64,000 bases of DNA from Flavobacteriales bacterium (GTDB lineage: Bacteria > Bacteroidota > Bacteroidia > Flavobacteriales_E > Vicingaceae), in assembly GCA_020635795.1 (NCBI GenBank), contig JACJZD010000006.1, positions 36,073 through 100,072 on the forward strand, in the 5' to 3' direction. Numbering within the stretch: the first letter of the stretch is position 1; each line of letters opens with the position of its first letter. Shown here piece after piece: positions 1 through 64,000 of the stretch. Made by a program: the position numbers and the translations under genes. Below the pieces are notes generated by a model. It was not told the DNA's origin. It saw only the letters and a list, made by a program, of their open reading frames with translations, and searched no databases.

Positions 1-166
1 ACTGTTTCATACCGTATTCATCAGCACCATAATTGGCGGCTTTTACCGAGTCAAAAACTGGTTTATTCATGTCGTTGGTTTCAGGTTGTATTTCTGTTTG
101 GGTTTCAGGTGTGTTTTTACAAGCAAAAACACTTGCTAACAGTAATATGATTAAAGCTAATCTCAT
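1..166 (-). CDS. lipoprotein, N-terminal fragment (gene continues past window start)
   Basis: Minus-strand ATG at 164-166 overlaps the usp stop (ATGA). Translates MRLALIILLLASVFACKNTPE..., a signal peptide plus lipobox Cys. Truncated by the window edge, so absent from the ORF track. Confidence 0.5.
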   Translation of the reverse strand, partial: MRLALIILLLASVFACKNTPETQTEIQPETNDMNKPVFDSVKAANYGADEYGMKQ

Positions 167-597
167 TTGATAGGCACAACCAAAACAGGAATGTTTGCTT
201 TTTCTAACAACGATTCATCGGTGCTTACCATAAAGGTTTTATGGAAAAAACCATGTTTGTGTTTTCCAATTACAATTAAATCAATAGCCAATTTATCGGT
301 TAATTCTACAATGGTTTCAATGGTTGTTCCTTGAACTAACAAGCCTTCGGCATTGATGTTTTTTTCTTTTAATTGTGCAGTAAACCCTTGCAACAACTTG
401 TGTTCGTTACGTAAATCTTTTGCCAACACATCTCTAATATACTGCGGACCAACTTCATAACCAATAAAATCAGGGTTTGGAGCTGCAACATGCACCATCC
501 ATAATTTTGCTTTAAACTTTTCTGCTATTTCTGCAGCTTTGTTAATTAACAGTTGCCCTTTTTCTTCAAAATCGATGGTTACGAGTATGTTTTTCAT
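163..597 (-). CDS. universal stress protein (UspA family)
   Basis: 144 aa. N-terminus MKNILVTIDF and C-terminal LIVIGKHKHGFFHKTFMVSTDESLLEKANIPVLVV match the Usp alpha/beta fold and nucleotide-binding region. Confidence 0.85.
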   Translation of the reverse strand: MKNILVTIDFEEKGQLLINKAAEIAEKFKAKLWMVHVAAPNPDFIGYEVGPQYIRDVLAKDLRNEHKLLQGFTAQLKEKNINAEGLLVQGTTIETIVELTDKLAIDLIVIGKHKHGFFHKTFMVSTDESLLEKANIPVLVVPIK

Positions 598-720
598 ATG
601 TTGATATTTATTTGTTTTTTAATAGGTTATATGGAATTCGCTTATCATCATTTGTGTTTGTATCGAAATTTCGTTATGCTCATTTCATAGTATTGGGTAT
701 TATTTGTTTCACTTTTTTTC

Positions 721-755
721 TCACCATCCTTCGACAAGCTCAGGATGACAATGAG
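721..755. repeat. short intergenic hairpin repeat (CATCCT-N11-AGGATG; tcgacaagctcaggatgaca family)
   Basis: Near-identical units at 31074-31098 (same orientation) and 54459-54482 (reverse orientation, gtcattctgagcttgtcgaagaat). Confidence 0.7.
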
Positions 756-763
756 CTAGTCTA

Positions 764-791
764 GCCCCTCCTTCGGAGGGGATGGGGAGGC
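764..791 (-). repeat. hairpin/G-tract element copy 1 (sense form on minus strand: GCCTCCCCATCCCCTCC-GAA-GGAGGGG)
   Basis: CCCCTCC (765-771) TTCG GGAGGGG (776-782), followed by ATGGGGAGG. In gene sense it starts 2 nt after the TAA of the carboxyltransferase gene (stop at 794-796). Confidence 0.8.
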
Positions 792-793
792 AT

Positions 794-2335
794 TTACAAC
801 GGAATATTTCCGTGTTTCTTTTTTGGTAAAACAGCTACTTTATTTTCTAGCATTTTAAATGCTTTAATCAGTTTTTCTCTGGTTTGTTCGGGTTTAATTA
901 CTTCATCAATATAACCACGAGCAGCAGCGTTATATGGATTAGCAAACATTTCAGCATATTCGGCTTCTTTTTCTTTCCATTTTGCTTCCGAATCAGCAGC
1001 TTCTGATATTTCTTTTTTGAAAATGATTTCAGCAGCACCTTTAGCTCCCATTACAGCAATTTCAGCCGATGGCCAAGCGTAATTCATATCAGCACCAATG
1101 TGTTTCGAGTTCATTACATCGTAGGCACCACCGTAAGCTTTACGGGTAATTACAGTAATTCTAGGAACGGTAGCCTCGCAGAACGCATACAATAGTTTTG
1201 CACCGTTGGTAATAATAGCATTCCATTCTTGGTCAGTACCTGGTAAAAACCCTGGAACATCTTCAAACACTAATAAAGGAATATTAAATGAATCGCAAAA
1301 ACGAACAAAACGAGCTCCTTTTTGAGACGATTTAATATCTAAAACTCCCGCTAAAAATGCTGGTTGGTTGGCAACAATTCCAATAGATTTTCCTGCTAAA
1401 CGAGCAAAACCTACCACAATGTTTTCAGCAAAATCTTTGTGTATTTCGTAAAACGAATTTTCGTCAACTGTTCCTGCTATAACCTCTTTAATATCGTAAG
1501 GTTGATTCGCATTTTCTGGTATAATAGTGTTTAGTGCTGGTCGTAATTCGTTACCCTTTTCGTAAGGAATACTTGGAGCATCTTCCTCACAGTTTTGAGG
1601 CATAAAACTCAATAGGGTTTTTATTCCTGAAATACACTCCAATTCATTCGCATACGTTAAATGTGTTACCCCCGATTTAGTAGAATGTGCCGAAGCTCCA
1701 CCTAAATCTTCTGAGCTAACTTCTTCATGTGTAACTGTTTTAACCACATTGGGTCCTGTAACAAACATGTACGAGGTGTTTTCAACCATCATAATAAAAT
1801 CGGTTAAAGCAGGAGAATAAACAGCACCACCTGCACATGGCCCCATAATGGCTGATAGCTGTGGAATTACACCGCTAGCCAACGTGTTTCTATAAAAAAT
1901 ATCGGCATAACCACCTAAACTTACTACACCTTCTTGAATACGAGCACCACCCGAATCGTTTAAACCAATAACTGGAGCACCGTTTTGCATTGCCAAATCC
2001 ATCACTTTACAAATTTTTTCAGCATGAGCTTCGGCAAGCGAACCTCCCATTACGGTGAAATCTTGAGAAAAAACATAAACCAAACGACCATTTACGGTTC
2101 CGTAACCAGTTACAACTCCATCGCCCAAGAAAACCGTTTTGTCCAACCCAAAATTGGTTGAACGATGTGTTACCAACATACCAATTTCTTCGAACGAACC
2201 ATCGTCTAACAAAAAATGAATACGTTCTCTGGCTGTTAATTTTCCTTTTTTATGTTGTGAAGCAATTCTATCAACACCTCCAGCAATTTTTGCTTCTTTT
2301 ATTTTTGCCTCTAATATCGCGGTCTTATCTGTCAT
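794..2335 (-). CDS. acyl-CoA carboxylase carboxyltransferase (beta) subunit (propionyl-CoA carboxylase beta / methylmalonyl-CoA decarboxylase alpha family)
   Basis: 513 aa. Carboxyltransferase motifs [29 protein letters not shown] and [11 protein letters not shown] are present. Confidence 0.9.
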
Positions 2336-2441
2336 CTATTTGTAATTTATTGGGTTAAAATAACAAGTGTAAAAATAATTAATACAAAATGAATTTCATA
2401 GCAGAAATAGTAATTTAGTCGAACTCTTATTGCACGAATTT

Positions 2442-3887
2442 ATGGAAAACGAAAACAACAATCCGTTACAAGACAATCAACCCGACGAACAACTTAAATT
2501 TAATTTAAAGGAGTCGTTTAAATCGTTGGTGGTTTATTTGCAAGAAATCATTAACATTAGAGATGGTGTTGATGTGGAAGGTTCTGTTCAAGCCATTAAA
2601 AACGACATTGATTTTAAAGGAGTTAACATTTGGATTTTAGGAGCATCCATTGCAATTGCATCTATTGGTTTAAATGTAAACTCTACAGCAGTAATTATCG
2701 GAGCCATGTTAATTTCTCCATTAATGGGTCCAATTGTAGGTATAGGTTTGGCGGTTGGTGTAAACAATGTAACCATGCTGAGTCGTTCGTTAAAAAGTTT
2801 AGGCACAGCGGTGTTAATTAGTGTGTTGGTTTCAACCATTTATTTTTTATTAACTCCATTTGGTGAGGTACAGTCAGAATTAATTGCACGTACTCGTCCA
2901 ACACTGCTGGATGTGTTAATCGCTTTTTTTAGTGGAATAGCGTTAATTGTAGCAAAAACTAAAAAAGGAACTATTGCAAGCACGCTATATGGTGTTGCTA
3001 TTGCTACAGCCTTAATGCCACCACTTTGTACTGCTGGTTATGGTTTGGCTAATGCAAATTGGCAGTTCTTTTTCGGCGCATTTTATCTGTTTTTAATCAA
3101 TTCGGTATTCATAATTTTAGCTACATGGTTGGTAGTAAAATATTTGAGGTTTCCACTTACCACATATATTGATGATGCTCGCCAAAAAAAAGTAACCAAT
3201 TACATTTTAATTTTTTCGGCAGTAGTCCTTATTCCAAGTGGTTTTACTTTTTGGGGGTCTATTCAAGAAAGTATTTTTAAAAAGGATGTGGAAAACTTTA
3301 TAGCTCAAAACTTTGACATTGAAGGAAGTGAAATTATCAGCAAAAAAATAAACTACAAAACTGAAGAAGGCGACAAATCATCGATAGAAGTGTATATTAT
3401 TGGAAACAATATTGATGCGGCTACCGAACGACGTTTATTAAAAAAAATGCCTGAATATGATTTACAAGGCGTAAAACTTAAAATTCATCAAGCAAAAGAC
3501 AATTCGAATGAATTAGCCAACAAATTGAGTAAAGAGGTTCGTTCTGGAATTTTAGAAGATATTTATCGTAAAAACGAAGAAGCGATAAAAGATAAAGATG
3601 AGAAAATAAGGTTGTTAGAATCTCAAGTTAATTTATTATCGCACAACGATGTTCCTTATAACAACCTAAAAAAAGAGATAAAATTACAGTACCAAGATGT
3701 AGTACAAATGGAGTTTGGAAAAACCATTGCTACCGATTTTAGCGAAAAGCAAGATACCATTGCCACTTTTTTAATTCGTTGGAACAATCAACTTAGCGAC
3801 GAACAACGTCGTGAAAAGAAAAATGCATTACAAACTTGGTTGAGAGTTCGATTAAACGATGAAAAAGTAAGGGTAATTAATTATTAA
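2442..3887 (+). CDS. DUF389-type polytopic membrane protein with soluble coiled-coil C-terminal half
   Basis: The ORF opens at TTG 2430; the first ATG is 2442 (MENENNNPLQ). It carries the signature stretch GAMLISPLMGPIVGIGLA and several TM helices, and the C-terminal ~200 aa are hydrophilic. Confidence 0.7.
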   Translation: MENENNNPLQDNQPDEQLKFNLKESFKSLVVYLQEIINIRDGVDVEGSVQAIKNDIDFKGVNIWILGASIAIASIGLNVNSTAVIIGAMLISPLMGPIVGIGLAVGVNNVTMLSRSLKSLGTAVLISVLVSTIYFLLTPFGEVQSELIARTRPTLLDVLIAFFSGIALIVAKTKKGTIASTLYGVAIATALMPPLCTAGYGLANANWQFFFGAFYLFLINSVFIILATWLVVKYLRFPLTTYIDDARQKKVTNYILIFSAVVLIPSGFTFWGSIQESIFKKDVENFIAQNFDIEGSEIISKKINYKTEEGDKSSIEVYIIGNNIDAATERRLLKKMPEYDLQGVKLKIHQAKDNSNELANKLSKEVRSGILEDIYRKNEEAIKDKDEKIRLLESQVNLLSHNDVPYNNLKKEIKLQYQDVVQMEFGKTIATDFSEKQDTIATFLIRWNNQLSDEQRREKKNALQTWLRVRLNDEKVRVINY

Positions 3888-3979
3888 GCTTTGTTTGAGG
3901 CATTAATGGTTGAGTAGTTTATTTGATTAGTTTTGTGCATGGTTTTCAGTAGTTCAATAAACTGAAAGATGAACGGTAT

Positions 3980-6160
3980 ATGATACTAATAAATATTTTT
4001 GAGACAAAATTGCCGTTAACCAATCCGGTATTATTGTTTTCGTTGTTATTGTTTATCATCCTCTTTGCTCCATTAATTTTAAATAAGCTTAAAATTCCGC
4101 ACTTAATCGGGCTTATTATTGCAGGAGCAGTTATTGGTCCTAACGGGCTAAATTTAATGCTCAGAGACAGCAGTATTGTTTTGTTTGGAACTGTGGGATT
4201 GCTGTACATCATGTTTTTGGCAGGACTAGAAATGGATCTTTTGGATTTTAAGAAAAATCGTACAAAAAGCTTAGTTTTTGGTATTTATACATTCACAATT
4301 CCTTTTACGTTGGGGTTTTTAGTAGGACACTATTTTTTACAATATTCCACAATAACCTCCATTTTATTAGCAGCAATGTTTTCTTCACACACGCTTATTG
4401 CATATCCTATGATTAGCAAGTTAGGTGTTGCAAAGAATAGAGCTGTAAATATTACCATTGGAGGAACAATCATTACCGATATTTTAGCTTTACTGGTTTT
4501 AGCTGGAGTTGCTAGTGTTTCTTCAGGCGAAGTTACCAAAGGCTTCTGGTTAAGCTTATCTGTTTCAGTTCTTATTTTCGGAATAATTGTTTTGTTTCTT
4601 TTCCCAATTATTGGGCGTTGGTTTTTTAAACGATTCCATGATAATATTTCGCAATATATTTTTGTATTAGCTATGCTTTTTCTTGGTGCATTTTTAGCCG
4701 AATTTGCAGGAATAGAAGCTATTATCGGAGCGTTTCTTGTTGGGTTGGCGTTGAATAGGGTAATTCCTCACACATCACCCTTAATGAATAGAGTAGCATT
4801 TATAGGTAATGCACTTTTTATTCCATTTTTTTTAATAGGAGTAGGAATGCTCATTGATTATCGTGTCTTTTTTAAAGATTTTGATACAATAAGAGTTGCC
4901 ATAACGATGATTGTAGTTGCTACAACATCTAAGTTTTTAGCTGCTTGGTTAACTCAAAAAACGTATAAATTTTCGGCTGACGAAAGAAGATTAATTTTTG
5001 GATTAAGTAATGCTCACGTAGCAGCAACTCTAGCTGTGGTTTTAGTGGGGTACAACATAATTTTAAACAAAGCAGAAATTGCTAAAGCAGCTCTTTTAAA
5101 CCAAGTAGTTGAACCAGTAAGACTTTTCGATGAAAACATCTTAAATGGAACTATTCTGTTGATTTTAGCAACATGCACAATTGCAGCATTTATAGCACAA
5201 AAGGGAGCAAAAAACATTGCTTTATTAGACACTAATGAAGGGCAAACAGAGGTAATCAAAACTGTCGAAAGAATATTAATACCATTAAGCAACATAAATA
5301 CTACGGATGAACTAATTAATTTAAGTGTAACAATTAAATCCAAAAAGAATAAAAAAGGCCTTTATGCTTTAAACATTATTGATAATAATTTTAGTGATAG
5401 TGATGCTGAAAAGAAAGGTATAAAATTGATGGAGAGGGCTCATTTAGCTGTTTCTGCCACAGATAATTCTATCCACGAATTGATACGCTACGATTTAAAT
5501 ATTGTAAACGGAATTTCGAGTGTGGTGATGGAAAATAAAATTACCGATTTAGTGCTTGGTGTTCATAACAACACCAACATTTCTGATTCTTTTTTGGGTC
5601 ATTTTACTGAAGGTATTTTAACCAAATGCAACACTACAACACTAATATATAAAGCCAATCAACCATTAGAAACCATTAAACGACATTTGGTTGTTGTACC
5701 AGAAAAAGCAGAAATAGAAATTGGGTTTTCTGCTTGGGTAAACAAAGCATGGAATATTGCCAAAAACACCAATGCTAAAATGGTTTTTTATGCAGTAGAA
5801 GAAACATTAAACGAGCTGAAAGCAATACACGAAAAAAACCCGATAGAGGCTGAATTTGTTCATTTTAATGATTGGAATAATTTTCTTATTCTTACCGAAA
5901 AAATTAAAGAAGATGATAATTTAATAATCATTTTAAGCAGAAAGGAATACTTGTCATATCACAACATTATGCCTAAAATTCCTTCCTTTGTTAATACTTA
6001 TTTTAAAACAAACAGTTTTATTATTATTTATCCTAAGCAAATGGGAGTGAACGATTTATCAACACTTAATCTAAAAGATACCTCTCCAATTGAGCCAATG
6101 GAAAAATTAGATGAAATAGGTAAAACGTTGATTAACATTTTCAAAAAAAATAAAAAATGA
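3980..6160 (+). CDS. cation:proton antiporter (CPA-type Na+/H+ or K+/H+ exchanger) with large cytoplasmic C-terminal domain
   Basis: 726 aa. The first ~400 aa are polytopic (HLIGLIIAGAVIGPNGLNL and others); a ~300 aa soluble C-terminal domain follows. Confidence 0.8.
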   Translation: MILINIFETKLPLTNPVLLFSLLLFIILFAPLILNKLKIPHLIGLIIAGAVIGPNGLNLMLRDSSIVLFGTVGLLYIMFLAGLEMDLLDFKKNRTKSLVFGIYTFTIPFTLGFLVGHYFLQYSTITSILLAAMFSSHTLIAYPMISKLGVAKNRAVNITIGGTIITDILALLVLAGVASVSSGEVTKGFWLSLSVSVLIFGIIVLFLFPIIGRWFFKRFHDNISQYIFVLAMLFLGAFLAEFAGIEAIIGAFLVGLALNRVIPHTSPLMNRVAFIGNALFIPFFLIGVGMLIDYRVFFKDFDTIRVAITMIVVATTSKFLAAWLTQKTYKFSADERRLIFGLSNAHVAATLAVVLVGYNIILNKAEIAKAALLNQVVEPVRLFDENILNGTILLILATCTIAAFIAQKGAKNIALLDTNEGQTEVIKTVERILIPLSNINTTDELINLSVTIKSKKNKKGLYALNIIDNNFSDSDAEKKGIKLMERAHLAVSATDNSIHELIRYDLNIVNGISSVVMENKITDLVLGVHNNTNISDSFLGHFTEGILTKCNTTTLIYKANQPLETIKRHLVVVPEKAEIEIGFSAWVNKAWNIAKNTNAKMVFYAVEETLNELKAIHEKNPIEAEFVHFNDWNNFLILTEKIKEDDNLIIILSRKEYLSYHNIMPKIPSFVNTYFKTNSFIIIYPKQMGVNDLSTLNLKDTSPIEPMEKLDEIGKTLINIFKKNKK

Positions 6161-6732
6161 ATTATTTTAACTTTAAAGAAATAGCCACTGCAACCATGGT
6201 TTTGTTTGCTGTTATTGATATTATTGGTTCTGTACCAGTTATCATAGATTTACGCCAAAAAACAGGACATATTCAGTCCGAAAAAGCAAGTTTAGTATCG
6301 TTGGTTATCATGATTTTGTTTTTGTTTGTTGGTGAATCTATTCTAAGTTTAATCGGAATTGATGTCAACTCATTTGCCATTGCAGGTTCGTTTATTATTT
6401 TCTTTTTGGCTTTAGAAATGATATTAGGAATTCGTTTGTATAAAGAAGACGAAAACTCTATAAAAACAGCGTCAATTGTTCCTATAGCTTTCCCATTAAT
6501 TGCTGGTGCTGGAACCATGACTTCATTACTTTCGTTACGCGCCGAATATGCTGTTCAAAACATTGTTATTGCTATTATTGTAAATGTTATTTTGGTTTAT
6601 TTTGTATTAAAATCATCGGCATTTATTGAGCGTATTTTAGGTAAAGGAGGAATAGCTGTTTTACGTAAAGTTTTTGGTGTAATACTTTTAGCTATTGCTG
6701 TAAAACTGTTTAAAACCAACGCAGGATTTTAA
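6157..6732 (+). CDS. MarC family (UPF0056) integral membrane protein
   Basis: 191 aa with about 6 TM helices. The start overlaps the antiporter stop (ATGA). Confidence 0.7.
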   Translation: MNYFNFKEIATATMVLFAVIDIIGSVPVIIDLRQKTGHIQSEKASLVSLVIMILFLFVGESILSLIGIDVNSFAIAGSFIIFFLALEMILGIRLYKEDENSIKTASIVPIAFPLIAGAGTMTSLLSLRAEYAVQNIVIAIIVNVILVYFVLKSSAFIERILGKGGIAVLRKVFGVILLAIAVKLFKTNAGF

Positions 6733-7205
6733 TGGCAAAAATTACCATATATACTGATGGTGCTGCAAAAGGCAATCCTGGAAAAGGTGGTTATGGTGTA
6801 GTAATGATGAGCGGCAACCACAAAAAAGAACTCTCGGAAGGCTTTAGAAACACCACCAACAACCGTATGGAATTGTTGAGTGTAATTGTTGCTTTAGAAA
6901 CAATTATTAAAGAAAATGCTCAAGTAGAAATTTTTTCTGACTCCAAATATGTAGTTGATTCGGTAGAAAAAGGCTGGGTGTTTGGTTGGCAAAAAAAGGG
7001 ATTTAAAGGAAAAAAAAACATCGATCTTTGGCAACGATTTTTAAAAATTTACCCCAAACATCAAGTCAAATTTAATTGGGTTAAAGGTCATGCAGGTAAT
7101 TTGTATAACGAGCGTTGTGATGAATTAGCAGTTCAAGCAGCTGAATCTCAACATCTTTTGATAGATGAAGGATATGAGAATGAAGCTTCGTCAGGCTTAT
7201 TCTAG
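6732..7205 (+). CDS. rnhA: ribonuclease HI
   Basis: 157 aa. RNase H catalytic motifs YTDGAAKGNPG, NNRMELLSVIVALE, FSDSKYV and VKGHAGNLYNERCDELA are present. Confidence 0.92.
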   Translation: MAKITIYTDGAAKGNPGKGGYGVVMMSGNHKKELSEGFRNTTNNRMELLSVIVALETIIKENAQVEIFSDSKYVVDSVEKGWVFGWQKKGFKGKKNIDLWQRFLKIYPKHQVKFNWVKGHAGNLYNERCDELAVQAAESQHLLIDEGYENEASSGLF

Positions 7206-7301
7206 GGTGTATCGCATATTATCAATTGGTTGGTCTAATTTAAAAATTATTTGGGTGTTTTTAGGTAGGTTTACTTAAATTTGTCGACCTTTAAAATTAG
7301 C

Positions 7302-8462
7302 ATGAAAGAATATCCTAATCTAATAAAATCAAAGCTTCCACAGGTTGGCACTACCATATTTACGGTGATGAGCCAGTTGGCAAACGAGCAAAACGCTATC
7401 AATTTGTCTCAAGGTTTCCCTGATTTTAAAGGGGACGACAAATTGATTGATTTGGTTTCGAATGCAATGAAAAAAGGATTAAACCAATATGCTCCTATGG
7501 CTGGTTTAATGGCTTTACGTGAACAAATTGCTCAAAAAACCACAAATCTTTACGGAGTTAATTATAATCCTGACACAGAAATAACCATCACTGCAGGAGG
7601 AACTCAAGCCATATATACCGCTATTGCAGCAACAATAACCGAAGGTGATGAGGTAATCATTTTTACACCTGCTTATGATTGTTATGAACCAGCAATTGAA
7701 TTAAACGGAGGTAAATCAGTATTTGTTCAGTTGTTAGCTCCAGATTATACGATTGATTGGGATCAGGTTAAAAAGTTGATTACCCAACGAACCAAAATGA
7801 TTATCATTAATACCCCGCACAATCCTACTGGTAAAATTTTGTGTAAAAAGGACATGTTGGCCTTGGAGAAAATTGTTGCAGATACTGACATCCTTATTTT
7901 GAGTGATGAGGTTTACGAACACATTATTTACGACAATGAAAAACACCAAAGCGCATGTAAATTTCCAAAACTTGCAGAGCGTAGTTTTATTGTTGCTTCA
8001 TTTGGAAAAACGTTTCACAATACGGGATGGAAAATAGGCTATTGTATGGCTCCAAGCAATTTAATGAAAGAGTTTAGAAAAGCCCATCAGTTTATTGTTT
8101 TTTCGGTAAACACACCTGTTCAGCATGCGTTGGCAGAATACCTTAAAAACGAAAACACCTATTTAGGGTTGAGTAATTTTTATCAGCAAAAAAGAGATTT
8201 TTTTGTAGAGCGAATTAAAGATTCAAAATTTGAGATTTTATCTTCAAAAGGAACTTATTTTCAATTGCTGAGTTACAAAAACATTAGTGATGAAAAAGAC
8301 ACTGATTTTGCTGTTCGATTAACTAAAGAATACAAGCTAGCATCAATACCAGTTTCGGTGTTTTATCAAAAAAATGTCGACGAGAAAATACTTCGTTTTT
8401 GTTTTGCTAAACAAGAAGAGACTTTAGAACGAGCTGCCGAGATATTAAACAAGGTTGTTTAA
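7302..8462 (+). CDS. PLP-dependent aminotransferase class I/II (methionine aminotransferase, YbdL-like)
   Basis: The ORF track opens at TTG 7281; ATG 7302 (MKEYPNLIKSKLP) is the likelier start. Motifs INTPHNPTG and SFGKTFHNTGWKIGY (PLP lysine) are present. Confidence 0.85.
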   Translation: MKEYPNLIKSKLPQVGTTIFTVMSQLANEQNAINLSQGFPDFKGDDKLIDLVSNAMKKGLNQYAPMAGLMALREQIAQKTTNLYGVNYNPDTEITITAGGTQAIYTAIAATITEGDEVIIFTPAYDCYEPAIELNGGKSVFVQLLAPDYTIDWDQVKKLITQRTKMIIINTPHNPTGKILCKKDMLALEKIVADTDILILSDEVYEHIIYDNEKHQSACKFPKLAERSFIVASFGKTFHNTGWKIGYCMAPSNLMKEFRKAHQFIVFSVNTPVQHALAEYLKNENTYLGLSNFYQQKRDFFVERIKDSKFEILSSKGTYFQLLSYKNISDEKDTDFAVRLTKEYKLASIPVSVFYQKNVDEKILRFCFAKQEETLERAAEILNKVV

Positions 8463-8529
8463 AACTCTTCCTAAATAAATTCCTGTTTCCTGTTCATTTT
8501 TATTACTTTCAAACTTTAAAATTTTGAAA

Positions 8530-11481
8530 ATGAACGCATTTCTTCGATTTTTCGGATTGTTTTTAATGATTTGTTGTCAACTTAACACAGCATTTTCAAT
8601 TGAATTAACAAAACAAGACACCACAAAAAAAGGAGCTTATTATTTTGTTTCCAATCGTAATTCAACTGAACCAGGAAGTTACACCATGTATAAAGCCCGC
8701 ACCAATCAAAGCGGAATTTCTTCGACGGTTATTCGTGGAAATTTTGAAATAGCTGGTTATCCACACATGCGAAAAGCAGAGATTTCGGTGTACAATATTT
8801 CTAACGATGAACTGGTTGGGGTTTACAATACCAATGCTAAAACGGGAAATTATTTAGTGATTTTAATGCCCAATTTGAAATACGAGTTTGTAATCAACAC
8901 CTATGGTTATGCCCCTATTAGAAAAGTAGTGGAAATACCAGGCTATGCAAGCACCAATGTACACGACGAAATTTCTAAACAACAAATAACAGTAACAATC
9001 GATTCTAACCGAGTTAATGCAGCGTTAAACACATGGTTTGTAGAAGAAAAAGAACCTACATTGTTTTTGTTAACGGTTTATGATGAAAACAATGAGAGCA
9101 CGCACAAGGTGGAGTTGTACGAAACAAACGCATTAGAAATTGATGTTGAGCGTAGGCAATTAACTGAAACCGAATTTGGAAACATTGATGAGTTGTTAAA
9201 AAAACAGGCTGAACACGAAAACAAAAAACCAGAATATGCTGAAAAAGCATTTTTAAAAAAAGACTACAAAACAGCTTCCGCTTATTATTCTGAACTACTT
9301 ACACTCGACCCATCAGACCCATTGAACAACTACAAAAAAGGAGTTTGTGTTTATCATTTGGAAGAGAACAAACTAAAAGCGTTGTTTTATTTGTTAAAAG
9401 CCGAAAAAGATCCAAACGTGCCATACGATGTGTTTTATTATTTAGGAATGACTTACCACTCGTGGTCAGATTTTGCTAAAGCCGAACAAGCATTTTTGGA
9501 ATATAAAGCCAAAGCAAAGCCAACAGAAATAACCAGTTTAAACATTGACCGATACATTGAATATTGCTCAAACGGTAAATTGTTGATTTTAGATCAGTAC
9601 GACATGTACATCAAAAACAAATCGTTTATTGATGTTCAAAAACTACATAAAGAACTACCAACCGAATTAACAAGTGGTAAATTTTTAGAGAAAACATCTT
9701 TTTTTATTTCACCAATTGATAGCAAGAAAAAGGAAAAAATGTGGATGTTTAAAACCGAACAGAACGAAATGATTCAAACCAGTTATGGGTTGGACGAAAA
9801 ATCTGGCAAAGATTTGTTTGTAAACGTGTTGGTTGGTGGTGATAAATATGGTATTCCGAATTCGTTAGGAACAAAAGTAAACACCCCTTATGACGAAGAT
9901 TATGCCTATGTAACCTTAGACGGAAAAACACTTTATTTTGCCTCAACTGGGCACAACAGCATGGGTGGATATGATATTTTTACAGCAACCAGAAAAACGG
10001 TAAACGACCCTTGGGGTGAGGTTAAAAACATGGGTTATCCAATCAATTCGCCGTACGACGATTTTATGTTTATGCCAAGTTTGAATGATGAAGAAGCTTA
10101 CTTTGTCTCAAACCGACGAAGTTCAACTGGCGGGTATAGTTTGTATAAAATAAACATGCCAAAACCACCAAAACCACTTACCATCATCAAAGGTCATTTT
10201 ATGACAAACGATTCCATTCCAAATTTTTCGGCATCTATTGCGGTTTACAACACCAACAATCAAGAAGTGGTTGGTATTTATAACTCTAATGCCAATACAG
10301 GAAATTTTTTATTAGCATTAATGCCAGGTGTAAAATATGAATTTAGCATTGTTGCTGATGGCTACAATGAGCATGTTGCTTATGTTACCATTCCGTTTCA
10401 AACCGAAGATTTTCCATTACGCCAAAGCATTAAACTGAAAAAAGAAGGTTCGTTTGAGATTTTAAACATCGATAATTATTTTACCAAAGAAGAAGCAGAA
10501 AAAGCACCTGAGTATAAATTTACCAAGAAAGATTTTGAAAAAAATGCGGTAAAAGAAACAACTGCTCCTAAACAAAACATTGCAGAAAAATTTAGGAAAC
10601 CATCGAGCGACCAACAAAAAATATTGGATGCTGCAGAGCAATTTTTCATCAACAAACAATATATAAAATGTGCCGAACAATATGCTAAAATTGCTCCATT
10701 ATTAGATTTAACCGATAAGCAGCATTACATGTATGGAAAAAGTTTGTTTAATGTTTCTCGCGATTACGAAAAAACCATTGAAAGTTTAGAAAAAGCGGCG
10801 TTAAACAAAACAACTCCATACGATGTGTATTACATGTTAGGTAAAACCAACCATTATTCGTATCGTTTTGAACGAGCAGTTAAAGCCTATGAAAAATATA
10901 AAACCTTAGCCAACGAAAAAGAGATTGAAAAACACGCCATTAATGATGAAATTAACTTGAGCTTGTTTGGTAAAAAGATTGTAAATAGCCCTAAACCCAT
11001 TGAAGTGTTGGCAAAAAAAGAATTTAAACAAACAAATTTCCACACCATTTATGGTTCGTTAGATATTGATGCTAAATTTTTACTTGCCCCAGACGATATG
11101 ACAACTGCAAAAGACAAGAAAGAGGGATTTAGACCAACCATGTATTTGAACAACAGCAAAACGCTTATTTATTATTCGAGTTATGGCGAAAATGGCGAAA
11201 ATGGAAAAGACCTATTTTTTATGAAAAAATTACCGAACAATACATGGTCGGAGCCGATAAATGTAGGTAATGTGATAAATAGTGCTGGTGATGAAGACTT
11301 TCCTTTTTTATCGAAAGACGAAACAACACTTTATTTCTGCTCAACAGCTCACGGAAGTATGGGAGGTTATGATGTGTTTAAAAGTACTTGGGACGAAAAA
11401 AGCAATTCTTGGTCAGCACCAATTAATTTAGGAGCACCAATCAATTCTCCTTTTGATGATTTATTTTATGTAGAAGAATAA
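8530..11481 (+). CDS. secreted multidomain protein: two tandem copies of [carboxypeptidase-regulatory-like beta-sandwich + TPR + PD40/TolB-like beta-propeller repeats]
   Basis: ATG 8530 (MNAFLRFFGLFLMICC is a signal peptide). The three-part module appears twice. Compare VGVYNTNAKTGNYLVILMPNLKYEF with VGIYNSNANTGNFLLALMPGVKYEF, VPYDVFYYLGMTYHSWSDF with TPYDVYYMLGKTNHYSYRF, and LYFASTGHNSMGGYDIF with LYFCSTAHGSMGGYDVF. Confidence 0.75.
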   Translation: MNAFLRFFGLFLMICCQLNTAFSIELTKQDTTKKGAYYFVSNRNSTEPGSYTMYKARTNQSGISSTVIRGNFEIAGYPHMRKAEISVYNISNDELVGVYNTNAKTGNYLVILMPNLKYEFVINTYGYAPIRKVVEIPGYASTNVHDEISKQQITVTIDSNRVNAALNTWFVEEKEPTLFLLTVYDENNESTHKVELYETNALEIDVERRQLTETEFGNIDELLKKQAEHENKKPEYAEKAFLKKDYKTASAYYSELLTLDPSDPLNNYKKGVCVYHLEENKLKALFYLLKAEKDPNVPYDVFYYLGMTYHSWSDFAKAEQAFLEYKAKAKPTEITSLNIDRYIEYCSNGKLLILDQYDMYIKNKSFIDVQKLHKELPTELTSGKFLEKTSFFISPIDSKKKEKMWMFKTEQNEMIQTSYGLDEKSGKDLFVNVLVGGDKYGIPNSLGTKVNTPYDEDYAYVTLDGKTLYFASTGHNSMGGYDIFTATRKTVNDPWGEVKNMGYPINSPYDDFMFMPSLNDEEAYFVSNRRSSTGGYSLYKINMPKPPKPLTIIKGHFMTNDSIPNFSASIAVYNTNNQEVVGIYNSNANTGNFLLALMPGVKYEFSIVADGYNEHVAYVTIPFQTEDFPLRQSIKLKKEGSFEILNIDNYFTKEEAEKAPEYKFTKKDFEKNAVKETTAPKQNIAEKFRKPSSDQQKILDAAEQFFINKQYIKCAEQYAKIAPLLDLTDKQHYMYGKSLFNVSRDYEKTIESLEKAALNKTTPYDVYYMLGKTNHYSYRFERAVKAYEKYKTLANEKEIEKHAINDEINLSLFGKKIVNSPKPIEVLAKKEFKQTNFHTIYGSLDIDAKFLLAPDDMTTAKDKKEGFRPTMYLNNSKTLIYYSSYGENGENGKDLFFMKKLPNNTWSEPINVGNVINSAGDEDFPFLSKDETTLYFCSTAHGSMGGYDVFKSTWDEKSNSWSAPINLGAPINSPFDDLFYVEE

Positions 11482-11482
11482 T

Positions 11483-11512
11483 GCCCACCCCAACCCTCCC
11501 GAAGGGAGGGAG
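11483..11512 (+). repeat. hairpin/G-tract element copy 2 (GCCCACCCCAACCCTCCC-GAA-GGGAGGG-AG)
   Basis: Begins 1 nt after the TAA at 11479-11481. It has a 7-bp GC stem CCCTCCC/GGGAGGG, and the opposite strand reads GGGAGGGTTGGGGTGGG. Confidence 0.85.
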
Positions 11513-11558
11513 TAACACAACCCACTAAAAGCAAACGACTCAGCCTAACTACTTATTT

Positions 11559-12455
11559 ATGAATCTTAAAATAACAATCATACAATCGGAAATACATTGG
11601 GAAAACGTGGATAAAAATTTAGCCATGTTTACCGAAAAAATAGCATCTATAAAGGAAGAAACAAACCTTATAATTTTACCCGAAATGTTTACTACTGGAT
11701 TTACCATGAATTCGACAAGCCAAGCCGAAACCATGAATGGTAAATCCATTTTATGGATGAAACAACAAGCTAAAAGCAAAAATGCAGTTGTTGTAGGAAG
11801 TTTGATTATTGTAGAAAATCAGGCTTATTTTAATCGTTTAATTTGGGCACAACCCGACGGAAAAATTTACCATTACGATAAAAGGCATTTGTTTAGAATG
11901 GCAAATGAACACGAGCATTTTTCGGCAGGAAAAACTCGTTTAATTGTGGAGTTAAAAGGTTGGAAAATTTGCCCTTTGATTTGTTACGATTTACGTTTCC
12001 CAGTTTGGAGTAGGAATAAGTCCATCACTCACCACCCGACACCCACAACCCACTCCTCAACTCCCTCCACCCATCACTCACAACCCGCTTACGACTGCCT
12101 AATATACATTGCCAATTGGCCAGAAGCAAGAAAAGAACCTTGGAGCAAATTATTGGAAGCAAGAGCTATCGAAAATCAAGTTTATGTAGTTGGTGTAAAT
12201 CGAGTAGGAAAAAGCCCATCCCCAACCTTTCCCCATAGGAAGGGAGGAGTAGTTAATCCACAAAAGGAAGAAGAATCAGGTATAATTTACTCTGGAAATT
12301 CTGCCGTTATCGACCCAAAAGGAAATGTGATTAGTACCATACCAGCATATCAAAACACTATCGAAACCACAACATTAAACCGCCAAGAATTAGAAGACTT
12401 TAGAGAAAAATTTCCTGTTGGCTTGGATGGTGATGATTTTGAAATACTTCACTAA
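11559..12455 (+). CDS. carbon-nitrogen hydrolase (nitrilase superfamily; omega-amidase YafV-like) carrying two repeat-derived in-frame insertions
   Basis: 298 aa. The Glu-Lys-Cys triad context is present (ILPEMF, HYDKRHLF, ICYDLRFP). Two low-complexity inserts interrupt conserved blocks: KSITHHPTPTTHSSTPSTHHSQPA and KSPSPTFPHRKGGVVNPQKEEES. Confidence 0.85.
   Translation: MNLKITIIQSEIHWENVDKNLAMFTEKIASIKEETNLIILPEMFTTGFTMNSTSQAETMNGKSILWMKQQAKSKNAVVVGSLIIVENQAYFNRLIWAQPDGKIYHYDKRHLFRMANEHEHFSAGKTRLIVELKGWKICPLICYDLRFPVWSRNKSITHHPTPTTHSSTPSTHHSQPAYDCLIYIANWPEARKEPWSKLLEARAIENQVYVVGVNRVGKSPSPTFPHRKGGVVNPQKEEESGIIYSGNSAVIDPKGNVISTIPAYQNTIETTTLNRQELEDFREKFPVGLDGDDFEILH
12018..12090 (+). repeat. 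C-rich intragenic repeat insertion (ccatcactcac...cccatcactcac) inside the amidase gene
   Basis: CATCACTCAC occurs twice (about 12022 and 12072), with runs of CCC/CACCC. The complement carries several GGG tracts. It interrupts the conserved RFPVWSRN...YD..IY block. Confidence 0.6.
12214..12249 (+). repeat. hairpin/G-tract element copy 3, diverged, in-frame inside the amidase gene
   Basis: GCCCATCCCCAACCTTTCCCC-ATA-GGAAGGGAGGAG aligns with the intergenic consensus GCCCACCCCAACCCTCCC-GAA-GGGAGGGAG. Confidence 0.7.
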
Positions 12456-12495
12456 AAAAGTTTAATCACTACATTTGCTAATAAAACTATTTAAC

Positions 12496-13479
12496 GTGAT
12501 ATCAAAAGTATTGTTTATCGATTCGGTACATCCTATTTTAGAAGAACGTCTTTTAAAATTAGGAGTGGTTTGCGAGCATGATTATAGTTCGTCAAAAAGC
12601 GAGATAGAAGCCAACATTAGCGACTATCAAGGCGTTGTAATTCGTAGTCGATTTACGTTGGACAAAACTTTTTTAGATGCTGCAACCAACCTTAAATTTA
12701 TTGCACGGTCTGGTGCAGGTTTGGAAAACATTGATGTGGAATACGCCAAACAAAAAGGAGTAAAAGTTATCCATTCACCAGAAGGAAATATGGATGCGGT
12801 TGGTGAGCATACCATTGGAACTTTATTAATGTTGTTTAATCAGCTAAAAAAAGGGGATAACGAGGTTAGAAAAGGCATTTGGGATAGAGAAGGAAACAGA
12901 GGATTGGAATTAATGGGTAAAACGGTTGGAATTATTGGCTATGGCTATATGGGTTCATCGTTAGCTAAAAAATTGAGTGGTTTTGGGTGTAAGGTGTTGG
13001 CTTATGATAAATATAAAAAGGGTTTTGGGTTAGAAGTTGGAAGTTGGAAGTCTGAAGTTGGATGTTGTGTTCAAGAAGTTTCTTTAGAAGAATTAAAAGC
13101 CGAATCTGACATTATCAGCATCCATTTACCTTTAACCGAAGAAACCCAATATTACGTTGATAGCAACTTTATAACATCGGTTAAAAAACCATTTTATTTG
13201 ATTAACACTGCTCGTGGAAACCATGTTAAAATTGCTGATTTAGTTCAAGGATTAAAATCGGGTAAAATTTTAGGAGCATGTTTGGATGTGTTGGAGTACG
13301 AAACCAAATCGTTCGAAACCATTAGCAAAGACAAACTACCTGAAGATTTTGTGTATTTAACCCAATCAAACAAGGTTGTTTTAAGTCCTCATGTGGCTGG
13401 TTGGACAGTGGAATCGTATATTAAACTTTCGTCGGTTTTAGCCGATAAAATTGAACACGCATTTTTTAGTAAACAATGA
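12496..13479 (+). CDS. D-isomer-specific 2-hydroxyacid dehydrogenase (phosphoglycerate dehydrogenase-like), NAD-binding
   Basis: Rossmann motif GIIGYGYMGSSLAKKL, plus NTARG and SPHVAGWT. There is no ATG start. TTG 12475 lies inside an exact TACATTTG -7 box (12470-12477), so GTG 12496 (ISKVLFIDSVHP) is preferred. Confidence 0.8.
   Translation: MISKVLFIDSVHPILEERLLKLGVVCEHDYSSSKSEIEANISDYQGVVIRSRFTLDKTFLDAATNLKFIARSGAGLENIDVEYAKQKGVKVIHSPEGNMDAVGEHTIGTLLMLFNQLKKGDNEVRKGIWDREGNRGLELMGKTVGIIGYGYMGSSLAKKLSGFGCKVLAYDKYKKGFGLEVGSWKSEVGCCVQEVSLEELKAESDIISIHLPLTEETQYYVDSNFITSVKKPFYLINTARGNHVKIADLVQGLKSGKILGACLDVLEYETKSFETISKDKLPEDFVYLTQSNKVVLSPHVAGWTVESYIKLSSVLADKIEHAFFSKQ
13033..13067 (+). repeat. 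heptanucleotide tandem repeat (GAAGTTG x5, two units degenerate) inside the dehydrogenase gene
   Basis: GAAGTTG GAAGTTG GAAGTCT GAAGTTG GATGTTG, translating as LEVGSWKSEVGCC. It lies between the NAD-binding domain and the conserved VSLEEL block. Confidence 0.75.
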
Positions 13480-14801
13480 AATTAACCGACAACCAAAAAC
13501 AGATTGTTTTAGCTGTATTGCTGGTTTTGTTGGTTCCTTTTCTGTATTTATTTGGTTTTGTACACCCCATTGCCGATGACTTAGGTTTTGCCTATCAATC
13601 GCAACAAGCACCATTGTGGGAAGTGTTGGTAAATCTTTACTTCAAATCTAACGGACTATACACAGGCAATTTAATCATGCTTTTATTTCCTTTTTCATTA
13701 TCCGATTTACTGTATTATCGCATGTTTTTGTTGGGTGCTTTTTTACTTTTTTCACTAAGTATTTTTTTTGTTATCAATGTTGTTTTTCCAACCTTAAAAC
13801 TTATTGATAAAACCATTGTTAGTCTCCTTTTTTTACTCACAGTGTTAAGTTCAACCACTCAATTATCTGAAGCTTTTTACTGGCAAACTAGTGTGGCGTA
13901 TTATCAATTTAGCTTGACCTTAGTAATGTTATATTTAGGGTTTTTAGTTCAATATTTTCAGCGAAAATTTATTTTAAACAAACTTGTTCATCAACTCATT
14001 TTGATATTGATGTTGGTGTTTATTATTGGAATAAAAGAATCCATTGCATTGATAATGGGGTTTGTTGCCGCATTATTATTTTATTACAGCTATTTTAAAA
14101 CCAAAGAGGATAAAATTTTCTTTTTAGTTCAGTTCATTATTGCTTTAATTGGTATCTCAGTAGTTGCATTTGCTCCAGGTAACGATTATCGAATGGAAAA
14201 CTATTCAAACACAAAAAATTTCAGTCATTCACTGTTATACACTGTTATGCAAATGGGGCGTTTTACCTTAAAATGGGTGGTTGCCTTATCAGGTATTTTG
14301 TTTGTTTTTATTGTGGCTGAACTTCACCAAAAAGCAACACCAATTCTCAAAAAATTGGATTGGAAAATAGCTTCAATCATCTTTTTAGGAATCTTGTTTT
14401 TGTGCATTTTCCCTGCTTATTGGGCAACAGGTATTTTGGGGCAACACCGAACATTAAACCTAGCAAGCGTATTTTTTGTGTTATTTTTATTGGTGTTAGC
14501 AATTAATCAAGGAGCTTATTTTACCAAGCACCTTTCGTTTAATCCGACTAAAAGAATTGCCTTTTTTTGCTTGGTTTTTCTGTTGGCTGGCAATGGCGGA
14601 ATGGTTATTTCCGATATCCTTTCGGGAAGTGTAAAAAGCTACGATAAACAACTAACTGAAAGAGCTGAATTGATACAACAAACCCAATCGACAGCAAATT
14701 TGCCTTTGCTTGTAAATTCGCCAAAAAGTTTGTTTGTGGTAGATATACAAGCAGACACTACACATTGGATTAACCAATCGTATTTGTTAGAGGTAAAATA
14801 G
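13476..14801 (+). CDS. polytopic membrane protein, putative GT-C-like glycosyltransferase (paralog of 17750-19075)
   Basis: 441 aa with more than 10 TM helices. An acidic ADD motif follows TM1 (HPIADDLGF), and the C-terminus carries DTTHWINQSYL. The start overlaps the dehydrogenase stop (ATGA). Confidence 0.55.
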   Translation: MKLTDNQKQIVLAVLLVLLVPFLYLFGFVHPIADDLGFAYQSQQAPLWEVLVNLYFKSNGLYTGNLIMLLFPFSLSDLLYYRMFLLGAFLLFSLSIFFVINVVFPTLKLIDKTIVSLLFLLTVLSSTTQLSEAFYWQTSVAYYQFSLTLVMLYLGFLVQYFQRKFILNKLVHQLILILMLVFIIGIKESIALIMGFVAALLFYYSYFKTKEDKIFFLVQFIIALIGISVVAFAPGNDYRMENYSNTKNFSHSLLYTVMQMGRFTLKWVVALSGILFVFIVAELHQKATPILKKLDWKIASIIFLGILFLCIFPAYWATGILGQHRTLNLASVFFVLFLLVLAINQGAYFTKHLSFNPTKRIAFFCLVFLLAGNGGMVISDILSGSVKSYDKQLTERAELIQQTQSTANLPLLVNSPKSLFVVDIQADTTHWINQSYLLEVK

Positions 14802-14806
14802 AAAAA

Positions 14807-15817
14807 TTATTGATTTAAAATCCAAGCTTTGCTGTTGTGATTTTTTGCTAACGCCAAACCTTCAACGGCTTCTTTTCTTGATGCAAAACTACTGTAACTG
14901 ACAGCAAATAAGCCTTTACGTTTACCAATTATTGAGGCATTGTATCCAGCAGCAACAAGCTCTTGAACAAAGTTTTCAGCATTTTCTTTTTCAGCAAAAC
15001 AACCACCAATTACATGAAAACGAAGCGATTGAACTTTTGTTTTTACATAAGTTGAATCTACCTTAACAACAGGCTCTTCAACTGTTTTAGCAATTACAAT
15101 AGGTGTTTCGTTTTTAATAAACGTTACGGTATGGTTGGTTTCGTCAACTTTTGGTAATTCAACTTTTTCAAAAACTGGTAAAGCACTTCGTTCGGTATAA
15201 ACCGGTAAAGCAGCAGCTTTAAAAGGGTTTAAATTAGCATAATTCAGTTCCGATGTTAAATCGTATTTAGTTGGTAACCAAATAGCCAAGGCAGTTAGTG
15301 GAATAAGAACAGCCGCAGCTTTTAACCATTTTTTATTTCCAGATGATTGGTTAATAGGTAAAATAGGCGTTTCCTTAATTTTATCTTCAAGCGTTTTGCG
15401 TTTTACCGGAAATTGTTGGAAAGAACTCAACCCATACGATTCTAACAAGTAATTCACTTGTGCCGATGGTTCAAACTGCAAACGGTTGTCGTTATCGTAA
15501 AACAATATGCCAATATTCTCGAAAGCAATTTTTTGACGGTGTTTTAAATCTTGCTGAATTTTAGCAACCCCTTGCTCAATAATACTTAACGCTTTTTCGT
15601 AGCTAATACCGTTTTCTTGACTTATCGCATTTGCCAACAAACCATCGTTATGAATCAAGTTTTTATTAAACGAAATTCCTTTTGAAGGCGGATAAAACGT
15701 GTTTTTAATAGGGTGTATGTTCGCAGGTTTGTAGTTGGCAACAAAACCCCCAAGGTTCGGAACGATAACACAATCGTAGCGAAATAATAGTTTACTTATG
15801 TAATGGTCTAACTTCAT
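14807..15817 (-). CDS. HU-like (CCDC81-type) N-terminal domain / SPOR C-terminal domain protein
   Basis: 336 aa. N-terminus LFRYDCVIVPNLGGFVANYKPANIHP, a central TM helix (AAAVLIPLTALAIWL), and a C-terminal SPOR-like RFHVIGGCFAEKENAENFVQELVAAGYNASIIGKRKGLFAVSYSSFASRKEA. Confidence 0.8.
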   Translation of the reverse strand: MKLDHYISKLLFRYDCVIVPNLGGFVANYKPANIHPIKNTFYPPSKGISFNKNLIHNDGLLANAISQENGISYEKALSIIEQGVAKIQQDLKHRQKIAFENIGILFYDNDNRLQFEPSAQVNYLLESYGLSSFQQFPVKRKTLEDKIKETPILPINQSSGNKKWLKAAAVLIPLTALAIWLPTKYDLTSELNYANLNPFKAAALPVYTERSALPVFEKVELPKVDETNHTVTFIKNETPIVIAKTVEEPVVKVDSTYVKTKVQSLRFHVIGGCFAEKENAENFVQELVAAGYNASIIGKRKGLFAVSYSSFASRKEAVEGLALAKNHNSKAWILNQ

Positions 15818-15900
15818 AAAGGGTTGCGAATTTATAAAATTAAAGAAAATTGACGAGGGTTATCCGTTTATTTTTTTAAATTTAAACTAAAATTATTGAA

Positions 15901-16365
15901 ATGAAGCTACTAAAAATATGCTGTTTTTCGTTTTTGCTCCTCATACTTTGTGGTTGTTCTTGGGTAGAACGTTTTATGGTGGTGAATGAAACCGATCAAC
16001 CCATTGAAATTACCTACACACTTGTTCCTCCCGAAAAAACCTTTGCCATTTTTGATAATAACCCAGAGGCTTATGCACTGAGAAAAAAAGGTCAAATAGA
16101 TTGGAACAATAAACTACCAATTAATGATTTAGATACTAGTTTTCAGGTTGTGCATGTACAATTACAACCAAAAGCACTCCTCATTTTCGGAAAATTATAC
16201 AACAACACATATACTTCTTACAATCAGTATTTTATCAACGGACGCAGTTTTAACTTGGTTGAAATGACCATTACAACAAACGGAGAATCACAAATTATTA
16301 AACCAGAAAATTTTGATGAGTTTTTTAAAAAACGAAACGGAAGTGTTTCGTTTGTGGTGAAGTGA
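15901..16365 (+). CDS. hypothetical lipoprotein
   Basis: 154 aa. Signal peptide plus lipobox (LLLILCGCS). No recognisable domain. Confidence 0.5.
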   Translation: MKLLKICCFSFLLLILCGCSWVERFMVVNETDQPIEITYTLVPPEKTFAIFDNNPEAYALRKKGQIDWNNKLPINDLDTSFQVVHVQLQPKALLIFGKLYNNTYTSYNQYFINGRSFNLVEMTITTNGESQIIKPENFDEFFKKRNGSVSFVVK

Positions 16366-16368
16366 TGC

Positions 16369-16815
16369 TTAAATTGCACTAAAATCAGGAATTTCTTCCA
16401 AAAAAGTGTAGCTATTTTTATCAAAGTCTATTTTACAACAATAGTGGTTCAAGCCATTGGTTACAATCAAATAAGGGACTTTAAAAGTGAGGTTGTAACG
16501 AGAAATTTGGTCGAAGGTATCTTGAGTAATTTTTACTTTAGGGGCTTTACATTCAACCAACAAAATAGGCGAAGAATCTTTATAAATCAAGATGTCGGCA
16601 CGTTTGCTTAGCTCGTTTAATTTTAATCCTTTTTCAATAACAATCAATGAAGCAGGCACGTTTTTTTCACTAATTAAATACTTTATAAAGTTTTGTCGAA
16701 CCCATTCTTCTGGTGTAAGGCTTAAATATTTTTTACGAATATCGTCGTAAATAAACTGCTTGCCGTTTTCTTCTTTTAAGGTAATGTTGTAAAACGGTAA
16801 GTTAAGTTCTTGCAT
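16369..16815 (-). CDS. stand-alone type I restriction enzyme HsdR N-terminal-like domain protein (PD-(D/E)XK fold)
   Basis: 148 aa. The nuclease-like motif ADILIYKDSSPILLVECK (D...E-x-K) is present. Its start lies 1 nt downstream of the thyA stop codon. Confidence 0.65.
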   Translation of the reverse strand: MQELNLPFYNITLKEENGKQFIYDDIRKKYLSLTPEEWVRQNFIKYLISEKNVPASLIVIEKGLKLNELSKRADILIYKDSSPILLVECKAPKVKITQDTFDQISRYNLTFKVPYLIVTNGLNHYCCKIDFDKNSYTFLEEIPDFSAI

Positions 16816-16816
16816 G

Positions 16817-17641
16817 TTATAAAGAAACCTCTGCTTTAATGTGTGGGTGTGGGTCGTAGTTTACCAATTCAAAATCTTCAAACTTAAAATCAAAAATCGA
16901 TTTTACGTTGGGATTCATTTTCATTATTGGTAATTTTTTTGGTTCACGAGTCAATTGCAACCTAGCTTGTTCAATGTGGTTGTTGTATAAATGTACATCG
17001 CCAAAAGTATGGATAAAATCGCCAGCCTCTAAATCGCAAACTTGTGCCACCATCATGGTAAACAAAGCATAGGAAGCAATGTTAAAAGGAACACCTAAAA
17101 AAGTATCGGCACTACGTTGGTATAACTGACAAGACAGTTTACCATCGGTAACATAAAACTGGAAAAAGGCATGACAAGGAGGCAGTGCAGCTTTGTTGTT
17201 GGCCACGTTTTCAGCAAACGAAACTTTTGTATTTGGCATTACACTAGGGTTCCATGCCGAAACCATTAACCTACGACTATTTGGATTGGTTTTTATTTCG
17301 TTGATTAAATCAGTTATTTGGTCAATTCCTTCGCTGTTCCAATTTCTCCATTGGTGACCATAAACAGGTCCCAATTCCCCTTTTTCGTTTGCCCAGCCAT
17401 CCCAAATTTTTACACCATGCTCTTGTAAGTATTTGATGTTGGTGTCGCCACTAATAAACCATAACAACTCGTGAATGATAGATTTTAAGTGTAATTTTTT
17501 TGTGGTTAAACAAGGAAAGCCTTCGCTTAAATCAAATCGCATTTGGTAGCCAAAACAGCTAATTGTTCCTGTGCCTGTTCTGTCGCCTTTTTGTGTACCA
17601 TTTTCTAATACGTGGTTTAATAAATCTAAATACTGCTGCAT
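16817..17641 (-). CDS. thyA: thymidylate synthase
   Basis: 274 aa. Motifs [19 protein letters not shown] (catalytic Cys) and [21 protein letters not shown] are present. Confidence 0.95.
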
Positions 17642-17749
17642 GAGTTTTTAATTGGGTATTCAAAATTCGTTGAAAAAGATTAATTTGAGCCATCATGTTA
17701 ATAATGTTTAATAACTTGTTTTACTTTTACAACAAGCAATTTCCATTCA

Positions 17750-19075
17750 ATGAAAATAAAAACATCACATCTAATTATTTTACAAGGGCTATTGATGTTG
17801 GTTTTTTTGTTGATTACCGCTTGGTTTAATCGATTTTCTGCTGACGATTATTTTTGTATAGGAGAAATTAAAAACCATTCATTTTTTGATATCTATCAAA
17901 AGCTTTATTTATCATGGACGGGTCGTTGGACACTGTATTTTGTGATTCTCTTTTTTATGCAGTTTAACGTATATAGTTACTTTCTGTTTGCTATTGGTGT
18001 TTTGAGTTTTCTAATGTTGTTTTTTAGCATTTATAGTGTTTTAAATCAAATGCGTTTTAGACTTAATGTTAATTATTCAAAAGTTACTGTTGCAACGTAT
18101 ACTATGATTTTTATTGGTGTATTCTTTTTTTTTACACACACTACGAGTCAGTCTTGGTTTTGGATTTCAGCTTCTTTAGCTTATTTGTGGAGTTGTATTT
18201 TCTTTTTGTGGGGTTTAAATTCATTTTTAAAAAACGTTCCTCATATATTCGATTACCTTATTATGGTTTTTTGTGCGCTATATATAGGAGGATCAAATGA
18301 GGTTTTAGCGTTAATGGTTATTTTATTGCTTTTTGTATCATTTTTCTTTATTAAAAAGAAGACGAAAATTATTGTAACGTTGGTAACAATAACTTTCTCT
18401 TTTGGAATTTATATTTCTAGCCCAGGCACTGCTTTTAGAGACGGATTAACTCCCAATTTACCATTTGTAGATTTAATGCTATATGTTGGGTATGGTTCAA
18501 TAAAGTATTTAATTTTAGATGGATATAAAACCATTTTGCCAGCTATTGTATTTGCTTTTCCATTTTACGTTTTAGGGGCAACTACAACTACAAATTTTAG
18601 CACTAAGTTTAGTTTAAAACAAGAGTTAATAAAAACAGGGTTGTTTATTGCTTTTGTTGTTGTGTTTAATCAGTTTATTGTTATTTATGCTCTAGGTGGT
18701 TTGGCTCCCGATAGGTCAACGATTACTTCAAGTTTATTGGGTAGTTTAGCACTTGTTCGGTTTATGTTTTTGTTTGGAAATGCAAATAAGGAATCTAACA
18801 TTAATTTTAAACCAATTTTAGGGTTGATGGTATTGCTTCTTGTAGGGTTTAATGTGGTGTTTTTCACTGTACATTATACCTACAGCAAATCGGTAGATGA
18901 GCGAATGAATTATATTCAATCAAATAAAAACACCCCAGTAATTGAATTGAAAAAATTAGAAAATTCGGGATATATAAACAGTGCAGAAATTACCACTGAT
19001 TCGACTCATTTTTTGAATCAACATTTAAAATATGGGCTAGGGATAAAAGGGCAATTGGTTTTAAAACAAGATTAA
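17750..19075 (+). CDS. polytopic membrane protein, putative GT-C-like glycosyltransferase (paralog of 13476-14801)
   Basis: 441 aa, the same length as its paralog. It shares the ADD motif after TM1 (NRFSADDYF) and the C-terminal DSTHFLNQHL. Confidence 0.55.
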   Translation: MKIKTSHLIILQGLLMLVFLLITAWFNRFSADDYFCIGEIKNHSFFDIYQKLYLSWTGRWTLYFVILFFMQFNVYSYFLFAIGVLSFLMLFFSIYSVLNQMRFRLNVNYSKVTVATYTMIFIGVFFFFTHTTSQSWFWISASLAYLWSCIFFLWGLNSFLKNVPHIFDYLIMVFCALYIGGSNEVLALMVILLLFVSFFFIKKKTKIIVTLVTITFSFGIYISSPGTAFRDGLTPNLPFVDLMLYVGYGSIKYLILDGYKTILPAIVFAFPFYVLGATTTTNFSTKFSLKQELIKTGLFIAFVVVFNQFIVIYALGGLAPDRSTITSSLLGSLALVRFMFLFGNANKESNINFKPILGLMVLLLVGFNVVFFTVHYTYSKSVDERMNYIQSNKNTPVIELKKLENSGYINSAEITTDSTHFLNQHLKYGLGIKGQLVLKQD

Positions 19076-20613
19076 TCTTGTTTTAAAATAATGTCTTTTT
19101 TAATCGAACCTCTAAAATCACTTTTGCCTAGTATTTCAACATCTTCGCTATACATTTTATAACCTGGAACTTCAACCAAAATATTATACCTGCCAGGAGG
19201 TAAAATAATGATGTAACGACCGCTAATTGGGTTGGTTAAATACGAGCCATAAAGTTCGTCGGTTTGTAAATCCAATACCGAGATAAATACGTCTTTTATA
19301 ATATTTGATGTGTCTTGTGTTGTTACAAACCCTTTAATTACAGTGTATTCAGGTTCAACTTCGTTAAACGTAACGGCATAAATATCGTAATTACCCATAC
19401 CTTCAGCTCTTAAAGCTGAAATATAACCCGTTCTACCAGATTCTGATTCTCTAAAATTGGTATTGTCTTCTGGCGTGTTGATAGGAAAACCAACATTTTT
19501 AATGTCAGTCCAAATGCGTTTTACATTATCCCAAGAGGCTTTAAAAATGTCATAACCACCCATACTGGTGTGCCCTTTAGAACTAAAAAACAATGATTTT
19601 CCATCGGCGGTAATGTTAGGGAAATCTTCATCAAAAGGAGTATTGATTGATGGACCTAAGTTTTGAGCAGGACCCCATTCGCCGTTTGGTAATTTTAACG
19701 AAATGTATAAATCAACTCCTCCAAAACCACCATCTCTATCGCTTGCAAAGTAAATAGCATCACCATTTTTAGAAATGGATGCTGCAATTTCGTGATGTTT
19801 TGAATTGATGCTTTTAGGTAGTTTTTGAAGGTTTTTAACTTCTTCGTTTTCAAACTCGGCAATAAATAAATCACCAAAGTTTTTTTCGTTTTCAAAATAG
19901 AAAATCAAATAATCTCCATCAGGCGACATTCCAACAATTTCTTCATTACCCGTTAAGGTATTTATGTTTTGATCAAGTTTACGCACTTTACCCAACTCTC
20001 CGTTTTTTGTTTTCGAAAAATAAACTTCAGAGGTAAAAGTTCCATCTGGTTGTTTTGAGCTGCCGTCGTCTCGTTTAGAGTTGAATATCAAAAAACTCTC
20101 ATCTTTAGCAACAAATGGATAATAGTCTTTGTATTTTGAATTGATGTTGGCACCCAAATTTTTAAAAGAAACATCCAGCGGGAATTTCATTAATTCGATA
20201 GCATTGTAACAATATTCAATTTGTTTTTCTACATCCAACAAGTTTTCAGGATTACCTTTATTGGCAGATTTGAATTGCTCATACATTTTAATAGCGTCGT
20301 TAAAACGATAGGCAAAGTGATATGCTCTTCCCAGTAAATATCCTGTGTTTGGGTCAGCCTCTTCCGATTTTAATGCTTTTTCTAAATAACTAACCGCTTT
20401 GGCTTTATCAATGTTGGTGTTTAAATAACAAACACCAATACGGTAATTGTATTTTACATTTTCTGGTTCTTGCTTAGCAAGTTCTAAATAGTTTTTTAGA
20501 GCTAAATTAAAATCGCCTTGATTAAAGTTTTCACTAGCAATTTTGCTAGTAATTTCTTGAGAAAACAAGGTGGTAGCAATTAGAAATAAAACAACAATGA
20601 ATAGGTTTCGCAT
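19072..20613 (-). CDS. secreted TPR + PD40/TolB-like repeat + C-terminal carboxypeptidase-regulatory-like domain protein
   Basis: The ORF track opens at 20712, but ATG 20613 gives a clean signal peptide (MRNLFIVVLFLIATTLFSQ). It has TPR repeats, PD40 repeats (LFFSSKGHTSMGGYDIF, IYFASDRDGGFGGVDLY) and a C-terminal beta-sandwich (LYGSYLTNPISGRYIIILPPGRYNILV). Confidence 0.75.
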   Translation of the reverse strand: MRNLFIVVLFLIATTLFSQEITSKIASENFNQGDFNLALKNYLELAKQEPENVKYNYRIGVCYLNTNIDKAKAVSYLEKALKSEEADPNTGYLLGRAYHFAYRFNDAIKMYEQFKSANKGNPENLLDVEKQIEYCYNAIELMKFPLDVSFKNLGANINSKYKDYYPFVAKDESFLIFNSKRDDGSSKQPDGTFTSEVYFSKTKNGELGKVRKLDQNINTLTGNEEIVGMSPDGDYLIFYFENEKNFGDLFIAEFENEEVKNLQKLPKSINSKHHEIAASISKNGDAIYFASDRDGGFGGVDLYISLKLPNGEWGPAQNLGPSINTPFDEDFPNITADGKSLFFSSKGHTSMGGYDIFKASWDNVKRIWTDIKNVGFPINTPEDNTNFRESESGRTGYISALRAEGMGNYDIYAVTFNEVEPEYTVIKGFVTTQDTSNIIKDVFISVLDLQTDELYGSYLTNPISGRYIIILPPGRYNILVEVPGYKMYSEDVEILGKSDFRGSIKKDIILKQD

Positions 20614-20741
20614 AGTAATGGTTAAAGTTAGCCTAACAAAAATAGAATCAATTTTATCAATACACAACATTTGATGCTGAATTAATAATTTTTGTAATGC
20701 TTTATAGGTCAATAATTTCTATAAAACACTACATTTGATTT

Positions 20742-21536
20742 ATGGTTTTGAATGATACGCTATTGTTTTTACAATTACGCTGGCTCGATGCGTTGGATAT
20801 CCTCTTGGTATCTATCATCATGTATCAATTGTATAAGTTGGTAAAGGGAACCGTTGCCATTAAAATATTTTTAGGGGTTTTGGCTATTTACTTGTTTTGG
20901 AAATTTGCTGAGGTATTTAAAATGCAGTTGTTAACCGAAATTTTGGGCAAATTTATCAGTTTAGGAATGTTGGCGTTGATTATTGTTTTTCAGCAAGAAA
21001 TACGACGATTTTTATTGATGATAGGAAACAATAGGCTGTTTAACTCCAAAAAAGGAACATTTTTTAATTTGCTTCAAACGAAAGTAAATGAACACGAAAA
21101 GCTAAAGATTACGCCAATTATTGAAGCGTGTAAACGCTTATCAAAAAATAAAACTGGGGCTTTAATTGTTCTTGATTTCAATACCGAATTAAAATTATTT
21201 ATTGATTCTGGAGAAAAAATCAATGCGAAAATTTCTTCCTCTTTGTTGGAAAACATCTTCTTTAAAAATAGCCCTTTGCACGATGGTGGAGTTATTATAC
21301 AGGAGAATTTGATAAAAGCGGCAAGTTGTATTTTGCCCGTTTCCGAAAACTTAGATTTCCCTTCGCATTTTGGGTTGAGACACCGAGCCGCAGCTGGTAT
21401 TACCGAATCTACTCAAGCCATGGCAATTATCATTTCTGAAGAAACAGGCAAAATATCGGTGAGTAAAAAAGGAGAAATTTATTACAATTTAAGTTTAGAA
21501 GAGTTAGAGCATCAAATCAATAAAGAAATTCACTAA
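20742..21536 (+). CDS. cdaA: diadenylate cyclase (c-di-AMP synthase, membrane-anchored CdaA/DacA type)
   Basis: 264 aa. Three N-terminal TM helices, then DAC-domain motifs GALIVL, PLHDGGVII, GLRHRAAAGITE and IIISEETGKISV. Confidence 0.9.
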   Translation: MVLNDTLLFLQLRWLDALDILLVSIIMYQLYKLVKGTVAIKIFLGVLAIYLFWKFAEVFKMQLLTEILGKFISLGMLALIIVFQQEIRRFLLMIGNNRLFNSKKGTFFNLLQTKVNEHEKLKITPIIEACKRLSKNKTGALIVLDFNTELKLFIDSGEKINAKISSSLLENIFFKNSPLHDGGVIIQENLIKAASCILPVSENLDFPSHFGLRHRAAAGITESTQAMAIIISEETGKISVSKKGEIYYNLSLEELEHQINKEIH

Positions 21537-23026
21537 TGCTTAAGCACCAACATAGCAAAAAAGCCATTTTGGGAGTTCTTTCAATACTATTGGCTATTGT
21601 TGTTTATTTTTTGGTTCCTAACGAAAACCCACAAGCGCCAATTATGGCTGCTATTGTGGTAATTATGGCAATGTTTTGGGTGTTTGAAATTATTCCAATT
21701 CCAATAACTTCATTGCTTCCGCTCATCTTATTTCCTTTGTTTGAAATAGCCGATTCGAAAGAAACAGCCTTGTTTTATGGTAAGGACATTATCTTTTTGT
21801 TTTTAGGAGGTTTAATTCTTGCTCAAGCCGTACAAGTGTCGAATTTACATAAGCGATTGGCTTTGAATACGGTAAAAATAATAGGTACAAACCCAGTTCG
21901 ATTGGTGTTGGGATTTATGATTGCTACCGCTTTTTTAAGCATGTGGATATCTAACACCGCATCGGTAATGGTAATGATGCCTATAGCCATTTCTATCATT
22001 GATAAAACAGCAGAAACAATTAAGGATAAAAAATTGCTTAAAAAATTGGGGTTGAGTTTGTTGTTAGGTATTGCTTATGCTGCAGATATTGGGGGTATGG
22101 CTACTTTGGTAGGAACGCCACCCAACATGGTTTTTGTAGAAATGTACCATTCTCTTTTCCCCGATTTACCTGCGGTAGGTTTTGCCGAGTGGATGTTAAT
22201 GGGGTTGCCCATTTCCATCATTTTTATTTTTACGGGTTGGCTGCTCATGACTAAAGTGATTTTTAGAATACCAGCATTTAAATTGTTCGAAAACAAAGGC
22301 ATTATTAAAGACGAATTGAAACAGTTGGGTAAAATGCGACAGGACGAATGGGTGGCAGGAATTGTTTTTGGCATAGCCGTATTGTTGTGGTTAACGGGTT
22401 CTGATTTGACCATTGCCGAAAATTATACTATTAGAGGCTGGCGAACCATTTTTAACTTACCAATGGTTAACGATTCAGCGGTTGCAATTGGTACGGCAGT
22501 TTTGTTGTTTATGATACCCTCAAAAGACCGAAAAAATGAAATGATGTTGACATGGGATCATGTAAAAACCTTGCCATGGGGAATTTTACTCTTGTTTGGT
22601 GGTGGTTTTGCATTGGCAGGTGGTTTCGATAATTCAGGGCTGTCAACTGTAATTGGTAATGCGTTTAACCATGTAACCATTGATTCACCAATTGTATTGA
22701 TAGTAATAGTTTGTTTGGTGTTAACGATGTTAACCGAATTTACATCAAACACAGCTACAACCAATTTAGTGTTGCCCATTTTGGCAAAGGCAAGCGTGGT
22801 ATTGGGTGTCGACCCAAGAGTATTGATGATACCAGCAACCTTATCTGCAAGTTGTGCTTTTATGATGCCTGTTGCATCGCCAACACAAGCCATTATTTTT
22901 GGTTCTGGTAGGGTGCCAATACGAGAAATGGTTCGAGCAGGTATTTTATTTAACTTGTTGGGAGTTGTAATAGTAACAGCAATATTCTATTTGCTTGCCA
23001 ACTTTGTTTTTGGGATTAACCTATAA
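21536..23026 (+). CDS. SLC13/DASS family anion:Na+ symporter (sulfate or di/tricarboxylate)
   Basis: 496 aa, polytopic. Duplicated SNT-type hairpin motifs are present (WISNTASVMVMMP and EFTSNTATTNLVLP). The ATG overlaps the cdaA stop (TAATG). Confidence 0.8.
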   Translation: MLKHQHSKKAILGVLSILLAIVVYFLVPNENPQAPIMAAIVVIMAMFWVFEIIPIPITSLLPLILFPLFEIADSKETALFYGKDIIFLFLGGLILAQAVQVSNLHKRLALNTVKIIGTNPVRLVLGFMIATAFLSMWISNTASVMVMMPIAISIIDKTAETIKDKKLLKKLGLSLLLGIAYAADIGGMATLVGTPPNMVFVEMYHSLFPDLPAVGFAEWMLMGLPISIIFIFTGWLLMTKVIFRIPAFKLFENKGIIKDELKQLGKMRQDEWVAGIVFGIAVLLWLTGSDLTIAENYTIRGWRTIFNLPMVNDSAVAIGTAVLLFMIPSKDRKNEMMLTWDHVKTLPWGILLLFGGGFALAGGFDNSGLSTVIGNAFNHVTIDSPIVLIVIVCLVLTMLTEFTSNTATTNLVLPILAKASVVLGVDPRVLMIPATLSASCAFMMPVASPTQAIIFGSGRVPIREMVRAGILFNLLGVVIVTAIFYLLANFVFGINL

Positions 23027-23119
23027 CCTCCACAAACTGTTTATAAGTTTTAATATTTATTTCGTTAATTAAATAACGAGGTTTATTAAGTTTGTTTAAA
23101 AGTAAAAAATATAGAGATT

Positions 23120-23485
23120 ATGAGTTTATCAATTAAAGGAAAAATAACAAAAGTTTTAGACATTGAAACAGGAACAAGTAAGGCTGGTAAAGAATGGAAA
23201 AAGCAAGGATTTGTAATTGATTCAGGCGATCAATTTAACCCAGAAATTTGTTTTAGCTTATTTGGCGAAGATAAAATTAACATGTTAAGAAACTTTGGAC
23301 CAGGACAAGAAGTGGAGGTTTCTTTCAATGTGTCATCAAGAGAATTTAACGGTAAATGGTACCACAATTTAGATGCTTGGAGAATTTCTGGTGCTACTGC
23401 AAATGCAGGAAATAACGCTGAACCACAATTTGCTCCATCTATTGAAGATGCTCCATCTGACGAAGAAGATGATTTACCATTTTAA
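23120..23485 (+). CDS. DUF3127-like small protein with SSB-type acidic C-terminal tip
   Basis: 121 aa. N-terminus IKGKITKVLDIETGTSKAGKEWKKQGFVID and a C-terminal tail SDEEDDLPF. Confidence 0.65.
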   Translation: MSLSIKGKITKVLDIETGTSKAGKEWKKQGFVIDSGDQFNPEICFSLFGEDKINMLRNFGPGQEVEVSFNVSSREFNGKWYHNLDAWRISGATANAGNNAEPQFAPSIEDAPSDEEDDLPF

Positions 23486-23503
23486 TAAAGAAAATAGTTT
23501 TAT

Positions 23504-23537
23504 AAAAAAAGCCTCTCAAAAATTGAGAGGCTTTTTT
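23504..23537. terminator. bidirectional intrinsic terminator
   Basis: AAAAAAA-GCCTCTCAA-AAA-TTGAGAGGC-TTTTTT: a 9-bp stem flanked by an A-run and a T-run, between convergent genes ending at 23485 and 23553. Confidence 0.85.
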
Positions 23538-23552
23538 ATTTAGTGTTATAGC

Positions 23553-24431
23553 TTATTTTTCGCTCAGGGTTTTTATTTTTTCTGCCCATTGGTTTAAAAT
23601 TGCTTTTTGTGCTTCAAAATCTTGGTTAAACGGACCACAAACTATCTTTAATTCAGTTTGCTTAGTTTCTTCATTTCTTAAAAGTAGAAATTTCTCTACA
23701 TAAGAAACATCATTAATCAAGTAATCATTTTGTATGTAAAAGTTTCCAAACAACTTTTCACCATACTTACCAGTCATGTCATTATTGTTGGCGTAATAAT
23801 AATTAACGTTAGATGTTTTTCTCCAATCCTTACTTAACGTATTGTTCTTGTCGAAAATAGGCTGTAATGCTGTTGTAAATTTTTCGTCGGTCATTACTTC
23901 CCATACTTTATCGTCAGAAGCATCGATGGAGATGTTAAAACTTATAAATTGAGCATTAGAAATATTGGATACTTCATTTTCAGTTATAAACGTTACCTCT
24001 TTAAAATGTGCGCTTCCGTTACCACCATTCAAATACCTGAACCCTACAATTGAGTCATTCCCTACTTCTATTGCTTGTATCACAATGATAACTTCGTCTT
24101 TTTTACTGTATTGATTGTAAAATGTTGCCAATTTAGGTAGCTCCATGTTCATGGCTTTAGCTGTTGGATGTTCTTTTACATCAACATAAATCAACGATGT
24201 ACCATTTCTAGTTTCTGTTTCAGTTGGGAGTCTTCCACTAACCACAGGCACATTTTTCCAATTTTTTATATCTACTGCCGGGAATCCATTCAAGTTATCA
24301 GGACAATACCAGCCACCATAATGGTGTGCGGTTTCCTGTTTGTTGTTGGTGGGTTCTCCTGTTTGCTGACTTTCTGCATTTGTACATCCAAATAAGATGA
24401 TTAAGAAAGTACTTACTAATGTTTTGTTCAT
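23553..24431 (-). CDS. hypothetical lipoprotein
   Basis: 292 aa. Signal peptide plus lipobox (FLIILFGCTN). No confident domain call. Confidence 0.5.
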   Translation of the reverse strand: MNKTLVSTFLIILFGCTNAESQQTGEPTNNKQETAHHYGGWYCPDNLNGFPAVDIKNWKNVPVVSGRLPTETETRNGTSLIYVDVKEHPTAKAMNMELPKLATFYNQYSKKDEVIIVIQAIEVGNDSIVGFRYLNGGNGSAHFKEVTFITENEVSNISNAQFISFNISIDASDDKVWEVMTDEKFTTALQPIFDKNNTLSKDWRKTSNVNYYYANNNDMTGKYGEKLFGNFYIQNDYLINDVSYVEKFLLLRNEETKQTELKIVCGPFNQDFEAQKAILNQWAEKIKTLSEK

Positions 24432-24490
24432 ATATATAGTTTTTTGTTTGTTCGATAAAAGTACTTCGGTATTAAAGTTAGCTAGTTTAA

Positions 24491-24531
24491 TTAATGTAAA
24501 TTAATGTAAAATGACGGTAATTTAATGCAAT
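24491..24531 (+). promoter_or_regulatory. direct-repeat putative operator (TTAATGTAAA x2 in tandem plus TTAATGCAAT)
   Basis: Copies at 24491-24500, 24501-24510 and 24522-24531, with ~10-bp phasing. They lie in the divergent intergenic region immediately upstream of the winged-helix regulator gene. Confidence 0.4.
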
Positions 24532-24570
24532 TGCAATAATTTACTTAATAGAATCGAGTAGTTTTGTAGT

Positions 24571-25449
24571 ATGGCATTAAAAAGGCTCGGCACATATTTA
24601 GGAAGTTTTATTTTGGCAATAACGCTATTGTCGTTTAATTGGGCTGAAAAGGGTTTGTATGCCCAACATATCGATGTAGTGGTCCGAATGATAGGAGATG
24701 AATTTTTGCTCCAAATTGGCGACAGCACATCTCGCGTAATGCCCATCAAAAACATTGAAGGAAGGTATGTGATTCAATTTGAAAATGAACTTTCGTTTGA
24801 ACCAGAAGCACTTTCTTTAGCGGCTACCATAGTTGCCGAAAAAACAAACATGCTCAGCAGTTTTATTATTGAAACAGAAAACTGCTCGACTCACGAAGTG
24901 GTACATAGTTTTGAAATAAGCAGTAAACAAGACAACAGTATCATTCCTTGTAAATCGCGACCATTACCAAAAGATTGTTATACCGTTTATTTTACGCTGT
25001 TGGATGATGGAATTAAGTTTGTGCCTGTTACTGCACAAGAAAATAAAACAAGTACCGATTTTTTGTTTGGTTACTTAATCGCTTTTGGAGTTATCGTTTT
25101 AGGGTTTTTCGTATTTTGGTTAAAAAGAAAAAAAGCAATTGTTGTTCATCCCAGTTGGATTCAAATAGGTGAATATCAATTTGATAAAAACGGAATGAAA
25201 TTGATGTATAAAGACAAAAGCGAAGAACTTTCGAGTAAAGAAGCCAGTTTGTTGGAGTTGCTTTTTTCTAATGTAAACGAAACGGTAAAACGTGAAGAAA
25301 TTTTGCAGATAGTATGGGACGATGAAGGCGATTACTTGGGAAGAACATTGGATGTATTTATTTCGAAACTGCGTAAAAAACTGGAAGACGACCCTAACTT
25401 AAAAATTGTAAACATACGCGGAGTAGGGTATCGAATGGTGTTGGGCTAG
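24571..25449 (+). CDS. membrane-anchored one-component regulator: N-terminal extracytoplasmic domain, TM helix, C-terminal OmpR/PhoB-type winged-helix DNA-binding domain
   Basis: 292 aa. N-terminal hydrophobic segment LGSFILAITLLSF, a second TM helix FLFGYLIAFGVIVLGFFVFWLKRKK, then LSSKEASLLELL...LGRTLDVFISKLRKKLEDDPNLKIVNIRGVGYRM (Trans_reg_C pattern). There is no receiver domain. Confidence 0.75.
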   Translation: MALKRLGTYLGSFILAITLLSFNWAEKGLYAQHIDVVVRMIGDEFLLQIGDSTSRVMPIKNIEGRYVIQFENELSFEPEALSLAATIVAEKTNMLSSFIIETENCSTHEVVHSFEISSKQDNSIIPCKSRPLPKDCYTVYFTLLDDGIKFVPVTAQENKTSTDFLFGYLIAFGVIVLGFFVFWLKRKKAIVVHPSWIQIGEYQFDKNGMKLMYKDKSEELSSKEASLLELLFSNVNETVKREEILQIVWDDEGDYLGRTLDVFISKLRKKLEDDPNLKIVNIRGVGYRMVLG

Positions 25450-25460
25450 AGACTTCCTTT

Positions 25461-26087
25461 TTACTCAAGAACATACTTTCCGTTTACAAAAACATGCGTT
25501 CCTTCTTTTGGACAGTGGTTAATGAGATTTGTATATGGTACTTCCTCTACTATCGTTTCGGTTTTACCCTTTTTTTTAACCGTTTTCCATTCATAGGTAT
25601 GAGCCTTTGCATCTGATTTTACATTGCTTATTGTTATTGAACCAGTTCTATCAATTTTGAAACCGCAGGAACTAAATTCAAAACCTTTTACATGTTTTGG
25701 GTCTCCATAAGCAAGAAATCGATTGTAATTCGATTGGTAGGATGTTACTGCTTCAAAAAGCATTTCTTTTGTGTCCAAATTCCAAATTTCATATTTTGAT
25801 ATTTGAGTATTCTCATCAATGTCGAATGTACCACCATGCTCGTTTATACTTCCAGAACAACTTCTAAAAAACACTAATTCTTTAGCTCCAATACCATCAA
25901 TTTGAACGCTGTCGGTAATTTTTAAATCACAATTACAAAAGTTACCGATATTTATTTTACTTAAATAAATGGTATCTTGTTGATTGTTATATACATAAAT
26001 GCTTTTTTTATTGCCAATATTAGCAACAGTTTGAGCCAATAAAACCGTCGAGAAAATGAGTAAAAACAAGGAAAATGTTAATTTCAT
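25461..26087 (-). CDS. hypothetical secreted protein
   Basis: ATG 26087 gives the signal peptide MKLTFSLFLLIFSTVLLAQ. The ORF track start at 26114 adds 9 unlikely residues. Confidence 0.5.
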   Translation of the reverse strand: MKLTFSLFLLIFSTVLLAQTVANIGNKKSIYVYNNQQDTIYLSKINIGNFCNCDLKITDSVQIDGIGAKELVFFRSCSGSINEHGGTFDIDENTQISKYEIWNLDTKEMLFEAVTSYQSNYNRFLAYGDPKHVKGFEFSSCGFKIDRTGSITISNVKSDAKAHTYEWKTVKKKGKTETIVEEVPYTNLINHCPKEGTHVFVNGKYVLE

Positions 26088-26164
26088 GGTGTAAGCTGAT
26101 TTTAAAAACAACACACAAGAATTGTTCCAGTTACACTTTTCAACTTAACTACATTACTTACGGG

Positions 26165-26692
26165 TTACTTTGTTGTTTTACTTCCAAGCTGTATGCCCAT
26201 TTCTTCATAAACCAAGTCGTTGGGCTCCCACAATTCTATTTTGTTGCCTTCAATGTCCATAATGTGTACAAATTTCCCGTAGTCGTACGTTTCAATGGTA
26301 TCGGTAATGGTAACTCCTTCTTTTTTTAATTCTTCCACAAGAGCAGTTAAATTTTCAACGCGGTAATTTATCATAAACTCCTTGGTGGAAGGCTCAAAAT
26401 ATTTCGTTTTTTCATTAAACGGACTCCATTGCGAAAAACCTTTTTTGGTAGAATCGGCACCTTGAAACCACTCAAACACTGCCCCATATTGGTTGGTGTT
26501 TAACCCTAAGTGTTTTTGATACCATTCTCGCATTTTTGCAGGCTCTTTACATTTAAAAAAGATACCACCAATACCTGTAACTCTTTTTAAGTTGGTTTGG
26601 TCATCATCTTGTTTGGTAATGATGTTGTTTAATGCAAAACCAAAACAAAACGATGTTGCAATGGCTAAAATAATTAAGGTGTTTTTTTTCAT
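26165..26692 (-). CDS. VOC (glyoxalase/bleomycin-resistance) family protein with N-terminal signal/anchor
   Basis: 175 aa. Shows the VOC beta-alpha-beta-beta-beta pattern (GIGGIFFKCKEP...WYQKHLGL...FVHIMDIEGNKIELWEP). Confidence 0.65.
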   Translation of the reverse strand: MKKNTLIILAIATSFCFGFALNNIITKQDDDQTNLKRVTGIGGIFFKCKEPAKMREWYQKHLGLNTNQYGAVFEWFQGADSTKKGFSQWSPFNEKTKYFEPSTKEFMINYRVENLTALVEELKKEGVTITDTIETYDYGKFVHIMDIEGNKIELWEPNDLVYEEMGIQLGSKTTK

Positions 26693-26834
26693 TTTTTTAA
26701 TATTTGTTGTTAACGGTTTCGGGCTTAGCGAAGGTGGCGATTTTCACCACAAATGTTCATACGAAGAACGAATGTTTGTATAACCACAAAACTGTCATAC
26801 GAAGCACTGAGCCGCCAATTTCTTGTAGGTGCTG

Positions 26835-27449
26835 TTAGTGGCTGCTTTTCTTTGTCCATGTTTCCCCGTCTTTAGTTCTATAAGCTGTTAGTCCGAATTT
26901 GTCTGTCCAGTAAATTGTTTCAATATTTTTTGGTTCAGTTATTCTTTCAGGATAGCCATGTTTTACGATGTAATAGTTTGATACATTCAAGTCATTTACT
27001 TTAATTGTGTCCGTATGAAATTCCCCAATAATAGTGTCAAAGTTTGAATGAAAGTCCTTGAAACTAATAGCAAAATCAACTTCCTTTTCTGTCGGATGTT
27101 TTGAAATCCAAAAGAGTTCTTGATAAACAGTATCTATTTTCCCTCCAGTCGTCATGTCTTGAGATGTACCGAACCACCTGTCGACTGGCAAGTGTTTTAT
27201 TTGAACCCATTTACCATTCACTGGTCGTGGTGCCATGAACCCACCGCAATTTTCATTACGTTCAGTCCCAAAGCCTACTATCGTAATGGTGTCTATGTCG
27301 CCTAAATTACTTTGAAAATAGATTGTGTCTCCGATATTATAGTCGGTGAAATGAGCTAATTCTTTGTCATTAAATTCCAAGTCCTTTTTGTCGTAAGAAC
27401 AACAACCTGAAACAAAAATTGTCAATATGATTAATATGTGTCGTTTCAT
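26835..27449 (-). CDS. hypothetical lipoprotein
   Basis: ATG 27449 gives MKRHILIILTIFVSGCCS (lipobox). The ORF track start at 27503 adds 18 residues. Confidence 0.5.
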   Translation of the reverse strand: MKRHILIILTIFVSGCCSYDKKDLEFNDKELAHFTDYNIGDTIYFQSNLGDIDTITIVGFGTERNENCGGFMAPRPVNGKWVQIKHLPVDRWFGTSQDMTTGGKIDTVYQELFWISKHPTEKEVDFAISFKDFHSNFDTIIGEFHTDTIKVNDLNVSNYYIVKHGYPERITEPKNIETIYWTDKFGLTAYRTKDGETWTKKSSH

Positions 27450-27585
27450 AAAGTTGCCACTAACTTGTTTATAGGTCTGACAAAACCATCCCAATTCACC
27501 CATTTTGGGCAGATAGGTCTGATTATCTTAATTCTTATCTACCAAATGTATTAAAAATAATTGCAAATTGAAGGAAGGTTAATAG

Positions 27586-27605
27586 ATTCCTGCCTGAGCA
27601 GGAAT
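27586..27605. repeat. short hairpin repeat ATTCCTGC-CTGA-GCAGGAAT
   Basis: Perfect 8-bp stem in intergenic DNA, adjacent to hairpin/G-tract element copy 4. Confidence 0.6.
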
Positions 27606-27631
27606 GATGTGAAGAATATATTTGGTTAAGT

Positions 27632-27662
27632 CTCCCTCCCTTAGGGAGGGTTGGGGGTGGGC
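27632..27662 (-). repeat. hairpin/G-tract element copy 4 (sense form on minus strand: GCCCACCCCCAACCCTCCC-TAA-GGGAGGG-AG)
   Basis: The plus strand reads CTCCCTCCC TTA GGGAGGGTTGGGGGTGGGC. In gene sense it starts 4 nt after the helicase-nuclease TAA (27667-27669). Confidence 0.85.
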
Positions 27663-27666
27663 TTTT

Positions 27667-30600
27667 TTACACCAAAACCAACTCCTTGTCTTTGATGTAC
27701 AACAAGTAACTTTCAATGTTGGTGTAGCCCATTTCGGCGAGTAAAATCTTGTAATTTTCTAATTGTTGTTTGTGTTTTTTCTCTTTTTTACCCGTTTTGT
27801 AATCCACAATTATGGTGTTGTTGTTTTTTATCACTACTCTATCGGGTTGGTACGATTCGCCTGAGGGCAACAAAATGGTTGTTTCGGTTTTTAGTTCATC
27901 AAATGCAGTAAAAAAGCTTTCTACTTTGGGCAATTTTATCAATTCATGCAACTCGGCTAAAATGCTTAGTTTGTTGTTCTCGTCAAACAAACCACGGTTT
28001 ATAAAGCGGTCAATGGTGCTTTCTAAATCGCTCAATTGTTTTATTTCCGAAAGCAATTGGTGTATTAAATTACCATAATCGGCAGATGTTTCGGGGTTTT
28101 CTACATCCCAAAATTTAGGCGCTTGGTAACTGATGTCAATTTTATTTCGCCAAGGGTTGTAGCTTATTTCGGTTAATACCTCGTTAGCCGATTTATGCTG
28201 TTGCTCTGTTACGATTTTTTTAGTGGAGAACAAACCAAAACGAAACTCATTTTCATTTACGGCAGCATCGGGTTGAGTTAAACAATATTCAAAAAAGTAG
28301 TTTTTGTAATTACCATCTTTGTTGGGTTTATCTACTTCGCTCAACACATACATGCGGTCTTTTGGGCGGGTTAATACCACATAAAGCAAGTTGATGGTGT
28401 CCAATATCGATTTTGCTTTTTCGTTCTCGTAATCGTCTTTTAAAACGGTGTCTAAAAGCGATGCGTTTAAATTGATGATGGAAGCATCCAATCCTTTAGC
28501 AATGGGTTCTTCCGTCCACAAATAATCTTCGTTTTTATCTTTTCCAGTAGTGCTCGCAAACGGAAAAATGACCACAGGAAATTCCAAACCTTTCGATTTG
28601 TGTATGGTCATTACCTGAACAGCATTGATACCTTCAGGAATAATTACCGAAAACTTGCTGCTTTTGCTGTTCCACCAATCAATAAAATTGACAATGGAAT
28701 TGTCTTTTTTAGAAGCATATTCATGCACTTTATCCAAGAAAAACTGTACAAAAATGTTGATTTCTTTGTCCAACCCAAAATGTTGAATAAAGTGCTCGGT
28801 AAGTTCGTACAACGAAAACGTGGTAGCATTAGAAACTTCCAGCGACAATTGATGTGAGGCTAAAAAATCGGCCAAATAATCTTGGTCTTTGTGTTGAATA
28901 AAATCCACATTTTGCTCGCCAACAAAACGTGTATGGATTAAATAATTGATGGCGTATAAATGATGAGCAGGGTCTTTTGGAGTAGCAATATAGTTGAATA
29001 AACTCAACAAAAACTTCACTTCATTAGAGTTGTTCAGCAACAAACTTTCTGATGAAATAACCTGAATGTTGTTTTCCAACAGAAAAGAAGCTACTTCCGA
29101 AGCCCTATTGTTGCTTCGTGTAAGAATTGCAATATCGCTTAATTGGTAACCATCGTTTAACGAGGTGTCGATTATTTTTTTGATTTCGGTAAATGTAATT
29201 TCATCATCATCGGGGTCTAAAAACGAAATGGCAACTCCACCACCAGTATTTTCGGGTTTAAACCCTTGGTTTAAATTGGCATAAATGGGGTTGAATTTTT
29301 CGGATAAATTGCTTGAAATGGAATTAAAAAATTTGTTGTTGAAATCAACCACTTCGGCTTTTGAACGGTAATTGTCGTTCAAGTCTTCGTTTTTATGGTT
29401 TCGTATCAAGGTAGCTTCACGCTCCAACAATAACTGATTGTTTTTGTGATTGTAAACGTAAGGCAGTTTGATGATTTGCTCTACTTCGCCACCTCTAAAA
29501 CGGTAAATGGCTTGTTTAGCATCGCCAACAATCATGTTGTAATGCCCGTTTGCCAGCGAGTTTTCAATTAGCGGGATAATGTTTTGCCATTGTATGGTTG
29601 AAGTATCTTGAAACTCATCAATTAAATAATGTTGGTATTTTTCGCCCAAACGCTCATAAATAAAAGGAATGGATTCGGTAAGAATTATTTTGGCGATTTG
29701 CTTGTTGAAATCCGACAAGTTTAAAATGTTGTTGTCGGCTTTAAATTCCAAAATGGTTTTTTCAATTTCGTTGATTACCGCAATTTGGTAAATGTTTTTG
29801 AGCAACAAGGTTTTTAAAACGTACGAGCCATAATCCTTCTCAATATATACTCTCGATTGGTTAAAGAGTTCGATTAGTTTTGCTTCATGTGTATCAATCA
29901 AGTCTTTTTGTGGTTGAGGAACGGACTGTGCATACCAATTTTTTTCGCCTGCAACAATTTTTTGAACCGTAGCATTTGGGGTAAACGACTTTAATATTCT
30001 TAAATATTCCCAATAATTGTAAAAATTACTTCCACTAAAACTTTTTGGTTCAATCCCTGTCGATTTGATAAAATCTAAGGCATTTTTTGCCATTTCTTTT
30101 ACGGCTTTTTCAAAAGCATTGATTTCAACAATTAAATCGGTTTTTATTTTTTCGAAATCGTCGATGCTCAAATCTCGAATTTTTTCGAGGTGCGATTCTC
30201 CACCGTCTTTAATCAAGTTTTTAGCAAATTTTATTAAATCGCTTTCAATGTTCCAGCTTTTTTCGTCGTCGGCTTTTTGTTTGCTGTAATCCAATAAAAG
30301 CTTGGTTATTTTCTCGTTTTTACCCACTTCTGCAATCAACATGTCGATAGCATTTTTGAGCACTTCGTCTTCGTTAATTTCTATGCCAAAATTGAGCGGA
30401 AGTTTTAGGTCTAAGGCAAATGTTCGGATAATTTTAGTGGTAAATTTATCAATGGTGCTGATGCCAAAATCGTTGTAGTTGTGTAAAATAGAGCTTAAAA
30501 CAGCGCCACTTCGTAGTTTTATTTCTTGCTCGCTTAAAGCCAATCCACCATCATTTAATGGTTTCATCAACTCCACTAACAAATGTTTCGGAGTCCCTTC

Positions 30601-30819
30601 CAATGGTTTTTTTCCTGATAAAGCTTGCAAGGCAGAAATAACCCGCTCTTTCATTTCTGATGCTGCTTTATTGGTAAACGTTATAGCTAAAATACGTTTG
30701 TACGCTGCTGCATCGTTGGTTTTTAACCCGATTTTTAAATACTCCTTAACTAAAGTAAAAGTCTTGCCCGAGCCAGCCGATGAGTTGTAAACCGTGAAAT
30801 TGTTGTTGGTTGAGTTCAA
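27667..30819 (-). CDS. UvrD/Rep-type helicase fused to C-terminal PD-(D/E)XK nuclease (AddA/RecB-like)
   Basis: 1050 aa. Walker A SAGSGKTF, helicase motifs LIDEFQDTS, VGDAKQAIYRFRGG and TIHKSKGLEF, and a C-terminal nuclease motif PDRVVIKNNNTIIVDYKTGKK. Confidence 0.85.
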   Translation of the reverse strand: MNSTNNNFTVYNSSAGSGKTFTLVKEYLKIGLKTNDAAAYKRILAITFTNKAASEMKERVISALQALSGKKPLEGTPKHLLVELMKPLNDGGLALSEQEIKLRSGAVLSSILHNYNDFGISTIDKFTTKIIRTFALDLKLPLNFGIEINEDEVLKNAIDMLIAEVGKNEKITKLLLDYSKQKADDEKSWNIESDLIKFAKNLIKDGGESHLEKIRDLSIDDFEKIKTDLIVEINAFEKAVKEMAKNALDFIKSTGIEPKSFSGSNFYNYWEYLRILKSFTPNATVQKIVAGEKNWYAQSVPQPQKDLIDTHEAKLIELFNQSRVYIEKDYGSYVLKTLLLKNIYQIAVINEIEKTILEFKADNNILNLSDFNKQIAKIILTESIPFIYERLGEKYQHYLIDEFQDTSTIQWQNIIPLIENSLANGHYNMIVGDAKQAIYRFRGGEVEQIIKLPYVYNHKNNQLLLEREATLIRNHKNEDLNDNYRSKAEVVDFNNKFFNSISSNLSEKFNPIYANLNQGFKPENTGGGVAISFLDPDDDEITFTEIKKIIDTSLNDGYQLSDIAILTRSNNRASEVASFLLENNIQVISSESLLLNNSNEVKFLLSLFNYIATPKDPAHHLYAINYLIHTRFVGEQNVDFIQHKDQDYLADFLASHQLSLEVSNATTFSLYELTEHFIQHFGLDKEINIFVQFFLDKVHEYASKKDNSIVNFIDWWNSKSSKFSVIIPEGINAVQVMTIHKSKGLEFPVVIFPFASTTGKDKNEDYLWTEEPIAKGLDASIINLNASLLDTVLKDDYENEKAKSILDTINLLYVVLTRPKDRMYVLSEVDKPNKDGNYKNYFFEYCLTQPDAAVNENEFRFGLFSTKKIVTEQQHKSANEVLTEISYNPWRNKIDISYQAPKFWDVENPETSADYGNLIHQLLSEIKQLSDLESTIDRFINRGLFDENNKLSILAELHELIKLPKVESFFTAFDELKTETTILLPSGESYQPDRVVIKNNNTIIVDYKTGKKEKKHKQQLENYKILLAEMGYTNIESYLLYIKDKELVLV

Positions 30820-30874
30820 AAGTTACATTGATTTTCGTCTTTCAAATGTAATGAAAACTAACTAATAATTGAGT

Positions 30875-30952
30875 CGTCATTGCGGGCTTGACCCGCAATC
30901 TAAAATAGTAAATAAGGTTTTAATAAGATTGCGGGTCAAGCACGCAATGACG
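30875..30952. repeat. 27-bp inverted repeat of a hairpin unit (cgtcATTGCGGGCTTGACCCGCAATct), arms 24 nt apart
   Basis: Left arm 30875-30901 and right arm 30926-30952 (26/27 complementary). Each arm is itself an 8-bp stem with a CTTGA loop. The same hairpin type forms the glyQS terminator at 54380-54407. Confidence 0.8.
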
Positions 30953-30960
30953 ATATATAT

Positions 30961-31047
30961 CGATTTATCGGGATAAAACTATTGTGATGCTTTTCTGAGT
31001 TAATTTCGGAGCGTTTTAACTATAGAAGCTATGTGTCTATGTGGTAA
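30961..31047 (+). repeat. truncated copy (right half) of the MITE-like element at 36722-36868
   Basis: It shares cgatttatcggga...aactat...gatgct... and a terminal ctatgtgtctatgtggtaa, versus ctatgtttctatgtggttaac in the full element. Confidence 0.55.
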
Positions 31048-31125
31048 ATTTGTTAAAACAAGATTACGGGTCAATCCTTCGTCAAGTTCAGGATGACATT
31101 GACCAGAATGACGGAAAAGAGGGTG

Positions 31126-32040
31126 TTAATCTAAGAATTTTGCAATAAAATTTATTTTTTCTTCGAGCGGTAAATTCCCGTCTATCCAGTTGATGGTAAA
31201 ACCATCTTTTTCCATTTTTCTATACCAAGTCATTTGGCGTTTAGCAAACTGATGTATGGCTGAATTTAATTTCTGAAACATGTCGTTATACGACAATTCA
31301 TCTTGCAAATGTTGTGTGATGAGTTTGTACTCCAATCCGTAAAATTTCAATTTTTCGGGGTCAACACCATTGGCAATTAATGTTTTTACTTCTTCAATCA
31401 TTCCTTCGTGTTCCAATCGGTGTTTTAACCGCTCGGTAATTCGTTTTTTAATGATGGCTCGGTCAAAATCAATTCCAAAAATAAGGTGTTCAATTTTAGG
31501 AAAATCTCTTATCAACGCATCGTTTTCGGTTTGAAATTTGGCTACCTCAATGGCTCTGATAATTCGTTTTTTGTAAATGCTGTCGGTGGTGTTGTGTATG
31601 GTTTTGTAATCCGACAACATGTTATTCAACTCCTCAATGGATTTTTGTTCCAATTCCGTTCTTAATTTGGTGTTTTCAGGAACTTCTAAAAACCGATAAC
31701 CCTTAACCACTGCATCAATATACAGACCAGAACCACCGCATAAAATGGGTGTATTGTTGTTTTTTAAAACGGTTTCGTAAGCTTTTAAAAAATCTTTTTG
31801 GTATTCAAACACATTGTATTCAGCTCCAGCATCAACAATATCAATTAAATGATATGGGATTTTTACTCCGTTTACTTCAAAATCATCCAAATCCTTACCT
31901 GTACCAATATCCATACCTCTGTACACTTGTCGCGAATCGGCACTAATTACTTCGCCCGAAATACTATGCGCTAAATTCGCTGCTAAAGTTGTTTTTCCAG
32001 TAGCTGTTGGACCTAGTATGACAATAAGTTTGTTGTTCAT
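31126..32040 (-). CDS. miaA: tRNA dimethylallyltransferase
   Basis: 304 aa. P-loop GPTATGKT, ISADSRQVYRGMDIGTGK and CGGSGLY are present. Confidence 0.93.
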   Translation of the reverse strand: MNNKLIVILGPTATGKTTLAANLAHSISGEVISADSRQVYRGMDIGTGKDLDDFEVNGVKIPYHLIDIVDAGAEYNVFEYQKDFLKAYETVLKNNNTPILCGGSGLYIDAVVKGYRFLEVPENTKLRTELEQKSIEELNNMLSDYKTIHNTTDSIYKKRIIRAIEVAKFQTENDALIRDFPKIEHLIFGIDFDRAIIKKRITERLKHRLEHEGMIEEVKTLIANGVDPEKLKFYGLEYKLITQHLQDELSYNDMFQKLNSAIHQFAKRQMTWYRKMEKDGFTINWIDGNLPLEEKINFIAKFLD

Positions 32041-32092
32041 TTATTTATTAAAACGGTCTTGCTTTGATTTAAATTAATTATACCTTTGGTGT

Positions 32093-32479
32093 GTGAGAAT
32101 TAGTTTTCAAATATCCTCAATTTTGGTGGCTTTGTTGTTTGTTTTTTCAATAAACTTTAAGTCTATCCTTACGGTTCATTATTTCGTTAATCAAGCAGAA
32201 ATAATTGAAATGTTTTGCGTTAACAAGGAAAAACCTAAGTTGGCTTGTAATGGTAAATGTCATTTAGCCAAAGAGTTGGTTAAGGTTGATACCAAAAACG
32301 AAGAAAATCCATTTTCGGGAACTAGTTTGCAATATAACCTTGAAATTAAGCCTCTTATTCAACAAGTAAAAAATGATTTAAAAACTTTCGAACAAGATAT
32401 TAAAACCAATTATTTTTTAGCTTCTTATTCAATTATAGAACAATCGTTCGATATAAGTTTACCTCCTCCAAAAGTGTAA
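32093..32479 (+). CDS. small N-terminally anchored membrane protein with Cys motif (C-x9-C-x3-C-H)
   Basis: 128 aa with a GTG start. One TM helix (ISSILVALLFVFSINF), then MFCVNKEKPKLACNGKCHLAKEL. It is the first gene of the MbnP/MbnH-like cluster. Confidence 0.45.
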   Translation: MRISFQISSILVALLFVFSINFKSILTVHYFVNQAEIIEMFCVNKEKPKLACNGKCHLAKELVKVDTKNEENPFSGTSLQYNLEIKPLIQQVKNDLKTFEQDIKTNYFLASYSIIEQSFDISLPPPKV

Positions 32480-32517
32480 TTGCTATTATTTTTTAATAAC
32501 AATTATAATTTAAAACA

Positions 32518-33561
32518 ATGAACAAAAAATATGGTTTGCTGTTCTTGTTTATAATGATTAGTAGTGTAACTTTTGCATGCGATTTATGTAGTGTTTATAT
32601 TGGTATTCAACCACAAGACTTTAAAAGCTCGTTTGGTTTAAGATACCGGTATCGATTGTTTGAGGAACGTGTTTCTAAAATATCGTCTAAAACAATTTCG
32701 ACAAATTCTAGCGCGAGGCTACAAACAAATAATAACTATTCAATTAATCATTTAAACGAAGAAACATCAACTACTAACAATTATTTATATACAGAGCAAT
32801 ACAACAGTGTTGATTTGGTATTGAATGTGTTTTTCGGTAAAAAATTAAACGTATTGATTACCAATTCGTTTTCCGATAATTATGTTTATCACAATGATAG
32901 TATAATTGATAATATTTCGGGTTTTGGCGATTTAAACGTGATTACTAATTATCGAATTATCAACACCAAAATAAGCACCGATAGCTTAGCAAAAAACAAA
33001 TTTTTGCATCGGTTAACAATAGGGCTAGGCGTAGAACTTCCAACAGGTAGTTTTAATAAACAATCGGTTAAGGGTTATGAAACCAGTTTTACACCAAGCA
33101 CAATTATTGGAAAACCACTGATGGAGCTAGATGAACATCTGCAAGCAGGAACAGGTAGTTTTAATTATCTTTTTTTGATGGAGTATTTGTTGAAATATAA
33201 TGGCTTTGGACTTAACACTAATGCGAGTTACAAGGTTTTTACTGAAAACAAAAACAACTTTCGTTTTGCCAATCGATACAATTTTAATTCATCTCTTTTT
33301 TATCTTTTTGATGTGACTAAGAATATAAAATTTATGCCCCATTCAGGTATAAATTATGAAGTAAGCATGTACGATAAGGACAATAAAAAAGACGTTATGA
33401 ATACTGGCGGAGAATCGGCGTTTATGAATGCTGGCGTAAATTGGTTTATAAAAAATTTAGCAATTGATTTTACCTATTATCGACCTGTATATCAAAATCT
33501 TTTTGGTAATCAACCTTCCAATAAAGAAAGGATTATTACACAAATAACATATTATTTTTAA
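32518..33561 (+). CDS. putative outer-membrane beta-barrel protein with N-terminal CxxC
   Basis: 347 aa. The signal peptide ends ...SSVTFA, so the mature N-terminus is CDLCSVYIG. It shows alternating beta-strand patterning, is rich in aromatic residues, and ends ITYYF (a typical barrel terminus). Confidence 0.5.
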   Translation: MNKKYGLLFLFIMISSVTFACDLCSVYIGIQPQDFKSSFGLRYRYRLFEERVSKISSKTISTNSSARLQTNNNYSINHLNEETSTTNNYLYTEQYNSVDLVLNVFFGKKLNVLITNSFSDNYVYHNDSIIDNISGFGDLNVITNYRIINTKISTDSLAKNKFLHRLTIGLGVELPTGSFNKQSVKGYETSFTPSTIIGKPLMELDEHLQAGTGSFNYLFLMEYLLKYNGFGLNTNASYKVFTENKNNFRFANRYNFNSSLFYLFDVTKNIKFMPHSGINYEVSMYDKDNKKDVMNTGGESAFMNAGVNWFIKNLAIDFTYYRPVYQNLFGNQPSNKERIITQITYYF

Positions 33562-33589
33562 TTAACTTTATATAAACTTAAATCTAACA

Positions 33590-34447
33590 ATGAAAACAAC
33601 AAAATTATTTATACTAACAGCTCTAGTAGGAGCGGTAGTATTGTCATCGTGTTCAAAAAAAGAAGGTTGTACTGATCCTTCAGCTGAAAATTACGACCCA
33701 AATGCAGAAAAAGACAACGGAACGTGTGTTTATAAAGTACCAGTTACACCAACGGCAACTGCGGGGAGTTTAACTTTTACATTTGCACATCATTTTGCTG
33801 GAACAGCAGTAACTTCTGCCGATTTTAATCTGTTTAATTATGTTAATGCTAATGATGATACCTTGAGTATAACAAAGCTTAGGTATTTAATTTCTGACAT
33901 TAGATTGTATAAATCAAACGGAGATAGTATTATGATTGAAGGGTATCAATTGGTTGATTTATCTGATAATGCAACATTAACCTACTCGCCATCGGCAGCG
34001 TCAAATATACCTTTTGATAGTTATACAGGTATATCGTTTATTTTTGGTTTTGATAGCACTGATAATGTTTCGAATGCTTATCCAGATTTAAATTCTGCAA
34101 GTTGGAATTGGCCAGCAATGATTGGAGGTGGTTACCACTTCATGCAAATGGAAGGAAAATATAGAGAGCAAGGAAACGATTCTACTTATGCTTACCATAT
34201 GGGAATGGCTTATAACATGATGATGAGCATGGCTGAACAAAACTATTTTAAAGCCGATTTGGGAGCAATAACCATCACAAATAACGCTACCATTCAAATT
34301 AAAATGGACATTTCGGAGTGGTATAAAAATCCATCAAATTGGGATTTAAATCAATATCACAGTAATTTAATGATGAATTATACTGCCCAAAAATTAATGA
34401 ACACCATTGGAAAAGATGTGTTTAGTTTGGGAATTGTTGTGCAATAA
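33590..34447 (+). CDS. MbnP-like lipoprotein (putative copper-binding)
   Basis: 285 aa. Lipobox LSSCSKKEGC, the pattern TFTFAHHFAG...LSITKLRYLISDIRLYKSNGDS...YQLVDLSD, and a Met/His-rich tract YAYHMGMAYNMMMSMAEQ. It is directly followed by a di-haem peroxidase gene. Confidence 0.6.
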   Translation: MKTTKLFILTALVGAVVLSSCSKKEGCTDPSAENYDPNAEKDNGTCVYKVPVTPTATAGSLTFTFAHHFAGTAVTSADFNLFNYVNANDDTLSITKLRYLISDIRLYKSNGDSIMIEGYQLVDLSDNATLTYSPSAASNIPFDSYTGISFIFGFDSTDNVSNAYPDLNSASWNWPAMIGGGYHFMQMEGKYREQGNDSTYAYHMGMAYNMMMSMAEQNYFKADLGAITITNNATIQIKMDISEWYKNPSNWDLNQYHSNLMMNYTAQKLMNTIGKDVFSLGIVVQ

Positions 34448-34495
34448 ATTAAATAACCTAAGGTTGTAATTAATTACAACCTTAGGCTTATTATT

Positions 34496-35593
34496 ATGAA
34501 TAATAATAGAACACATATAGTTTTATTTACATTAGCTGTTTTAGTTTCGGCTTGTGTTAAAGAGCCGAATAAAGAAGTGGTTAGCAACCCTGTACCGATA
34601 ACTTCAAACCCCACACCATACCAACTCATTATCCCTTCACTATTTGCGCAGTATATTAATCCTCCAGTAATTCCTGTTGATAATCCATTAACTGTTGAAG
34701 GAATTGCTTTAGGAAGAAAATTGTTTTTTGACCCTATTTTATCGGGTAACGGAACGCAGTCTTGTGCAAGTTGCCATTCGCCTCAATTAGCTTTTGCTGA
34801 GAATTCAGCTTTTAGTACAGGTATTGATGGTTTACAAGGTAACAGAAGCGCAATGCCTTTGTTTAATATGGCTTGGAATTGGAATAACAAGTTTTTTTGG
34901 GATGGTAGAGCAAACAGTATTGAAGCTCAAGCTTTAGGCCCTGTTGTTAACCCTATAGAAATGCACAATACTTGGCAAAACGCAGTTGCCTCACTACAAA
35001 ATGATTTAACATACCCTAGTTTATTTATGGCTGCTTTTAAAACCAATATTATTGATTCCAACCTTGTAGTAAAAGCTATAGCTCAATTTGAACGAACATT
35101 AATTTCAGGAAATTCGAGGTTCGACCAATATTTAAATGGGCAGATATCTTTAACCCCACAAGAAATAGACGGGTTTAATGTGTTTATGACTGAAACTCGA
35201 GGAGATTGTTTTCATTGTCATGGCAATGCTGCTAATCCTTTATGGACTGACAATCTTTTTCACAACAATGGTTTAGATGCTACTTTTAGCGATAATGGTT
35301 TAGGTTCGGTTACAGGAAATGCTGCCGATAATGGTAAGTTTAAAACACCATCGCTCCGAAATTTAGCGTATACTGCCCCTTATATGCACGATGGTAGGTT
35401 TGCGACTTTAGATGAAGTAATTAATCATTATAGCGAAGGCTTACAAAACTCACCAACAATATCTCCATTATTAAAATACATCGGACAAGGAGGAGTGCAA
35501 TTAACAGCTAGTGATAAAGCATCGTTAAAAGCTTTTTTATTGTCGCTTTCAGATAGTAGTTTTGTAAACAACCCTAATTTTCAACAGCCTTAA
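34496..35593 (+). CDS. di-haem cytochrome c peroxidase family protein (MauG/MbnH-like)
   Basis: 365 aa. Two CxxCH haem sites (CASCHS and CFHCHG), plus FKTPSLRNLAYTAPYMHDGRFATLDEVINHY. Confidence 0.85.
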   Translation: MNNNRTHIVLFTLAVLVSACVKEPNKEVVSNPVPITSNPTPYQLIIPSLFAQYINPPVIPVDNPLTVEGIALGRKLFFDPILSGNGTQSCASCHSPQLAFAENSAFSTGIDGLQGNRSAMPLFNMAWNWNNKFFWDGRANSIEAQALGPVVNPIEMHNTWQNAVASLQNDLTYPSLFMAAFKTNIIDSNLVVKAIAQFERTLISGNSRFDQYLNGQISLTPQEIDGFNVFMTETRGDCFHCHGNAANPLWTDNLFHNNGLDATFSDNGLGSVTGNAADNGKFKTPSLRNLAYTAPYMHDGRFATLDEVINHYSEGLQNSPTISPLLKYIGQGGVQLTASDKASLKAFLLSLSDSSFVNNPNFQQP

Positions 35594-35596
35594 TTT

Positions 35597-35830
35597 ATGC
35601 AACAAGTAAAATTGATTTGGAACTTTAGTGGTCCTGATGCTGAAGGAACTGCCAAGCACCACGAAATACACATTAGAGAATTTTTAGAAGCCAATAATTT
35701 TAGTGATTTAATTACTGGCGTTGATTATCAAAATGAGATATTTTGGTCGGCTTATTTAATTGTTAACCAACCAGACATGATTTTTTTTAGAGATAAACTC
35801 AAGCCTCACAAAGGGGAGTTGGTGGATTAA
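35597..35830 (+). CDS. small hypothetical protein (77 aa), last gene of the MbnP/MbnH-like cluster
   Basis: Starts 3 nt after the peroxidase stop. No recognisable motif. Confidence 0.4.
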   Translation: MQQVKLIWNFSGPDAEGTAKHHEIHIREFLEANNFSDLITGVDYQNEIFWSAYLIVNQPDMIFFRDKLKPHKGELVD

Positions 35831-35840
35831 TCCTTAACTC

Positions 35841-36644
35841 TTACTCAGGTATAGGAATAGTTAATACAGGCCTAAACGAGTGACTAACTAAATTTTGTGA
35901 AGTACTCTCGTGCAACAGTTTCCACATGCTGGTTTTGTTATGAATACCTAAGGCAATAATGTCAATTTCGTTTTCAATACAATAGTTTAAAACGCCTAAC
36001 TCTTCAGTACTATCAGAGTATAAGGCTATTTTGAATTTGTCGCCGTTAAGTGGCGATAAATTTTCGTTTTTTATAAACTTGTTAATTTTTTCCATCGAAA
36101 CACGAGTGGGCTCAAAATGGGTGGGAGTATTTATTTTAAGCAAATGTATGTTGGCATTAAATTTATCAGCAATATCTCTAATGGTACCAAAAATTTGATT
36201 CGATTCACGAGAAAAATCAGAAGCAAAAGCAATGGTTTTAATCTCCTCCTTAATCATACTATGTTTAATGGTCATCACGTTAAAATTCGATTTACGAACT
36301 ACTTTTTCTGTGTTGCTACCCAATAATATTTCAGCAATAGTTGATGAGCCATGAGAACCCATTAAAATTAAATCGGCTTTAATTTCTTCAGCACATTCTA
36401 AAATTTTATCACAAATAACACCATCTAACTTTACATAAGTTTCGACAGCAATACCAGTAAGTTTAGGGTCTTTTTTTAAGGCACTTATTTTAGCCTCAGC
36501 TTTTTCAAATTCTCCGTTGTGGTTTGATAAAACTATTGACAGGATATGAATGGTACTTTTTCTAATTTTGGCAATGTAAATCGCATATTCTAATGCTGAA
36601 TTAGAATATTCAGAGAAATCGGTTGGTACTAGTAGGTTTTTCAT
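35841..36644 (-). CDS. tandem-domain universal stress protein
   Basis: ATG 36644 (MKNLLVPTDFSEYS) is preferred over 36665. There are two Usp repeats; the first ends LILMGSHGSSTIAEILLGSNTEKVVRKSNFNVMTI. Confidence 0.8.
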   Translation of the reverse strand: MKNLLVPTDFSEYSNSALEYAIYIAKIRKSTIHILSIVLSNHNGEFEKAEAKISALKKDPKLTGIAVETYVKLDGVICDKILECAEEIKADLILMGSHGSSTIAEILLGSNTEKVVRKSNFNVMTIKHSMIKEEIKTIAFASDFSRESNQIFGTIRDIADKFNANIHLLKINTPTHFEPTRVSMEKINKFIKNENLSPLNGDKFKIALYSDSTEELGVLNYCIENEIDIIALGIHNKTSMWKLLHESTSQNLVSHSFRPVLTIPIPE

Positions 36645-36721
36645 GTTAAAATTATTTGACTTCAAATATAATTAGCTTAATTCAGTTTTACTATGATACA
36701 AGTCAATATCATTTAAAATAG

Positions 36722-36868
36722 TTAACCACATAGAAACATAGTTTACAAAGTAGGAAATTGACGAATCAAATAGAAAAACAATAGTTTTCTCCCGATTTAT
36801 CGGGAGAACTATGTAAACTGATGCTACCTTTTATTGCTATAACAATCTATGTTTCTATGTGGTTAACC
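36722..36868. mobile_element. 147-bp MITE-like element with perfect 21-bp terminal inverted repeats
   Basis: GTTAACCACATAGAAACATAG (36722-36742) is complementary to CTATGTTTCTATGTGGTTAAC (36848-36868). There is an internal hairpin ATAGTTTTCTCCCGA-TTTA-TCGGGAGAACTAT and no coding capacity. A partial second copy lies at 30961-31047. Confidence 0.6.
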
Positions 36869-36964
36869 AATTTTTAGACACCAAAAAATGGATGAATGAG
36901 AAGTCTGCTTTAAAAATTATAATAACAAGCGTATAAAAACTAAATTTGCATTAAAACATTTATT

Positions 36965-37726
36965 TTGGAAAAACCATTAATATTAGTTGTAAACGACGAC
37001 GGCATTACTGCACCAGGAATAACAGCCTTAATTGAGGTTGCAAAAAATTATGGTGAAGTGGTAGTTGTTGCACCCGACAAACCTCAAAGCGGGATGGGAC
37101 ATGCTGTTTCGTTAAACACCGCGCTACGCATAAACCATTGGGAAAAAGAAGGAATTAATTATTACGCTTGTAGTGGCACACCAGTAGATTGTGTAAAAAT
37201 GGGTGTAAGCAAGTTGTTAAAACGTAGGCCCGATTTAATTGTCTCAGGCATCAATCATGGGGCTAATTCTTCTATTAATGTGATTTATTCAGGCACTATG
37301 TCGGCTGCCATTGAAGGAGCAATGGAAGGCATCTCCTCCATAGGATTTTCACTTTGTAACCATGCTATTGAAGCCGACTTTACGGCATCAAAAATGGTTG
37401 TGGATAAAGTAATTAAAGATGTGTTAACTCAAAAATATGAGGCCATTTGTTTAAACGTGAATATTCCAAATGTAAGTTACGACTTAATTAGAGGGATAAA
37501 AGTTTGTAAACAAGCAAATGGTAATTGGGAAGAGGATTTTGATGAAAGAACCGACCCAAATGGAAAAAGCTATTATTGGTTAACAGGTAAATTTGTAGTT
37601 TACGATAACAATGAAGATACTGACGAGTGGGCTTTGCAAAACAACTACGTTTCTATAGTGCCAGTTGAACACGATTTTACCAATTATTTGGTTATGAATA
37701 AAATAAAACATTTAGAACATGCTTAA
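36965..37726 (+). CDS. surE: 5'/3'-nucleotidase SurE
   Basis: 253 aa with a TTG start. Motifs ILVVNDDGITAPGI, SGINHGANSSINVIYSGTMSAA. A TAAATTTG -7-like box lies at 36941-36948. Confidence 0.9.
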   Translation: MEKPLILVVNDDGITAPGITALIEVAKNYGEVVVVAPDKPQSGMGHAVSLNTALRINHWEKEGINYYACSGTPVDCVKMGVSKLLKRRPDLIVSGINHGANSSINVIYSGTMSAAIEGAMEGISSIGFSLCNHAIEADFTASKMVVDKVIKDVLTQKYEAICLNVNIPNVSYDLIRGIKVCKQANGNWEEDFDERTDPNGKSYYWLTGKFVVYDNNEDTDEWALQNNYVSIVPVEHDFTNYLVMNKIKHLEHA

Positions 37727-38018
37727 AGCCCTAAAAGAGTTTAATCACATTTCAATTGGTATATTTTTGGGAATAGTTGTTCCCTTAATAGCCATGGTTT
37801 TGATACTAAAAATAACAACGAACATGGATTTTTTTTACATCGTAAAAAATCCATTTTTTAGTCCTGTAATAGATAATTTAAAAGGTGCCTTATTTTTTAA
37901 TTTAGGGGTTTTCTTTTTGTTTTTTTGGTTAAAAAAAGACCAATCGGCAAAGGGGGTAATATGGGCAACAATACTATACGGAATAATCTATTTGTGGTAC
38001 ATGTATATTTTTTTATAA
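37719..38018 (+). CDS. small membrane protein (3 TM), hypothetical
   Basis: 99 aa. Overlaps the surE end by 8 nt; hydrophobic throughout. Confidence 0.5.
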   Translation: MLKALKEFNHISIGIFLGIVVPLIAMVLILKITTNMDFFYIVKNPFFSPVIDNLKGALFFNLGVFFLFFWLKKDQSAKGVIWATILYGIIYLWYMYIFL

Positions 38019-38040
38019 ACGAATTACGCCTAATCCATAA

Positions 38041-39147
38041 ATGAAATATTACATTATAGCAGGAGAAGCATCAGGCGATTTACATGCGTCAAACCTCATT
38101 AAAGAACTAAAAAAACGTGACACAACTGCGGATTTTAGATGTTGGGGTGGCGATTTAATGCAAAAACAAGGAGCAGTTTTAGCTAAACATTATCGCGACC
38201 TAGCTTTTATGGGTTTTGTTGAGGTTTTATTAAACATCAAAATTATTTTAAGAAACCTAGCATTTTGTAAAAAAGATGTGTTGGAGTATAAACCAGATGT
38301 ACTCATCTTGGTAGATTATCCAGGCTTCAATTTAAAAATTGCTACTTGGGCAAAAATTAATGGGATAAAAGTGTTTTATTACATTTCTCCACAAATTTGG
38401 GCTTGGAAACAAAATCGGGTACACAAAATTAAACGATACGTGGATAAAATGTTTGTGATTTTACCTTTCGAAAAAGATTTTTATGCTCGTTTTGATGTAG
38501 ATGTTGATTTTGTTGGTCACCCTTTATTAGATGCTATTGAAAATAGAGCAGTTAGTTCGTTTGAAGATTTTTGTAAACAAAACAATTTACCACAAAAGCC
38601 TATTATAGCCTTATTACCTGGCAGCAGAAAGCAAGAAATACACACTATGCTTCCCATTATGTTGTCGATAGTTAACTATTTTCCCGATTACCAATTTGTA
38701 GTTGCAGGAGCACCATCGCAAGATGCTGAATTTTACCAAAATTACTTATCGAAACAGGTATCGTTGTTGGAAAACAAAACCTATGCCTTGCTCGAGCACT
38801 CAACAGCTGCTTTGGTTACTTCAGGAACGGCAACTTTAGAGACAGCGTTGTTTAAGGTGCCACAAATTGTTTGTTATAAGGGTAGTTTTATCTCCTATCA
38901 AATTGCTAAAGCAGTTATAAAAGTAAACTACATATCGTTGGTTAACTTAATAGCCGACAAAGAATTGGTAAAGGAATTGATTCAAAAAGAATTGACTACC
39001 ACCAATCTTAAACAAGAACTTACAAAGTTAATTACTCCAACCTACCGCAATCAAATATTCGACGAATACCAACAGCTGCAACAAAAGCTTGGTGGTGTTG
39101 GTGCGTCTGAACGTACAGCGAAATTTATGCTTGAGTATTTAAAATAA
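38041..39147 (+). CDS. lpxB: lipid-A-disaccharide synthase
   Basis: 368 aa. Motifs MKYYIIAGEASGDLHASNLI, DYPGFNLKIA and ALVTSGTATLETALF. Confidence 0.92.
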   Translation: MKYYIIAGEASGDLHASNLIKELKKRDTTADFRCWGGDLMQKQGAVLAKHYRDLAFMGFVEVLLNIKIILRNLAFCKKDVLEYKPDVLILVDYPGFNLKIATWAKINGIKVFYYISPQIWAWKQNRVHKIKRYVDKMFVILPFEKDFYARFDVDVDFVGHPLLDAIENRAVSSFEDFCKQNNLPQKPIIALLPGSRKQEIHTMLPIMLSIVNYFPDYQFVVAGAPSQDAEFYQNYLSKQVSLLENKTYALLEHSTAALVTSGTATLETALFKVPQIVCYKGSFISYQIAKAVIKVNYISLVNLIADKELVKELIQKELTTTNLKQELTKLITPTYRNQIFDEYQQLQQKLGGVGASERTAKFMLEYLK

Positions 39148-39214
39148 AAATACCCTTGTAAATTCTTTAGTTATTATTACATTTGCAGCCTTATTTTTCA
39201 AGTAAAACCTTAAT

Positions 39215-40261
39215 ATGAAATTATCAAAATTTAAATTTGACTTACCCGCAGAATTGCTTGCAGAACACCCATCTCCAGAACGTGATGAATCAAGATTAAT
39301 GGTGCTTCACAGAAGTACTGGACAAATAGAACACAGATTATTTAAAGACCTAATCGAGTATTTCGATGAGGGTGATTTAATGATAATGAACGACACTAAA
39401 GTTTTTCCTGCTAGAATGTATGGTAACAAAGAAAAAACTGGAGCTCGTATCGAGGTGTTTTTATTGAGAGAATTAAACAGAGAAAATTATTTGTGGGACG
39501 TTTTAGTAGACCCAGCACGTAAAATTAGAATTGGTAATAAACTTTATTTCGGTGATGATGATTTAGTTGCAGAGGTTATCGACAACACAACATCTAGAGG
39601 GAGAACATTAAGATTTTTATTTGATGGTACTCACGAAGAATTTAAAGCCATTATTGAAAAATTGGGAGAAACTCCAATACCAAAATACATTAAAAGAGAG
39701 GTTGAGCCAGAAGATGCTGAACGTTACCAAACTGTTTATGCTGAAAATGAAGGAGCTGTAGCCGCTCCAACTGCTGGATTACACTTTAGTAAACACCTTT
39801 TAAAACGGTTAGAAATTAAAGGAGTTGATTTTGCAAAATTAACGTTACACGTAGGTTTAGGAACTTTTAGAACAGTAGAGGTTGAAGATTTAACCAAACA
39901 TAAAATGGATTCGGAAGAAATCCATATCACTCAAAAATGTGCCGACCAAGTTAATGCCGCAAAAGCACGTAAAGCTAGAATTTGTGCAGTTGGTACTACA
40001 TCAATGAGATCAATAGAATCTTCTGTTTCAACCGATGGAGAATTAAAACCTTACGATGGCTGGACCAACAAATTTATATTTCCTCCTTACGATTTTAGTA
40101 TTGCAAATTGCATGATTACGAATTTCCACACTCCTTTATCTACATTGTTAATGATGACTTGTGCGTTTGGTGGTTACGATTTAGTAATGAAAGCTTATAA
40201 AGAGGCAGTAAAAGAAAAATATCGTTTTTACACGTATGGTGATGCCATGCTTATACTTTAA
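39215..40261 (+). CDS. queA: tRNA preQ1(34) S-adenosylmethionine ribosyltransferase-isomerase
   Basis: 348 aa. Motifs [40 protein letters not shown] and [13 protein letters not shown]. Confidence 0.93.
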
Positions 40262-40288
40262 TATAATAACAATAACACTTATCAAAAA

Positions 40289-40780
40289 ATGAAATTAGAA
40301 GACTTAAAATTATACCAAGAATGTCTTGACTTTGAAGCTAAAATTTGGAATATTGTAAATCAGTGGGAAGGATTTAATAAAGATACCGTAGGTGAATCAT
40401 TTGTTAAAGATTCAGACGCTATTTCAGCGAACATTGCTGCGGGTTATGGCCGTTACAATTTTAAAGATAAAAAACACTACTGCTACATTTCTAGAGGATA
40501 TCTTTTAAAAACTAAAGGTTGGTTATTAAAGGCAAAAGAAAGAGAAATGATTCAAGCTCCTGAAGCGGATGAATTGTTGGAATTTGTAGAAAAAATACAC
40601 CGAATGTTAAACGCTTACATTCGCTCAATAGGAAGAACCAAAACAGAAGGTGGTTCTTACGAAAAAAGAGATTCGTACAACAACAGCAACAACGATAATG
40701 ATGACGATGAGCCAAATGGCAACACATTTACCGCTGATGCTGATGAGTTTTTTAGCGAAGAAGAACTAGCAAATGCATAA
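40289..40780 (+). CDS. four-helix-bundle protein (23S rRNA intervening-sequence protein / Avd-like family) with acidic Asn/Asp-rich C-terminal tail
   Basis: 163 aa. N-terminal ~115 aa show LKLYQECLDFEAKIW...ISANIAAGYGRYNFKDKKHYCYISRGYL, then a tail NNSNNDNDDDEPNGNTFTADADEFFSEEE. Confidence 0.6.
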   Translation: MKLEDLKLYQECLDFEAKIWNIVNQWEGFNKDTVGESFVKDSDAISANIAAGYGRYNFKDKKHYCYISRGYLLKTKGWLLKAKEREMIQAPEADELLEFVEKIHRMLNAYIRSIGRTKTEGGSYEKRDSYNNSNNDNDDDEPNGNTFTADADEFFSEEELANA

Positions 40781-41447
40781 ATATGCAATAATAGTTGCCG
40801 GAGGAAAAGGTGAACGAATGGGAGAGCAACTTCCAAAACAGTTCCTCGAATTAGCTGGCAAACCTATTTTAATGCATACCATCGAAAAGTTTTATCAAAC
40901 TTTTCCTCAAACAAAAATTATACTGGCTCTTCCCGAAAATCAAATCGATTTTTGGGAAGAGCTTTGTTATAAATACGGGTTTACAAAAATTCCGCACCAA
41001 ATAGTTGCTGGTGGTAAAACCCGATTTCATTCGGTAAAAAATGCGTTGGCTTTAGTAAAACAAAATGGTATTGTGGCTGTTCACGATGGAGTTCGTCCAT
41101 TGGTAAGTGCAACAACCATTACTAACTGTTTTGCACAGGCAGAAAAATCTGGCTCAGCTATTCCTGTGGTTGATGTGGTAGATTCGTTGAGGTTTGTATC
41201 TAAACAAGAACAAACCAATAAAGCAGTTGCGCGTAGTTGCTACAAAAATGTACAAACGCCACAATGTTTTAAATCGGAGCTTTTACTAAAAGCTTACGAG
41301 CAAGATTTTGACGAAACCTTTAACGACGATGCTTCGGTAGTTGAAAAATTAGGACATTCGATTGAATTAGTTCAAGGAAACACCGAAAACATTAAAATTA
41401 CCTCTCCTATAGATTTGATTGTTGCTGAGGCTTTATTGAGCAGATAG
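40773..41447 (+). CDS. ispD: 2-C-methyl-D-erythritol 4-phosphate cytidylyltransferase
   Basis: 224 aa. Motifs IIVAGGKGERMG, VAVHDGVRPL, VQTPQCF and ITSPIDL. Confidence 0.92.
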   Translation: MHKYAIIVAGGKGERMGEQLPKQFLELAGKPILMHTIEKFYQTFPQTKIILALPENQIDFWEELCYKYGFTKIPHQIVAGGKTRFHSVKNALALVKQNGIVAVHDGVRPLVSATTITNCFAQAEKSGSAIPVVDVVDSLRFVSKQEQTNKAVARSCYKNVQTPQCFKSELLLKAYEQDFDETFNDDASVVEKLGHSIELVQGNTENIKITSPIDLIVAEALLSR

Positions 41448-41903
41448 TTTAGCAATCTTCTTTTTGTTCTTCTCCATTTTTTTATCGTAAGCCACTATTT
41501 TTTTCATGTTTTTAGAAAGTTGAGTTTCTTTCTTTTTTAGCTTTTTTGCGTAATTATCTACCTTTTTTTGTTGTTTTTGATTCTTTTTTACCAATTTATC
41601 GCGTTTTTTCGAAAGTTTGGTGGTTTGTTTTTCGTCTTCAATTTTACTAATCAACTCTTCGTTTTTTTCTGAAATATCTTTTTGAGTGGAGTAAGCTTCT
41701 TTTTTAGTTTTGTTCAATTCAATTTTCAACGCTTCAATCTCTGGTTTTAATGTTTCATTTTCTGCCATTAATTCAGTTTTAGAGGTATTATAACTGGCTA
41801 TTTGAGCAGTTAAAGCTGTAATTTTTTCTGCATTTTTATCTTGAGAAAAAGCAGTAGTAGTCAAAATTAGAAATAATGAAACAATGATGATTTTGATGTT
41901 CAT
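41433..41903 (-). CDS. secreted Lys-rich coiled-coil protein, hypothetical
   Basis: 156 aa. A signal peptide, then a continuous heptad-like K/E-rich sequence. Its 3' end overlaps ispD convergently by 15 nt. Confidence 0.5.
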   Translation of the reverse strand: MNIKIIIVSLFLILTTTAFSQDKNAEKITALTAQIASYNTSKTELMAENETLKPEIEALKIELNKTKKEAYSTQKDISEKNEELISKIEDEKQTTKLSKKRDKLVKKNQKQQKKVDNYAKKLKKKETQLSKNMKKIVAYDKKMEKNKKKIAKLSAQ

Positions 41904-41946
41904 GTGAGTTGGATTTAGTTTGCCACAAAATTACGAAATAGTTGGG

Positions 41947-43125
41947 CTAAGCAATCACTTTAATCGTTGAATTATCAAGTAATTTGAGCGATTTTAAATC
42001 AATGGTTGAAATTAAATTTAAGCCAGGTTTTTTGCCTTTTTTAATTGAACCAAACTGATGGTTAATTCCTAAAAAATCAGCACCATTTATAGTTGCCCAT
42101 TTGATTAAAGTTTGTAAAGGTATTTCAGGTGAATTTCTAGAAATTGTTTTCAGCTCATCTAAAATGGATAAACTCCAATTACTCGCTAAACTATCGGTAC
42201 CAATGGTACATTTTTCGTTTAAAAATAAATTGTAACTGGGTTGTCGGTTTTCGATGTAAAGGTTGGCATTAGGGCAAAAAGCCCAATAAATGTTTTTAGA
42301 AAAATTATTTGCCCAAGCAATGTCTTGTTTATTGGTAAAGGTGTTATGAACTAACAACGTTTTTCGTAAATTTTCATATTTACCTAGAAAAGAAGGTAAT
42401 GCGTTTTGTTGTGTTGGAACAAACTCACCTTTTAATTTTTCTCTAATATTCAAAAAATCAAATAAGTCTCCTTTGCCATGTTGGTAAAAATGATTTTCAC
42501 TTTCGGTTTCTTGGTTATGAATACTTACCAAACTATTGTTTTCTTTGCAATGTTGGTTAACCAGTTGAGTCAATTTATCAGAAACTGAATATGTAGCATG
42601 GGGAGTAATGGATGCTTTTTTTTTGTCAAAATAAGTGTCGTAAACACGTTTCGCATGGTTAAAAGCATCATTTGCAATACTTGGGTCTGAACCAAAAACT
42701 TCCACAAAAGTGTGATAATACAAGTTTTCTGTTGCTTTCAGTTTAAACGTTGAAGTTCCATTAGAAATGTCGCCAACAGCAACAATTCCATTTTGTTTCA
42801 TTTCTTGTTCTGCTGCAGTTATGGCTTCCAAACGAACATCATCAGAAAAAGATTCTCTAATTGAAATAATGTCTTTTATAAAACCGTGTAACTTGGTTTG
42901 TTCTTTTACTTTTCCTTTAAGGTATGAAAGCTCTAAATGGCAGTGCGTATTTACAAAACCAGGGCAAACTATGCCTTCATATATTCTCACATTTTCCCAA
43001 TTAATTGGTGTTGTTTTTGGGTCTAATACTTCTAAAACAATATTTTTATCATCTAACACAACAACCCCATTTTTAATAGGAGTGGAGTTTCCAGGAAAAA
43101 TATAATTGGCAGAAATTTGAAGCAT
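41947..43125 (-). CDS. metal-dependent amidohydrolase family protein
   Basis: 392 aa. HxH metal motif (FVNTHCHLELS), later HATYS, and GTDSLASN (Asp ligand region). Confidence 0.75.
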   Translation of the reverse strand: MLQISANYIFPGNSTPIKNGVVVLDDKNIVLEVLDPKTTPINWENVRIYEGIVCPGFVNTHCHLELSYLKGKVKEQTKLHGFIKDIISIRESFSDDVRLEAITAAEQEMKQNGIVAVGDISNGTSTFKLKATENLYYHTFVEVFGSDPSIANDAFNHAKRVYDTYFDKKKASITPHATYSVSDKLTQLVNQHCKENNSLVSIHNQETESENHFYQHGKGDLFDFLNIREKLKGEFVPTQQNALPSFLGKYENLRKTLLVHNTFTNKQDIAWANNFSKNIYWAFCPNANLYIENRQPSYNLFLNEKCTIGTDSLASNWSLSILDELKTISRNSPEIPLQTLIKWATINGADFLGINHQFGSIKKGKKPGLNLISTIDLKSLKLLDNSTIKVIA

Positions 43126-44684
43126 TAAATTTGTTTATGGTTGTAAATCAACAGCGTATTAAAAAACACAAATAAGGTTATTCCAACTTGTGTATCTAAG
43201 GTATCTTCGGTTATCATGGAGAGTAGCATAATGAGGATAAAAGCTAAATACACAAAATGATTTTTTAAGCTTAAGCCAAACAACGGATACAATAGAAAAA
43301 CAATAAAAAGGATGCCTCCAATTATTCCGTAAGTAGTAAATGCTGTGATAAACTGATTGTGTGCTCTCAATCTATATTTTTCTATAAGTGGAGAGTTTTC
43401 TTTTTCGTATTGCTCATTAAACGCATCTTGAATGTCGCCAGTACCAACACCAGTCCAAAAATGTTCTTTAAAAATGTTGTAGGCCGTTTTCCAGTAAACC
43501 CAACGCATTACAGTTGAGTGTCCGTTGTAATCTCTACCTCTTTTGTAGTTATCGAACTCCCAAATGGTACTGGTTATTCTTCGCTCAAAAGCATTGCTAG
43601 TTAGCATATTTACATTGGTTGTGCCACGCTCAATTGCTTCAATTTCTTTTGGCGTTAAATTCATTACTGCTTTGTGGTTTTTATACTCTCCTTTAGAAGT
43701 AATAAATCGAATTACAGTACTAGAAATAGGTTGTCCTTTTAAATCTTTACCTCGATAATGGATTTTACTCACCTTATTCCAAGCGTATTCTAATTCTTCA
43801 TCGGCATTATTTCTATAAACGTAATAACCATTTTCTTTATCGTCGTTTGTTAAGTTGTGATTGTATATTTCGCCATAAGGTGAGTATCGTTTTTCCTCTA
43901 AAGGTTGGTTTTGATTGTAATACTGATTTACACTTTTGTTGATGTACCAAACAGCTCCTCCAACAATAAATAGAGGAGTGAGGAAAAGCAAAAATTTAAA
44001 TTTAAAATCAGCTACCTTAAACCCATAAACAAACATTAAAATAAGTGAAGTAGCCCCAAAAACCAACAGCCCTGTATAAAGATGAAGAATAAACATAAAG
44101 GCAAGTAACCACAAGCCCAATAAGGTGATGATGATTTTGGTTTTTAAGTTGTGCTCGTTAAAAAAATAATAACCCAAACCAAAAATGGCAATGCAAATTT
44201 CTAAACCAAAACGAATGTGCGAATTGAATCGAGATAAATCCCTATCGTCGACAATGGTAATACCTAAGCCACCAAGTTTTACAAATATGCTCCAAAAACT
44301 AGCGGCAAGAATACCTGCGAGGTAAAGCTTAAATACTAGCTTTAGTTGTTCTTGTTTTAACTTAAAACCAAACAAAACAAATGGTAAAACAAAGAATGGA
44401 AACTTTCTTTTTACATCGGTAAATGCATAGCTAAAGTTAGAGGTGTTTATTAACCCAACAACCGAAATGGCAAAAAATAGAATTAAAAATAAAGCGGTTT
44501 TATTGGTAAAAAAAGCTTTGATTCGTTGCGAGTAATTTCCCTCTAAAATCCACGCTAATCCTAAAATTAATTGACCAATACTAATTAATGGTTTAGAAAG
44601 TGATAAGCCAACAGCAATTGCAGATAAACCAATGAGGTATAATCGCTCAGTATTCGAAAAAAAAGCTTTAACTTTTAACATCAA
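43125..44684 (-). CDS. O-antigen ligase (Wzy_C) family membrane protein with large periplasmic insert
   Basis: 519 aa, polytopic. The Wzy_C-type motif RAHNQFITAFTTYGIIGGILF is present. Its stop overlaps the amidohydrolase start (TAATG on the minus strand). Confidence 0.7.
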   Translation of the reverse strand: MMLKVKAFFSNTERLYLIGLSAIAVGLSLSKPLISIGQLILGLAWILEGNYSQRIKAFFTNKTALFLILFFAISVVGLINTSNFSYAFTDVKRKFPFFVLPFVLFGFKLKQEQLKLVFKLYLAGILAASFWSIFVKLGGLGITIVDDRDLSRFNSHIRFGLEICIAIFGLGYYFFNEHNLKTKIIITLLGLWLLAFMFILHLYTGLLVFGATSLILMFVYGFKVADFKFKFLLFLTPLFIVGGAVWYINKSVNQYYNQNQPLEEKRYSPYGEIYNHNLTNDDKENGYYVYRNNADEELEYAWNKVSKIHYRGKDLKGQPISSTVIRFITSKGEYKNHKAVMNLTPKEIEAIERGTTNVNMLTSNAFERRITSTIWEFDNYKRGRDYNGHSTVMRWVYWKTAYNIFKEHFWTGVGTGDIQDAFNEQYEKENSPLIEKYRLRAHNQFITAFTTYGIIGGILFIVFLLYPLFGLSLKNHFVYLAFILIMLLSMITEDTLDTQVGITLFVFFNTLLIYNHKQI

Positions 44685-44691
44685 GCGGATG

Positions 44692-46350
44692 TTATTTGTT
44701 TGTACCTGCTAAAATGGATTTATACAAGGTGTCGTTCTTAATGGTTTTAATAGCAACCTCAAGTGTTGGGTCTCGTTTTAAAGAATTTTGTATGGTTCCA
44801 TTTTGATAATAATAACGTCCAACAATCTCAGTTTCTAAAATGGTGATGATTTCCTCTTTAAACTTTTTTAAGTCGTCTTTTTTATGTGTGTTTAGCTTCT
44901 CTTTTAAGTGTTCGTATTCAGTTTTTACATCATCAAAATATTTTTCTTCTTTGGTGGTTAATTCTAATTTTGCTAACAAATCTTCACTTTCGGTGGTGTA
45001 AGCATAATCTTTTCCATCCAAGAATTTTACAAAGTCTGCATATTCAGCATCGCTAAAAGTAAAATCTGCTACGGGTTTAATACTGTCGTTTTTAATACGG
45101 TAGTTAGTAGCGTATTCAAAAAACAAATTTTTGGTAATTAATGATGCAGAAATATCGCTCAACATTAACTTTTCTACTTTTACATCAGGAGCAACACCTT
45201 TACCATCAAATACAGGTCGTTTGCTATGCAGAGTCTTAAATTCTTTAATTAACGAATCAGCAATAGCGGTTACTTTTCCGTTCTCTTCACGGTGCGAATA
45301 ATCTAATTTTTGAATACATCTTCCGCTAGGTGTGTAATATTTTGCCACGGTTACTTTAAGTTTTGAATTGTAACTTAACGGGCGAACAGATTGCACCAAA
45401 CCTTTTCCGTAAGATTGCGTTCCCACAACAACAGCTCTATCGTGGTCTTGTAAAGAGCCCGAAACTATTTCTGATGCAGATGCTGAACCTTCGTCAATCA
45501 ATACCACCAATGGTATTTTTGTATCAATAGGCTCGTTTAATGCTTTGTAAGTTTTGTCCCATTCTTTAATTTTCCCCTTGGTAAAAACGACTTCCGAACC
45601 TTTTGGAACAAAAAAGTTAACAATGTTTACTGCTTCGTTTAGTAAACCTCCACCGTTACCTCTTAAATCTAACACAATTGATGTGGCATGTTGTTCCTTT
45701 AAACTAACTAAAGCAGTTTTTACTTCTTTACTTGCTGATTCGGTAAAACCAGTTAATTTGATATAGCCAACAGAATCTTTCATCATAGCATAATATGGCA
45801 CATCTTTAATTTTTACTTCCTCACGAATTACTTTTTTTACCATTGGTTCAGTTGTGCCTGGTCGTTCAATTTTTAAGGTAATCGATGAGCCTGGTTGACC
45901 CAATAGAACCTCACGAATTTCTGTGGTGTTTTTTCCTTTTACCGATTTTCCGTCCACTTCCAAAATTTTATCACCAGCACGTAAACCTGCTTTAAATGCC
46001 CCAAAACCTTCGTAAGGTTCAGAAATTACCACATAATCACCTTGTTTTTGAATTAACGCACCAATACCACCATACTGACCAGTAGTCATCAATTTATAGT
46101 CTTCCATGTTCGACTCTGGAATGTAGTTGGTGTAAGGATCTAACGACTCCAACATCGCGTCGATACCTGTTTTCATCAATTTTCCTGGATCAGAATCATC
46201 AACATAATAAATGTTCAATTCACGAAATAGTGTAGCGAAAATGTCAAGGTTTTTTGATATTTCGAAATAACTATCTACATATCCAACAGAAAATATCGAT
46301 GACATTGCCAGCGCAATGATTAAGGTAATTTTTGTAATTCTTTTTTTCAT
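44692..46350 (-). CDS. ctp: S41 family C-terminal processing peptidase with PDZ domain
   Basis: 552 aa. PDZ region (GIGALIQKQGDYVVISEPYEGFGAFKAGLRAGDKILEVDG) and catalytic region (LVVLIDEGSASASEIVSGSLQD...GKGLVQ). Confidence 0.88.
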   Translation of the reverse strand: MKKRITKITLIIALAMSSIFSVGYVDSYFEISKNLDIFATLFRELNIYYVDDSDPGKLMKTGIDAMLESLDPYTNYIPESNMEDYKLMTTGQYGGIGALIQKQGDYVVISEPYEGFGAFKAGLRAGDKILEVDGKSVKGKNTTEIREVLLGQPGSSITLKIERPGTTEPMVKKVIREEVKIKDVPYYAMMKDSVGYIKLTGFTESASKEVKTALVSLKEQHATSIVLDLRGNGGGLLNEAVNIVNFFVPKGSEVVFTKGKIKEWDKTYKALNEPIDTKIPLVVLIDEGSASASEIVSGSLQDHDRAVVVGTQSYGKGLVQSVRPLSYNSKLKVTVAKYYTPSGRCIQKLDYSHREENGKVTAIADSLIKEFKTLHSKRPVFDGKGVAPDVKVEKLMLSDISASLITKNLFFEYATNYRIKNDSIKPVADFTFSDAEYADFVKFLDGKDYAYTTESEDLLAKLELTTKEEKYFDDVKTEYEHLKEKLNTHKKDDLKKFKEEIITILETEIVGRYYYQNGTIQNSLKRDPTLEVAIKTIKNDTLYKSILAGTNK

Positions 46351-46407
46351 AATTTTTATTTTAACACATAGAATTAAACCATGTGGTAGTGTTATACTTT
46401 TCTTTTA

Positions 46408-46437
46408 CCCCCTCCCTTTGGGAGGGTTGGGGTGGGC
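46408..46437 (-). repeat. hairpin/G-tract element copy 5 (sense form on minus strand: GCCCACCCCAACCCTCCC-AAA-GGGAGGG-GG)
   Basis: The plus strand reads CCCCCTCCC TTT GGGAGGGTTGGGGTGGGC. In gene sense it starts 2 nt after the yidD TAA (46440-46442). Confidence 0.85.
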
Positions 46438-46439
46438 TT

Positions 46440-46670
46440 TTATGGAACTGGGTCATGCCCGTGTCCGCCCCATGGATGACAAGACAAAATTCTTTTTAAA
46501 CCTATCCAACCACCTTTAAAAGGACCATATTTGTTTATTGCTTCAATACTGTATTGCGAGCATGTAGGGTCGTATCGGCAATTTTGTCCTAAAATTGGAG
46601 AAATGCTCAATTGATAAAAACGAATCATCAATATAAACAACTTACTCACCACGCTCTTCAAACCTTGCAT
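46440..46670 (-). CDS. yidD: membrane protein insertion efficiency factor YidD
   Basis: Motifs [34 protein letters not shown] and [13 protein letters not shown]. The start is uncertain: 46670 overlaps rnpA by 29 nt, and the alternative ATG is 46628. Confidence 0.88.
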
Positions 46671-47040
46671 TTAAACGATTTAAAATTACTTTTATTTTGT
46701 CTTCAATTTCGATGTAACTCAATAATTGTTTCGACCCATAAACAAACATTAAGTTTAACTGCGTATTTGAACTTAACAATGTTTGTTTTAATTCGTGATT
46801 ATGCAAACGGTATGCCTCTCTCATTCTACGCTTAATCAAATTTCTGTCAACGGCAAGTTTTACAAACTTTTTAGGAACACTTACCCCAACACTCAACACC
46901 ACTTTTGATGGCTCCTTTTTTTTTGTATAAACGCCTCGGATGGGTGTTTCGTGAATAGATTTACCCCCACTAAACAATCCGTCGATATCTTTTCGGCTTT
47001 TTAGTTTTTCTATTTTAGGGAAGGTAAATTTTTGCTCCAT
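46642..47040 (-). CDS. rnpA: ribonuclease P protein component
   Basis: Motifs [17 protein letters not shown] and [19 protein letters not shown] 47040 (MEQKFTF) or 47052. Confidence 0.88.
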
Positions 47041-47225
47041 AACTAAATTCAAAGATAGGAATCTATTCGTGGATAAATAAAAAAATGAATTCTCAACTCA
47101 ACTTAAATTTTTTAAAAACTATATTAAAGTAATATTAAATAAGTGAATTAAATAACTATATTTGTATTAAATAAGTGAGTTTAAAGAAATGAAAGAGCAG
47201 TAACAAAGAATTATAGCTAAGTTTT

Positions 47226-48362
47226 ATGAAATATTTAGAAAGAGAAATAGAAAAAGGGTTTGATAAGTTTTTACAACCTAATAAAGTTTTAGTACTGATG
47301 GGAGCGAGAAGGGTTGGTAAAACAGAGTTGTTAAAAAAACAATTGTCAAAAATAAAAGAACCCTACTTGTTATTAAATGGAGAAGATGCTACAACAGTAT
47401 CGGTATTGAGCAATAGAAGTGTAGAGAATTACAAACGATTGTTGGGTGATAAAAAGTTGTTGGTGATAGATGAAGCTCAAACCGTACCAGAGATAGGGAA
47501 GATTTTAAAGTTAATGGTAGATGAAATAAACGGCATTAAGATTATAGCTACAGGTTCATCAGTATTTGATTTGGAGAATGAATTAGGTGAGCCATTAACA
47601 GGTAGAAACATTACTGTTCGTTTGTTTCCATTGTCTCAGATGGAATTTAATAAACAGGAAAACCTTATTGAAACCAAAGGAAGATTAGAAGAACGATTGA
47701 TTTTAGGAAGCTACCCAGAGCTACAGCAATACAGTGGATGGGATGACAAAGTAAAATATCTGGAACGATTAATAAGTTCATATTTGATACGTGATATTTT
47801 AGCATTTGAGAAGTTGAAAAAACCAGACAAAATTATTAGTTTATTGAGGTTAATTGCTTTTCAAATAGGAGGAGAAGTTTCTTTACCAGAATTAGGACAA
47901 AAATTAGGCATTGATAAAAATACGGTAGAACGGTATTTAGATTTATTAGCAAAAGTTTTTGTTATCTATAAAGTAGATGCTTTTAGCATGAACCCAAGAA
48001 AAGAAATATCCAAATCTTCACGTTGGTATTTTTATGATAATGGGATAAGAAACGCCCTAATTGCAAATGTAAATACCTTAGAACTTAGAAACGACCAAGG
48101 GCAATTGTGGGAGAACTACTTGGTGACAGAACGATTAAAATATCAGTCTTACAAAGGGATGTTGGTCAATAACTATTTTTGGAGAAGCTACAGCCAACAA
48201 GAAGTAGATTGGGTTGAAGAACGAGGAGGAAAGATTTATGGTTATGAATTTAAGTGGAATCCAAATAAAGTAAAAGGAGCCCCATCCGCATGGAAAACCC
48301 TGTATCCTGAAGCTGAATTTATAACCATTCATCCAGATAATTATTTAGATTTTATATCTTAA
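47226..48362 (+). CDS. AAA-type ATP-binding protein (AAA_14 N-terminal domain + DUF4143-like C-terminal domain)
   Basis: 378 aa. Walker A GARRVGKTEL and Walker B LLVIDEAQ, then a winged-helix-like middle and a C-terminal PD-(D/E)XK-like EVDWVEE. Confidence 0.75.
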   Translation: MKYLEREIEKGFDKFLQPNKVLVLMGARRVGKTELLKKQLSKIKEPYLLLNGEDATTVSVLSNRSVENYKRLLGDKKLLVIDEAQTVPEIGKILKLMVDEINGIKIIATGSSVFDLENELGEPLTGRNITVRLFPLSQMEFNKQENLIETKGRLEERLILGSYPELQQYSGWDDKVKYLERLISSYLIRDILAFEKLKKPDKIISLLRLIAFQIGGEVSLPELGQKLGIDKNTVERYLDLLAKVFVIYKVDAFSMNPRKEISKSSRWYFYDNGIRNALIANVNTLELRNDQGQLWENYLVTERLKYQSYKGMLVNNYFWRSYSQQEVDWVEERGGKIYGYEFKWNPNKVKGAPSAWKTLYPEAEFITIHPDNYLDFIS

Positions 48363-48591
48363 TAAGATTCAATACTAAATGGGTAATTATAATATGATGT
48401 GTTTTATTTGTGTGTTGTTCTCAAGTACTTGGAAGCATTTGTATTTTCAAAATAAGAATTTTAGAATGTAGAAACTAACGTGAGTTGGATATAACTTTGA
48501 TAAATAATACGCTGATTATAAAATATGAAACAGTAATCTTTTATGGAGTGTTTCAAAAACCTTATTTTAGAGGTCTTTAAAAACAAGACCT

Positions 48592-51426
48592 ATGCCTGAA
48601 AATACCAAAAAACTTTTTTTACTCGATGCATTTGCTTTAATCTACAGGGCTTACTTTGCATTTGGCAACAATCAACGATACAATTCTAAAGGCTTAAACA
48701 CCTCTGCAATGTTGGGTTTTACCAATACCTTAATTGAAGTGTTGGAAAAACAAAAACCATCACACATTGCGGTGGTATTTGATGCTCCAGGTGGAGCCAC
48801 CAATCGTGAGGCAGATTTTGCAGCTTATAAAGCGGGCAGACAAGAAATGCCTGAGGATATTCGTACAGCTATACCTTACATCAAAGCCATTGTCGAGGCA
48901 TTTAAAATTCCAATTTTGTTAAAAGAGGGGTTTGAAGCGGATGATATTATTGGCACGATGGCAAAACATGCCGAAAAAGAAGGGTTTACTACTTACATGA
49001 TGACTCCTGATAAGGATTTTGGGCAGTTGGTGTCAGACAACATTTTTATTTTTAAACCTGCAGCTTTTGGCAAACCAGCCGAAGTAATGGGTGTAAAAGA
49101 AGTTTGCGAAAAATTTGAAGTAGAAAATCCTTTACAGGTTATTGATATTTTAGGCTTGTGGGGTGATGCAGTTGATAATATTCCAGGAATACCTGGTATA
49201 GGCGAAAAAACTGCAAAACTGTTGATACAAAAATACGGCAGTGTTGAGAATTTAATTGCCAATGCCGAAGATTTGAAAGGAAAACAAAAAGAAAACGTCA
49301 TCAATTTTGCTGAGCAAGGCTTGTTATCAAAAAAATTAGCTACCATTATTTTAGATGTTCCTGTTGAATATAGTTTTGACGAACTAATATTGGAAGAACC
49401 CGATGAACAAAAAATAACAGAATTGTTTGCCGAATTGGAATTTAGAAACTTAGCCAAACGAGTGCTGGGTAAGGAAATTCAAATTACTCCAACAGCTCAG
49501 GTTGGTACAACACCCAACAATGGGCAAATGGATTTGTTTAGCCTCCCCCCAGCCCCCTCCGAAGGAGGGGGAGACCAACTCCAAAAAAATAATGAAGAAG
49601 AAGTTGTTGAAGCTGGAAAAAATATTGAAAATGTTTCACACACTTATTTATTAATTGATACCCCTCAAAAAAGAGCCGATTTAATTTCGAAATTGGAAAA
49701 GCAAAAATCGTTTTGTTTTGATACCGAAACTACAGGCTTAAACCCTTTTGAGGCAGAATTGGTGGGGATGTCGTTTTCATACCAACCAACCGAAGGGTAT
49801 TACATCCCTTTTTCTGAAAACCAAGAAGAAGCAACAACTATTTTAAAAGAATTCAAGACAGTTTTTGAAAATACGGCCATTGAAAAAATAGGGCAAAACA
49901 TCAAATACGATATTAATGTGTTACACAAATATGGCGTTCGAATAAAAGGAAAGTTGTTTGATACCATGATAGCTCACTTTTTGCTAGAGCCAGACATGCG
50001 ACACAACATGGATTTACTTTCCGAGGCTTATTTAGGCTACAAACCTGTTTCTATCGAAACTTTGATTGGTAAAAAAGGAAAAAATCAATTGAGCATGCGT
50101 GATGTTGAGGTTGATAAAATTGTTGAGTACGCTTGTGAAGATGCTGATATCACCCTTCAATTAAAAAACTACTTTGAGCCCCAATTTACTCCCGAAATAA
50201 AAGAGGTGTTTGAAAAAGTTGAAGCACCTCTAATTACGGTATTGGCAGCGATGGAAAACGAAGGTATTAAGCTGGATGTTGCAGCACTAAAAACGTTTTC
50301 TGCCGAGCTGGAAATTTTAGGAACTAACCTGGAAAAAGATATTTTACAATTGGCAGGAACTACATTTAACATTGATTCCCCGAAACAGTTGGGAGAGGTG
50401 TTGTTTGAGTACATGAAAATTATTGAAAAACCTAAAAAAACCAAAACCGGACAATATGCTACCAACGAAGATGAACTTTCGAAACTGTTAGGGAAACACG
50501 ACATTATCCCTAAAATATTGGAATACCGTTCGGTAAAAAAATTAAAATCGACTTATGTTGATGCTTTACCAGAATTGGTAAGCCCAACAACAGGAAGAAT
50601 ACATACTAGCTATATGCAAACAGTTGCATCAACTGGTAGATTGAGTTCGAACAATCCCAACTTACAAAACATTCCTATAAGAACCGAAATGGGGCGAGAA
50701 ATTAGAAAATCGTTTATTGCTAAAAACGACGATTATTTGTTGTTAGCTGCCGATTATTCTCAAATTGAATTACGAATTATTGCTGCCTTGAGTAACGATG
50801 AAAACATGCAGCAGGCTTTTGTAAACAAAGAAGATATACATGCGGCTACAGCTGCAAAAGTGTTTGGTGTTGCTTTAGCTGATGTAGATAGAGAAATGAG
50901 AAGCAAAGCCAAAGCGGTTAATTTTGGAATTATTTACGGACAATCGTCGTTTGGATTGGCACAAAACTTAAACATTTCTAGAGGCGAGGCAAAAGAAATT
51001 ATCGATACCTATTTCGCCCAATATCCCAAAATAAAACAATACATGGATGGCAATATTGATTTTGCCAAGGAGCACGGTTATGTAGAAACCATTTTACACC
51101 GTAGAAGGTATTTAAAAGACATCAACTCGAGCAACGCCATCGTTCGTGGTCATGCCGAAAGAAATGCTATTAACGCACCAATACAAGGGTCGGCAGCAGA
51201 TGTGATAAAAATTGCCATGATTAACATTTTTAACGAATTTGAAAAACAACAGTTCAAATCAAAAATGTTGTTGCAGGTGCACGATGAGTTGGTTTTTGAG
51301 GTGTATAAACCCGAACTAGAAATACTAAAACCAATTATTAGAGATAAAATGGAGCACGCTGTTAAGTTAAGCGTTCCGCTAGAAGTAGAAATGAACGCAG
51401 CAAAAAATTGGTTAGAAGCACATTAA
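48592..51426 (+). CDS. polA: DNA polymerase I
   Basis: 944 aa with 5'-3' exonuclease (LLDAFALIYRAYFA, GIPGIGEKTA), 3'-5' exonuclease (FCFDTETTGL) and polymerase (DYSQIELRI, QVHDELVFE) domains. A repeat-derived insert lies in the linker. Confidence 0.95.
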   Translation: MPENTKKLFLLDAFALIYRAYFAFGNNQRYNSKGLNTSAMLGFTNTLIEVLEKQKPSHIAVVFDAPGGATNREADFAAYKAGRQEMPEDIRTAIPYIKAIVEAFKIPILLKEGFEADDIIGTMAKHAEKEGFTTYMMTPDKDFGQLVSDNIFIFKPAAFGKPAEVMGVKEVCEKFEVENPLQVIDILGLWGDAVDNIPGIPGIGEKTAKLLIQKYGSVENLIANAEDLKGKQKENVINFAEQGLLSKKLATIILDVPVEYSFDELILEEPDEQKITELFAELEFRNLAKRVLGKEIQITPTAQVGTTPNNGQMDLFSLPPAPSEGGGDQLQKNNEEEVVEAGKNIENVSHTYLLIDTPQKRADLISKLEKQKSFCFDTETTGLNPFEAELVGMSFSYQPTEGYYIPFSENQEEATTILKEFKTVFENTAIEKIGQNIKYDINVLHKYGVRIKGKLFDTMIAHFLLEPDMRHNMDLLSEAYLGYKPVSIETLIGKKGKNQLSMRDVEVDKIVEYACEDADITLQLKNYFEPQFTPEIKEVFEKVEAPLITVLAAMENEGIKLDVAALKTFSAELEILGTNLEKDILQLAGTTFNIDSPKQLGEVLFEYMKIIEKPKKTKTGQYATNEDELSKLLGKHDIIPKILEYRSVKKLKSTYVDALPELVSPTTGRIHTSYMQTVASTGRLSSNNPNLQNIPIRTEMGREIRKSFIAKNDDYLLLAADYSQIELRIIAALSNDENMQQAFVNKEDIHAATAAKVFGVALADVDREMRSKAKAVNFGIIYGQSSFGLAQNLNISRGEAKEIIDTYFAQYPKIKQYMDGNIDFAKEHGYVETILHRRRYLKDINSSNAIVRGHAERNAINAPIQGSAADVIKIAMINIFNEFEKQQFKSKMLLQVHDELVFEVYKPELEILKPIIRDKMEHAVKLSVPLEVEMNAAKNWLEAH
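49541..49573 (+). repeat. hairpin/G-tract element copy 6, in-frame inside polA (GCCTCCCCCCAGCCCCCTCC-GAA-GGAGGGGG-AG)
   Basis: Encodes SLPPAPSEGGGD in the linker between the 5'-3' exonuclease and 3'-5' exonuclease domains. It has the same orientation and reading frame as copy 3. Confidence 0.75.
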
Positions 51427-51462
51427 TTTTATATATTTGAACAAGTTAAAAAAATTGTAAAA

Positions 51463-52335
51463 ATGAAATATTTACCATTATTTATCATCTCTTTTGCTTT
51501 GTTTGCTTGTGGCGGAGCTGCAACAGAAGATGACGACAGTACAACAACAGAGGTTGATTCTGACGCGACCAACGAAAGAATTGACAAGGCTAAAAAAATA
51601 TTCTACACCATTCCGTCGCCATTCGAAACGGCTTTAATTTTTGAAAGCTCAGGGGTAAGCTACAACATTGGGTTATTAAACCCAATCGATAATGTTAGCA
51701 ATTACTCTACAAGTGTAAAACAAGCGTTGAATTTTGGGGTGTACGGTGCAGATTTAAGTTATGCCAACATTTTCGACCAATCGCAACAATGTATGTTTTA
51801 CATGAATAGCGCTAAAAAATTAGCCGACCAATTGGGTGTTACTGCTGCTTTTGATGTAGAAACCATTGAGCGTATTGAACGAAATTTAAACAATAGAGAT
51901 TCGTTAATGAACATTATCAACGATTCTTACTGGATAGCAGATTCGCACTTAAAAGAAAACCAACAAGATTATTTATCGGCAATGATTATTGCTGGTGGCT
52001 GGATTGAAGGCTTGTATTTAGGCTCTGCTACTTTGCGAAAAGACAAACCAAGTGAAGCAATTATGAAAACCATTGCTGACCAAAAATATTCGATGAATAA
52101 TTTAATTGGATTAATGGATTTATATAGTCATGAAGAGGTAACTAAGCTAAAAACAAAACTGATGACGCTAAAATCTTCTTTTGATAAAATAACCGAAAAA
52201 ACTACTGCAACTACGGTTAATAATGATGCAGATGTCGCAGAAATTGGTGGTGGTTCAACACTTGAATATACACCTGAAACCATCATGGAAATAGCTAATA
52301 ATGTTAAAACGATAAGAAATGAAATCATTGAATAA
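51463..52335 (+). CDS. hypothetical lipoprotein
   Basis: 290 aa. Lipobox FALFACGG, then an acidic linker and a helical domain. No family recognised. Confidence 0.5.
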   Translation: MKYLPLFIISFALFACGGAATEDDDSTTTEVDSDATNERIDKAKKIFYTIPSPFETALIFESSGVSYNIGLLNPIDNVSNYSTSVKQALNFGVYGADLSYANIFDQSQQCMFYMNSAKKLADQLGVTAAFDVETIERIERNLNNRDSLMNIINDSYWIADSHLKENQQDYLSAMIIAGGWIEGLYLGSATLRKDKPSEAIMKTIADQKYSMNNLIGLMDLYSHEEVTKLKTKLMTLKSSFDKITEKTTATTVNNDADVAEIGGGSTLEYTPETIMEIANNVKTIRNEIIE

Positions 52336-52801
52336 AACGTTTATTTATAGTGCATTAGTTTTCATTTGTATTGGATTAACCAATCAGGCATTTAGCCAAT
52401 GTACTTCATTTACAAAAAAACAGGGTTTTCCAGCACTTGCTCCTTTTATACACAACGGACAAATTACCAGTACCAAGTTTATGCCTGGCGATGAGGCTGA
52501 TATTGAAATGACTTTTAACGCAGGGAGTGATTATAGAGTTTTGGTTGTTTTTCAGGAAGTGTTGGGAGATGTTATTTTTAAAGTAAAAGACAAAACAGGT
52601 AAAGTATTATACACTAGTAAAGCGGGAGATGCAACACCTTTTTGGGATTTTAGAGTAAACACTACACAACAATTAATGGTTTCAGTTGCTGTTCCTAAAA
52701 TGGACGAAAAAACCAATAAAATTTTACCCCAAGGTTGTATATCTGTGTTGGTTGGATTTAAACCTCAAGAAAATAATTCGAAAGTTAAAATGATGAAGTA
52801 A
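52319..52801 (+). CDS. hypothetical secreted protein
   Basis: 160 aa with a signal peptide (ALVFICIGLTNQAFSQ). Overlaps the upstream gene by 17 nt. Confidence 0.5.
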   Translation: MKSLNKTFIYSALVFICIGLTNQAFSQCTSFTKKQGFPALAPFIHNGQITSTKFMPGDEADIEMTFNAGSDYRVLVVFQEVLGDVIFKVKDKTGKVLYTSKAGDATPFWDFRVNTTQQLMVSVAVPKMDEKTNKILPQGCISVLVGFKPQENNSKVKMMK

Positions 52802-52831
52802 AATATCTTCTAAAAAAGTTACTTTTGCCGC

Positions 52832-54367
52832 ATGGCAACAAATGAAGATAATCTAAAAAAAATCATATCTCACGCTAAAGAGTATGGATATGTATTTCAA
52901 TCAAGTGAAATTTACGATGGTTTAAGTGCTGTTTACGACTACGGTCAGTTGGGTAGCGAACTTAAAAAAAACATCAAAGAATATTGGTGGAAAGCAATGG
53001 TGCAAATGCACGACAATATTGTGGGTATCGATGCTGCAATATTTATGCATCCTGAAACTTGGAAAGCATCTGGTCATGTTGATGCTTTTAATGATCCGTT
53101 GATTGATAACAAAGACTCCAAAAAAAGATACCGTGCCGATGTTTTAATTGAAGAATACATTGGTAAAATTGAAGCAAAAAACGAAAAAGAAGCAGAAAAA
53201 GCTCAAGCTCGTTTTGGCGATGCCTTTAATCGAGAACAGTTTTTGGCTACCAACCCAAATGTTTTGCGAAACCAAGCAAAAATCGATGAAATAAACGTTC
53301 GATTTAAGGCTTGCATGAACAGTGAAGATTTAGCTGGGGTTAAAAAATTAATTGAAGATTTAGAAATTGCTTGTCCTATCAGCGGTTCAAAAAATTGGAC
53401 TGATGTAAAACAGTTTAACTTGATGTTTAGTACCGAAATAGGTTCGGTTTCCGAAACGGCTAACAAAATATATTTACGACCAGAAACCGCACAAGGTATT
53501 TTTGTAAACTTCTTAAACGTGCAAAAAACTGGGCGAATGAAAATTCCGTTTGGTATTGCCCAAATAGGTAAAGCGTTTAGAAACGAGATTGTTGCTCGTC
53601 AGTTTATATTCCGTATGCGTGAGTTTGAACAAATGGAAATGCAATTTTTTGTGCGGCCTGGCGAAGAAATGAAATGGTACGAATACTGGAAAAACGAACG
53701 TATAAAGTGGCACAAATCGTTGGGTATTGATGAAAAATATTACCGTTTTCACGACCACATTAAATTGGCTCACTATGCCAATGCAGCTTGCGATATTGAA
53801 TTCAATTTTCCAATGGGATTTAAAGAGTTGGAAGGAATACATTCAAGAACCGATTTCGATTTAAAACAGCACGAAAAACATTCAGGAAAAAAATTACAGT
53901 ATTTTGATGCCGAACTAAACGAAAACTATGTGCCTTACGTGGTAGAAACTTCGGTTGGTTTAGACCGAACATTTTTAGCCATTTTATCTTCGGCATTTGA
54001 CGAACAACAATTGGAAGACGGTTCGGATAGGGTGGTGTTAAAACTTCCTGCAATTTTAGCACCGATAAAAGTGGCGGTTTTCCCATTAATTAAAAAAGAT
54101 GGGTTACCTGAAAAAGCCCGTGAAATTATTGACGAATTGAAGTTTGATTACAACTGCCAGTACGACGAGAAAGACTCTGTTGGTAAACGTTACAGACGAC
54201 AAGATGCTATAGGAACGCCTTATTGCATTACAGTTGACCACCAAACCATAGAAGATAATACTGTAACTGTTCGTGATAGAGATACCATGGAGCAACAACG
54301 TATAAATATTACTGAAATAGCCGGCTTACTAAAAGAAAAGTTGGATATTAGAAAGTGGTTGGGATAG
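52832..54367 (+). CDS. glyQS: glycine--tRNA ligase (class II, homodimeric GlyQS type)
   Basis: 511 aa. Motifs YGYVFQSSEIYDG, YLRPETAQGIF, GKAFRNEI and ETSVGLDR, plus an anticodon-binding C-terminus. Confidence 0.93.
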   Translation: MATNEDNLKKIISHAKEYGYVFQSSEIYDGLSAVYDYGQLGSELKKNIKEYWWKAMVQMHDNIVGIDAAIFMHPETWKASGHVDAFNDPLIDNKDSKKRYRADVLIEEYIGKIEAKNEKEAEKAQARFGDAFNREQFLATNPNVLRNQAKIDEINVRFKACMNSEDLAGVKKLIEDLEIACPISGSKNWTDVKQFNLMFSTEIGSVSETANKIYLRPETAQGIFVNFLNVQKTGRMKIPFGIAQIGKAFRNEIVARQFIFRMREFEQMEMQFFVRPGEEMKWYEYWKNERIKWHKSLGIDEKYYRFHDHIKLAHYANAACDIEFNFPMGFKELEGIHSRTDFDLKQHEKHSGKKLQYFDAELNENYVPYVVETSVGLDRTFLAILSSAFDEQQLEDGSDRVVLKLPAILAPIKVAVFPLIKKDGLPEKAREIIDELKFDYNCQYDEKDSVGKRYRRQDAIGTPYCITVDHQTIEDNTVTVRDRDTMEQQRINITEIAGLLKEKLDIRKWLG

Positions 54368-54379
54368 TTTTCCTACGTC

Positions 54380-54407
54380 ATGGCGGGCTTGACCCGTCAT
54401 CTTTTTT
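54380..54407 (+). terminator. intrinsic terminator of glyQS built from a repeat-family hairpin
   Basis: ATGGCGGG-CTTGA-CCCGTCAT (8 bp with one G-U pair), followed by CTTTTTT. It lies 13 nt after the glyQS stop. Confidence 0.7.
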
Positions 54408-54520
54408 GTCACATTGAGCTTGTCGAAATGTTGTCGAAGGGTTTCCAACCATCTTCATGTCATTCTGAGCTTGTCGAAGAATATTTAATTTACAAGATGT
54501 TTCGACAGGCCAACATGACA
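54408..54520. repeat. cluster of short intergenic repeats (gagcttgtcgaa units)
   Basis: cacattgagcttgtcgaaatg, ttgtcgaaggg, gtcattctgagcttgtcgaagaat and gtttcgacaggc are related to the units at 721-755 and 31074-31098. Confidence 0.65.
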
Positions 54521-54526
54521 AAATCA

Positions 54527-55012
54527 TCATATCGTTTTAGCCCCAAGTATTTTACACAACAAACCAATGTGTCCAATGTGCCCACCTTCGTGCCTAATGT
54601 GATGATAAATAATTTGAAGTTTATCAGGTCCTTTTTTAAAATCTAACCCAACATGATTGGGCTGTTTTAGCTCATCGTCTGACAATGATTTTATCACTTC
54701 TAAAGATTGAGCATGAACGCTTTTTAAACTTTCTTTTATTTCATCAATACTTGGGATTTCAGTTGTTGTTGGTTTACCTATACTAAACTTTTCTAACCAA
54801 GAAATATCAGCACTTTGGTTAGCACAGGCTTTTAATATCAAATAATTTTGTGCCCAAGCCATGTGGCACAATTCCCAAGCAACAGAATTTAATTGTTGTC
54901 CATTTACCGTTGGATTTTCGTACCACAACGATTTATCTAATTTCGATAAATAAAAATAAAGTAAATCTCTGGTGTTATCAGTTGCTTCGGCTAATGTTTC
55001 TGAAGTTGTCAT
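54527..55012 (-). CDS. DinB family (four-helix metal-binding) protein
   Basis: 161 aa. His triad context: WELCHMAWAQNY ... IYHHIRHEGGHIGHIGLL. Confidence 0.75.
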   Translation of the reverse strand: MTTSETLAEATDNTRDLLYFYLSKLDKSLWYENPTVNGQQLNSVAWELCHMAWAQNYLILKACANQSADISWLEKFSIGKPTTTEIPSIDEIKESLKSVHAQSLEVIKSLSDDELKQPNHVGLDFKKGPDKLQIIYHHIRHEGGHIGHIGLLCKILGAKTI

Positions 55013-55081
55013 ATCAAATGTTTGTTAAATGTACTTATTTTTCATGCTCAATAAAGAGTAATTTTACAAAAAGCAAACCCC

Positions 55082-55813
55082 ATGTTCGAAAAATACTACC
55101 TGTTTTATATTCTTGCTTTTGTAGCCGAAGTTATTGGGACAGTTAGTGGTTTTGGTTCTTCTATATTGTTTGTGCCAATTGCTTCGCTATTTTTCGATTT
55201 TCGAATTGTGCTGGGTATTACCGCATTGTTTCATGTGTTTAGCAACATCTCTAAAATAGTTTTATTTCGAAAAGGCATAGACAAAAACATTGCGCTGCGA
55301 CTAGGTATTCCTGCTGTAATTTTTGTTGTTATTGGGGCATTTTTAAGCAAAATAATTCCTGTAGTGGAGCTAGAATTAATCATGAGTGTATTATTAATTG
55401 TGCTATCGGTATATTTAATTTTTTTTAGTAACAAAACCTTAAAAACCTCCAATCAAAATTTATATGTTGGAGGAACAGTTTCGGGATTATTGGCAGGTTT
55501 AATAGGTACAGGCGGAGCAATTAGAGGGTTAACCTTAACTGCCTTTAATTTAGAAAAAGACATTTTTATAGCCACTTCTGCCTTAATTGATTTAGGTGTA
55601 GATTCTAGCCGAACGGTAGTTTATTTTCTTAACGGTTATTTAGAAAAAGAATTTTTAATAACCATACCAGTGCTTATTGTTATTAGTTTTATAGGCAGTT
55701 GGGTGGGCAAACTTATTCTGCATAAAGTTCCTCAGCAAATGTTCAGAATTTTTGTTTTGGTGTTAATTGTTCTTACTTCGATTTTCCAAATCGGAAAATT
55801 TTTAGTCAACTAA
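55082..55813 (+). CDS. TauE/SafE family sulfite/anion exporter
   Basis: 243 aa, 7-8 TM helices. Duplicated G-rich helices (VIGTVSGFGSSILFVP and LAGLIGTGGAIRG). Confidence 0.75.
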   Translation: MFEKYYLFYILAFVAEVIGTVSGFGSSILFVPIASLFFDFRIVLGITALFHVFSNISKIVLFRKGIDKNIALRLGIPAVIFVVIGAFLSKIIPVVELELIMSVLLIVLSVYLIFFSNKTLKTSNQNLYVGGTVSGLLAGLIGTGGAIRGLTLTAFNLEKDIFIATSALIDLGVDSSRTVVYFLNGYLEKEFLITIPVLIVISFIGSWVGKLILHKVPQQMFRIFVLVLIVLTSIFQIGKFLVN

Positions 55814-55908
55814 AGTAATTTGAATCAAAATAAAATATTGTAAATAACATATTTTACAATAAATAACAATCAAATTTTATTTTTTAATTATAAAATACAG
55901 AACAATGT

Positions 55909-55938
55909 TTTGATGTTAAATTTTAATTTGTACATTTG
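55909..55938 (+). promoter_or_regulatory. candidate Bacteroidota-type promoter (TTTG -33 / TACATTTG -7) for the riboswitch-led operon
   Basis: TTTG at 55909-55912 and an exact TAnnTTTG match (TACATTTG) at 55931-55938, with an 18-nt spacer. It lies about 43 nt upstream of the aptamer. Confidence 0.4.
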
Positions 55939-55980
55939 CCTCAGAATTCAAATCACCATTTTTAAATAAAATTGTGTTTG

Positions 55981-56104
55981 ATTTATAAAGAAGAAGCGAG
56001 AGAATAGGCTCTACGACCTTCTGGCAACCAACTAAAAGTCCGTCAGCTGACGGATTGGAAAACCGGTGCCAAATCCTATCCCGAATAGTCGGGGAAATAT
56101 AAAT
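55981..56104 (+). promoter_or_regulatory. SAM-I (S-box) riboswitch aptamer
   Basis: P1 ATTTATA/TATAAAT; P2 AGAAG/CTTCT enclosing GAGAGAATAGGCTCT; junction GGCAACC; P3 TCCGTC-AGCT-GACGGA; GGTGCCAAATCC; P4 CCCGA-ATAG-TCGGG. It lies upstream of metX. Confidence 0.85.
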
Positions 56105-56117
56105 AAAAAGGCAAAAA

Positions 56118-56243
56118 ATGGTAAACAGTACAAAAAATCAGAAAAACAAAACACTAAACCCCACGAGGGCTTTAGTCAATTCTAAAAAGTTACTTTCAAC
56201 AGTAATTTTTAAAATGTGTTGCATGTGTTGTTGCATTTGCTAA
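56118..56243 (+). CDS. 41-codon small ORF with poly-Cys/Met C-terminus (candidate leader peptide)
   Basis: ATG 56118 to TAA 56241-56243, translating MVNSTKNQKNKTLNPTRALVNSKKLLSTVIFKMCCMCCCIC. It falls below the ORF-track cutoff and starts 14 nt after riboswitch P1. Confidence 0.5.
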   Translation: MVNSTKNQKNKTLNPTRALVNSKKLLSTVIFKMCCMCCCIC

Positions 56244-56285
56244 CACATCTTTATTTCAATTAAATTTTCTCGAAATCAAAGATGT
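56214..56285 (+). promoter_or_regulatory. overlapping alternative hairpins spanning the Cys codons and sORF stop (candidate attenuator)
   Basis: ATGTGTT (56214-56220 or 56223-56229) pairs with AACACAT (56242-56248), followed by a U-rich tract. ACATCTTTATTTC (56245-56257) pairs with GAAATCAAAGATGT (56272-56285). The two structures share 56245-56248, so they exclude each other. Confidence 0.4.
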
Positions 56286-56353
56286 AAGCTTTCCAAAAAA
56301 GTAATGGAAATGCTATATCCTGTTTTTACGATTTAAAAATCTCAAATAAAATT

Positions 56354-57403
56354 ATGTCAGTACAAGTATTTAAAAATAACACAAAATTTCAGTTAGAATC
56401 GGGTAAAATTTTACCAACATTTGAACTTGCTTATACCACAAATGGCAAGTTAAACGAGGCAAAAGACAATGTTATTTGGATTACTCACGCTTTAACAGCA
56501 AACGCTAATCCTGAAGAATGGTGGAGTGGTTTAGTAGGTAAAGGAAAATTTTACAACTCCGAAAAACACTTTATTGTTTGTGCCAATGTGTTGGGTTCAA
56601 ATTATGGTTCTACCAATCCATTAGCTGTAAATCCAGAAAATGGCAACAAGTATTACCACAATTTTCCTGAACTCACTATACGCGATATTGTAAATGCTTT
56701 TGAGTTGTTACGTCAACATTTGGGCATTACCAAAATCAACACCTTATTGGGTGGTTCCTTGGGTGGTCAGCAAGCTGTGGAATGGGCAATACAACAGCCC
56801 AACGTAATTGAAAACTTGTTTTTAATCGCAACCAATGCTCAACATTCTGCTTGGGGAATTGCCTTTAACGAAACACAACGATTGGCAATTAAAGCCGACA
56901 GAACATGGTTTTCGTATAGTGATGATGCTGGTTTAAAAGGCTTAAAAGCTGCTAGAGCAATAGCTTTATTGAGCTACAGAAATTACAATACCTATCAAAC
57001 AACTCAAGAAGATAATGCAGAAAAACGGGGTGATTATAAAGCGTCTTCTTACCAAAATTATCAAGGTGATAAGTTGGTAAACAGGTTTAACGCTTTTTCT
57101 TATTGGCACTTAACCAAAGTAATGGACAGCCATAATGTTGGTAGAAACAGAGGTGGAGTAGAAAAAGCCTTGGGGTTAATTCAAGCAAAAACACTTGTAG
57201 TGGCTATTAATTCCGACATCCTTTTTCCTGTTTCGGAATCGGTTAGGTTGCACGAAAACATCAAAAACAGTGAATTAGAAATTATCGATTCGTTGTACGG
57301 ACACGATGGATTTTTAATAGAAACAGAACAGTTAAAAACAATATTTGAAAATTTTTATATCAGTAAAAAATTAAAAAAAGAGATTTATGAGTACGCAAAC
57401 TAA
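56354..57403 (+). CDS. metX: homoserine O-acetyltransferase
   Basis: 349 aa. Alpha/beta hydrolase with nucleophile elbow GGSLGGQQAVEW and C-terminal SLYGHDGFL. Confidence 0.9.
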   Translation: MSVQVFKNNTKFQLESGKILPTFELAYTTNGKLNEAKDNVIWITHALTANANPEEWWSGLVGKGKFYNSEKHFIVCANVLGSNYGSTNPLAVNPENGNKYYHNFPELTIRDIVNAFELLRQHLGITKINTLLGGSLGGQQAVEWAIQQPNVIENLFLIATNAQHSAWGIAFNETQRLAIKADRTWFSYSDDAGLKGLKAARAIALLSYRNYNTYQTTQEDNAEKRGDYKASSYQNYQGDKLVNRFNAFSYWHLTKVMDSHNVGRNRGGVEKALGLIQAKTLVVAINSDILFPVSESVRLHENIKNSELEIIDSLYGHDGFLIETEQLKTIFENFYISKKLKKEIYEYAN

Positions 57404-58601
57404 AAATATTTCACTTATCGGTTTTGGAACAGTTGGACAAGGTTTTTTTCATTATTTGGAAGAAAACAAGGAAGACAAACAATTGGCAACAGTAGTAATA
57501 AAAAATGCTTCGAAAAGCAGAGTTCCTGATACATTAAATTTTAGCACCGATGTAAACGATGTACACAACAACAAAGAAATAACAACGGTTGTTGAGTTGA
57601 TTAGTGATTTTGAACAAGCATTTTCAATTGTAAAACAAGCATTGTTACAAGGTAAGCATGTGGTGTCGTCAAATAAAAAAATGATTGCATACCATTTAGA
57701 AGAGTTGGTTGAATTGGAACAAAACAGCAAAGGAAACTTTTTGTACGAAGGGGCTGTGGCTGGGAGTATTCCAATACTTAAAATTATAAACGAGCAATAT
57801 GCTTTTGATGAAATAACAGAAGTTCGTGGTATTTTAAATGGCACATCCAATTATATTTTAACACAAATTTTTGAAAAAGGCATTGGCTATAAAGAAGCAT
57901 TGCAACAAGCTCAAGATGCTGGTTTTGCCGAAGCCAATCCTGCCTCAGATGTTGAAGGGTATGATGCGCTTTACAAGTTGTTAATTTTAGCAACACACGC
58001 TTTTGGTAAATTTATTTCGCCTGAAAAAGCATTAAACATTGGTATAAACAACATCAAAAACAGCGACATTGTTTTTGCTAAAAAAAACAAGCTAAGCATT
58101 AAGTTAGTTGGGTCAATTAAAAGCATAAACAATAAACTTACTTTAAGTGTTTTACCAACTTTTGTTGACGAAAACGATGATTTGTACCATGTTAAAAATG
58201 AATACAATGCTATTGAGGTGATTTCTAAAAACATTGGTTCGCAAGTTTTTAAAGGTAAAGGTGCAGGTAGTTTACCAACGGGGCATGTGGTTTACACCGA
58301 TTTTAAATCGGTAGAAAACACCAACTATTCGTACAAAAATATTCCATCAGGAAAACGAATTAAGTACGAAACCAAAGACAGTATTTGGGTGTATTCCAAT
58401 AAAATTACCTTGCTTGAAAAATATTTGGAAGATGTAGTATTATTCAACGGACCAGAAGGTTATGGAAGCGTTAAAATTGCTGATTTGATAAAAGCAAAAG
58501 ACATTATAAGTGTACACAATTTATCCATTATTGCAGTAAACGAAAACATCCGACAACAATTAGTAAAACAACAGCGCAAAGCAGTATTCACTTACGCATA
58601 A
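57387..58601 (+). CDS. hom: homoserine dehydrogenase
   Basis: 404 aa. N-terminus ISLIGFGTVGQG, plus YEGAVAGSIPI, GILNGTSNYILT, AEANPASDVEGYDA and GKGAGSLPTG. Overlaps metX by 17 nt. Confidence 0.88.
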   Translation: MSTQTKNISLIGFGTVGQGFFHYLEENKEDKQLATVVIKNASKSRVPDTLNFSTDVNDVHNNKEITTVVELISDFEQAFSIVKQALLQGKHVVSSNKKMIAYHLEELVELEQNSKGNFLYEGAVAGSIPILKIINEQYAFDEITEVRGILNGTSNYILTQIFEKGIGYKEALQQAQDAGFAEANPASDVEGYDALYKLLILATHAFGKFISPEKALNIGINNIKNSDIVFAKKNKLSIKLVGSIKSINNKLTLSVLPTFVDENDDLYHVKNEYNAIEVISKNIGSQVFKGKGAGSLPTGHVVYTDFKSVENTNYSYKNIPSGKRIKYETKDSIWVYSNKITLLEKYLEDVVLFNGPEGYGSVKIADLIKAKDIISVHNLSIIAVNENIRQQLVKQQRKAVFTYA

Positions 58602-58611
58602 ATACAAAACA

Positions 58612-60702
58612 ATGAGAAGTTTTAGAACGGAAACAGAAAACATATTAGACCCAGTAGTAGAACGCGATATTATTGAATTAGGAGAAAAAATTCACCTATT
58701 CAAAACTGGTAAAATGCCTGAAGATAAATTTAAGAGTTTGCGTTTAGCACGTGGAGTTTATGGTCAACGACAGTTGGGTGTACAAATGGTGCGTATCAAA
58801 TTGCCTTATGGTAAATTGTTGGCAAAACAATTGGTAAGAATTGCAGATGTTGCTGATGAGTATTCTAATGGAAATTTACATTTAACCACTCGTCAAGATG
58901 TACAGATTCACCATGTGAGCTTAGACAGAACACCTGAACTTTGGGCAGAGTTAGAACGAGATAATATTACGCTAAGAGAAGCTTGTGGAAACACGGTAAG
59001 AAACATTACGGCATCTCCATTTGCAGGGATTGACCCTGACGAACCTTTTGATGTATCTCCGTATGCCGAAGAGTTGTTTCAATATTTACTTCGTAACCCT
59101 GTAAATCAGGACATGGGAAGAAAAATTAAAATATCGTTTTCGTCGAGCGAGAAAGATACAGCTTATTCCTTTTTACACGATTTAGGATTTATTCCTATCA
59201 TTCAACATGGAGAAAAAGGATTCAAATTATTGGTGGCTGGAGGGTTAGGTGTTAAACCTTTTTTAGGTCAATCGGTAACTAATTTTATTAAAGCTGAAGA
59301 TATTTTTGCTTACACCACAGCAGTTTTAAGGGTTTTTGACCGTTATGGTGAACGTCAAAAAAGAAATAAAGCACGTTTAAAATATTTAGTTGAAGAGTTA
59401 GGCTTAGACCAATTTTTAGCATTGGTAAATCAAGAACACAAGGTAGTTGATGTTTATGAACCAAAAATAGTTGAATTTGTTGCTCCTAAGTTAGCAGAAA
59501 TACAACTTGCACCATCAGTTAAAGGTAATGTGTCGGAATATTTAACTTGGTATAAAACGAACATTTATAAACAAAAACAAGCTGATTTTTTCACCATTTT
59601 GCTAAAAATAACTAACGGTAACATCCATTCCGATGTAGCTAGAAAATTGGCTGATTTGGTTCAAAAATATGCTGGTGGTGAGTTTAGGGTAACGATAAAC
59701 CAAGGGCTTATTATTAAATATGTCAGAGAAGAATCATTGCCCTATTTCTACCAAGAGTTGAACAAGTTAAATTTAGCTAACACAGGTTTTGATAGTGTTG
59801 CCGATATTACTGCTTGTCCAGGAACGGATACTTGTAATTTGGGAATAGCAAACAGCACCAATTTAGCTGAAGAATTGGAAAAATTTATTGCCAACGAACA
59901 TGCAGAATTGGTTTTTAACAAAGACATTAAAATAAAAATTAGTGGCTGTTTTAATGCGTGTGGTCAACATTCTATTGCAAACATTGGTTTTCATGGAAGT
60001 TCAATTAAAGATGGAGACAAATTAGTGCCAGCAGTTCAATTACTGTTAGGTGGTGGAGTTGTAGGTGGTGGAGAAGGTGTAATTGCGGAAAAAGTAATTA
60101 AACTTCCCACAAAAAAAGCCATAAAAGCAGTCGATAAAATTTTAGGAGACTATAAAACCAATGGAAATGATCTGTTTTTTAACCAATATTATCAGAAACA
60201 AGGCAATCATTATTTCTACGATTTGTTAAAACCTATTGCAAACGAACCGTTAATTGATAGCGATTATTCTGATTGGGGACAACAAACAACTTTTAATATG
60301 AATGTTGGTGTTGGAGAGTGTGCAGGTATTGTTTTAGACTTGTCGGATGCCATTAAATATGAAATAGAAGAACGTGTTGCCTCTGCAAAAGAAACGCTTG
60401 AGTTGAAGAGATATGCAGATGCTATTTATCATGCTTACACCATTTTTATTAATGTAGGTAAACTGTTTTTGTTAAAGCATGGCGAAAAGTATAACAGTCA
60501 AGCTCAAATTATTGAAACTACTGAAAAGTTGATTCAAGAAAAAGGGGTAGCATTATCCAAATCGTTTACCGAAATAGTGTTTCAGTTACGAGAACAAAAA
60601 GCAAGCGAAGAATTTGCAAAACAATATTATAATGATGCTCTTCAGTTTTACAACGAATTGAATAGTATTGGCAAACTAACAAAAGAACGAATAGAACCAT
60701 GA
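58612..60702 (+). CDS. sir: assimilatory sulfite reductase, ferredoxin/sirohaem-[4Fe-4S] type, with ~130 aa helical C-terminal extension
   Basis: 696 aa. Duplicated NiR/SiR modules, cluster-binding cysteines TACPGTDTCNLG and SGCFNACGQH, and an extra C-terminal helical domain from about residue 560. Confidence 0.85.
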   Translation: MRSFRTETENILDPVVERDIIELGEKIHLFKTGKMPEDKFKSLRLARGVYGQRQLGVQMVRIKLPYGKLLAKQLVRIADVADEYSNGNLHLTTRQDVQIHHVSLDRTPELWAELERDNITLREACGNTVRNITASPFAGIDPDEPFDVSPYAEELFQYLLRNPVNQDMGRKIKISFSSSEKDTAYSFLHDLGFIPIIQHGEKGFKLLVAGGLGVKPFLGQSVTNFIKAEDIFAYTTAVLRVFDRYGERQKRNKARLKYLVEELGLDQFLALVNQEHKVVDVYEPKIVEFVAPKLAEIQLAPSVKGNVSEYLTWYKTNIYKQKQADFFTILLKITNGNIHSDVARKLADLVQKYAGGEFRVTINQGLIIKYVREESLPYFYQELNKLNLANTGFDSVADITACPGTDTCNLGIANSTNLAEELEKFIANEHAELVFNKDIKIKISGCFNACGQHSIANIGFHGSSIKDGDKLVPAVQLLLGGGVVGGGEGVIAEKVIKLPTKKAIKAVDKILGDYKTNGNDLFFNQYYQKQGNHYFYDLLKPIANEPLIDSDYSDWGQQTTFNMNVGVGECAGIVLDLSDAIKYEIEERVASAKETLELKRYADAIYHAYTIFINVGKLFLLKHGEKYNSQAQIIETTEKLIQEKGVALSKSFTEIVFQLREQKASEEFAKQYYNDALQFYNELNSIGKLTKERIEP

Positions 60703-61460
60703 AATCGAAAGTACACATAGTAGGAGCAGGTCCGGGAAGCGCCGATTTGCTTACTTTAAGAGCTGTAAAAGCGATACAAAATGCAGATGTAATTTTATAC
60801 GATGCACTAATTTGCAAAGAAACCTTAGATTTTGCTTCGGCTCATTGTGAAATGATTTATGTGGGAAAAAGAGCTGCAAACCATGAATATTCGCAAGAAA
60901 AAATTAATCAGTTGATTGTAGAGAGTGCTTTTAGATACCAAAACGTAGTTCGTTTAAAGGGAGGCGATCCATACATTTTTGGACGCGGACATGAAGAGTA
61001 TGAATATGTAAGTGCTTTTGGAATTGAAGTTGAGGTAGTACCAGGTATTTCTAGTGCTATAGCGGTACCAGAATTGGAAAACATACCGCTAACTAAACGA
61101 GGTGTGAGTGAAAGTTTTTGGGTAGTTACGGCCACCAATAAAAAAGGAGAGCTTACTAATGATGTTAAACAAACAGTTTATGTAAATGCAACCATTGTTG
61201 TGTTAATGGGTGTAAGTAAATTACCCGAAATTGTTCAGTTATATGCAGAAAACGGTAAAGAAAATTTACCCATAGCAGTTATACAAAACGGTTCGTTGCC
61301 TAGTCAAAAAATAGTAACAGGAACGATAAAAACGATTCAAGAAGTAGTGGAGAAAAACAAAGTTGGAACACCTGCTATTATTGTCTTGGGAGAGGTAGTA
61401 GCTTCTCGACCAGAGTTTTTATTGGAACAAATTAATGTTAATCAAAACAGAAAAAAATGA
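60699..61460 (+). CDS. cobA: uroporphyrinogen-III C-methyltransferase
   Basis: 253 aa. Motifs VGAGPGSADLLTLRA, ILYD, RLKGGDPYIFGRG and VPGISSA. Overlaps sir by 4 nt. Confidence 0.92.
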   Translation: MKSKVHIVGAGPGSADLLTLRAVKAIQNADVILYDALICKETLDFASAHCEMIYVGKRAANHEYSQEKINQLIVESAFRYQNVVRLKGGDPYIFGRGHEEYEYVSAFGIEVEVVPGISSAIAVPELENIPLTKRGVSESFWVVTATNKKGELTNDVKQTVYVNATIVVLMGVSKLPEIVQLYAENGKENLPIAVIQNGSLPSQKIVTGTIKTIQEVVEKNKVGTPAIIVLGEVVASRPEFLLEQINVNQNRKK

Positions 61461-62092
61461 CAACAAATACACTATACCCTATTTTTTTAAAATTGGATAA
61501 AATAAACACCTTAATTGTTGGCGGCGGAAATATTGGGTTAGAAAAATTGAATTTTATTTTAACACAAAGCCCTCGTGCAAACATAAAAATTGTATCCCCT
61601 GAATTTCATCCAGAAATAATTTTAATAGCTATTGCCAATAAAAATATACAATTGCTGGAACGCAAATTTGTTGATTCGGATTTAGCCAACATTAAAATAT
61701 TAATTTTGGCAACAAATAATCTTGAATTGAATACGCAAATTTATTTTAAAGCTCAGAAAAAAAACATTTTAACCAATATGGTTGATAAACCTGAGTTCTG
61801 CGATTTTTATACGGGAGCAGTTTTACAAAAAGGAAATATAAAAATCGGCATTTCTAGTAATGGAGTTTCGCCAACAATAGCCAAAAGATTAAAACAACTA
61901 TTCAACGAGGCTATTCCAGAAAACATTTCAGCATCTTCCGAAAACTTAAATAAAATTCGTACTAAATTAAAAGGTAATTTAAAACTAAAAGTAGCGATAT
62001 TGAACCAGTTAACGGAGGTCTTGGTAGATGATATTCCTCATCAAAGCAACCAAAATAAAACCTCAATTTTACAACACATCAATTGGAATTAA
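61457..62092 (+). CDS. sirC: precorrin-2 dehydrogenase / sirohydrochlorin ferrochelatase (sirohaem synthase N-terminal type)
   Basis: 211 aa. Motifs LIVGGGNIGLEKL and ISSNGVSPTIAKRLK. Overlaps cobA by 4 nt. Confidence 0.8.
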   Translation: MTTNTLYPIFLKLDKINTLIVGGGNIGLEKLNFILTQSPRANIKIVSPEFHPEIILIAIANKNIQLLERKFVDSDLANIKILILATNNLELNTQIYFKAQKKNILTNMVDKPEFCDFYTGAVLQKGNIKIGISSNGVSPTIAKRLKQLFNEAIPENISASSENLNKIRTKLKGNLKLKVAILNQLTEVLVDDIPHQSNQNKTSILQHINWN

Positions 62093-62096
62093 AACA

Positions 62097-62786
62097 ATGG
62101 GATTACAGCAACTTAAAAGAACGTTTACACCAGAAGAAATAAAAGCGTTAAATAAAAAATACAAAACACTAACAGTTGAACAACGTGTGGAAGAATTGTA
62201 CAAAGATTTTGATGCAAAAGAAGTGATGCTAACATCCTCTTTTGCAGCTACTTCTGCTTTTTTATTGCGCATTTTTTCTAAAATAAATAATGCTCAAAAA
62301 ATTTATTTTATCAATACAGGTTATCATTTTAAAGATACCTTAACGTATAAAGAAAAACTAACGGAATTATACCACTTAAACGTAGAAGATGTAACGGCAG
62401 AAAAATGGGAGCATGATTTTACTACTAAAGATGAAACGTGGAAAAAAGACCCCAATCTGTGTTGTTCGGTAAACAAAGTAAAACCTCTTGAACTTATTAA
62501 GGAGCGATTTACGGTTTGGGTTTCGGGCTTAATGGAATGGCAAAGTGACCATCGTGCATCGTTAAATATTTTTGAAGAAAGAGGTGGTATTTTGAAGTTT
62601 TATCCTTTGTTGGATGTTACCAAAGAACAACGTGATGAATACATAAAAACCCATCTATTACCGTTTCATCCCTTAGTTGCAAAAGGGTACTCGTCTATAG
62701 GTTGCGAACATTGTACCGTACCTGGTGATGATAGGGAAGGAAGATGGAACAATAACCCAAAAACCGAATGCGGATTGCATTTGTAA
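62097..62786 (+). CDS. cysH: adenylyl-sulfate (APS)/PAPS reductase, Fe-S-cluster-type CysH
   Basis: ATG 62097 (MGLQQLKRTF); the ORF track start 62028 overlaps sirC. It carries the CC...CxxC set (NLCCSVNKVKPL, IGCEHCT) and a C-terminal ECGLH. Confidence 0.88.
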   Translation: MGLQQLKRTFTPEEIKALNKKYKTLTVEQRVEELYKDFDAKEVMLTSSFAATSAFLLRIFSKINNAQKIYFINTGYHFKDTLTYKEKLTELYHLNVEDVTAEKWEHDFTTKDETWKKDPNLCCSVNKVKPLELIKERFTVWVSGLMEWQSDHRASLNIFEERGGILKFYPLLDVTKEQRDEYIKTHLLPFHPLVAKGYSSIGCEHCTVPGDDREGRWNNNPKTECGLHL

Positions 62787-62793
62787 AATTTGT

Positions 62794-63351
62794 ATGAAAG
62801 AGTTGATTAATTTTCTTGTCGAACCTTGGGCTTGGTATGTGTCAGGACCACTTATTGGGTTAATTGTTCCGTTGTTGATTTTAACGAGCAACAAACAATT
62901 TGGAGTGTCATCTTCATTGAGATACGTATGTTCATCATTAAAACTCTCGAAACGAAGCTATTTTAATTATAACTTCAACGAACAACAATGGACAATGTGG
63001 TTTATTTTAGGCGTTTTTTTTGCAGGCGTTTTTTCTTTTCAACTTATTGAAATAGAGACGAGTGAGTTAAGTCAATCAGCAAAAGATTACTTTGAAAAAA
63101 AACACATCGGGATAAAAGGAATTTTTCCAGCAGATGTTTTTAATTGGAACAAATTATTTTCAGTTGCTGGTTTATTATTGGTGATTGGAGGGTTTTTATT
63201 GGGGTTTGGCTCTCGATATGCCGATGGTTGTACCTCTGGTCATGCAATAATGGGATTGAGTTTGTTAAGTAAAACCTCATTGGTTTCAGTAATAGGATTT
63301 TTTATTGGAGGAATTATAGGTACATTTTTAATTTTAGATTATTTGCTGTGA
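62794..63351 (+). CDS. YeeE/YedE family sulfur-compound transporter, N-terminal-half gene
   Basis: ATG 62794 (MKELINFLVEPWAW); the ORF track start 62725 overlaps cysH. The conserved motif YADGCTSGHAIMG is present, with 4-5 TM helices. Confidence 0.75.
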   Translation: MKELINFLVEPWAWYVSGPLIGLIVPLLILTSNKQFGVSSSLRYVCSSLKLSKRSYFNYNFNEQQWTMWFILGVFFAGVFSFQLIEIETSELSQSAKDYFEKKHIGIKGIFPADVFNWNKLFSVAGLLLVIGGFLLGFGSRYADGCTSGHAIMGLSLLSKTSLVSVIGFFIGGIIGTFLILDYLL

Positions 63352-63764
63352 TAAAACATTTAAAATACATCTTGTTAGGGTTTTATTTTGGATTTGTGCT
63401 AATCAAATCCGAGGCAGTATCTTGGTATCGTATTGTGGAAATGTTTCGTTTTCAATCGTTTCATTTGTACGGAGTAATTGGTTCTGCTGTTATAACTGGA
63501 ATAATTTCTGTTTTAATTATTAAAGGAGTACACTTAACCACTGTTAAAGACGAACCTATTGATTTAAAACCAAAACCATTTTTACCAAAAGCTAACTTTT
63601 TTGGAGGAATAATTTTTGGTTTAGGTTGGGCTATTGTTGGAGCCTGTACAGCACCACTTTTTATTCATTTTGGAGCAGGAAATTACATTATTGTTATACC
63701 AATTATTGCTGCAATTTTAGGGACTTTAGTTTATGGGTTTTTAAAAGAAAAATTACCTCACTAA
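63348..63764 (+). CDS. YeeE/YedE-like transporter, C-terminal-half gene
   Basis: 138 aa with 4 TM helices and the Cys motif GWAIVGACTAP. Overlaps the upstream gene by 4 nt. Confidence 0.65.
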   Translation: MIKHLKYILLGFYFGFVLIKSEAVSWYRIVEMFRFQSFHLYGVIGSAVITGIISVLIIKGVHLTTVKDEPIDLKPKPFLPKANFFGGIIFGLGWAIVGACTAPLFIHFGAGNYIIVIPIIAAILGTLVYGFLKEKLPH

Positions 63765-63765
63765 C

Positions 63766-64000
63766 ATGGAAATAAAGCTACAAAGAAAAAATAAAGCGTT
63801 TCATTACGAAGCAATAAACCCAGATAAAATAGTTGTAAATATTGATGCTAATGCTGCCATTGGTGGCGAAGGAAAAGGAGTAAGACCTATGGAATTGGTT
63901 TTAATGGGGCTTGGTGGTTGTGCCAGTATTGATTTGGGTTTGATACTAAAAAAGCAAAAACAAGAACTGGAAGATTATCAAGTAACTATTACAGCAACTA
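63766..64000 (+). CDS. OsmC family protein, N-terminal part (runs off window end)
   Basis: ATG 63766, 1 nt after the upstream stop. MEIKLQRKNKAFHYEA...GKGVRPMELVLMGLGGCASIDL matches the OsmC/Ohr-like Cys region. Confidence 0.6.
   Translation, partial: MEIKLQRKNKAFHYEAINPDKIVVNIDANAAIGGEGKGVRPMELVLMGLGGCASIDLGLILKKQKQELEDYQVTITAT

Follow-up and report, generated by a model that had tools for sequence, protein, structure and literature searches.

Short hairpin repeats in a Flavobacteriales genome as probable orphan ends of a selfish element associated with DUF559 nuclease genes

A 64,000-nt stretch of a Flavobacteriales bacterium genome (hereafter the window) carries six copies of a GC-rich hairpin repeat of about 30 nt. 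These repeats match the terminal inverted repeats (TIRs) of a small nuclease gene, DUF559, that lies in frame within housekeeping genes throughout the phylum Bacteroidota. They therefore most likely represent orphaned ends of selfish DNA rather than gene-regulatory signals. We think it probable that the window copies are non-autonomous solo ends, devoid of an ORF, of an element family that is widespread in Bacteroidota. A TIR-flanked DUF559 selfish element has apparently not been described so far. A mobile REP- or RPE-like element was among the roles considered in a first-pass annotation of this DNA, and that option is both supported and extended by the presence or absence of copies in relatives, by in-frame copies, and by the TIR architecture around DUF559.

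The first-pass annotation had reported six repeats, and all of them were found where it had placed them. In the window, which has a GC content of 34%, CCCTCCC-N3-GGGAGGG has three exact matches compared to 0.02 expected. The leader motif CCCCANCCCYYCC, with at most 1 mismatch, is looser and finds the six known copies and nothing besides, with 0.17 expected by chance; six matches were reached in 0 of 100 shuffles. Two subtypes can be distinguished. Subtype a (copies 2, 4, and 5) reads (A/T)GCCCACCCC(C)AACCCTCCC-N3-GGGAGGG, with copy 3 as a variant (CCTTTCC-N5-GGAAGGG), and subtype b (copies 1 and 6) reads GCCTCCCC..CCCCTCC-GAA-GGAGGGG. The hairpin that had been claimed is the predicted fold in 5 of the 6 copies (-11.7 to -16.9 kcal/mol) and, also as claimed, no U-tract adjoins any of the six.

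Four of the copies are intergenic and resemble solo ends. Copy 1 (764..791, minus strand, subtype b, GCCTCCCCATCCCCTCC-GAA-GGAGGGG) begins 2 nt past the TAA of an acyl-CoA carboxyltransferase gene (794..2335, minus strand), and copy 2 (11483..11512, plus strand, subtype a, GCCCACCCCAACCCTCCC-GAA-GGGAGGG-AG) begins 1 nt past the TAA of a PD40-repeat gene (8524..11481). Copy 4 (27632..27663, minus strand, subtype a, AGCCCACCCCCAACCCTCCC-TAA-GGGAGGG-AG) begins 3-4 nt past the TAA of a UvrD/AddA-type helicase-nuclease gene (27667..30819, minus strand), and copy 5 (46408..46438, minus strand, subtype a, AGCCCACCCCAACCCTCCC-AAA-GGGAGGGGG) begins 1-2 nt past the TAA of yidD (46440..46670, minus strand). 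The remaining two lie in frame on the sense strand of genes. Copy 3 (12213..12249, plus strand) is inside a CN-hydrolase/omega-amidase gene (11559..12455) and is translated as KSPSPTFPHRKGG. Copy 6 (49540..49573, plus strand) is inside polA (48592..51426, identified by Pfam) and is translated as SLPPAPSEGGGD in the hypervariable PolA linker between the 5'-3' exonuclease and 3'-5' exonuclease domains.

As had been noted, the four intergenic copies start 1-4 nt past a stop codon, with the gaps TAA-T, TAA-AA, TAA-AAAA, and TAA-AT, and the C-rich strand is in the sense of the local ORF in all six copies. For a 30-nt element placed uniformly in the respective spacers (196, 77, 163, and 89 nt), the probability that all four would fall within 4 nt of a stop is about 1e-5; the sense orientation of 6/6 copies is weak taken alone (p about 0.03). 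Three copies are on the plus strand and three on the minus strand of a single replichore, as judged by a monotonic cumulative GC skew, indicating that orientation follows genes and not replication. The claim of a constant orientation relative to transcription held in the window but failed across the phylum, where the local sample reflects a different rule: the C-rich leader points to the closest gene boundary. Among single intergenic copies phylum-wide, the leader side was closer to a gene end in 48/61 (p = 8e-6), and the boundary faced by the leader was the stop of a co-oriented gene in 34 cases and the start of an opposite-strand gene in 27.

Comparison of orthologous loci, which the first-pass annotation had proposed, revealed copies that are present or absent between close relatives. 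The spacer that houses copy 1 is 196 nt in the window versus about 10 nt in a syntenic relative (L127). Copy 2 is missing from this relative and from a strain with 96% DNA identity (L129), and the entire spacer differs in sequence there. Close homologues of the CN-hydrolase vary at three insertion hot spots, one of which is occupied by copy 3; homologues without the insertion read VG-x-DGK-x-I-x-YSGNS at this site, and one relative (L239) carries the copy 3 subtype as a 69-nt left-plus-right pair at a different hot spot of the gene. Copy 6 is found in some close PolA homologues and is missing from others, one of them 95% identical. At copies 2, 3, and 6, the differences from relatives are similar-length replacements rather than clean insertions. 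Copy 5 is present at the equivalent yidD position in another Flavobacteriales genome (L057), with a single loop-base difference and a downstream spacer that cannot be aligned. Its conservation between genera despite diverged flanks argues for selection or gene conversion, unlike the behavior of a decaying relic.

The repeat is not specific to this genome, because its 23-nt core recurs in more than 120 Bacteroidota genome stretches (Prevotella, Flavobacteriales, Pedobacter, and Saprospirales). It occurs there as singles, as inverted pairs, or as in-frame copies within genes, and neighboring copies in opposite orientation have their leaders outward in 22 cases and inward in 3.

Hairpins of the same type flank DUF559 genes. 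We analyzed 80 independent metagenomic DUF559 loci, which, as the best-scoring relatives of one query subfamily, do not form an unbiased sample. A hairpin of the window type was present within 150 nt upstream of the DUF559 gene in 62/80 loci, downstream in 59/80, and on both sides in 47/80, over a background in these loci of 0.044 per 180 nt. Where orientation was scored, the leader faced outward in 57 cases and otherwise in 3, identifying the flanking hairpins as TIRs of roughly 35 nt (range about 30-40 nt) that end in AGCC. Each has an AGCC terminus on the outside, a C-rich leader, and a GC hairpin in which a pyrimidine arm pairs with a purine arm, and the window 30-mer shares this exact architecture. 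In Polaribacter and Prevotella a DUF559-flanking end is identical in sequence to the window 30-mer, the flanking ends in L040 and L073 have the window's own sequence, and copies enclose DUF559 ORFs in L040, L073, L087 (twice), and L101. When the left end is compared with the reverse complement of the right end, identity is at least 85% in 22% of comparisons within one element versus 1.6% between elements, and some elements have perfect 35-nt inverted repeats, loop included. In different host genes alike, about 45-60 nt separate the left hairpin from the DUF559 core. Structures matched by the DUF559 profile are PDB 3hrl and that of the intron homing endonuclease I-Bth0305I (3r3p). In a complete element, a pair of TIRs encloses a DUF559 gene whose product is a Vsr-like PD-(D/E)XK nuclease; neither the window nor about 120 kb of sequence from close relatives contains a DUF559 gene. 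Identity among DUF559 cores reaches 96% when they share a host gene but is no more than 82%, and in most cases no more than 68%, when the host genes differ. The elements that carry the nuclease therefore seem bound to their sites, whereas short copies occur in large numbers and hardly differ from one another.

Most DUF559 genes of the 80-locus set are in frame inside housekeeping genes. Upstream, the reading frame was open over more than 80 codons in 61/80 loci; downstream, it was open over more than 60 codons in 63/80. Hosts include RecG, class-I aminoacyl-tRNA synthetases, PurL, methylmalonyl-CoA mutase, and the CCA-adding enzyme. Complete elements are co-oriented with host transcription and lie either in frame within genes, their TIRs being translated as Pro/Ser/Gly-rich linkers, or directly past the host stop codon. 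Of 19 elements examined that were free-standing or partly open, 12 had a left end that began 0-6 nt past, or overlapped, the stop of a long co-oriented ORF. This is the geometry of the window copies, and the stop-codon adjacency that had been described is genuine in the window and common to complete DUF559 elements as well.

These features suggest how the window copies might have arisen. The DUF559 nuclease may act on the ends, cleaving them and thereby initiating homing, gene conversion, or transposition. MITE-like inverted pairs with outward leaders, or single ends, could remain once the nuclease gene is lost. A solo left end would lie in the sense orientation directly past a stop codon, like the four intergenic window copies, and a solo end within a gene would persist if the reading frame were kept, like the other two. 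Short copies might be mobilized or homogenized in trans. The elements are GC-rich, largely stop-free, and palindromic, a composition that may reflect adaptation to recognition as a DNA end and tolerance under transcription and translation rather than a host regulatory signal.

Alternatively, the short elements could form an independent REP/REPIN-like family moved by another enzyme, for example the Bacteroidetes-specific RAYT subclass 2.6. Causality would then be reversed: nuclease genes could home into pre-existing left-plus-right pairs as secondary parasites, like homing endonuclease genes (HEGs) in introns and inteins. Short copies indeed far exceed DUF559-bearing ones (5 DUF559 ORFs near about 150 copies), each DUF559 lineage is confined to a single host gene, "atypical secondary structures" are reported on the flanks of Bacteroidetes RAYT genes of subclass 2.6 (PMC6006769), and singles, inverted dimers near 3' gene ends, and in-frame copies are known REP behavior (PMC3733652). 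However, when the window and about 0.9 Mb of DNA around copies were searched for HUH and Y motifs, no RAYT-like ORF emerged, and no protein family other than DUF559 recurs around the copies. Furthermore, the termini are AGCC rather than GTAG or CGTC, and the constant distance from left hairpin to DUF559 core, together with the matching ends, fits a single unit better than repeated invasion. We consider an independent family unlikely.

It is less likely still that the copies are host regulatory RNA, namely a 3'-UTR hairpin that stabilizes or terminates the upstream transcript and whose orientation and position past the ribosome footprint are selected. The four intergenic copies are all sense and 1-4 nt past a stop, and the hairpin starts 12-16 nt past it, which would be beyond the footprint of the terminating ribosome; the window has few canonical terminators (5 found versus 13 expected), and copy 5 is kept at the yidD locus across genera. 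Yet most gene ends in the window lack a copy (4 of about 55 have one), copy 2 is missing in a strain at 96% DNA identity, 27/61 single copies phylum-wide are antisense to their neighbors, 3-40 nt upstream of a start codon, and the elements match no Rfam family. The 3'-end stabilizer or terminator that the first-pass annotation had offered is unsupported as the reason for the element: the U-tract is missing, and polA, the CN-hydrolase gene, miaB, valS, and other genes, essential ones among them, also carry family hairpins in the sense orientation. The same annotation had raised a template-strand G-quadruplex acting on RNA polymerase; under this reading, the quadruplex (GGGAGGGTTGGGGTGGG) would be the functional unit and would act on RNA polymerase or on replication. 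In copies 2, 4, and 5 the template strand does contain a canonical four-run motif with 1-2 nt loops, which is very improbable by chance at 34% GC, but it is missing in copies 1, 3, and 6, and four G3+ runs occur in only 11/120 related DUF559-flanking ends. What the family conserves is leader, hairpin, and AGCC terminus; moreover, the hairpin sequesters two of the four G runs, and if such tracts blocked polymerases, the family copies inside essential genes (valS, recG, and polA) would be harmful. The quadruplex is thus unsupported as the element's reason, and we regard it as very improbable.

Read as orphan ends of a DUF559 element, the repeats resemble several known systems. The cyanobacterial small dispersed repeats, or nanoMITEs, reportedly described by Elhai et al. 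in 2008, are mobile repeats of about 20-30 nt that insert into genes and RNAs non-destructively. They are likewise very small and tolerated inside genes; they differ in sequence and phylum, and we know of no link to a nuclease gene. Rickettsia palindromic elements (RPEs), reportedly described by Ogata et al. in 2000, are selfish palindromes that lie in frame in protein genes, add a peptide segment, and vary in presence between relatives, as do the elements here. RPEs, however, are about 100-150 bp (compared to 30-70 bp) and belong to another phylum, and to our knowledge they have no associated protein gene, whereas the present elements are linked to one that encodes a nuclease. MITEs, which derive from TIR transposons and are non-autonomous, also form gene-less inverted end pairs beside genes and share their ends with a protein-coding element. 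By contrast, no DDE or other known transposase is involved here, no target-site duplication could be defined at the element ends, the units are very short (30-70 bp), and solo ends are common.

In inteins and homing endonuclease genes, including the DUF559-related, Vsr-like I-Bth0305I (PDB 3r3p), a nuclease ORF likewise lies in frame in conserved housekeeping genes (for DUF559: RecG, aminoacyl-tRNA synthetases, and PurL), and a nuclease lineage is tied to a single host gene; the Vsr-like nucleases of "fractured genes" (PMC2677866) are among the closest systems. Unlike inteins, the DUF559 inserts have no Hint or protein-splicing domain, and unlike both, they sit between hairpin-containing inverted repeats and have multicopy ORF-less derivatives. 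REPs and REPINs, together with REPtrons, in which RAYT (TnpA_REP) genes are flanked by REPs, are similarly short, GC-rich, dispersed multicopy palindromes that occur as singles and inverted dimers. Most REPs are found beside the 3' ends of genes whose neighbors are co-directional or convergent; some abut the stop codon, and a few are in frame within genes (PMC3733652). The present elements share this siting. REPtrons, too, have one nuclease-type gene between inverted repeats. However, the REPtron gene is an HUH-Y1 RAYT, whereas the gene here is a DUF559/Vsr-like PD-(D/E)XK nuclease that is usually in frame within a host gene; the terminus is AGCC with a C-rich leader instead of GTAG or CGTC, and a single 23-nt core is conserved over several orders (Bacteroidales, Flavobacteriales, Sphingobacteriales, Chitinophagales, and Saprospirales).

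The six hairpin repeats lay at the places claimed for them in the first-pass annotation: copy 1 at 764..791(-), copy 2 at 11483..11512(+), copy 3 at 12213..12249(+), copy 4 at 27632..27663(-), copy 5 at 46408..46438(-) and copy 6 at 49540..49573(+). A search for the motif in the leader, the C-rich outer segment that precedes the hairpin, returned exactly these six sites in the window when up to one mismatch was allowed (0.17 expected; none of 100 shuffled sequences reached six), and exact CCCTCCC-N3-GGGAGGG matched three times compared to 0.02 expected. Because the window is only 33-36% GC, the copies, at ~70-80%, are conspicuous. Folding predictions gave a 7-8 bp hairpin for five copies and, for copy 3, a 7-bp variant that includes a G-U pair (-11.7 to -16.9 kcal/mol over the set). 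ORF listing and Pfam searches placed copy 1 3' of a carboxyltransferase gene, copy 2 3' of a PD40-repeat gene, copy 3 within a CN-hydrolase (omega-amidase) gene, copy 4 3' of a UvrD/AddA-type helicase gene, copy 5 3' of yidD and copy 6 within polA, in every case with the C-rich strand in the mRNA sense. As had been noted, the four intergenic copies begin 1-4 nt past a stop codon; under uniform placement in their spacers of 196, 77, 163 and 89 nt, the probability of this for all four is ~1e-5. Both strands are used within one replichore, ruling out an orientation set by replication; together with a cumulative GC skew that rises monotonically, this indicates that the copies are oriented by the genes. 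No inverted dimers of the repeat were present within the window, and Rfam yielded no family for the element with the whole window at gathering thresholds or with copy 2 at permissive thresholds. The sole Rfam match, a SAM riboswitch at 55980-56105 (+) that precedes the gene with its start at 56354 (RF00162, 65 bits), is unrelated to the element.

We scanned a 23-nt core in one genome per species and recovered at least 120 stretches (L-numbers below) sharing the unit (A/G)(G)CCCACCCCAACCCTCCC-N3-GGGAGGG-AG(C). Among the matches listed, all but four were assigned to Bacteroidota, including many Prevotella (with several copies per MAG), Flavobacteriales, Vicingus, Polaribacter, Gelidibacter, Pedobacter, Saprospirales, Chitinophagales and Alistipes; the exceptions were two Pyrinomonadaceae stretches that keep the usual flanks (L020 and L108), Fulvimonas L082 and MAG L090. 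Genes around the copies were called with a greedy longest-ORF caller and are approximate, start codons above all. By these calls, 34 single intergenic copies faced the stop codon of a co-oriented gene, mostly at 0-14 nt, and 27 faced the start codon of an opposite-strand gene, mostly at 3-38 nt. The leader side rather than the hairpin side was at the gene boundary in 48 of the 61 (p = 8e-6; medians 23 vs 104 nt). The proposal that the element always has the same orientation relative to transcription thus stood for all six window copies and failed phylum-wide, where 27 of 61 single copies meet an opposite-strand start; the window samples the class that faces a co-oriented gene's stop codon. Of the neighboring pairs with opposite orientation, 22 had their leaders outward, mostly at a spacing of 8-190 nt, and three had them inward, all spaced by more than 650 nt. 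The family is a short, dispersed GC-rich palindrome, mainly extragenic and close to gene ends, as in REP/REPIN families, and its leader-outward pairs in related genomes are inverted dimers of the REPIN type.

Inspection of the genes between widely spaced pairs revealed ORFs encoding DUF559 proteins. The recG gene of Polaribacter L040 carries AGCCCACCCCAACCCTCCCAAAGGGAGGGAG-DUF559-AGCCTCCCCTTTGGGGAGGTTGGAGGGGCC as an in-frame insert between helicase motifs (DEQHRFGV ... PPHILVMTATPIPRTL), and the left end of this insert is the window's element. Prevotella L073 and L101 had comparable arrangements, and a Chitinophagales MAG (L087) had two in its leuS. We refer to a DUF559 gene between terminal inverted repeats (TIRs) as a complete element and to a single TIR without an ORF as a solo end. 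The assignment to DUF559 is by Pfam (PF04480, E = 5e-32), and the family profile matches PDB 3hrl and 3r3p, the latter being the intron homing endonuclease I-Bth0305I. The partner protein is a Vsr-like PD-(D/E)XK nuclease, not a transposase of known class, and its homologues often bear the names of host proteins (RecG, MetH, methylmalonyl-CoA mutase, LeuS) together with TIR-encoded flanking peptides.

We analyzed this association in 80 metagenomic DUF559 loci, the best-scoring relatives of one query subfamily, with 1.5-kb flanks and a detector for GC hairpins built from a pyrimidine arm and a purine arm. Within 150 nt of DUF559, 62 loci had a hairpin upstream, 59 had one downstream and 47 had both; elsewhere in these loci, over 174.6 kb, the detector scored 43, a background of 0.044 per 180 nt. 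In upstream ends the C-rich leader precedes the hairpin, and in downstream ends a G-rich trailer comes after it, so that both, read in the same sense, are AGCC-(C/T-rich leader)-hairpin. Where the threshold allowed scoring, 57 were leader-outward and three were not. DUF559 genes whose flanking ends are reversed, with leaders inward, were seen in L170, L202 and L101. Hairpin sequence varies by element (CCCTCCC, CTCCCCC, CCCCTCTCC, TCCCCCC and others) and the architecture is constant. Ends within one element had a mean identity of 0.76 vs 0.64 between elements, 13 of 60 same-element end pairs reached at least 85% identity compared to 1.6% between elements, and some elements (L197, L208, L200) carry perfect 35-nt inverted repeats, loop included. 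The window copies share their termini, AGCC or TGCC, with 60 DUF559-flanking pairs and match the TIRs of a protein-coding element in the manner of MITEs. The flanks of 60 elements had no consistent target-site duplication, only A/T ahead of AGCC. A phage vector was considered and rejected, with only three matches in IMG/VR.

Most complete elements sit inside genes. Upstream of DUF559 the reading frame ran on for more than 80 codons without a stop in 61 of the 80 loci, and downstream it did so for more than 60 codons in 63. Hosts were class-I aminoacyl-tRNA synthetases (37 loci, several sites), RecG (11), a UvrD/AddA-like helicase (3) and, among others, an ABC-F ATPase, SpoIIE phosphatase, DegT aminotransferase, CCA-adding enzyme, GH31, PurL and methylmalonyl-CoA mutase. 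The insert is flanked by 10-25 residues of TIR-encoded linker, and ten insert-bearing host proteins contained host domains and DUF559 only, with no intein (Hint) domain. Nineteen loci were closed on at least one side; in 12 of these, a long co-oriented ORF came first and its stop codon either lay 0-6 nt before the left end or was overlapped by it (T|AGCC), the arrangement also seen for the four intergenic copies of the window. It follows that the complete element itself is co-oriented with its host gene, plausibly because it depends on host transcription and translation. In the free-standing loci L161, L162, L181 and L210, the DUF559 ATG comes 4-10 nt after the GGAGG-like purine arm of the left hairpin, as it would after a Shine-Dalgarno sequence; Bacteroidota rarely use such sequences, and the placement is thus odd. 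Identity between DUF559 cores reached 96% among those in one host gene, and cores from different host genes shared at most 82%, mostly at most 68%. With a nuclease related to known homing endonucleases, residence in conserved genes and site-bound lineages, these loci have the features of homing endonuclease genes. Vsr-type nucleases are classically partnered with C5 cytosine DNA methylases. A gene for such a methyltransferase (PF00145) lies beside Usp/YCII genes at 3506-4735 of L228, on the same MAG contig just past the window's left edge; we found no evidence of a link to the element.

Comparison of orthologous loci, which the first-pass annotation had called for, revealed that copies 2, 3 and 6 are present or absent among close relatives, the polymorphism typical of MITEs. 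Copy 2 is absent from L129 (96% DNA identity) and from the syntenic species L127, whose 72-nt spacer is unrelated in sequence; the entire spacer has been exchanged, not simply interrupted. At this site (window 11482-11558), L127 and L129 have a purine-rich repeat, GATTTGAAGATGGAAGCCTGAAGACCGAAGT, and the corresponding spacer of L239 has tandem GAAGACCGAAGT units and more hairpins. Copy 3 is one of the lineage-specific inserts found at three hot spots in the alignment of CN-hydrolase homologues, which range from 258 to 327 residues; the inserted peptides (PIPNPSRREGS, LSPFGGVGGGS, SPLEGRLRGV, KSPSPTLPEGKGG) are translations of the repeat family, and in L239 a different hot spot holds the copy-3 subtype as a left-plus-right pair of 69 nt. 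At the second hot spot, the window has a C/A-rich tract with almost no G (12024-12090; CACCACCCGACACCCACAACCCACTCC...CCACCCATCACTCACAACCC) that encodes SITHHPTPTTHSSTPSTHHSQ and resembles the tandem CACCCACCTGACA units preceding the element in Prevotella; other homologues have a left-plus-right pair or a KFKV-type repeat there. Copy 6 lies in a hypervariable PolA linker and is present in some homologues of 86-90% identity and missing from others, including one of 95%. Copies 1, 4 and 5 were carried by every near-identical strain retrieved. The 196-nt spacer of copy 1 compares with ~10 nt in L127, and the orthologous yidD site in another Flavobacteriales genome has a counterpart of copy 5 with only one loop base changed and a downstream spacer that is no longer alignable. 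Prevotella miaB contains an in-frame pair (PTPTLPKGGS...TPSLREGWGG). Altogether, in-frame copies missing from orthologues, as described for RPEs, occurred in genes for CN hydrolase, PolA, MiaB, ValS, GH31 and DegT. DUF559-bearing host ORFs in L152, L160, L207 and L213 have extra ORF-less in-frame pairs or arrays in the same proteins (SPTPALPEGEGA...PSLGGVRGGF in ValS; ASPTGGGLVGAGGLVG and PPTPSRRGGD in GH31), so that some genes accumulate many inserts.

Other repeats were also seen. A second small hairpin family, ATCCTTCGACAAGCTCAGGATGACAATGA (TCATCCTGAGCTTGTCGAAGGAT on the minus strand), has two copies, 90% identical, at 726-754, directly downstream of copy 1, and at 31074-31102, ~24 nt past the stop of the minus-strand gene 31126..32040. 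The GC hairpin TTCCTGCTCAGGCAGGAA at 27585-27606, ~30 nt downstream of copy 4, resembles a repeat found in many bacterial genomes. The gene-end spacers of the window seem to collect several repeat families. At 13241-13360, L129 carries a palindrome of ~120 nt (CCTGTCAATTCGAGTGAATTTCACGA...) in the gap of a convergent gene pair whose ends lie at 14801 and 14807 in the window, which lacks the insert; it is another repeat family polymorphic among strains.

Collectively, these data most likely identify the window copies as solo ends of the DUF559-bearing element family. If an element inserted co-oriented between or inside genes and then lost its interior, all of the short forms would be derivable: solo left ends after a stop, solo right ends before a start, leader-outward pairs and in-frame copies. 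The pyrimidine/purine GC-rich ends encode Pro/Ser/Thr/Leu or Gly/Glu/Arg codons in most frames. Taken singly, each frame lacked stops in 77-85% of 120 related ends, and all six did so at once in 31%; this make-up would suit tolerance of read-through and is in line with the earlier remark that the element's frames are stop-free. More broadly, and tentatively, the 30-mer could be the end module of an undescribed Bacteroidota selfish element. A TIR-bracketed DUF559 gene would occupy an intein niche without protein splicing, in frame inside RecG, aminoacyl-tRNA synthetases, PurL, PolA-type linkers and the like, and would be expressed by host-gene read-through or by coupling to the host stop codon. 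Its ends would be built largely stop-free, encoding Pro/Gly linkers in most frames, and ORF-less pairs and solo ends would be spread or homogenised in trans as REP-like repeats, in which case DUF559 would play the part of RAYT with a different nuclease fold. There is a substantial chance that the complete element forms a new class.

The step in trans is where a competing account has room. The nuclease-bearing elements appear to behave like site-bound homing elements and the short copies are numerous and nearly identical, a discrepancy that would also arise if an unrelated enzyme, such as a RAYT, spread the repeats as a REP family and DUF559 genes invaded the pairs. DUF559 genes were absent from the window and from ~120 kb of close-relative sequence. 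Yet neither the window nor ~0.9 Mb around 148 copies contained a RAYT/TnpA(REP)-like gene, a search for which had been suggested, or any ORF with HUH/Y motifs, and all-against-all clustering of 2,241 ORFs around these copies recovered only DUF559-linked families as recurrent neighbors. The terminal GTAG or CGTC tetranucleotide that defines REPs is also absent; the earlier suggestion of a REP/RPE-like mobile element is borne out by palindromes, inverted dimers and in-frame polymorphic copies and not by the tag. We consider a RAYT origin unlikely.

It is less probable still that the hairpin serves as a terminator or stabiliser of the upstream transcript, a role that could nonetheless hold for individual exapted copies such as copy 5. 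The U-tract is missing from all six copies, as first reported; sense copies lie within essential genes; and an antisense class exists. Intrinsic termination was rejected, as no T-run follows any hairpin and two copies are inside ORFs, and a terminator scan of window 1-20000 picked up no copy. That region has five canonical hairpin-plus-T-run terminators compared to 13.1 in shuffles, none at a gene end, a scarcity that points to a different way of forming 3' ends in this organism. A template-strand G-quadruplex as the functional unit is very improbable. The four-run motif (GGGAGGGTTGGGGTGGG on the G-rich strand) was confirmed in three of six window copies, but four runs of at least three Gs occurred in only 11 of 120 related ends, and we rejected it as a conserved family feature; judged from sequence, it appears to be a by-product of one subtype.

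To our knowledge, DUF559 is a large protein family without an established role. Its consistent link to hairpin inverted repeats and its in-frame residence in essential genes, if true, would provide one: a second enzyme class tied to REP-type repeats, beside HUH-type RAYT transposases, with an intein-like lifestyle that dispenses with splicing. The elements would also explain common annotation artefacts in Bacteroidota, in which housekeeping genes are called split or fused to an "endonuclease domain", proteins carry odd Pro/Gly-rich inserts (PTPTLPKGGS, SLREGWGG) and protein lengths vary. They could serve as strain-level presence/absence markers, and their insertion sites as a natural map of permissive positions in conserved enzymes for protein engineering. 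The elements further caution against ascribing host regulatory functions to hairpins of this GC-rich type, or to such G-quadruplex motifs, when the genome is AT-rich.

In the open-access literature we found neither the element's sequence nor any description of a DUF559/Vsr-like gene associated with short palindromic repeats, of hairpin-containing AGCC-terminated inverted repeats or of DUF559 in frame in many housekeeping proteins. REP, RPE and MITE elements provide known cases of short palindromic repeats that lie inside genes and near their ends (PMC3733652). REP/REPIN sequences end in GTAG or CGTC and flank a cognate RAYT (HUH-Y1), whereas the ends described here terminate in AGCC or TGCC and flank DUF559. 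Rickettsia RPEs, at 100-150 bp and in another phylum, are set apart by length and host from these 30-bp repeats of Bacteroidota. Inteins have a Hint splicing domain around the endonuclease, unlike the ten DUF559 host proteins. Like MITEs and other TIR elements, the repeats share their ends with a protein-coding element, although the partner here is not a known transposase class, and like homing endonuclease genes, the DUF559 elements insert into conserved genes and form site-bound lineages.

Follow-up and report, generated by a model that had tools for sequence, protein, structure and literature searches.

How does a riboswitch control the genes behind it when no expression platform of a known kind follows its aptamer? 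This question is raised by the leader of a methionine and sulfur gene cluster in a Flavobacteriales bacterium, which lies in the 64,000-nucleotide stretch of DNA analysed here (called the window, and numbered from its first letter). The leader holds a SAM-I aptamer, a conserved short open reading frame (sORF) rich in Cys and Met codons at its end, a helix (P0) between the aptamer and the sORF, and three covarying, mutually exclusive hairpins (A, B and C).

The aptamer matches the Rfam SAM family (RF00162) at 55980-56105 on the + strand with 65.1 bits (E 6.8e-13; gathering score 44.4). The match covers model positions 1-108, that is the full length with P1-P4, and includes a 28-nt insertion in P3. 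By covariance model, the leader contains a full SAM-I riboswitch, while the binding of SAM itself is inferred. Its position is the 5' leader of methionine and sulfur genes (here a MetX-family gene, hom and sulfate reduction; elsewhere MetY-MetX). The canonical SAM-I platform, in which the 3' strand of P1 is shared with a terminator/antiterminator or P1 contains a Shine-Dalgarno sequence, is absent here, and a simple terminator scanner gave no terminator-like site directly 3' of the aptamer on the + strand. In place of such a platform, helix P0 ends at the AUG of the sORF. Upstream, a promoter candidate of the Bacteroidetes type, TTTG-N18-TACATTTG (-33/-7 boxes), was found by pattern match at 55909-55938 on the + strand, using the consensus quoted in PMC9723704. 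The pattern alone is not significant (4 matches vs 6.5 expected); TAnnTTTG recurs in 45 of 64 loci, where it precedes the aptamer by 39-64 nt (mostly 46-62). Counted from this candidate, the leader before the sORF AUG is about 175 nt long, including the 126-nt aptamer.

The regulated gene cluster occupies 56354-63764 on the + strand, as judged from ORFs and Pfam/NCBIfam assignments. Its first gene encodes a MetX-family homoserine O-acyltransferase, a call that stays below the curated NCBIfam cut-offs. The further genes encode homoserine dehydrogenase, a NirA/sulfite-reductase-type protein, a tetrapyrrole methylase, a siroheme-type NAD-binding protein, a PAPS/APS reductase and two sulfur-transport proteins. 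Co-transcription of the cluster is inferred from the common orientation and the short or overlapping gene junctions, and the Pfam/NCBIfam assignments suggest that its products provide the O-acylhomoserine and sulfide from which Met and Cys are made.

The sORF (56118-56243, + strand) has 41 codons, from ATG 56118 to the stop codon TAA at 56241-56243, and its product would be MVNSTKNQKNKTLNPTRALVNSKKLLSTVIFKMCCMCCCIC. It ends with MCCMCCCIC, so that six of the last nine codons are Cys and two are Met; these codons, at 56214-56240, we take as the regulatory part. Residues 2-32 contain neither Cys nor Met. No other ORF in the 64 kb, on either strand, has at least 30 codons together with at least five Cys and Met among the last ten. 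Because it is the only such ORF in the window, and because the same kind of ORF follows 65 other aptamers, a chance ORF is excluded; its translation is inferred.

These 65 further SAM-I aptamers lie upstream of metX or metY-metX in Bacteroidota and all match RF00162, giving 66 loci with the window. The loci come from Flavobacteriales/Vicingaceae, Mucilaginibacter, Pedobacter, Arcticibacter, Sphingobacterium, Olivibacter and Rikenellaceae, among others. In every one of them (66 of 66) an sORF AUG is found at -2 to +17 nt from the aptamer end, mostly at +7 to +14, and the sORF length varies from 16 to 59 codons. At least four of the last ten codons are Cys or Met in 55 of the 66 loci. Cys makes up 37.9% of the last ten codons vs 1.5% of the remainder, and Met 16.7% vs 1.4%. 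The richest Cys+Met block falls in the sORF frame at 62 of the 66 loci, and both kinds of Cys codon are used (TGT 113, TGC 143). The tract ends at the stop codon or a few codons before it, and exactly at the stop in the window. The N-terminal two thirds are wholly different between orders, although some motifs recur among members of one family (in Vicingaceae, for example, MNTINK and SVLVTEF). A conserved C-terminal Cys/Met end behind a drifting N-terminus, which the initial annotation had proposed to look for in relatives, is therefore found across several orders. In Pedobacter-type loci the aptamer, P0 and the sORF are kept and the Cys run is lost, so it is possible that the sORF has a role independent of Cys/Met sensing.

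The sORF might instead encode a functional Cys-rich micropeptide, metal- or sulfur-binding or the precursor of a modified peptide, whose co-transcription with the cluster is incidental. The conservation of the ORF and the N-terminal motifs within families speak for this. On the other side, the N-terminal part and the length are too variable between loci, as given above, and the conserved SVLVTE region coincides with a covarying RNA hairpin (hairpin P, below). Furthermore, six sORF peptides, that of the window included, had no match in Pfam or NCBIfam at E up to 10, and what is conserved is the position relative to the aptamer and the terminators. We regard this explanation as very unlikely. 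An exact look-up of ten sORF peptides in a collection of 15 billion proteins found none of them (0 of 10), the window peptide included, which has never been called as a gene. The absence of these sORFs from gene calls makes a phylum-wide regulatory element invisible to standard annotation.

The link between the aptamer and the sORF is helix P0. Its 5' strand (TTGTgTTT, 55972-55979) extends P1 and pairs, according to RNAduplex, with the 3' strand (AAAgGCAA, 56107-56114), both on the + strand, and the helix ends 3 nt before the sORF AUG. In the window P0 is weak (4+3 bp, -4.8 kcal/mol). In most loci and lineages, 0-3 nt separate the end of P0 from the AUG, and the helix sequences are lineage-specific and compensatory, for example GGUU/AACC-AUG, GGUUUU/AAAACC-AUG, GUCUU/AAGAC-AUG and GUAAUUG/AAUUGC. 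Since the register of the helix varies by lineage, a gapless pseudo-alignment was dropped and P0 was tested by the energy of cognate against non-cognate partners. Duplexes of flank and spacer have a mean of -4.04 kcal/mol for cognate vs -2.88 kcal/mol for non-cognate partners (permutation p 5e-5). These data support a covarying P0 that sequesters the nucleotides immediately 5' of the AUG and links the aptamer to initiation; that the block depends on SAM is inferred.

An alternative is that the leader carries two independent regulators. The sORF with hairpins A, B and C would be a constitutively translated Cys/Met attenuator, and the aptamer would act separately, for instance through Rho termination or decay of the untranslated leader. 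The weakness of P0 in the window fits this, and so does the rut-like N-terminal part of the sORF, which is A-rich and G-poor with C exceeding G in 61 of the 66 loci. Rho is reported to occur widely among bacteria, and the exceptions named do not include Bacteroidota (PMC13613805). Against it, the AUG lies at a near-fixed and very short distance from P1 in all loci, a covarying helix that ends at the AUG is hard to explain without an effect of the aptamer on initiation, and the Rho route would still require SAM-dependent translation. We consider independent regulators unlikely.

The Cys/Met end of the sORF is itself part of an RNA structure. Hairpin A (56214-56248, + strand) has the Met/Cys codons in its 5' arm and loop, and the stop codon with AACACAT in its 3' arm. 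The motif ATGTGTT occurs twice (56214-56220 and 56223-56229), and AACACAT is at 56242-56248. Together with the U-tract CTTTATTTC (56249-56257) this hairpin forms a terminator-like element, T1 (56214-56257), which corresponds to segment 1:2 of an attenuator. Its folding energy is -14.3 kcal/mol in the window (z -3.1) and -17 to -25 kcal/mol in Vicingaceae relatives, where TCTTTTTTC comes directly after. A T1-like hairpin with U-tract is present in 15 of 15 Flavobacteriales sequences. Over all loci, a U-tract (at least 7 T in 9) is found within 40 nt after the sORF stop in 37 of 66, vs 5 of 66 and 11 of 66 in two control regions, and the arms of A differ between cognate and non-cognate partners (p 5e-5).

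Hairpin B (56245-56285, + strand) pairs ACATCTTTATTTC (56245-56257) with GAAATCAAAGATGT (56272-56285) in 13 bp with one bulged C (-8.6 kcal/mol, z -4.0). It excludes both hairpin A, with which it has bases 56245-56248 in common, and the lower stem of hairpin C, with which it has bases 56281-56285 in common; we regard it as the putative antiterminator of a second terminator, T2. Hairpin C (56281-56319, + strand, 14 bp; -10.7 kcal/mol, z -5.2) followed by CTGTTTTTAC makes up T2 (56281-56329), with CTGTTTTT as the U-run after the hairpin. Just 5' of the Met/Cys codons there is also a small hairpin P (56189-56206, + strand; GTTACT/AGTAAT, then TTTTT; -2.8 kcal/mol, z -2.2), which could possibly be a pause hairpin for RNA polymerase, a role that is only inferred.

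Covariation was evaluated in 15 Flavobacteriales species, using a MAFFT alignment made without regard to structure. RNAalifold recovered only fragments of A and C from this alignment, and for this reason pairs were counted on the named structures. For hairpin A, 84% of the cells are paired with a covariation score of 0.201; the values are 80.4% and 0.193 for B and 78.9% and 0.416 for C. Each score was reached by none of 500 shuffles, and when the partner was slid by 1-3 columns, 14-51% were paired. A 5-bp helix homologous to hairpin P is 78.7% paired with a score of 0.396, likewise reached by none of 500 shuffles. A, B and C are thus mutually exclusive hairpins 1:2, 2:3 and 3:4 with covariation support. 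A referee may object that the simple terminator scanner flagged neither T1 nor T2 in the window, and no site at all in the leaders of L014 and L004. The stems of these terminators carry mismatches or bulges and the loop of C has 9 nt; a custom hairpin-plus-U search gives both C with CTGTTTTT and A with CTTTATTTC. T1 and T2 are called terminators by the appearance of hairpin and U-run, and termination at them is inferred.

These results allow the claims made earlier from the sequence alone to be judged. The complete aptamer, the 41-codon sORF with its Cys/Met end, the pairing of the duplicated ATGTGTT with AACACAT ahead of a U-rich tract, the 13-bp stem that overlaps the 3' arm of this hairpin and excludes it, and downstream genes for O-acetylhomoserine and the reduction of sulfate to sulfide all held, the last with the reservation on the MetX-family call. 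The predicted stems, A and B, show covariation. The AUG had been placed 14 nt after P1, and the distance from the Rfam aptamer end is 12 nt. The 13-bp stem cannot serve as antiterminator of the first hairpin, because the 3' arm of B is transcribed only after the U-tract of A; its likely role is to block T2. Gating of sORF translation had been argued from the mere absence of a terminator after the aptamer, and this is corrected, since the argument rests on helix P0. The second terminator-like hairpin, P0 and the small hairpin P had been missed.

To see what a ribosome on the sORF would do to these hairpins, we turn to partition-function models of the window. The lower stem of C has a probability of 0.67 without a ribosome. 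For six of the seven positions Met-33 to Cys-39 of the ribosomal A site it is 0.00; the value is 0.01 at Phe-31, 0.18 at Lys-32 and 0.60 at Ile-40, and it reaches 0.98 once the ribosome is on the last Cys codon or the stop codon. Four other loci (L001, L004, L011 and L014) give a pattern like that of the window, and so does L006 except for two mid-tract Cys codons (0.53 and 0.84). Truncation folds pass in order through A with full C, B with truncated C, and full C again, and B forms once the 5' arm of A is removed. The geometry of an attenuator is met as predicted by the model, with a stalled ribosome favouring 2:3 and a ribosome at the stop codon favouring 3:4. These are equilibrium folds, and co-transcriptional kinetics are left out.

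A simpler reading is that the sORF serves the riboswitch only as its expression platform. Hairpin A would be melted by whichever ribosome translates the sORF, as in pyrBI, and the Met/Cys codons would not sense charging but be present since AUG/UGY repeats give a good G-U-rich hairpin. In its favour, A with its U-tract is a strong terminator-like element that has a coding tract as 5' arm, Pedobacter-type loci do without the Cys run, and T2 is absent in Sphingobacteriales. Against it, the enrichment is limited to the two sulfur amino acids of the regulated pathway and is in frame at 62 of 66 loci, the tract ends at the stop codon or within a few codons of it, B and C covary and respond in the models to stalled and finished ribosomes as in classical attenuators, and many other codon sets could make a hairpin. 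This reading, too, seems unlikely to us.

Control of the mycobacterial type, in which stalled ribosomes open the metX start region and transcription is unaffected, was also considered. It has a mycobacterial precedent (10.1101/834739), and some Mucilaginibacter loci allow pairing between the Cys codons (GCUGUUG) and a distal CAACAGC, which precedes the main ORF by about 30 nt. However, the modelled accessibility of the main ORF start is flat over ribosome positions in 62 loci (0.64, 0.63 and 0.63, not significant), so an unmasking of this start has no support there. The metX start of the window is already open (0.78), and terminator-like hairpins with U-runs stand between the sORF and metX. 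We judge this mode very unlikely.

The reading that we favour, with moderate confidence, is a serial two-input transcription attenuator, in which the ribosome would relay the decision of the riboswitch to the terminators. Transcription would start about 35 nt upstream of the aptamer. Initiation in Bacteroidota is not led by Shine-Dalgarno sequences and depends on a start region that is open and rich in A. In the SAM-bound state, P1 and P0 would be closed, the nucleotides 5' of the AUG would be paired, and no ribosome would load, because P0 pairs AUG-proximal bases and such an open start is lacking. Without a ribosome, hairpin A would form and transcription would stop at the U-tract of T1; transcripts that escape T1 would stop at C (T2), which can form because A occupies bases required by B. 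At low SAM the sORF would be translated. If Met- and Cys-tRNA are well charged, the ribosome would reach the stop codon, cover the 5' arm of B and leave, after which A would refold, full C would form and termination would take place at T2. If charging is poor, the ribosome would wait on the Met/Cys codons with the 5' arm of A held inside it, the freed 3' arm of A and the U-tract would pair into B, the lower stem of C would be taken away from its U-run, and the polymerase would continue into metX, hom and the sulfate-reduction genes. Output would approximate the fraction of transcripts without bound SAM multiplied by the probability of stalling at Met/Cys.

The block of initiation by SAM, the stalling of ribosomes, termination at T1 and T2 and the pause at hairpin P are all inferred in this model, without experimental evidence. 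It is likely, again by inference, that this one leader reads both SAM and charged Met/Cys-tRNA before the sulfur and methionine genes are transcribed. The core of the two-tier leader proposed initially, with the aptamer gating sORF translation and the Met/Cys codons reading charging and choosing the fold, is supported in this sense and has no experimental proof. The AND logic would imply poor induction under Cys starvation at high SAM, which is physiologically awkward unless repression by SAM is leaky. Tight coupling of polymerase and ribosome would let any translating ribosome bypass T1. Moreover, in relatives from Sphingobacteriales a second U-run terminator is missing, although the aptamer, P0, the sORF and hairpin A are all retained, so the T2 part of the model is not general.

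Leader-peptide attenuators are known from trpL, hisL, thrL and leuL in proteobacteria and from the Bacteroid-trp leader in Bacteroidetes. Like them, the window has a short ORF in the leader, in which codons for the amino acids made by the pathway follow one another, three exclusive hairpins (1:2, 2:3 and 3:4) with a putative U-run terminator before the first structural gene, and a stop codon sited so that a finished ribosome would block segment 2. Unlike in these systems, a metabolite-binding aptamer would control initiation of the leader ORF, both Met and Cys would be read, the 1:2 hairpin has its own U-tract and looks like a first terminator, and the leader ORF, with 41 codons, is long and begins with an A-rich spacer that is unstructured. 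Attenuators based on Cys codons in sORFs comprise leaderless polycysteine sORFs in mycobacteria (10.1101/834739), a Rhodobacterales motif ahead of cysS, uORFC-8-2, which ends in a U-run terminator (PMC8632094) as the window leader appears to, and actinobacterial predictions (PMC1262725). Cys runs in a short upstream ORF before sulfur or cysteine genes, and the proposed refolding of RNA through ribosome stalling at Cys, are common to these and the window. They are not coupled to a riboswitch, while the sORF studied here is, mixes Met with Cys and belongs to Bacteroidota. The mycobacterial sORFs, in addition, are leaderless and act on the translation of the next gene, whereas the window AUG is preceded by the aptamer and a leader of about 175 nt, so a leaderless start of this type is not met.

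Several leaders join a ligand-sensing RNA with translation. The mgtA leader of Salmonella and E. coli consists of a Mg2+-sensing RNA and the proline-codon sORF mgtL (cf. PMC6460261). Its pairing of a ligand sensor with a codon-sensing sORF that reports a second signal by ribosome progress, within one 5' leader, is met in the window. The embedding is not: the alternative stem-loops of the Mg2+ sensor enclose mgtL, with a readout through Rho, whereas the window sORF starts past the aptamer, would be gated in series and is followed by terminator-like hairpins with U-runs, from which a readout by intrinsic terminators is inferred. In M. tuberculosis there are a riboswitch-controlled translated leader upstream of ppe2 and a uORF in the metE B12 riboswitch (PMC11260477). 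There, as proposed here, the riboswitch is a translational OFF switch on an upstream ORF whose translation is needed for downstream expression, but through termination-reinitiation, with no reported amino-acid-sensing codons and no choice of terminator. In Xanthomonas campestris, uncharged initiator tRNA is a second signal for the SAM-I riboswitch (PMC7270179), which likewise joins SAM and Met-tRNA status before met genes via translation. Its platform binds uncharged tRNA-fMet directly and frees the Shine-Dalgarno sequence, whereas here a ribosome on Met/Cys codons would read charging and the output would be termination. Finally, the pyrBI attenuator and the ribB and lysC riboswitches, the latter two controlling Rho termination through translation, share the principle that a ribosome close behind the polymerase prevents the action of a terminator, so that translation control becomes transcription control; in the window, a dedicated sensor-codon sORF stands between the aptamer and two putative intrinsic terminators. 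The literature searched, which leaves out most subscription journals, contained no SAM riboswitch joined to a leader peptide of this Cys/Met kind, and an earlier report is not excluded. Within this literature, what is new is the combination of two known mechanisms, a riboswitch and a codon-sensing attenuator, in one leader.

A bolder reading, for which the arguments on both sides weigh about the same, is that the SAM-I riboswitches at met and sulfur operons of Bacteroidota have no RNA-only platform. The aptamer would gate a sensor ORF through the extension of P1 that abuts the AUG, and the ribosome would carry the SAM decision over about 100 nt to the Met/Cys-codon hairpins and add the inputs of Met-tRNA and Cys-tRNA. 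If this is true, the leader would be a relay from riboswitch to ribosome to terminator, a natural multi-input gate that integrates three signals of sulfur status (SAM, Met-tRNA and Cys-tRNA). It would control transcription at a distance with a translated sensor ORF as expression platform, in a phylum without Shine-Dalgarno-led initiation. For Bacteroidota it would also be the first leader peptide for sulfur amino acids to be described, and it would be the first case found of a metabolite riboswitch in series with a codon-sensing attenuator. The design is open to direct tests in cultivable strains of Mucilaginibacter, Pedobacter or Vicingus. In metagenomes, the DNA pattern ATATAAARAATTRCAWRATG is present in at least 120 stretches, and two of 120 (L094 and L105) contain an aptamer together with a Cys/Met sORF.

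A full-length SAM-I aptamer was found by Rfam at 55980-56105 on the + strand (65.1 bits, gathering threshold 44.4, E 6.8e-13), the sole Rfam match across the 64-kb window, and the ORF list places a 41-codon sORF 3' of it, from ATG 56118 to TAA 56243 (MVNSTKNQKNKTLNPTRALVNSKKLLSTVIFKMCCMCCCIC). No other sORF of at least 30 codons with such a Cys/Met tail was found in the whole window on both strands. Using the MetX protein as query, we took 80 loci from one-genome-per-species contigs, the nearest of which is a Flavobacteriales MAG (95% MetX identity), followed by Vicingaceae (69-81%) and then by Mucilaginibacter, Pedobacter, other Sphingobacteriales and some Bacteroidales (52-60%). It turned out that 65 of the 80 loci carry a SAM-I aptamer (Rfam), located either 140-390 nt or 1.45-2.2 kb upstream of metX; in ten of the distant-aptamer cases checked, the first gene encodes a Cys/Met PLP enzyme of the MetY type.

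In all 66 leaders (the window and these 65 loci) an ATG lies at -2 to +17 nt from the aptamer end, mostly at +7 to +14, and opens an ORF of 16-59 codons. Cys accounts for 37.9% of the last 10 codons versus 1.5% of the remainder, and Met for 16.7% versus 1.4%. At least four Cys and Met residues fall within the last 10 codons of 55 of the 66 sORFs, and when all three frames are compared, the block richest in Cys and Met belongs to the sORF frame in 62 of 66. The C-termini read, for instance, ..MMHSMCCCCTC in Vicingaceae, ..VMMMCCMCCCMC in the related loci L002 and L003, ..YCCMCCCC in Mucilaginibacter, ..MPLMPMCMC in Rikenellaceae and ..CCCCC in Arcticibacter, while the N-termini are entirely unlike between orders; Cys is encoded by both of its codons (TGC 143, TGT 113). 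The initial annotation had described this aptamer, the hidden ORF with its Cys codons inside mutually exclusive hairpins and the sulfur genes behind them, and that observation is confirmed as a whole. The comparison it proposed was passed, because the Cys/Met run is conserved across related aptamer loci and the N-terminus drifts. We consider it very likely that selection maintains this sORF as a genuine leader ORF with a link to the aptamer. An exact-sequence look-up of ten leader peptides in a collection of 15 billion predicted proteins returned none of them, and six leader peptides tested against Pfam and NCBIfam matched nothing. The sORF's N-terminal part is rich in A (37%) and poor in G (14%), and C outnumbers G in 61 of 66 loci; this composition is compatible with an open start region and would also give Rho room to act where the sORF is not translated.

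Two metagenome contigs, L094 (2215-2409) and L105 (minus strand; reverse-complement coordinates 12939-13070), hold further Vicingaceae-type leaders with the tails MMMQRTRCCGTC and MMMHRTRCCSCC, respectively, the L094 sORF being the longest seen (64 codons). In L003, the stretch from the attenuator to the metY-type gene contains a tandem repeat of the heptamer ATCAATT (about nine copies, about 1440-1530).

The flank 5' of P1 can pair with the spacer directly before the AUG, forming a helix, P0, whose sequence varies by lineage. Its strands are UUGUgUUU (55972-55979) and AAAgGCAA (56107-56114) in the window, GUAAUUG and (G)AAUUGC in Vicingaceae, GGUU and AACC-AUG in Mucilaginibacter, GGUUUU and AAAACC-AUG in Pedobacter, GUCUU and AAGAC-AUG in three further loci (L049, L071, L072), and CGUAAUUA and UAAAUUACG in another (L053). 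P0 ends 3 nt 5' of the AUG in the window and 0-3 nt in most loci. With the invariant P1 left out, cognate flank/spacer duplexes among 48 distinct combinations average -4.04 kcal/mol versus -2.88 kcal/mol for non-cognate ones (permutation p 5e-5). Judged from the sequence alone, P0 would stack on SAM-stabilised P1 and cover the stretch that has to stay open for Bacteroidetes ribosomes. In Flavobacterium, structure and the bases preceding the start tune translation, and no Shine-Dalgarno pairing is involved (PMC6847099). P0 thus supports the inference that the aptamer gates sORF initiation. In some SAM-I riboswitches the ribosome-binding site lies within the 3' side of P1, and leader peptides are not mentioned in that account (Barrick and Breaker, PMC2258182).

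The leader from aptamer end to metX folds far better than its shuffles (z -4.3). Around and after the sORF end we found hairpin A at 56214-56248 (-14.3 kcal/mol, z -3.1), hairpin B at 56245-56285 (-8.6 kcal/mol, z -4.0) and hairpin C at 56281-56319 (-10.7 kcal/mol, z -5.2; 14 bp, then CTGTTTTTAC). A and B share bases 56245-56248 and B and C share 56281-56285, so that neighbouring hairpins exclude each other. The coordinates in the initial annotation for the repeated ATGTGTT, for AACACAT and for the 13-bp stem held; hairpin C was missing from it. Covariation was scored on a MAFFT alignment of 15 Flavobacteriales leaders that was not fitted to any structure. Helix A had 84.0% of cells paired (covariation 0.201, 6 pairs changed on both sides), helix B 80.4% (0.193, 5 pairs) and helix C 78.9% (0.416, 9 pairs); each score was matched by 0 of 500 shuffles, and controls with the 3' partner shifted by 1-3 columns gave 14-51% paired. 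Compensation is direct in hairpin A: codons AUGUGUU face post-stop AACACAT in the window clade, AUGAUGC faces GCAUCAU in Vicingaceae, and AUGCUG faces CAGCAU in the related locus L012. When coding tracts and post-stop segments of the 66 loci were matched, cognate combinations were more stable than non-cognate ones (-10.06 vs -8.11 kcal/mol, p 5e-5), and the Cys/Met tract has a lower probability of being unpaired than the N-terminal part (0.335 vs 0.538, p 2e-11). Besides, a small hairpin of 5-6 bp just 5' of the Met codons (56189-56206 in the window, then UUUUU) covaries as well (78.7% paired, score 0.396, 0 of 500 shuffles); from sequence alone, it could act as a pause hairpin, giving the ribosome time to catch up.

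When the search was extended into the coding region, hairpin A was followed by a U-tract, mostly directly adjoining, in 15 of 15 Flavobacteriales sequences. The tract is CUUUAUUUC (56249-56257) in the window; in Vicingaceae, where UCUUUUUUC comes next, hairpin A mostly has -17 to -25 kcal/mol, and in L014, another of the loci, it reaches -21.5 kcal/mol (z -5.0). Within 40 nt past the stop, 37 of 66 loci have a tract of 7 or more T in 9, compared with 5 loci for the sORF N-terminus and 11 for the interval +61 to +100. The leader thus contains two terminator-like elements, T1 (A plus U-tract) and T2 (C plus U-run), termination itself being inferred. The 3' arm of B is transcribed too late for B to prevent T1; the element that it could prevent is T2. 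The built-in scan found no terminator-like site on the + strand from 55700 to 56500, and flagged neither T1 nor T2; it demands uninterrupted stems and loops of 3-8 nt. Stem-loops at Bacteroidota transcript 3' ends are reported to resemble typical intrinsic terminators closely (PMC13613805).

We modelled the ribosome by barring the 28 nt around the A site from pairing and read out the five outermost pairs of C in the window. The probability of this lower stem was 0.67 without a ribosome, 0.00 with the A site at Ile-30 or at six of the seven codons from Met-33 to Cys-39, 0.01 at Phe-31, 0.18 at Lys-32, 0.60 at the penultimate codon and 0.98 at the last Cys and the stop codon. The pattern was repeated in four related loci (L001, L004, L011, L014) and in L006 except at two mid-tract Cys codons (0.53, 0.84), and the trend is only faint in L007-L010, owing to weak lower stems. 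In a truncated-RNA series, the folding tool gave A and complete C for the full RNA, but only B and the upper part of C once the 5' arm of A was removed, this shortened C ending 6 nt short of the full-stem base and about 9 nt from the U-run; complete C returned when everything up to 10 nt beyond the stop codon was taken away. All of these folds describe equilibrium, not kinetics. Such ribosome masks left the main ORF start equally accessible in all groups (0.64, 0.63, 0.63).

In the mechanism we propose, SAM would close P1 and P0 and keep ribosomes off the sORF; without a ribosome A would form, and transcription would end at T1 or, failing that, at T2. At low SAM the sORF would be translated. 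A ribosome reaching the stop codon would let A refold and cover the 5' arm of B, so that C forms and T2 acts, and one held on Met or Cys codons would keep A open, letting B form and disable C, and the operon would be transcribed. T1 would report "no ribosome", a SAM veto, and T2 "ribosome finished", a Met/Cys veto. The parts, their conservation, covariation and mutual exclusion are shown; SAM-dependent occlusion, stalling, termination at T1 and T2 and the pause are all inferred steps, and we favour the full mechanism only by a narrow margin. A point that does not fit well is the AND logic, by which induction on cysteine starvation would be blunted at high SAM. The initial annotation had read a two-tier leader, with the aptamer sensing SAM and ribosome progress sensing Cys/Met-tRNA supply; its core is supported and its details are corrected here.

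Sphingobacteriales loci retain the aptamer, P0, the sORF, hairpin A, the U-tract and a long B-like hairpin, and lack the second U-run terminator; since the masks have no effect on the main ORF start either, the readout of stalling there is open. In L015-L048 (Mucilaginibacter and other Sphingobacteriales) the Cys/Met sORF is kept, and the B-like hairpin, ACAGTTAATACGTTTCC..GAAAAA..ACGTGTACTGT, lies between the stop and the main ORF; in some of them a distal CAACAGC, located about 30 nt upstream of the main ORF, is complementary to the Cys codons (GCUGUUG). Six Pedobacter-type loci (L054, L056, L057, L069, L059, L077) keep the post-aptamer sORF and a strong P0 (GGUUUU/AAAACC-AUG), and the Cys run is lost in 6 of 6, with tails such as ..RMYLTY; L054, L056 and L057 have a small hairpin and U-run just before metX. 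These sORFs without a Cys run suggest that the basal job of the sORF is that of riboswitch expression platform, with Met/Cys sensing added in most lineages.

By family the window element is a SAM-I aptamer, and by anatomy a leader-peptide attenuator. The full-text literature searched reported neither a SAM riboswitch in combination with a Cys/Met leader peptide nor any such peptide in Bacteroidota, and the serial coupling of aptamer and attenuator is the part for which it gave no description. The closest systems include classical leader-peptide attenuators, mycobacterial Cys-codon sORFs, which are leaderless with a translational readout (10.1101/834739), Rhodobacterales Cys-codon sORFs upstream of cysS with a terminator readout (PMC8632094), the B12 riboswitch-controlled uORF of M. 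tuberculosis ppe2 (PMC11260477) and a Xanthomonas SAM-I riboswitch that binds uncharged initiator tRNA (PMC7270179). The mgtA leader with mgtL (PMC6460261) also belongs among them. The design is phylum-wide, invisible to annotation and directly testable, and it is mechanistically informative for bacteria without Shine-Dalgarno sequences.

Downstream of the leader lies a MetX-family acyltransferase gene (56354-57403), whose best NCBIfam matches are MetX with scores below both curated cut-offs (335.9 vs 500, 309.8 vs 331), so its acyl-donor specificity is not settled by them. Further downstream genes encode homoserine dehydrogenase, a NirA/sulfite-reductase-type protein, a tetrapyrrole methylase, a siroheme-type NAD-binding protein, a PAPS/APS reductase and two sulfur-transport proteins; the earlier account of genes for O-acetylhomoserine synthesis and sulfate reduction held. 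As listed, the PAPS-reductase ORF shares 65 nt (62028-62092) with the end of the siroheme-type ORF before it, and in reality it probably starts at an ATG farther downstream. A TauE/SafE sulfite-exporter-family gene (55082-55813) directly precedes the riboswitch leader on the same strand, outside the riboswitch-controlled unit. A pattern match to a Bacteroidetes-type promoter, TTTG-N18-TACATTTG, at 55909-55938 is not significant taken alone; a TAnnTTTG box lies 39-64 nt (mostly 46-62) 5' of the aptamer in 45 of 64 loci. Between this box and P0 there is a small conserved hairpin, ATCACnnnnnGTGAT in Vicingaceae, GTTGC..GCAAC in L013 and GGTAGCAATACC in Sphingobacteriales. In the related locus L051, a cobalamin riboswitch aptamer (1-117, minus strand, 69.2 bits, truncated by the locus end) lies upstream of the SAM leader in divergent orientation.
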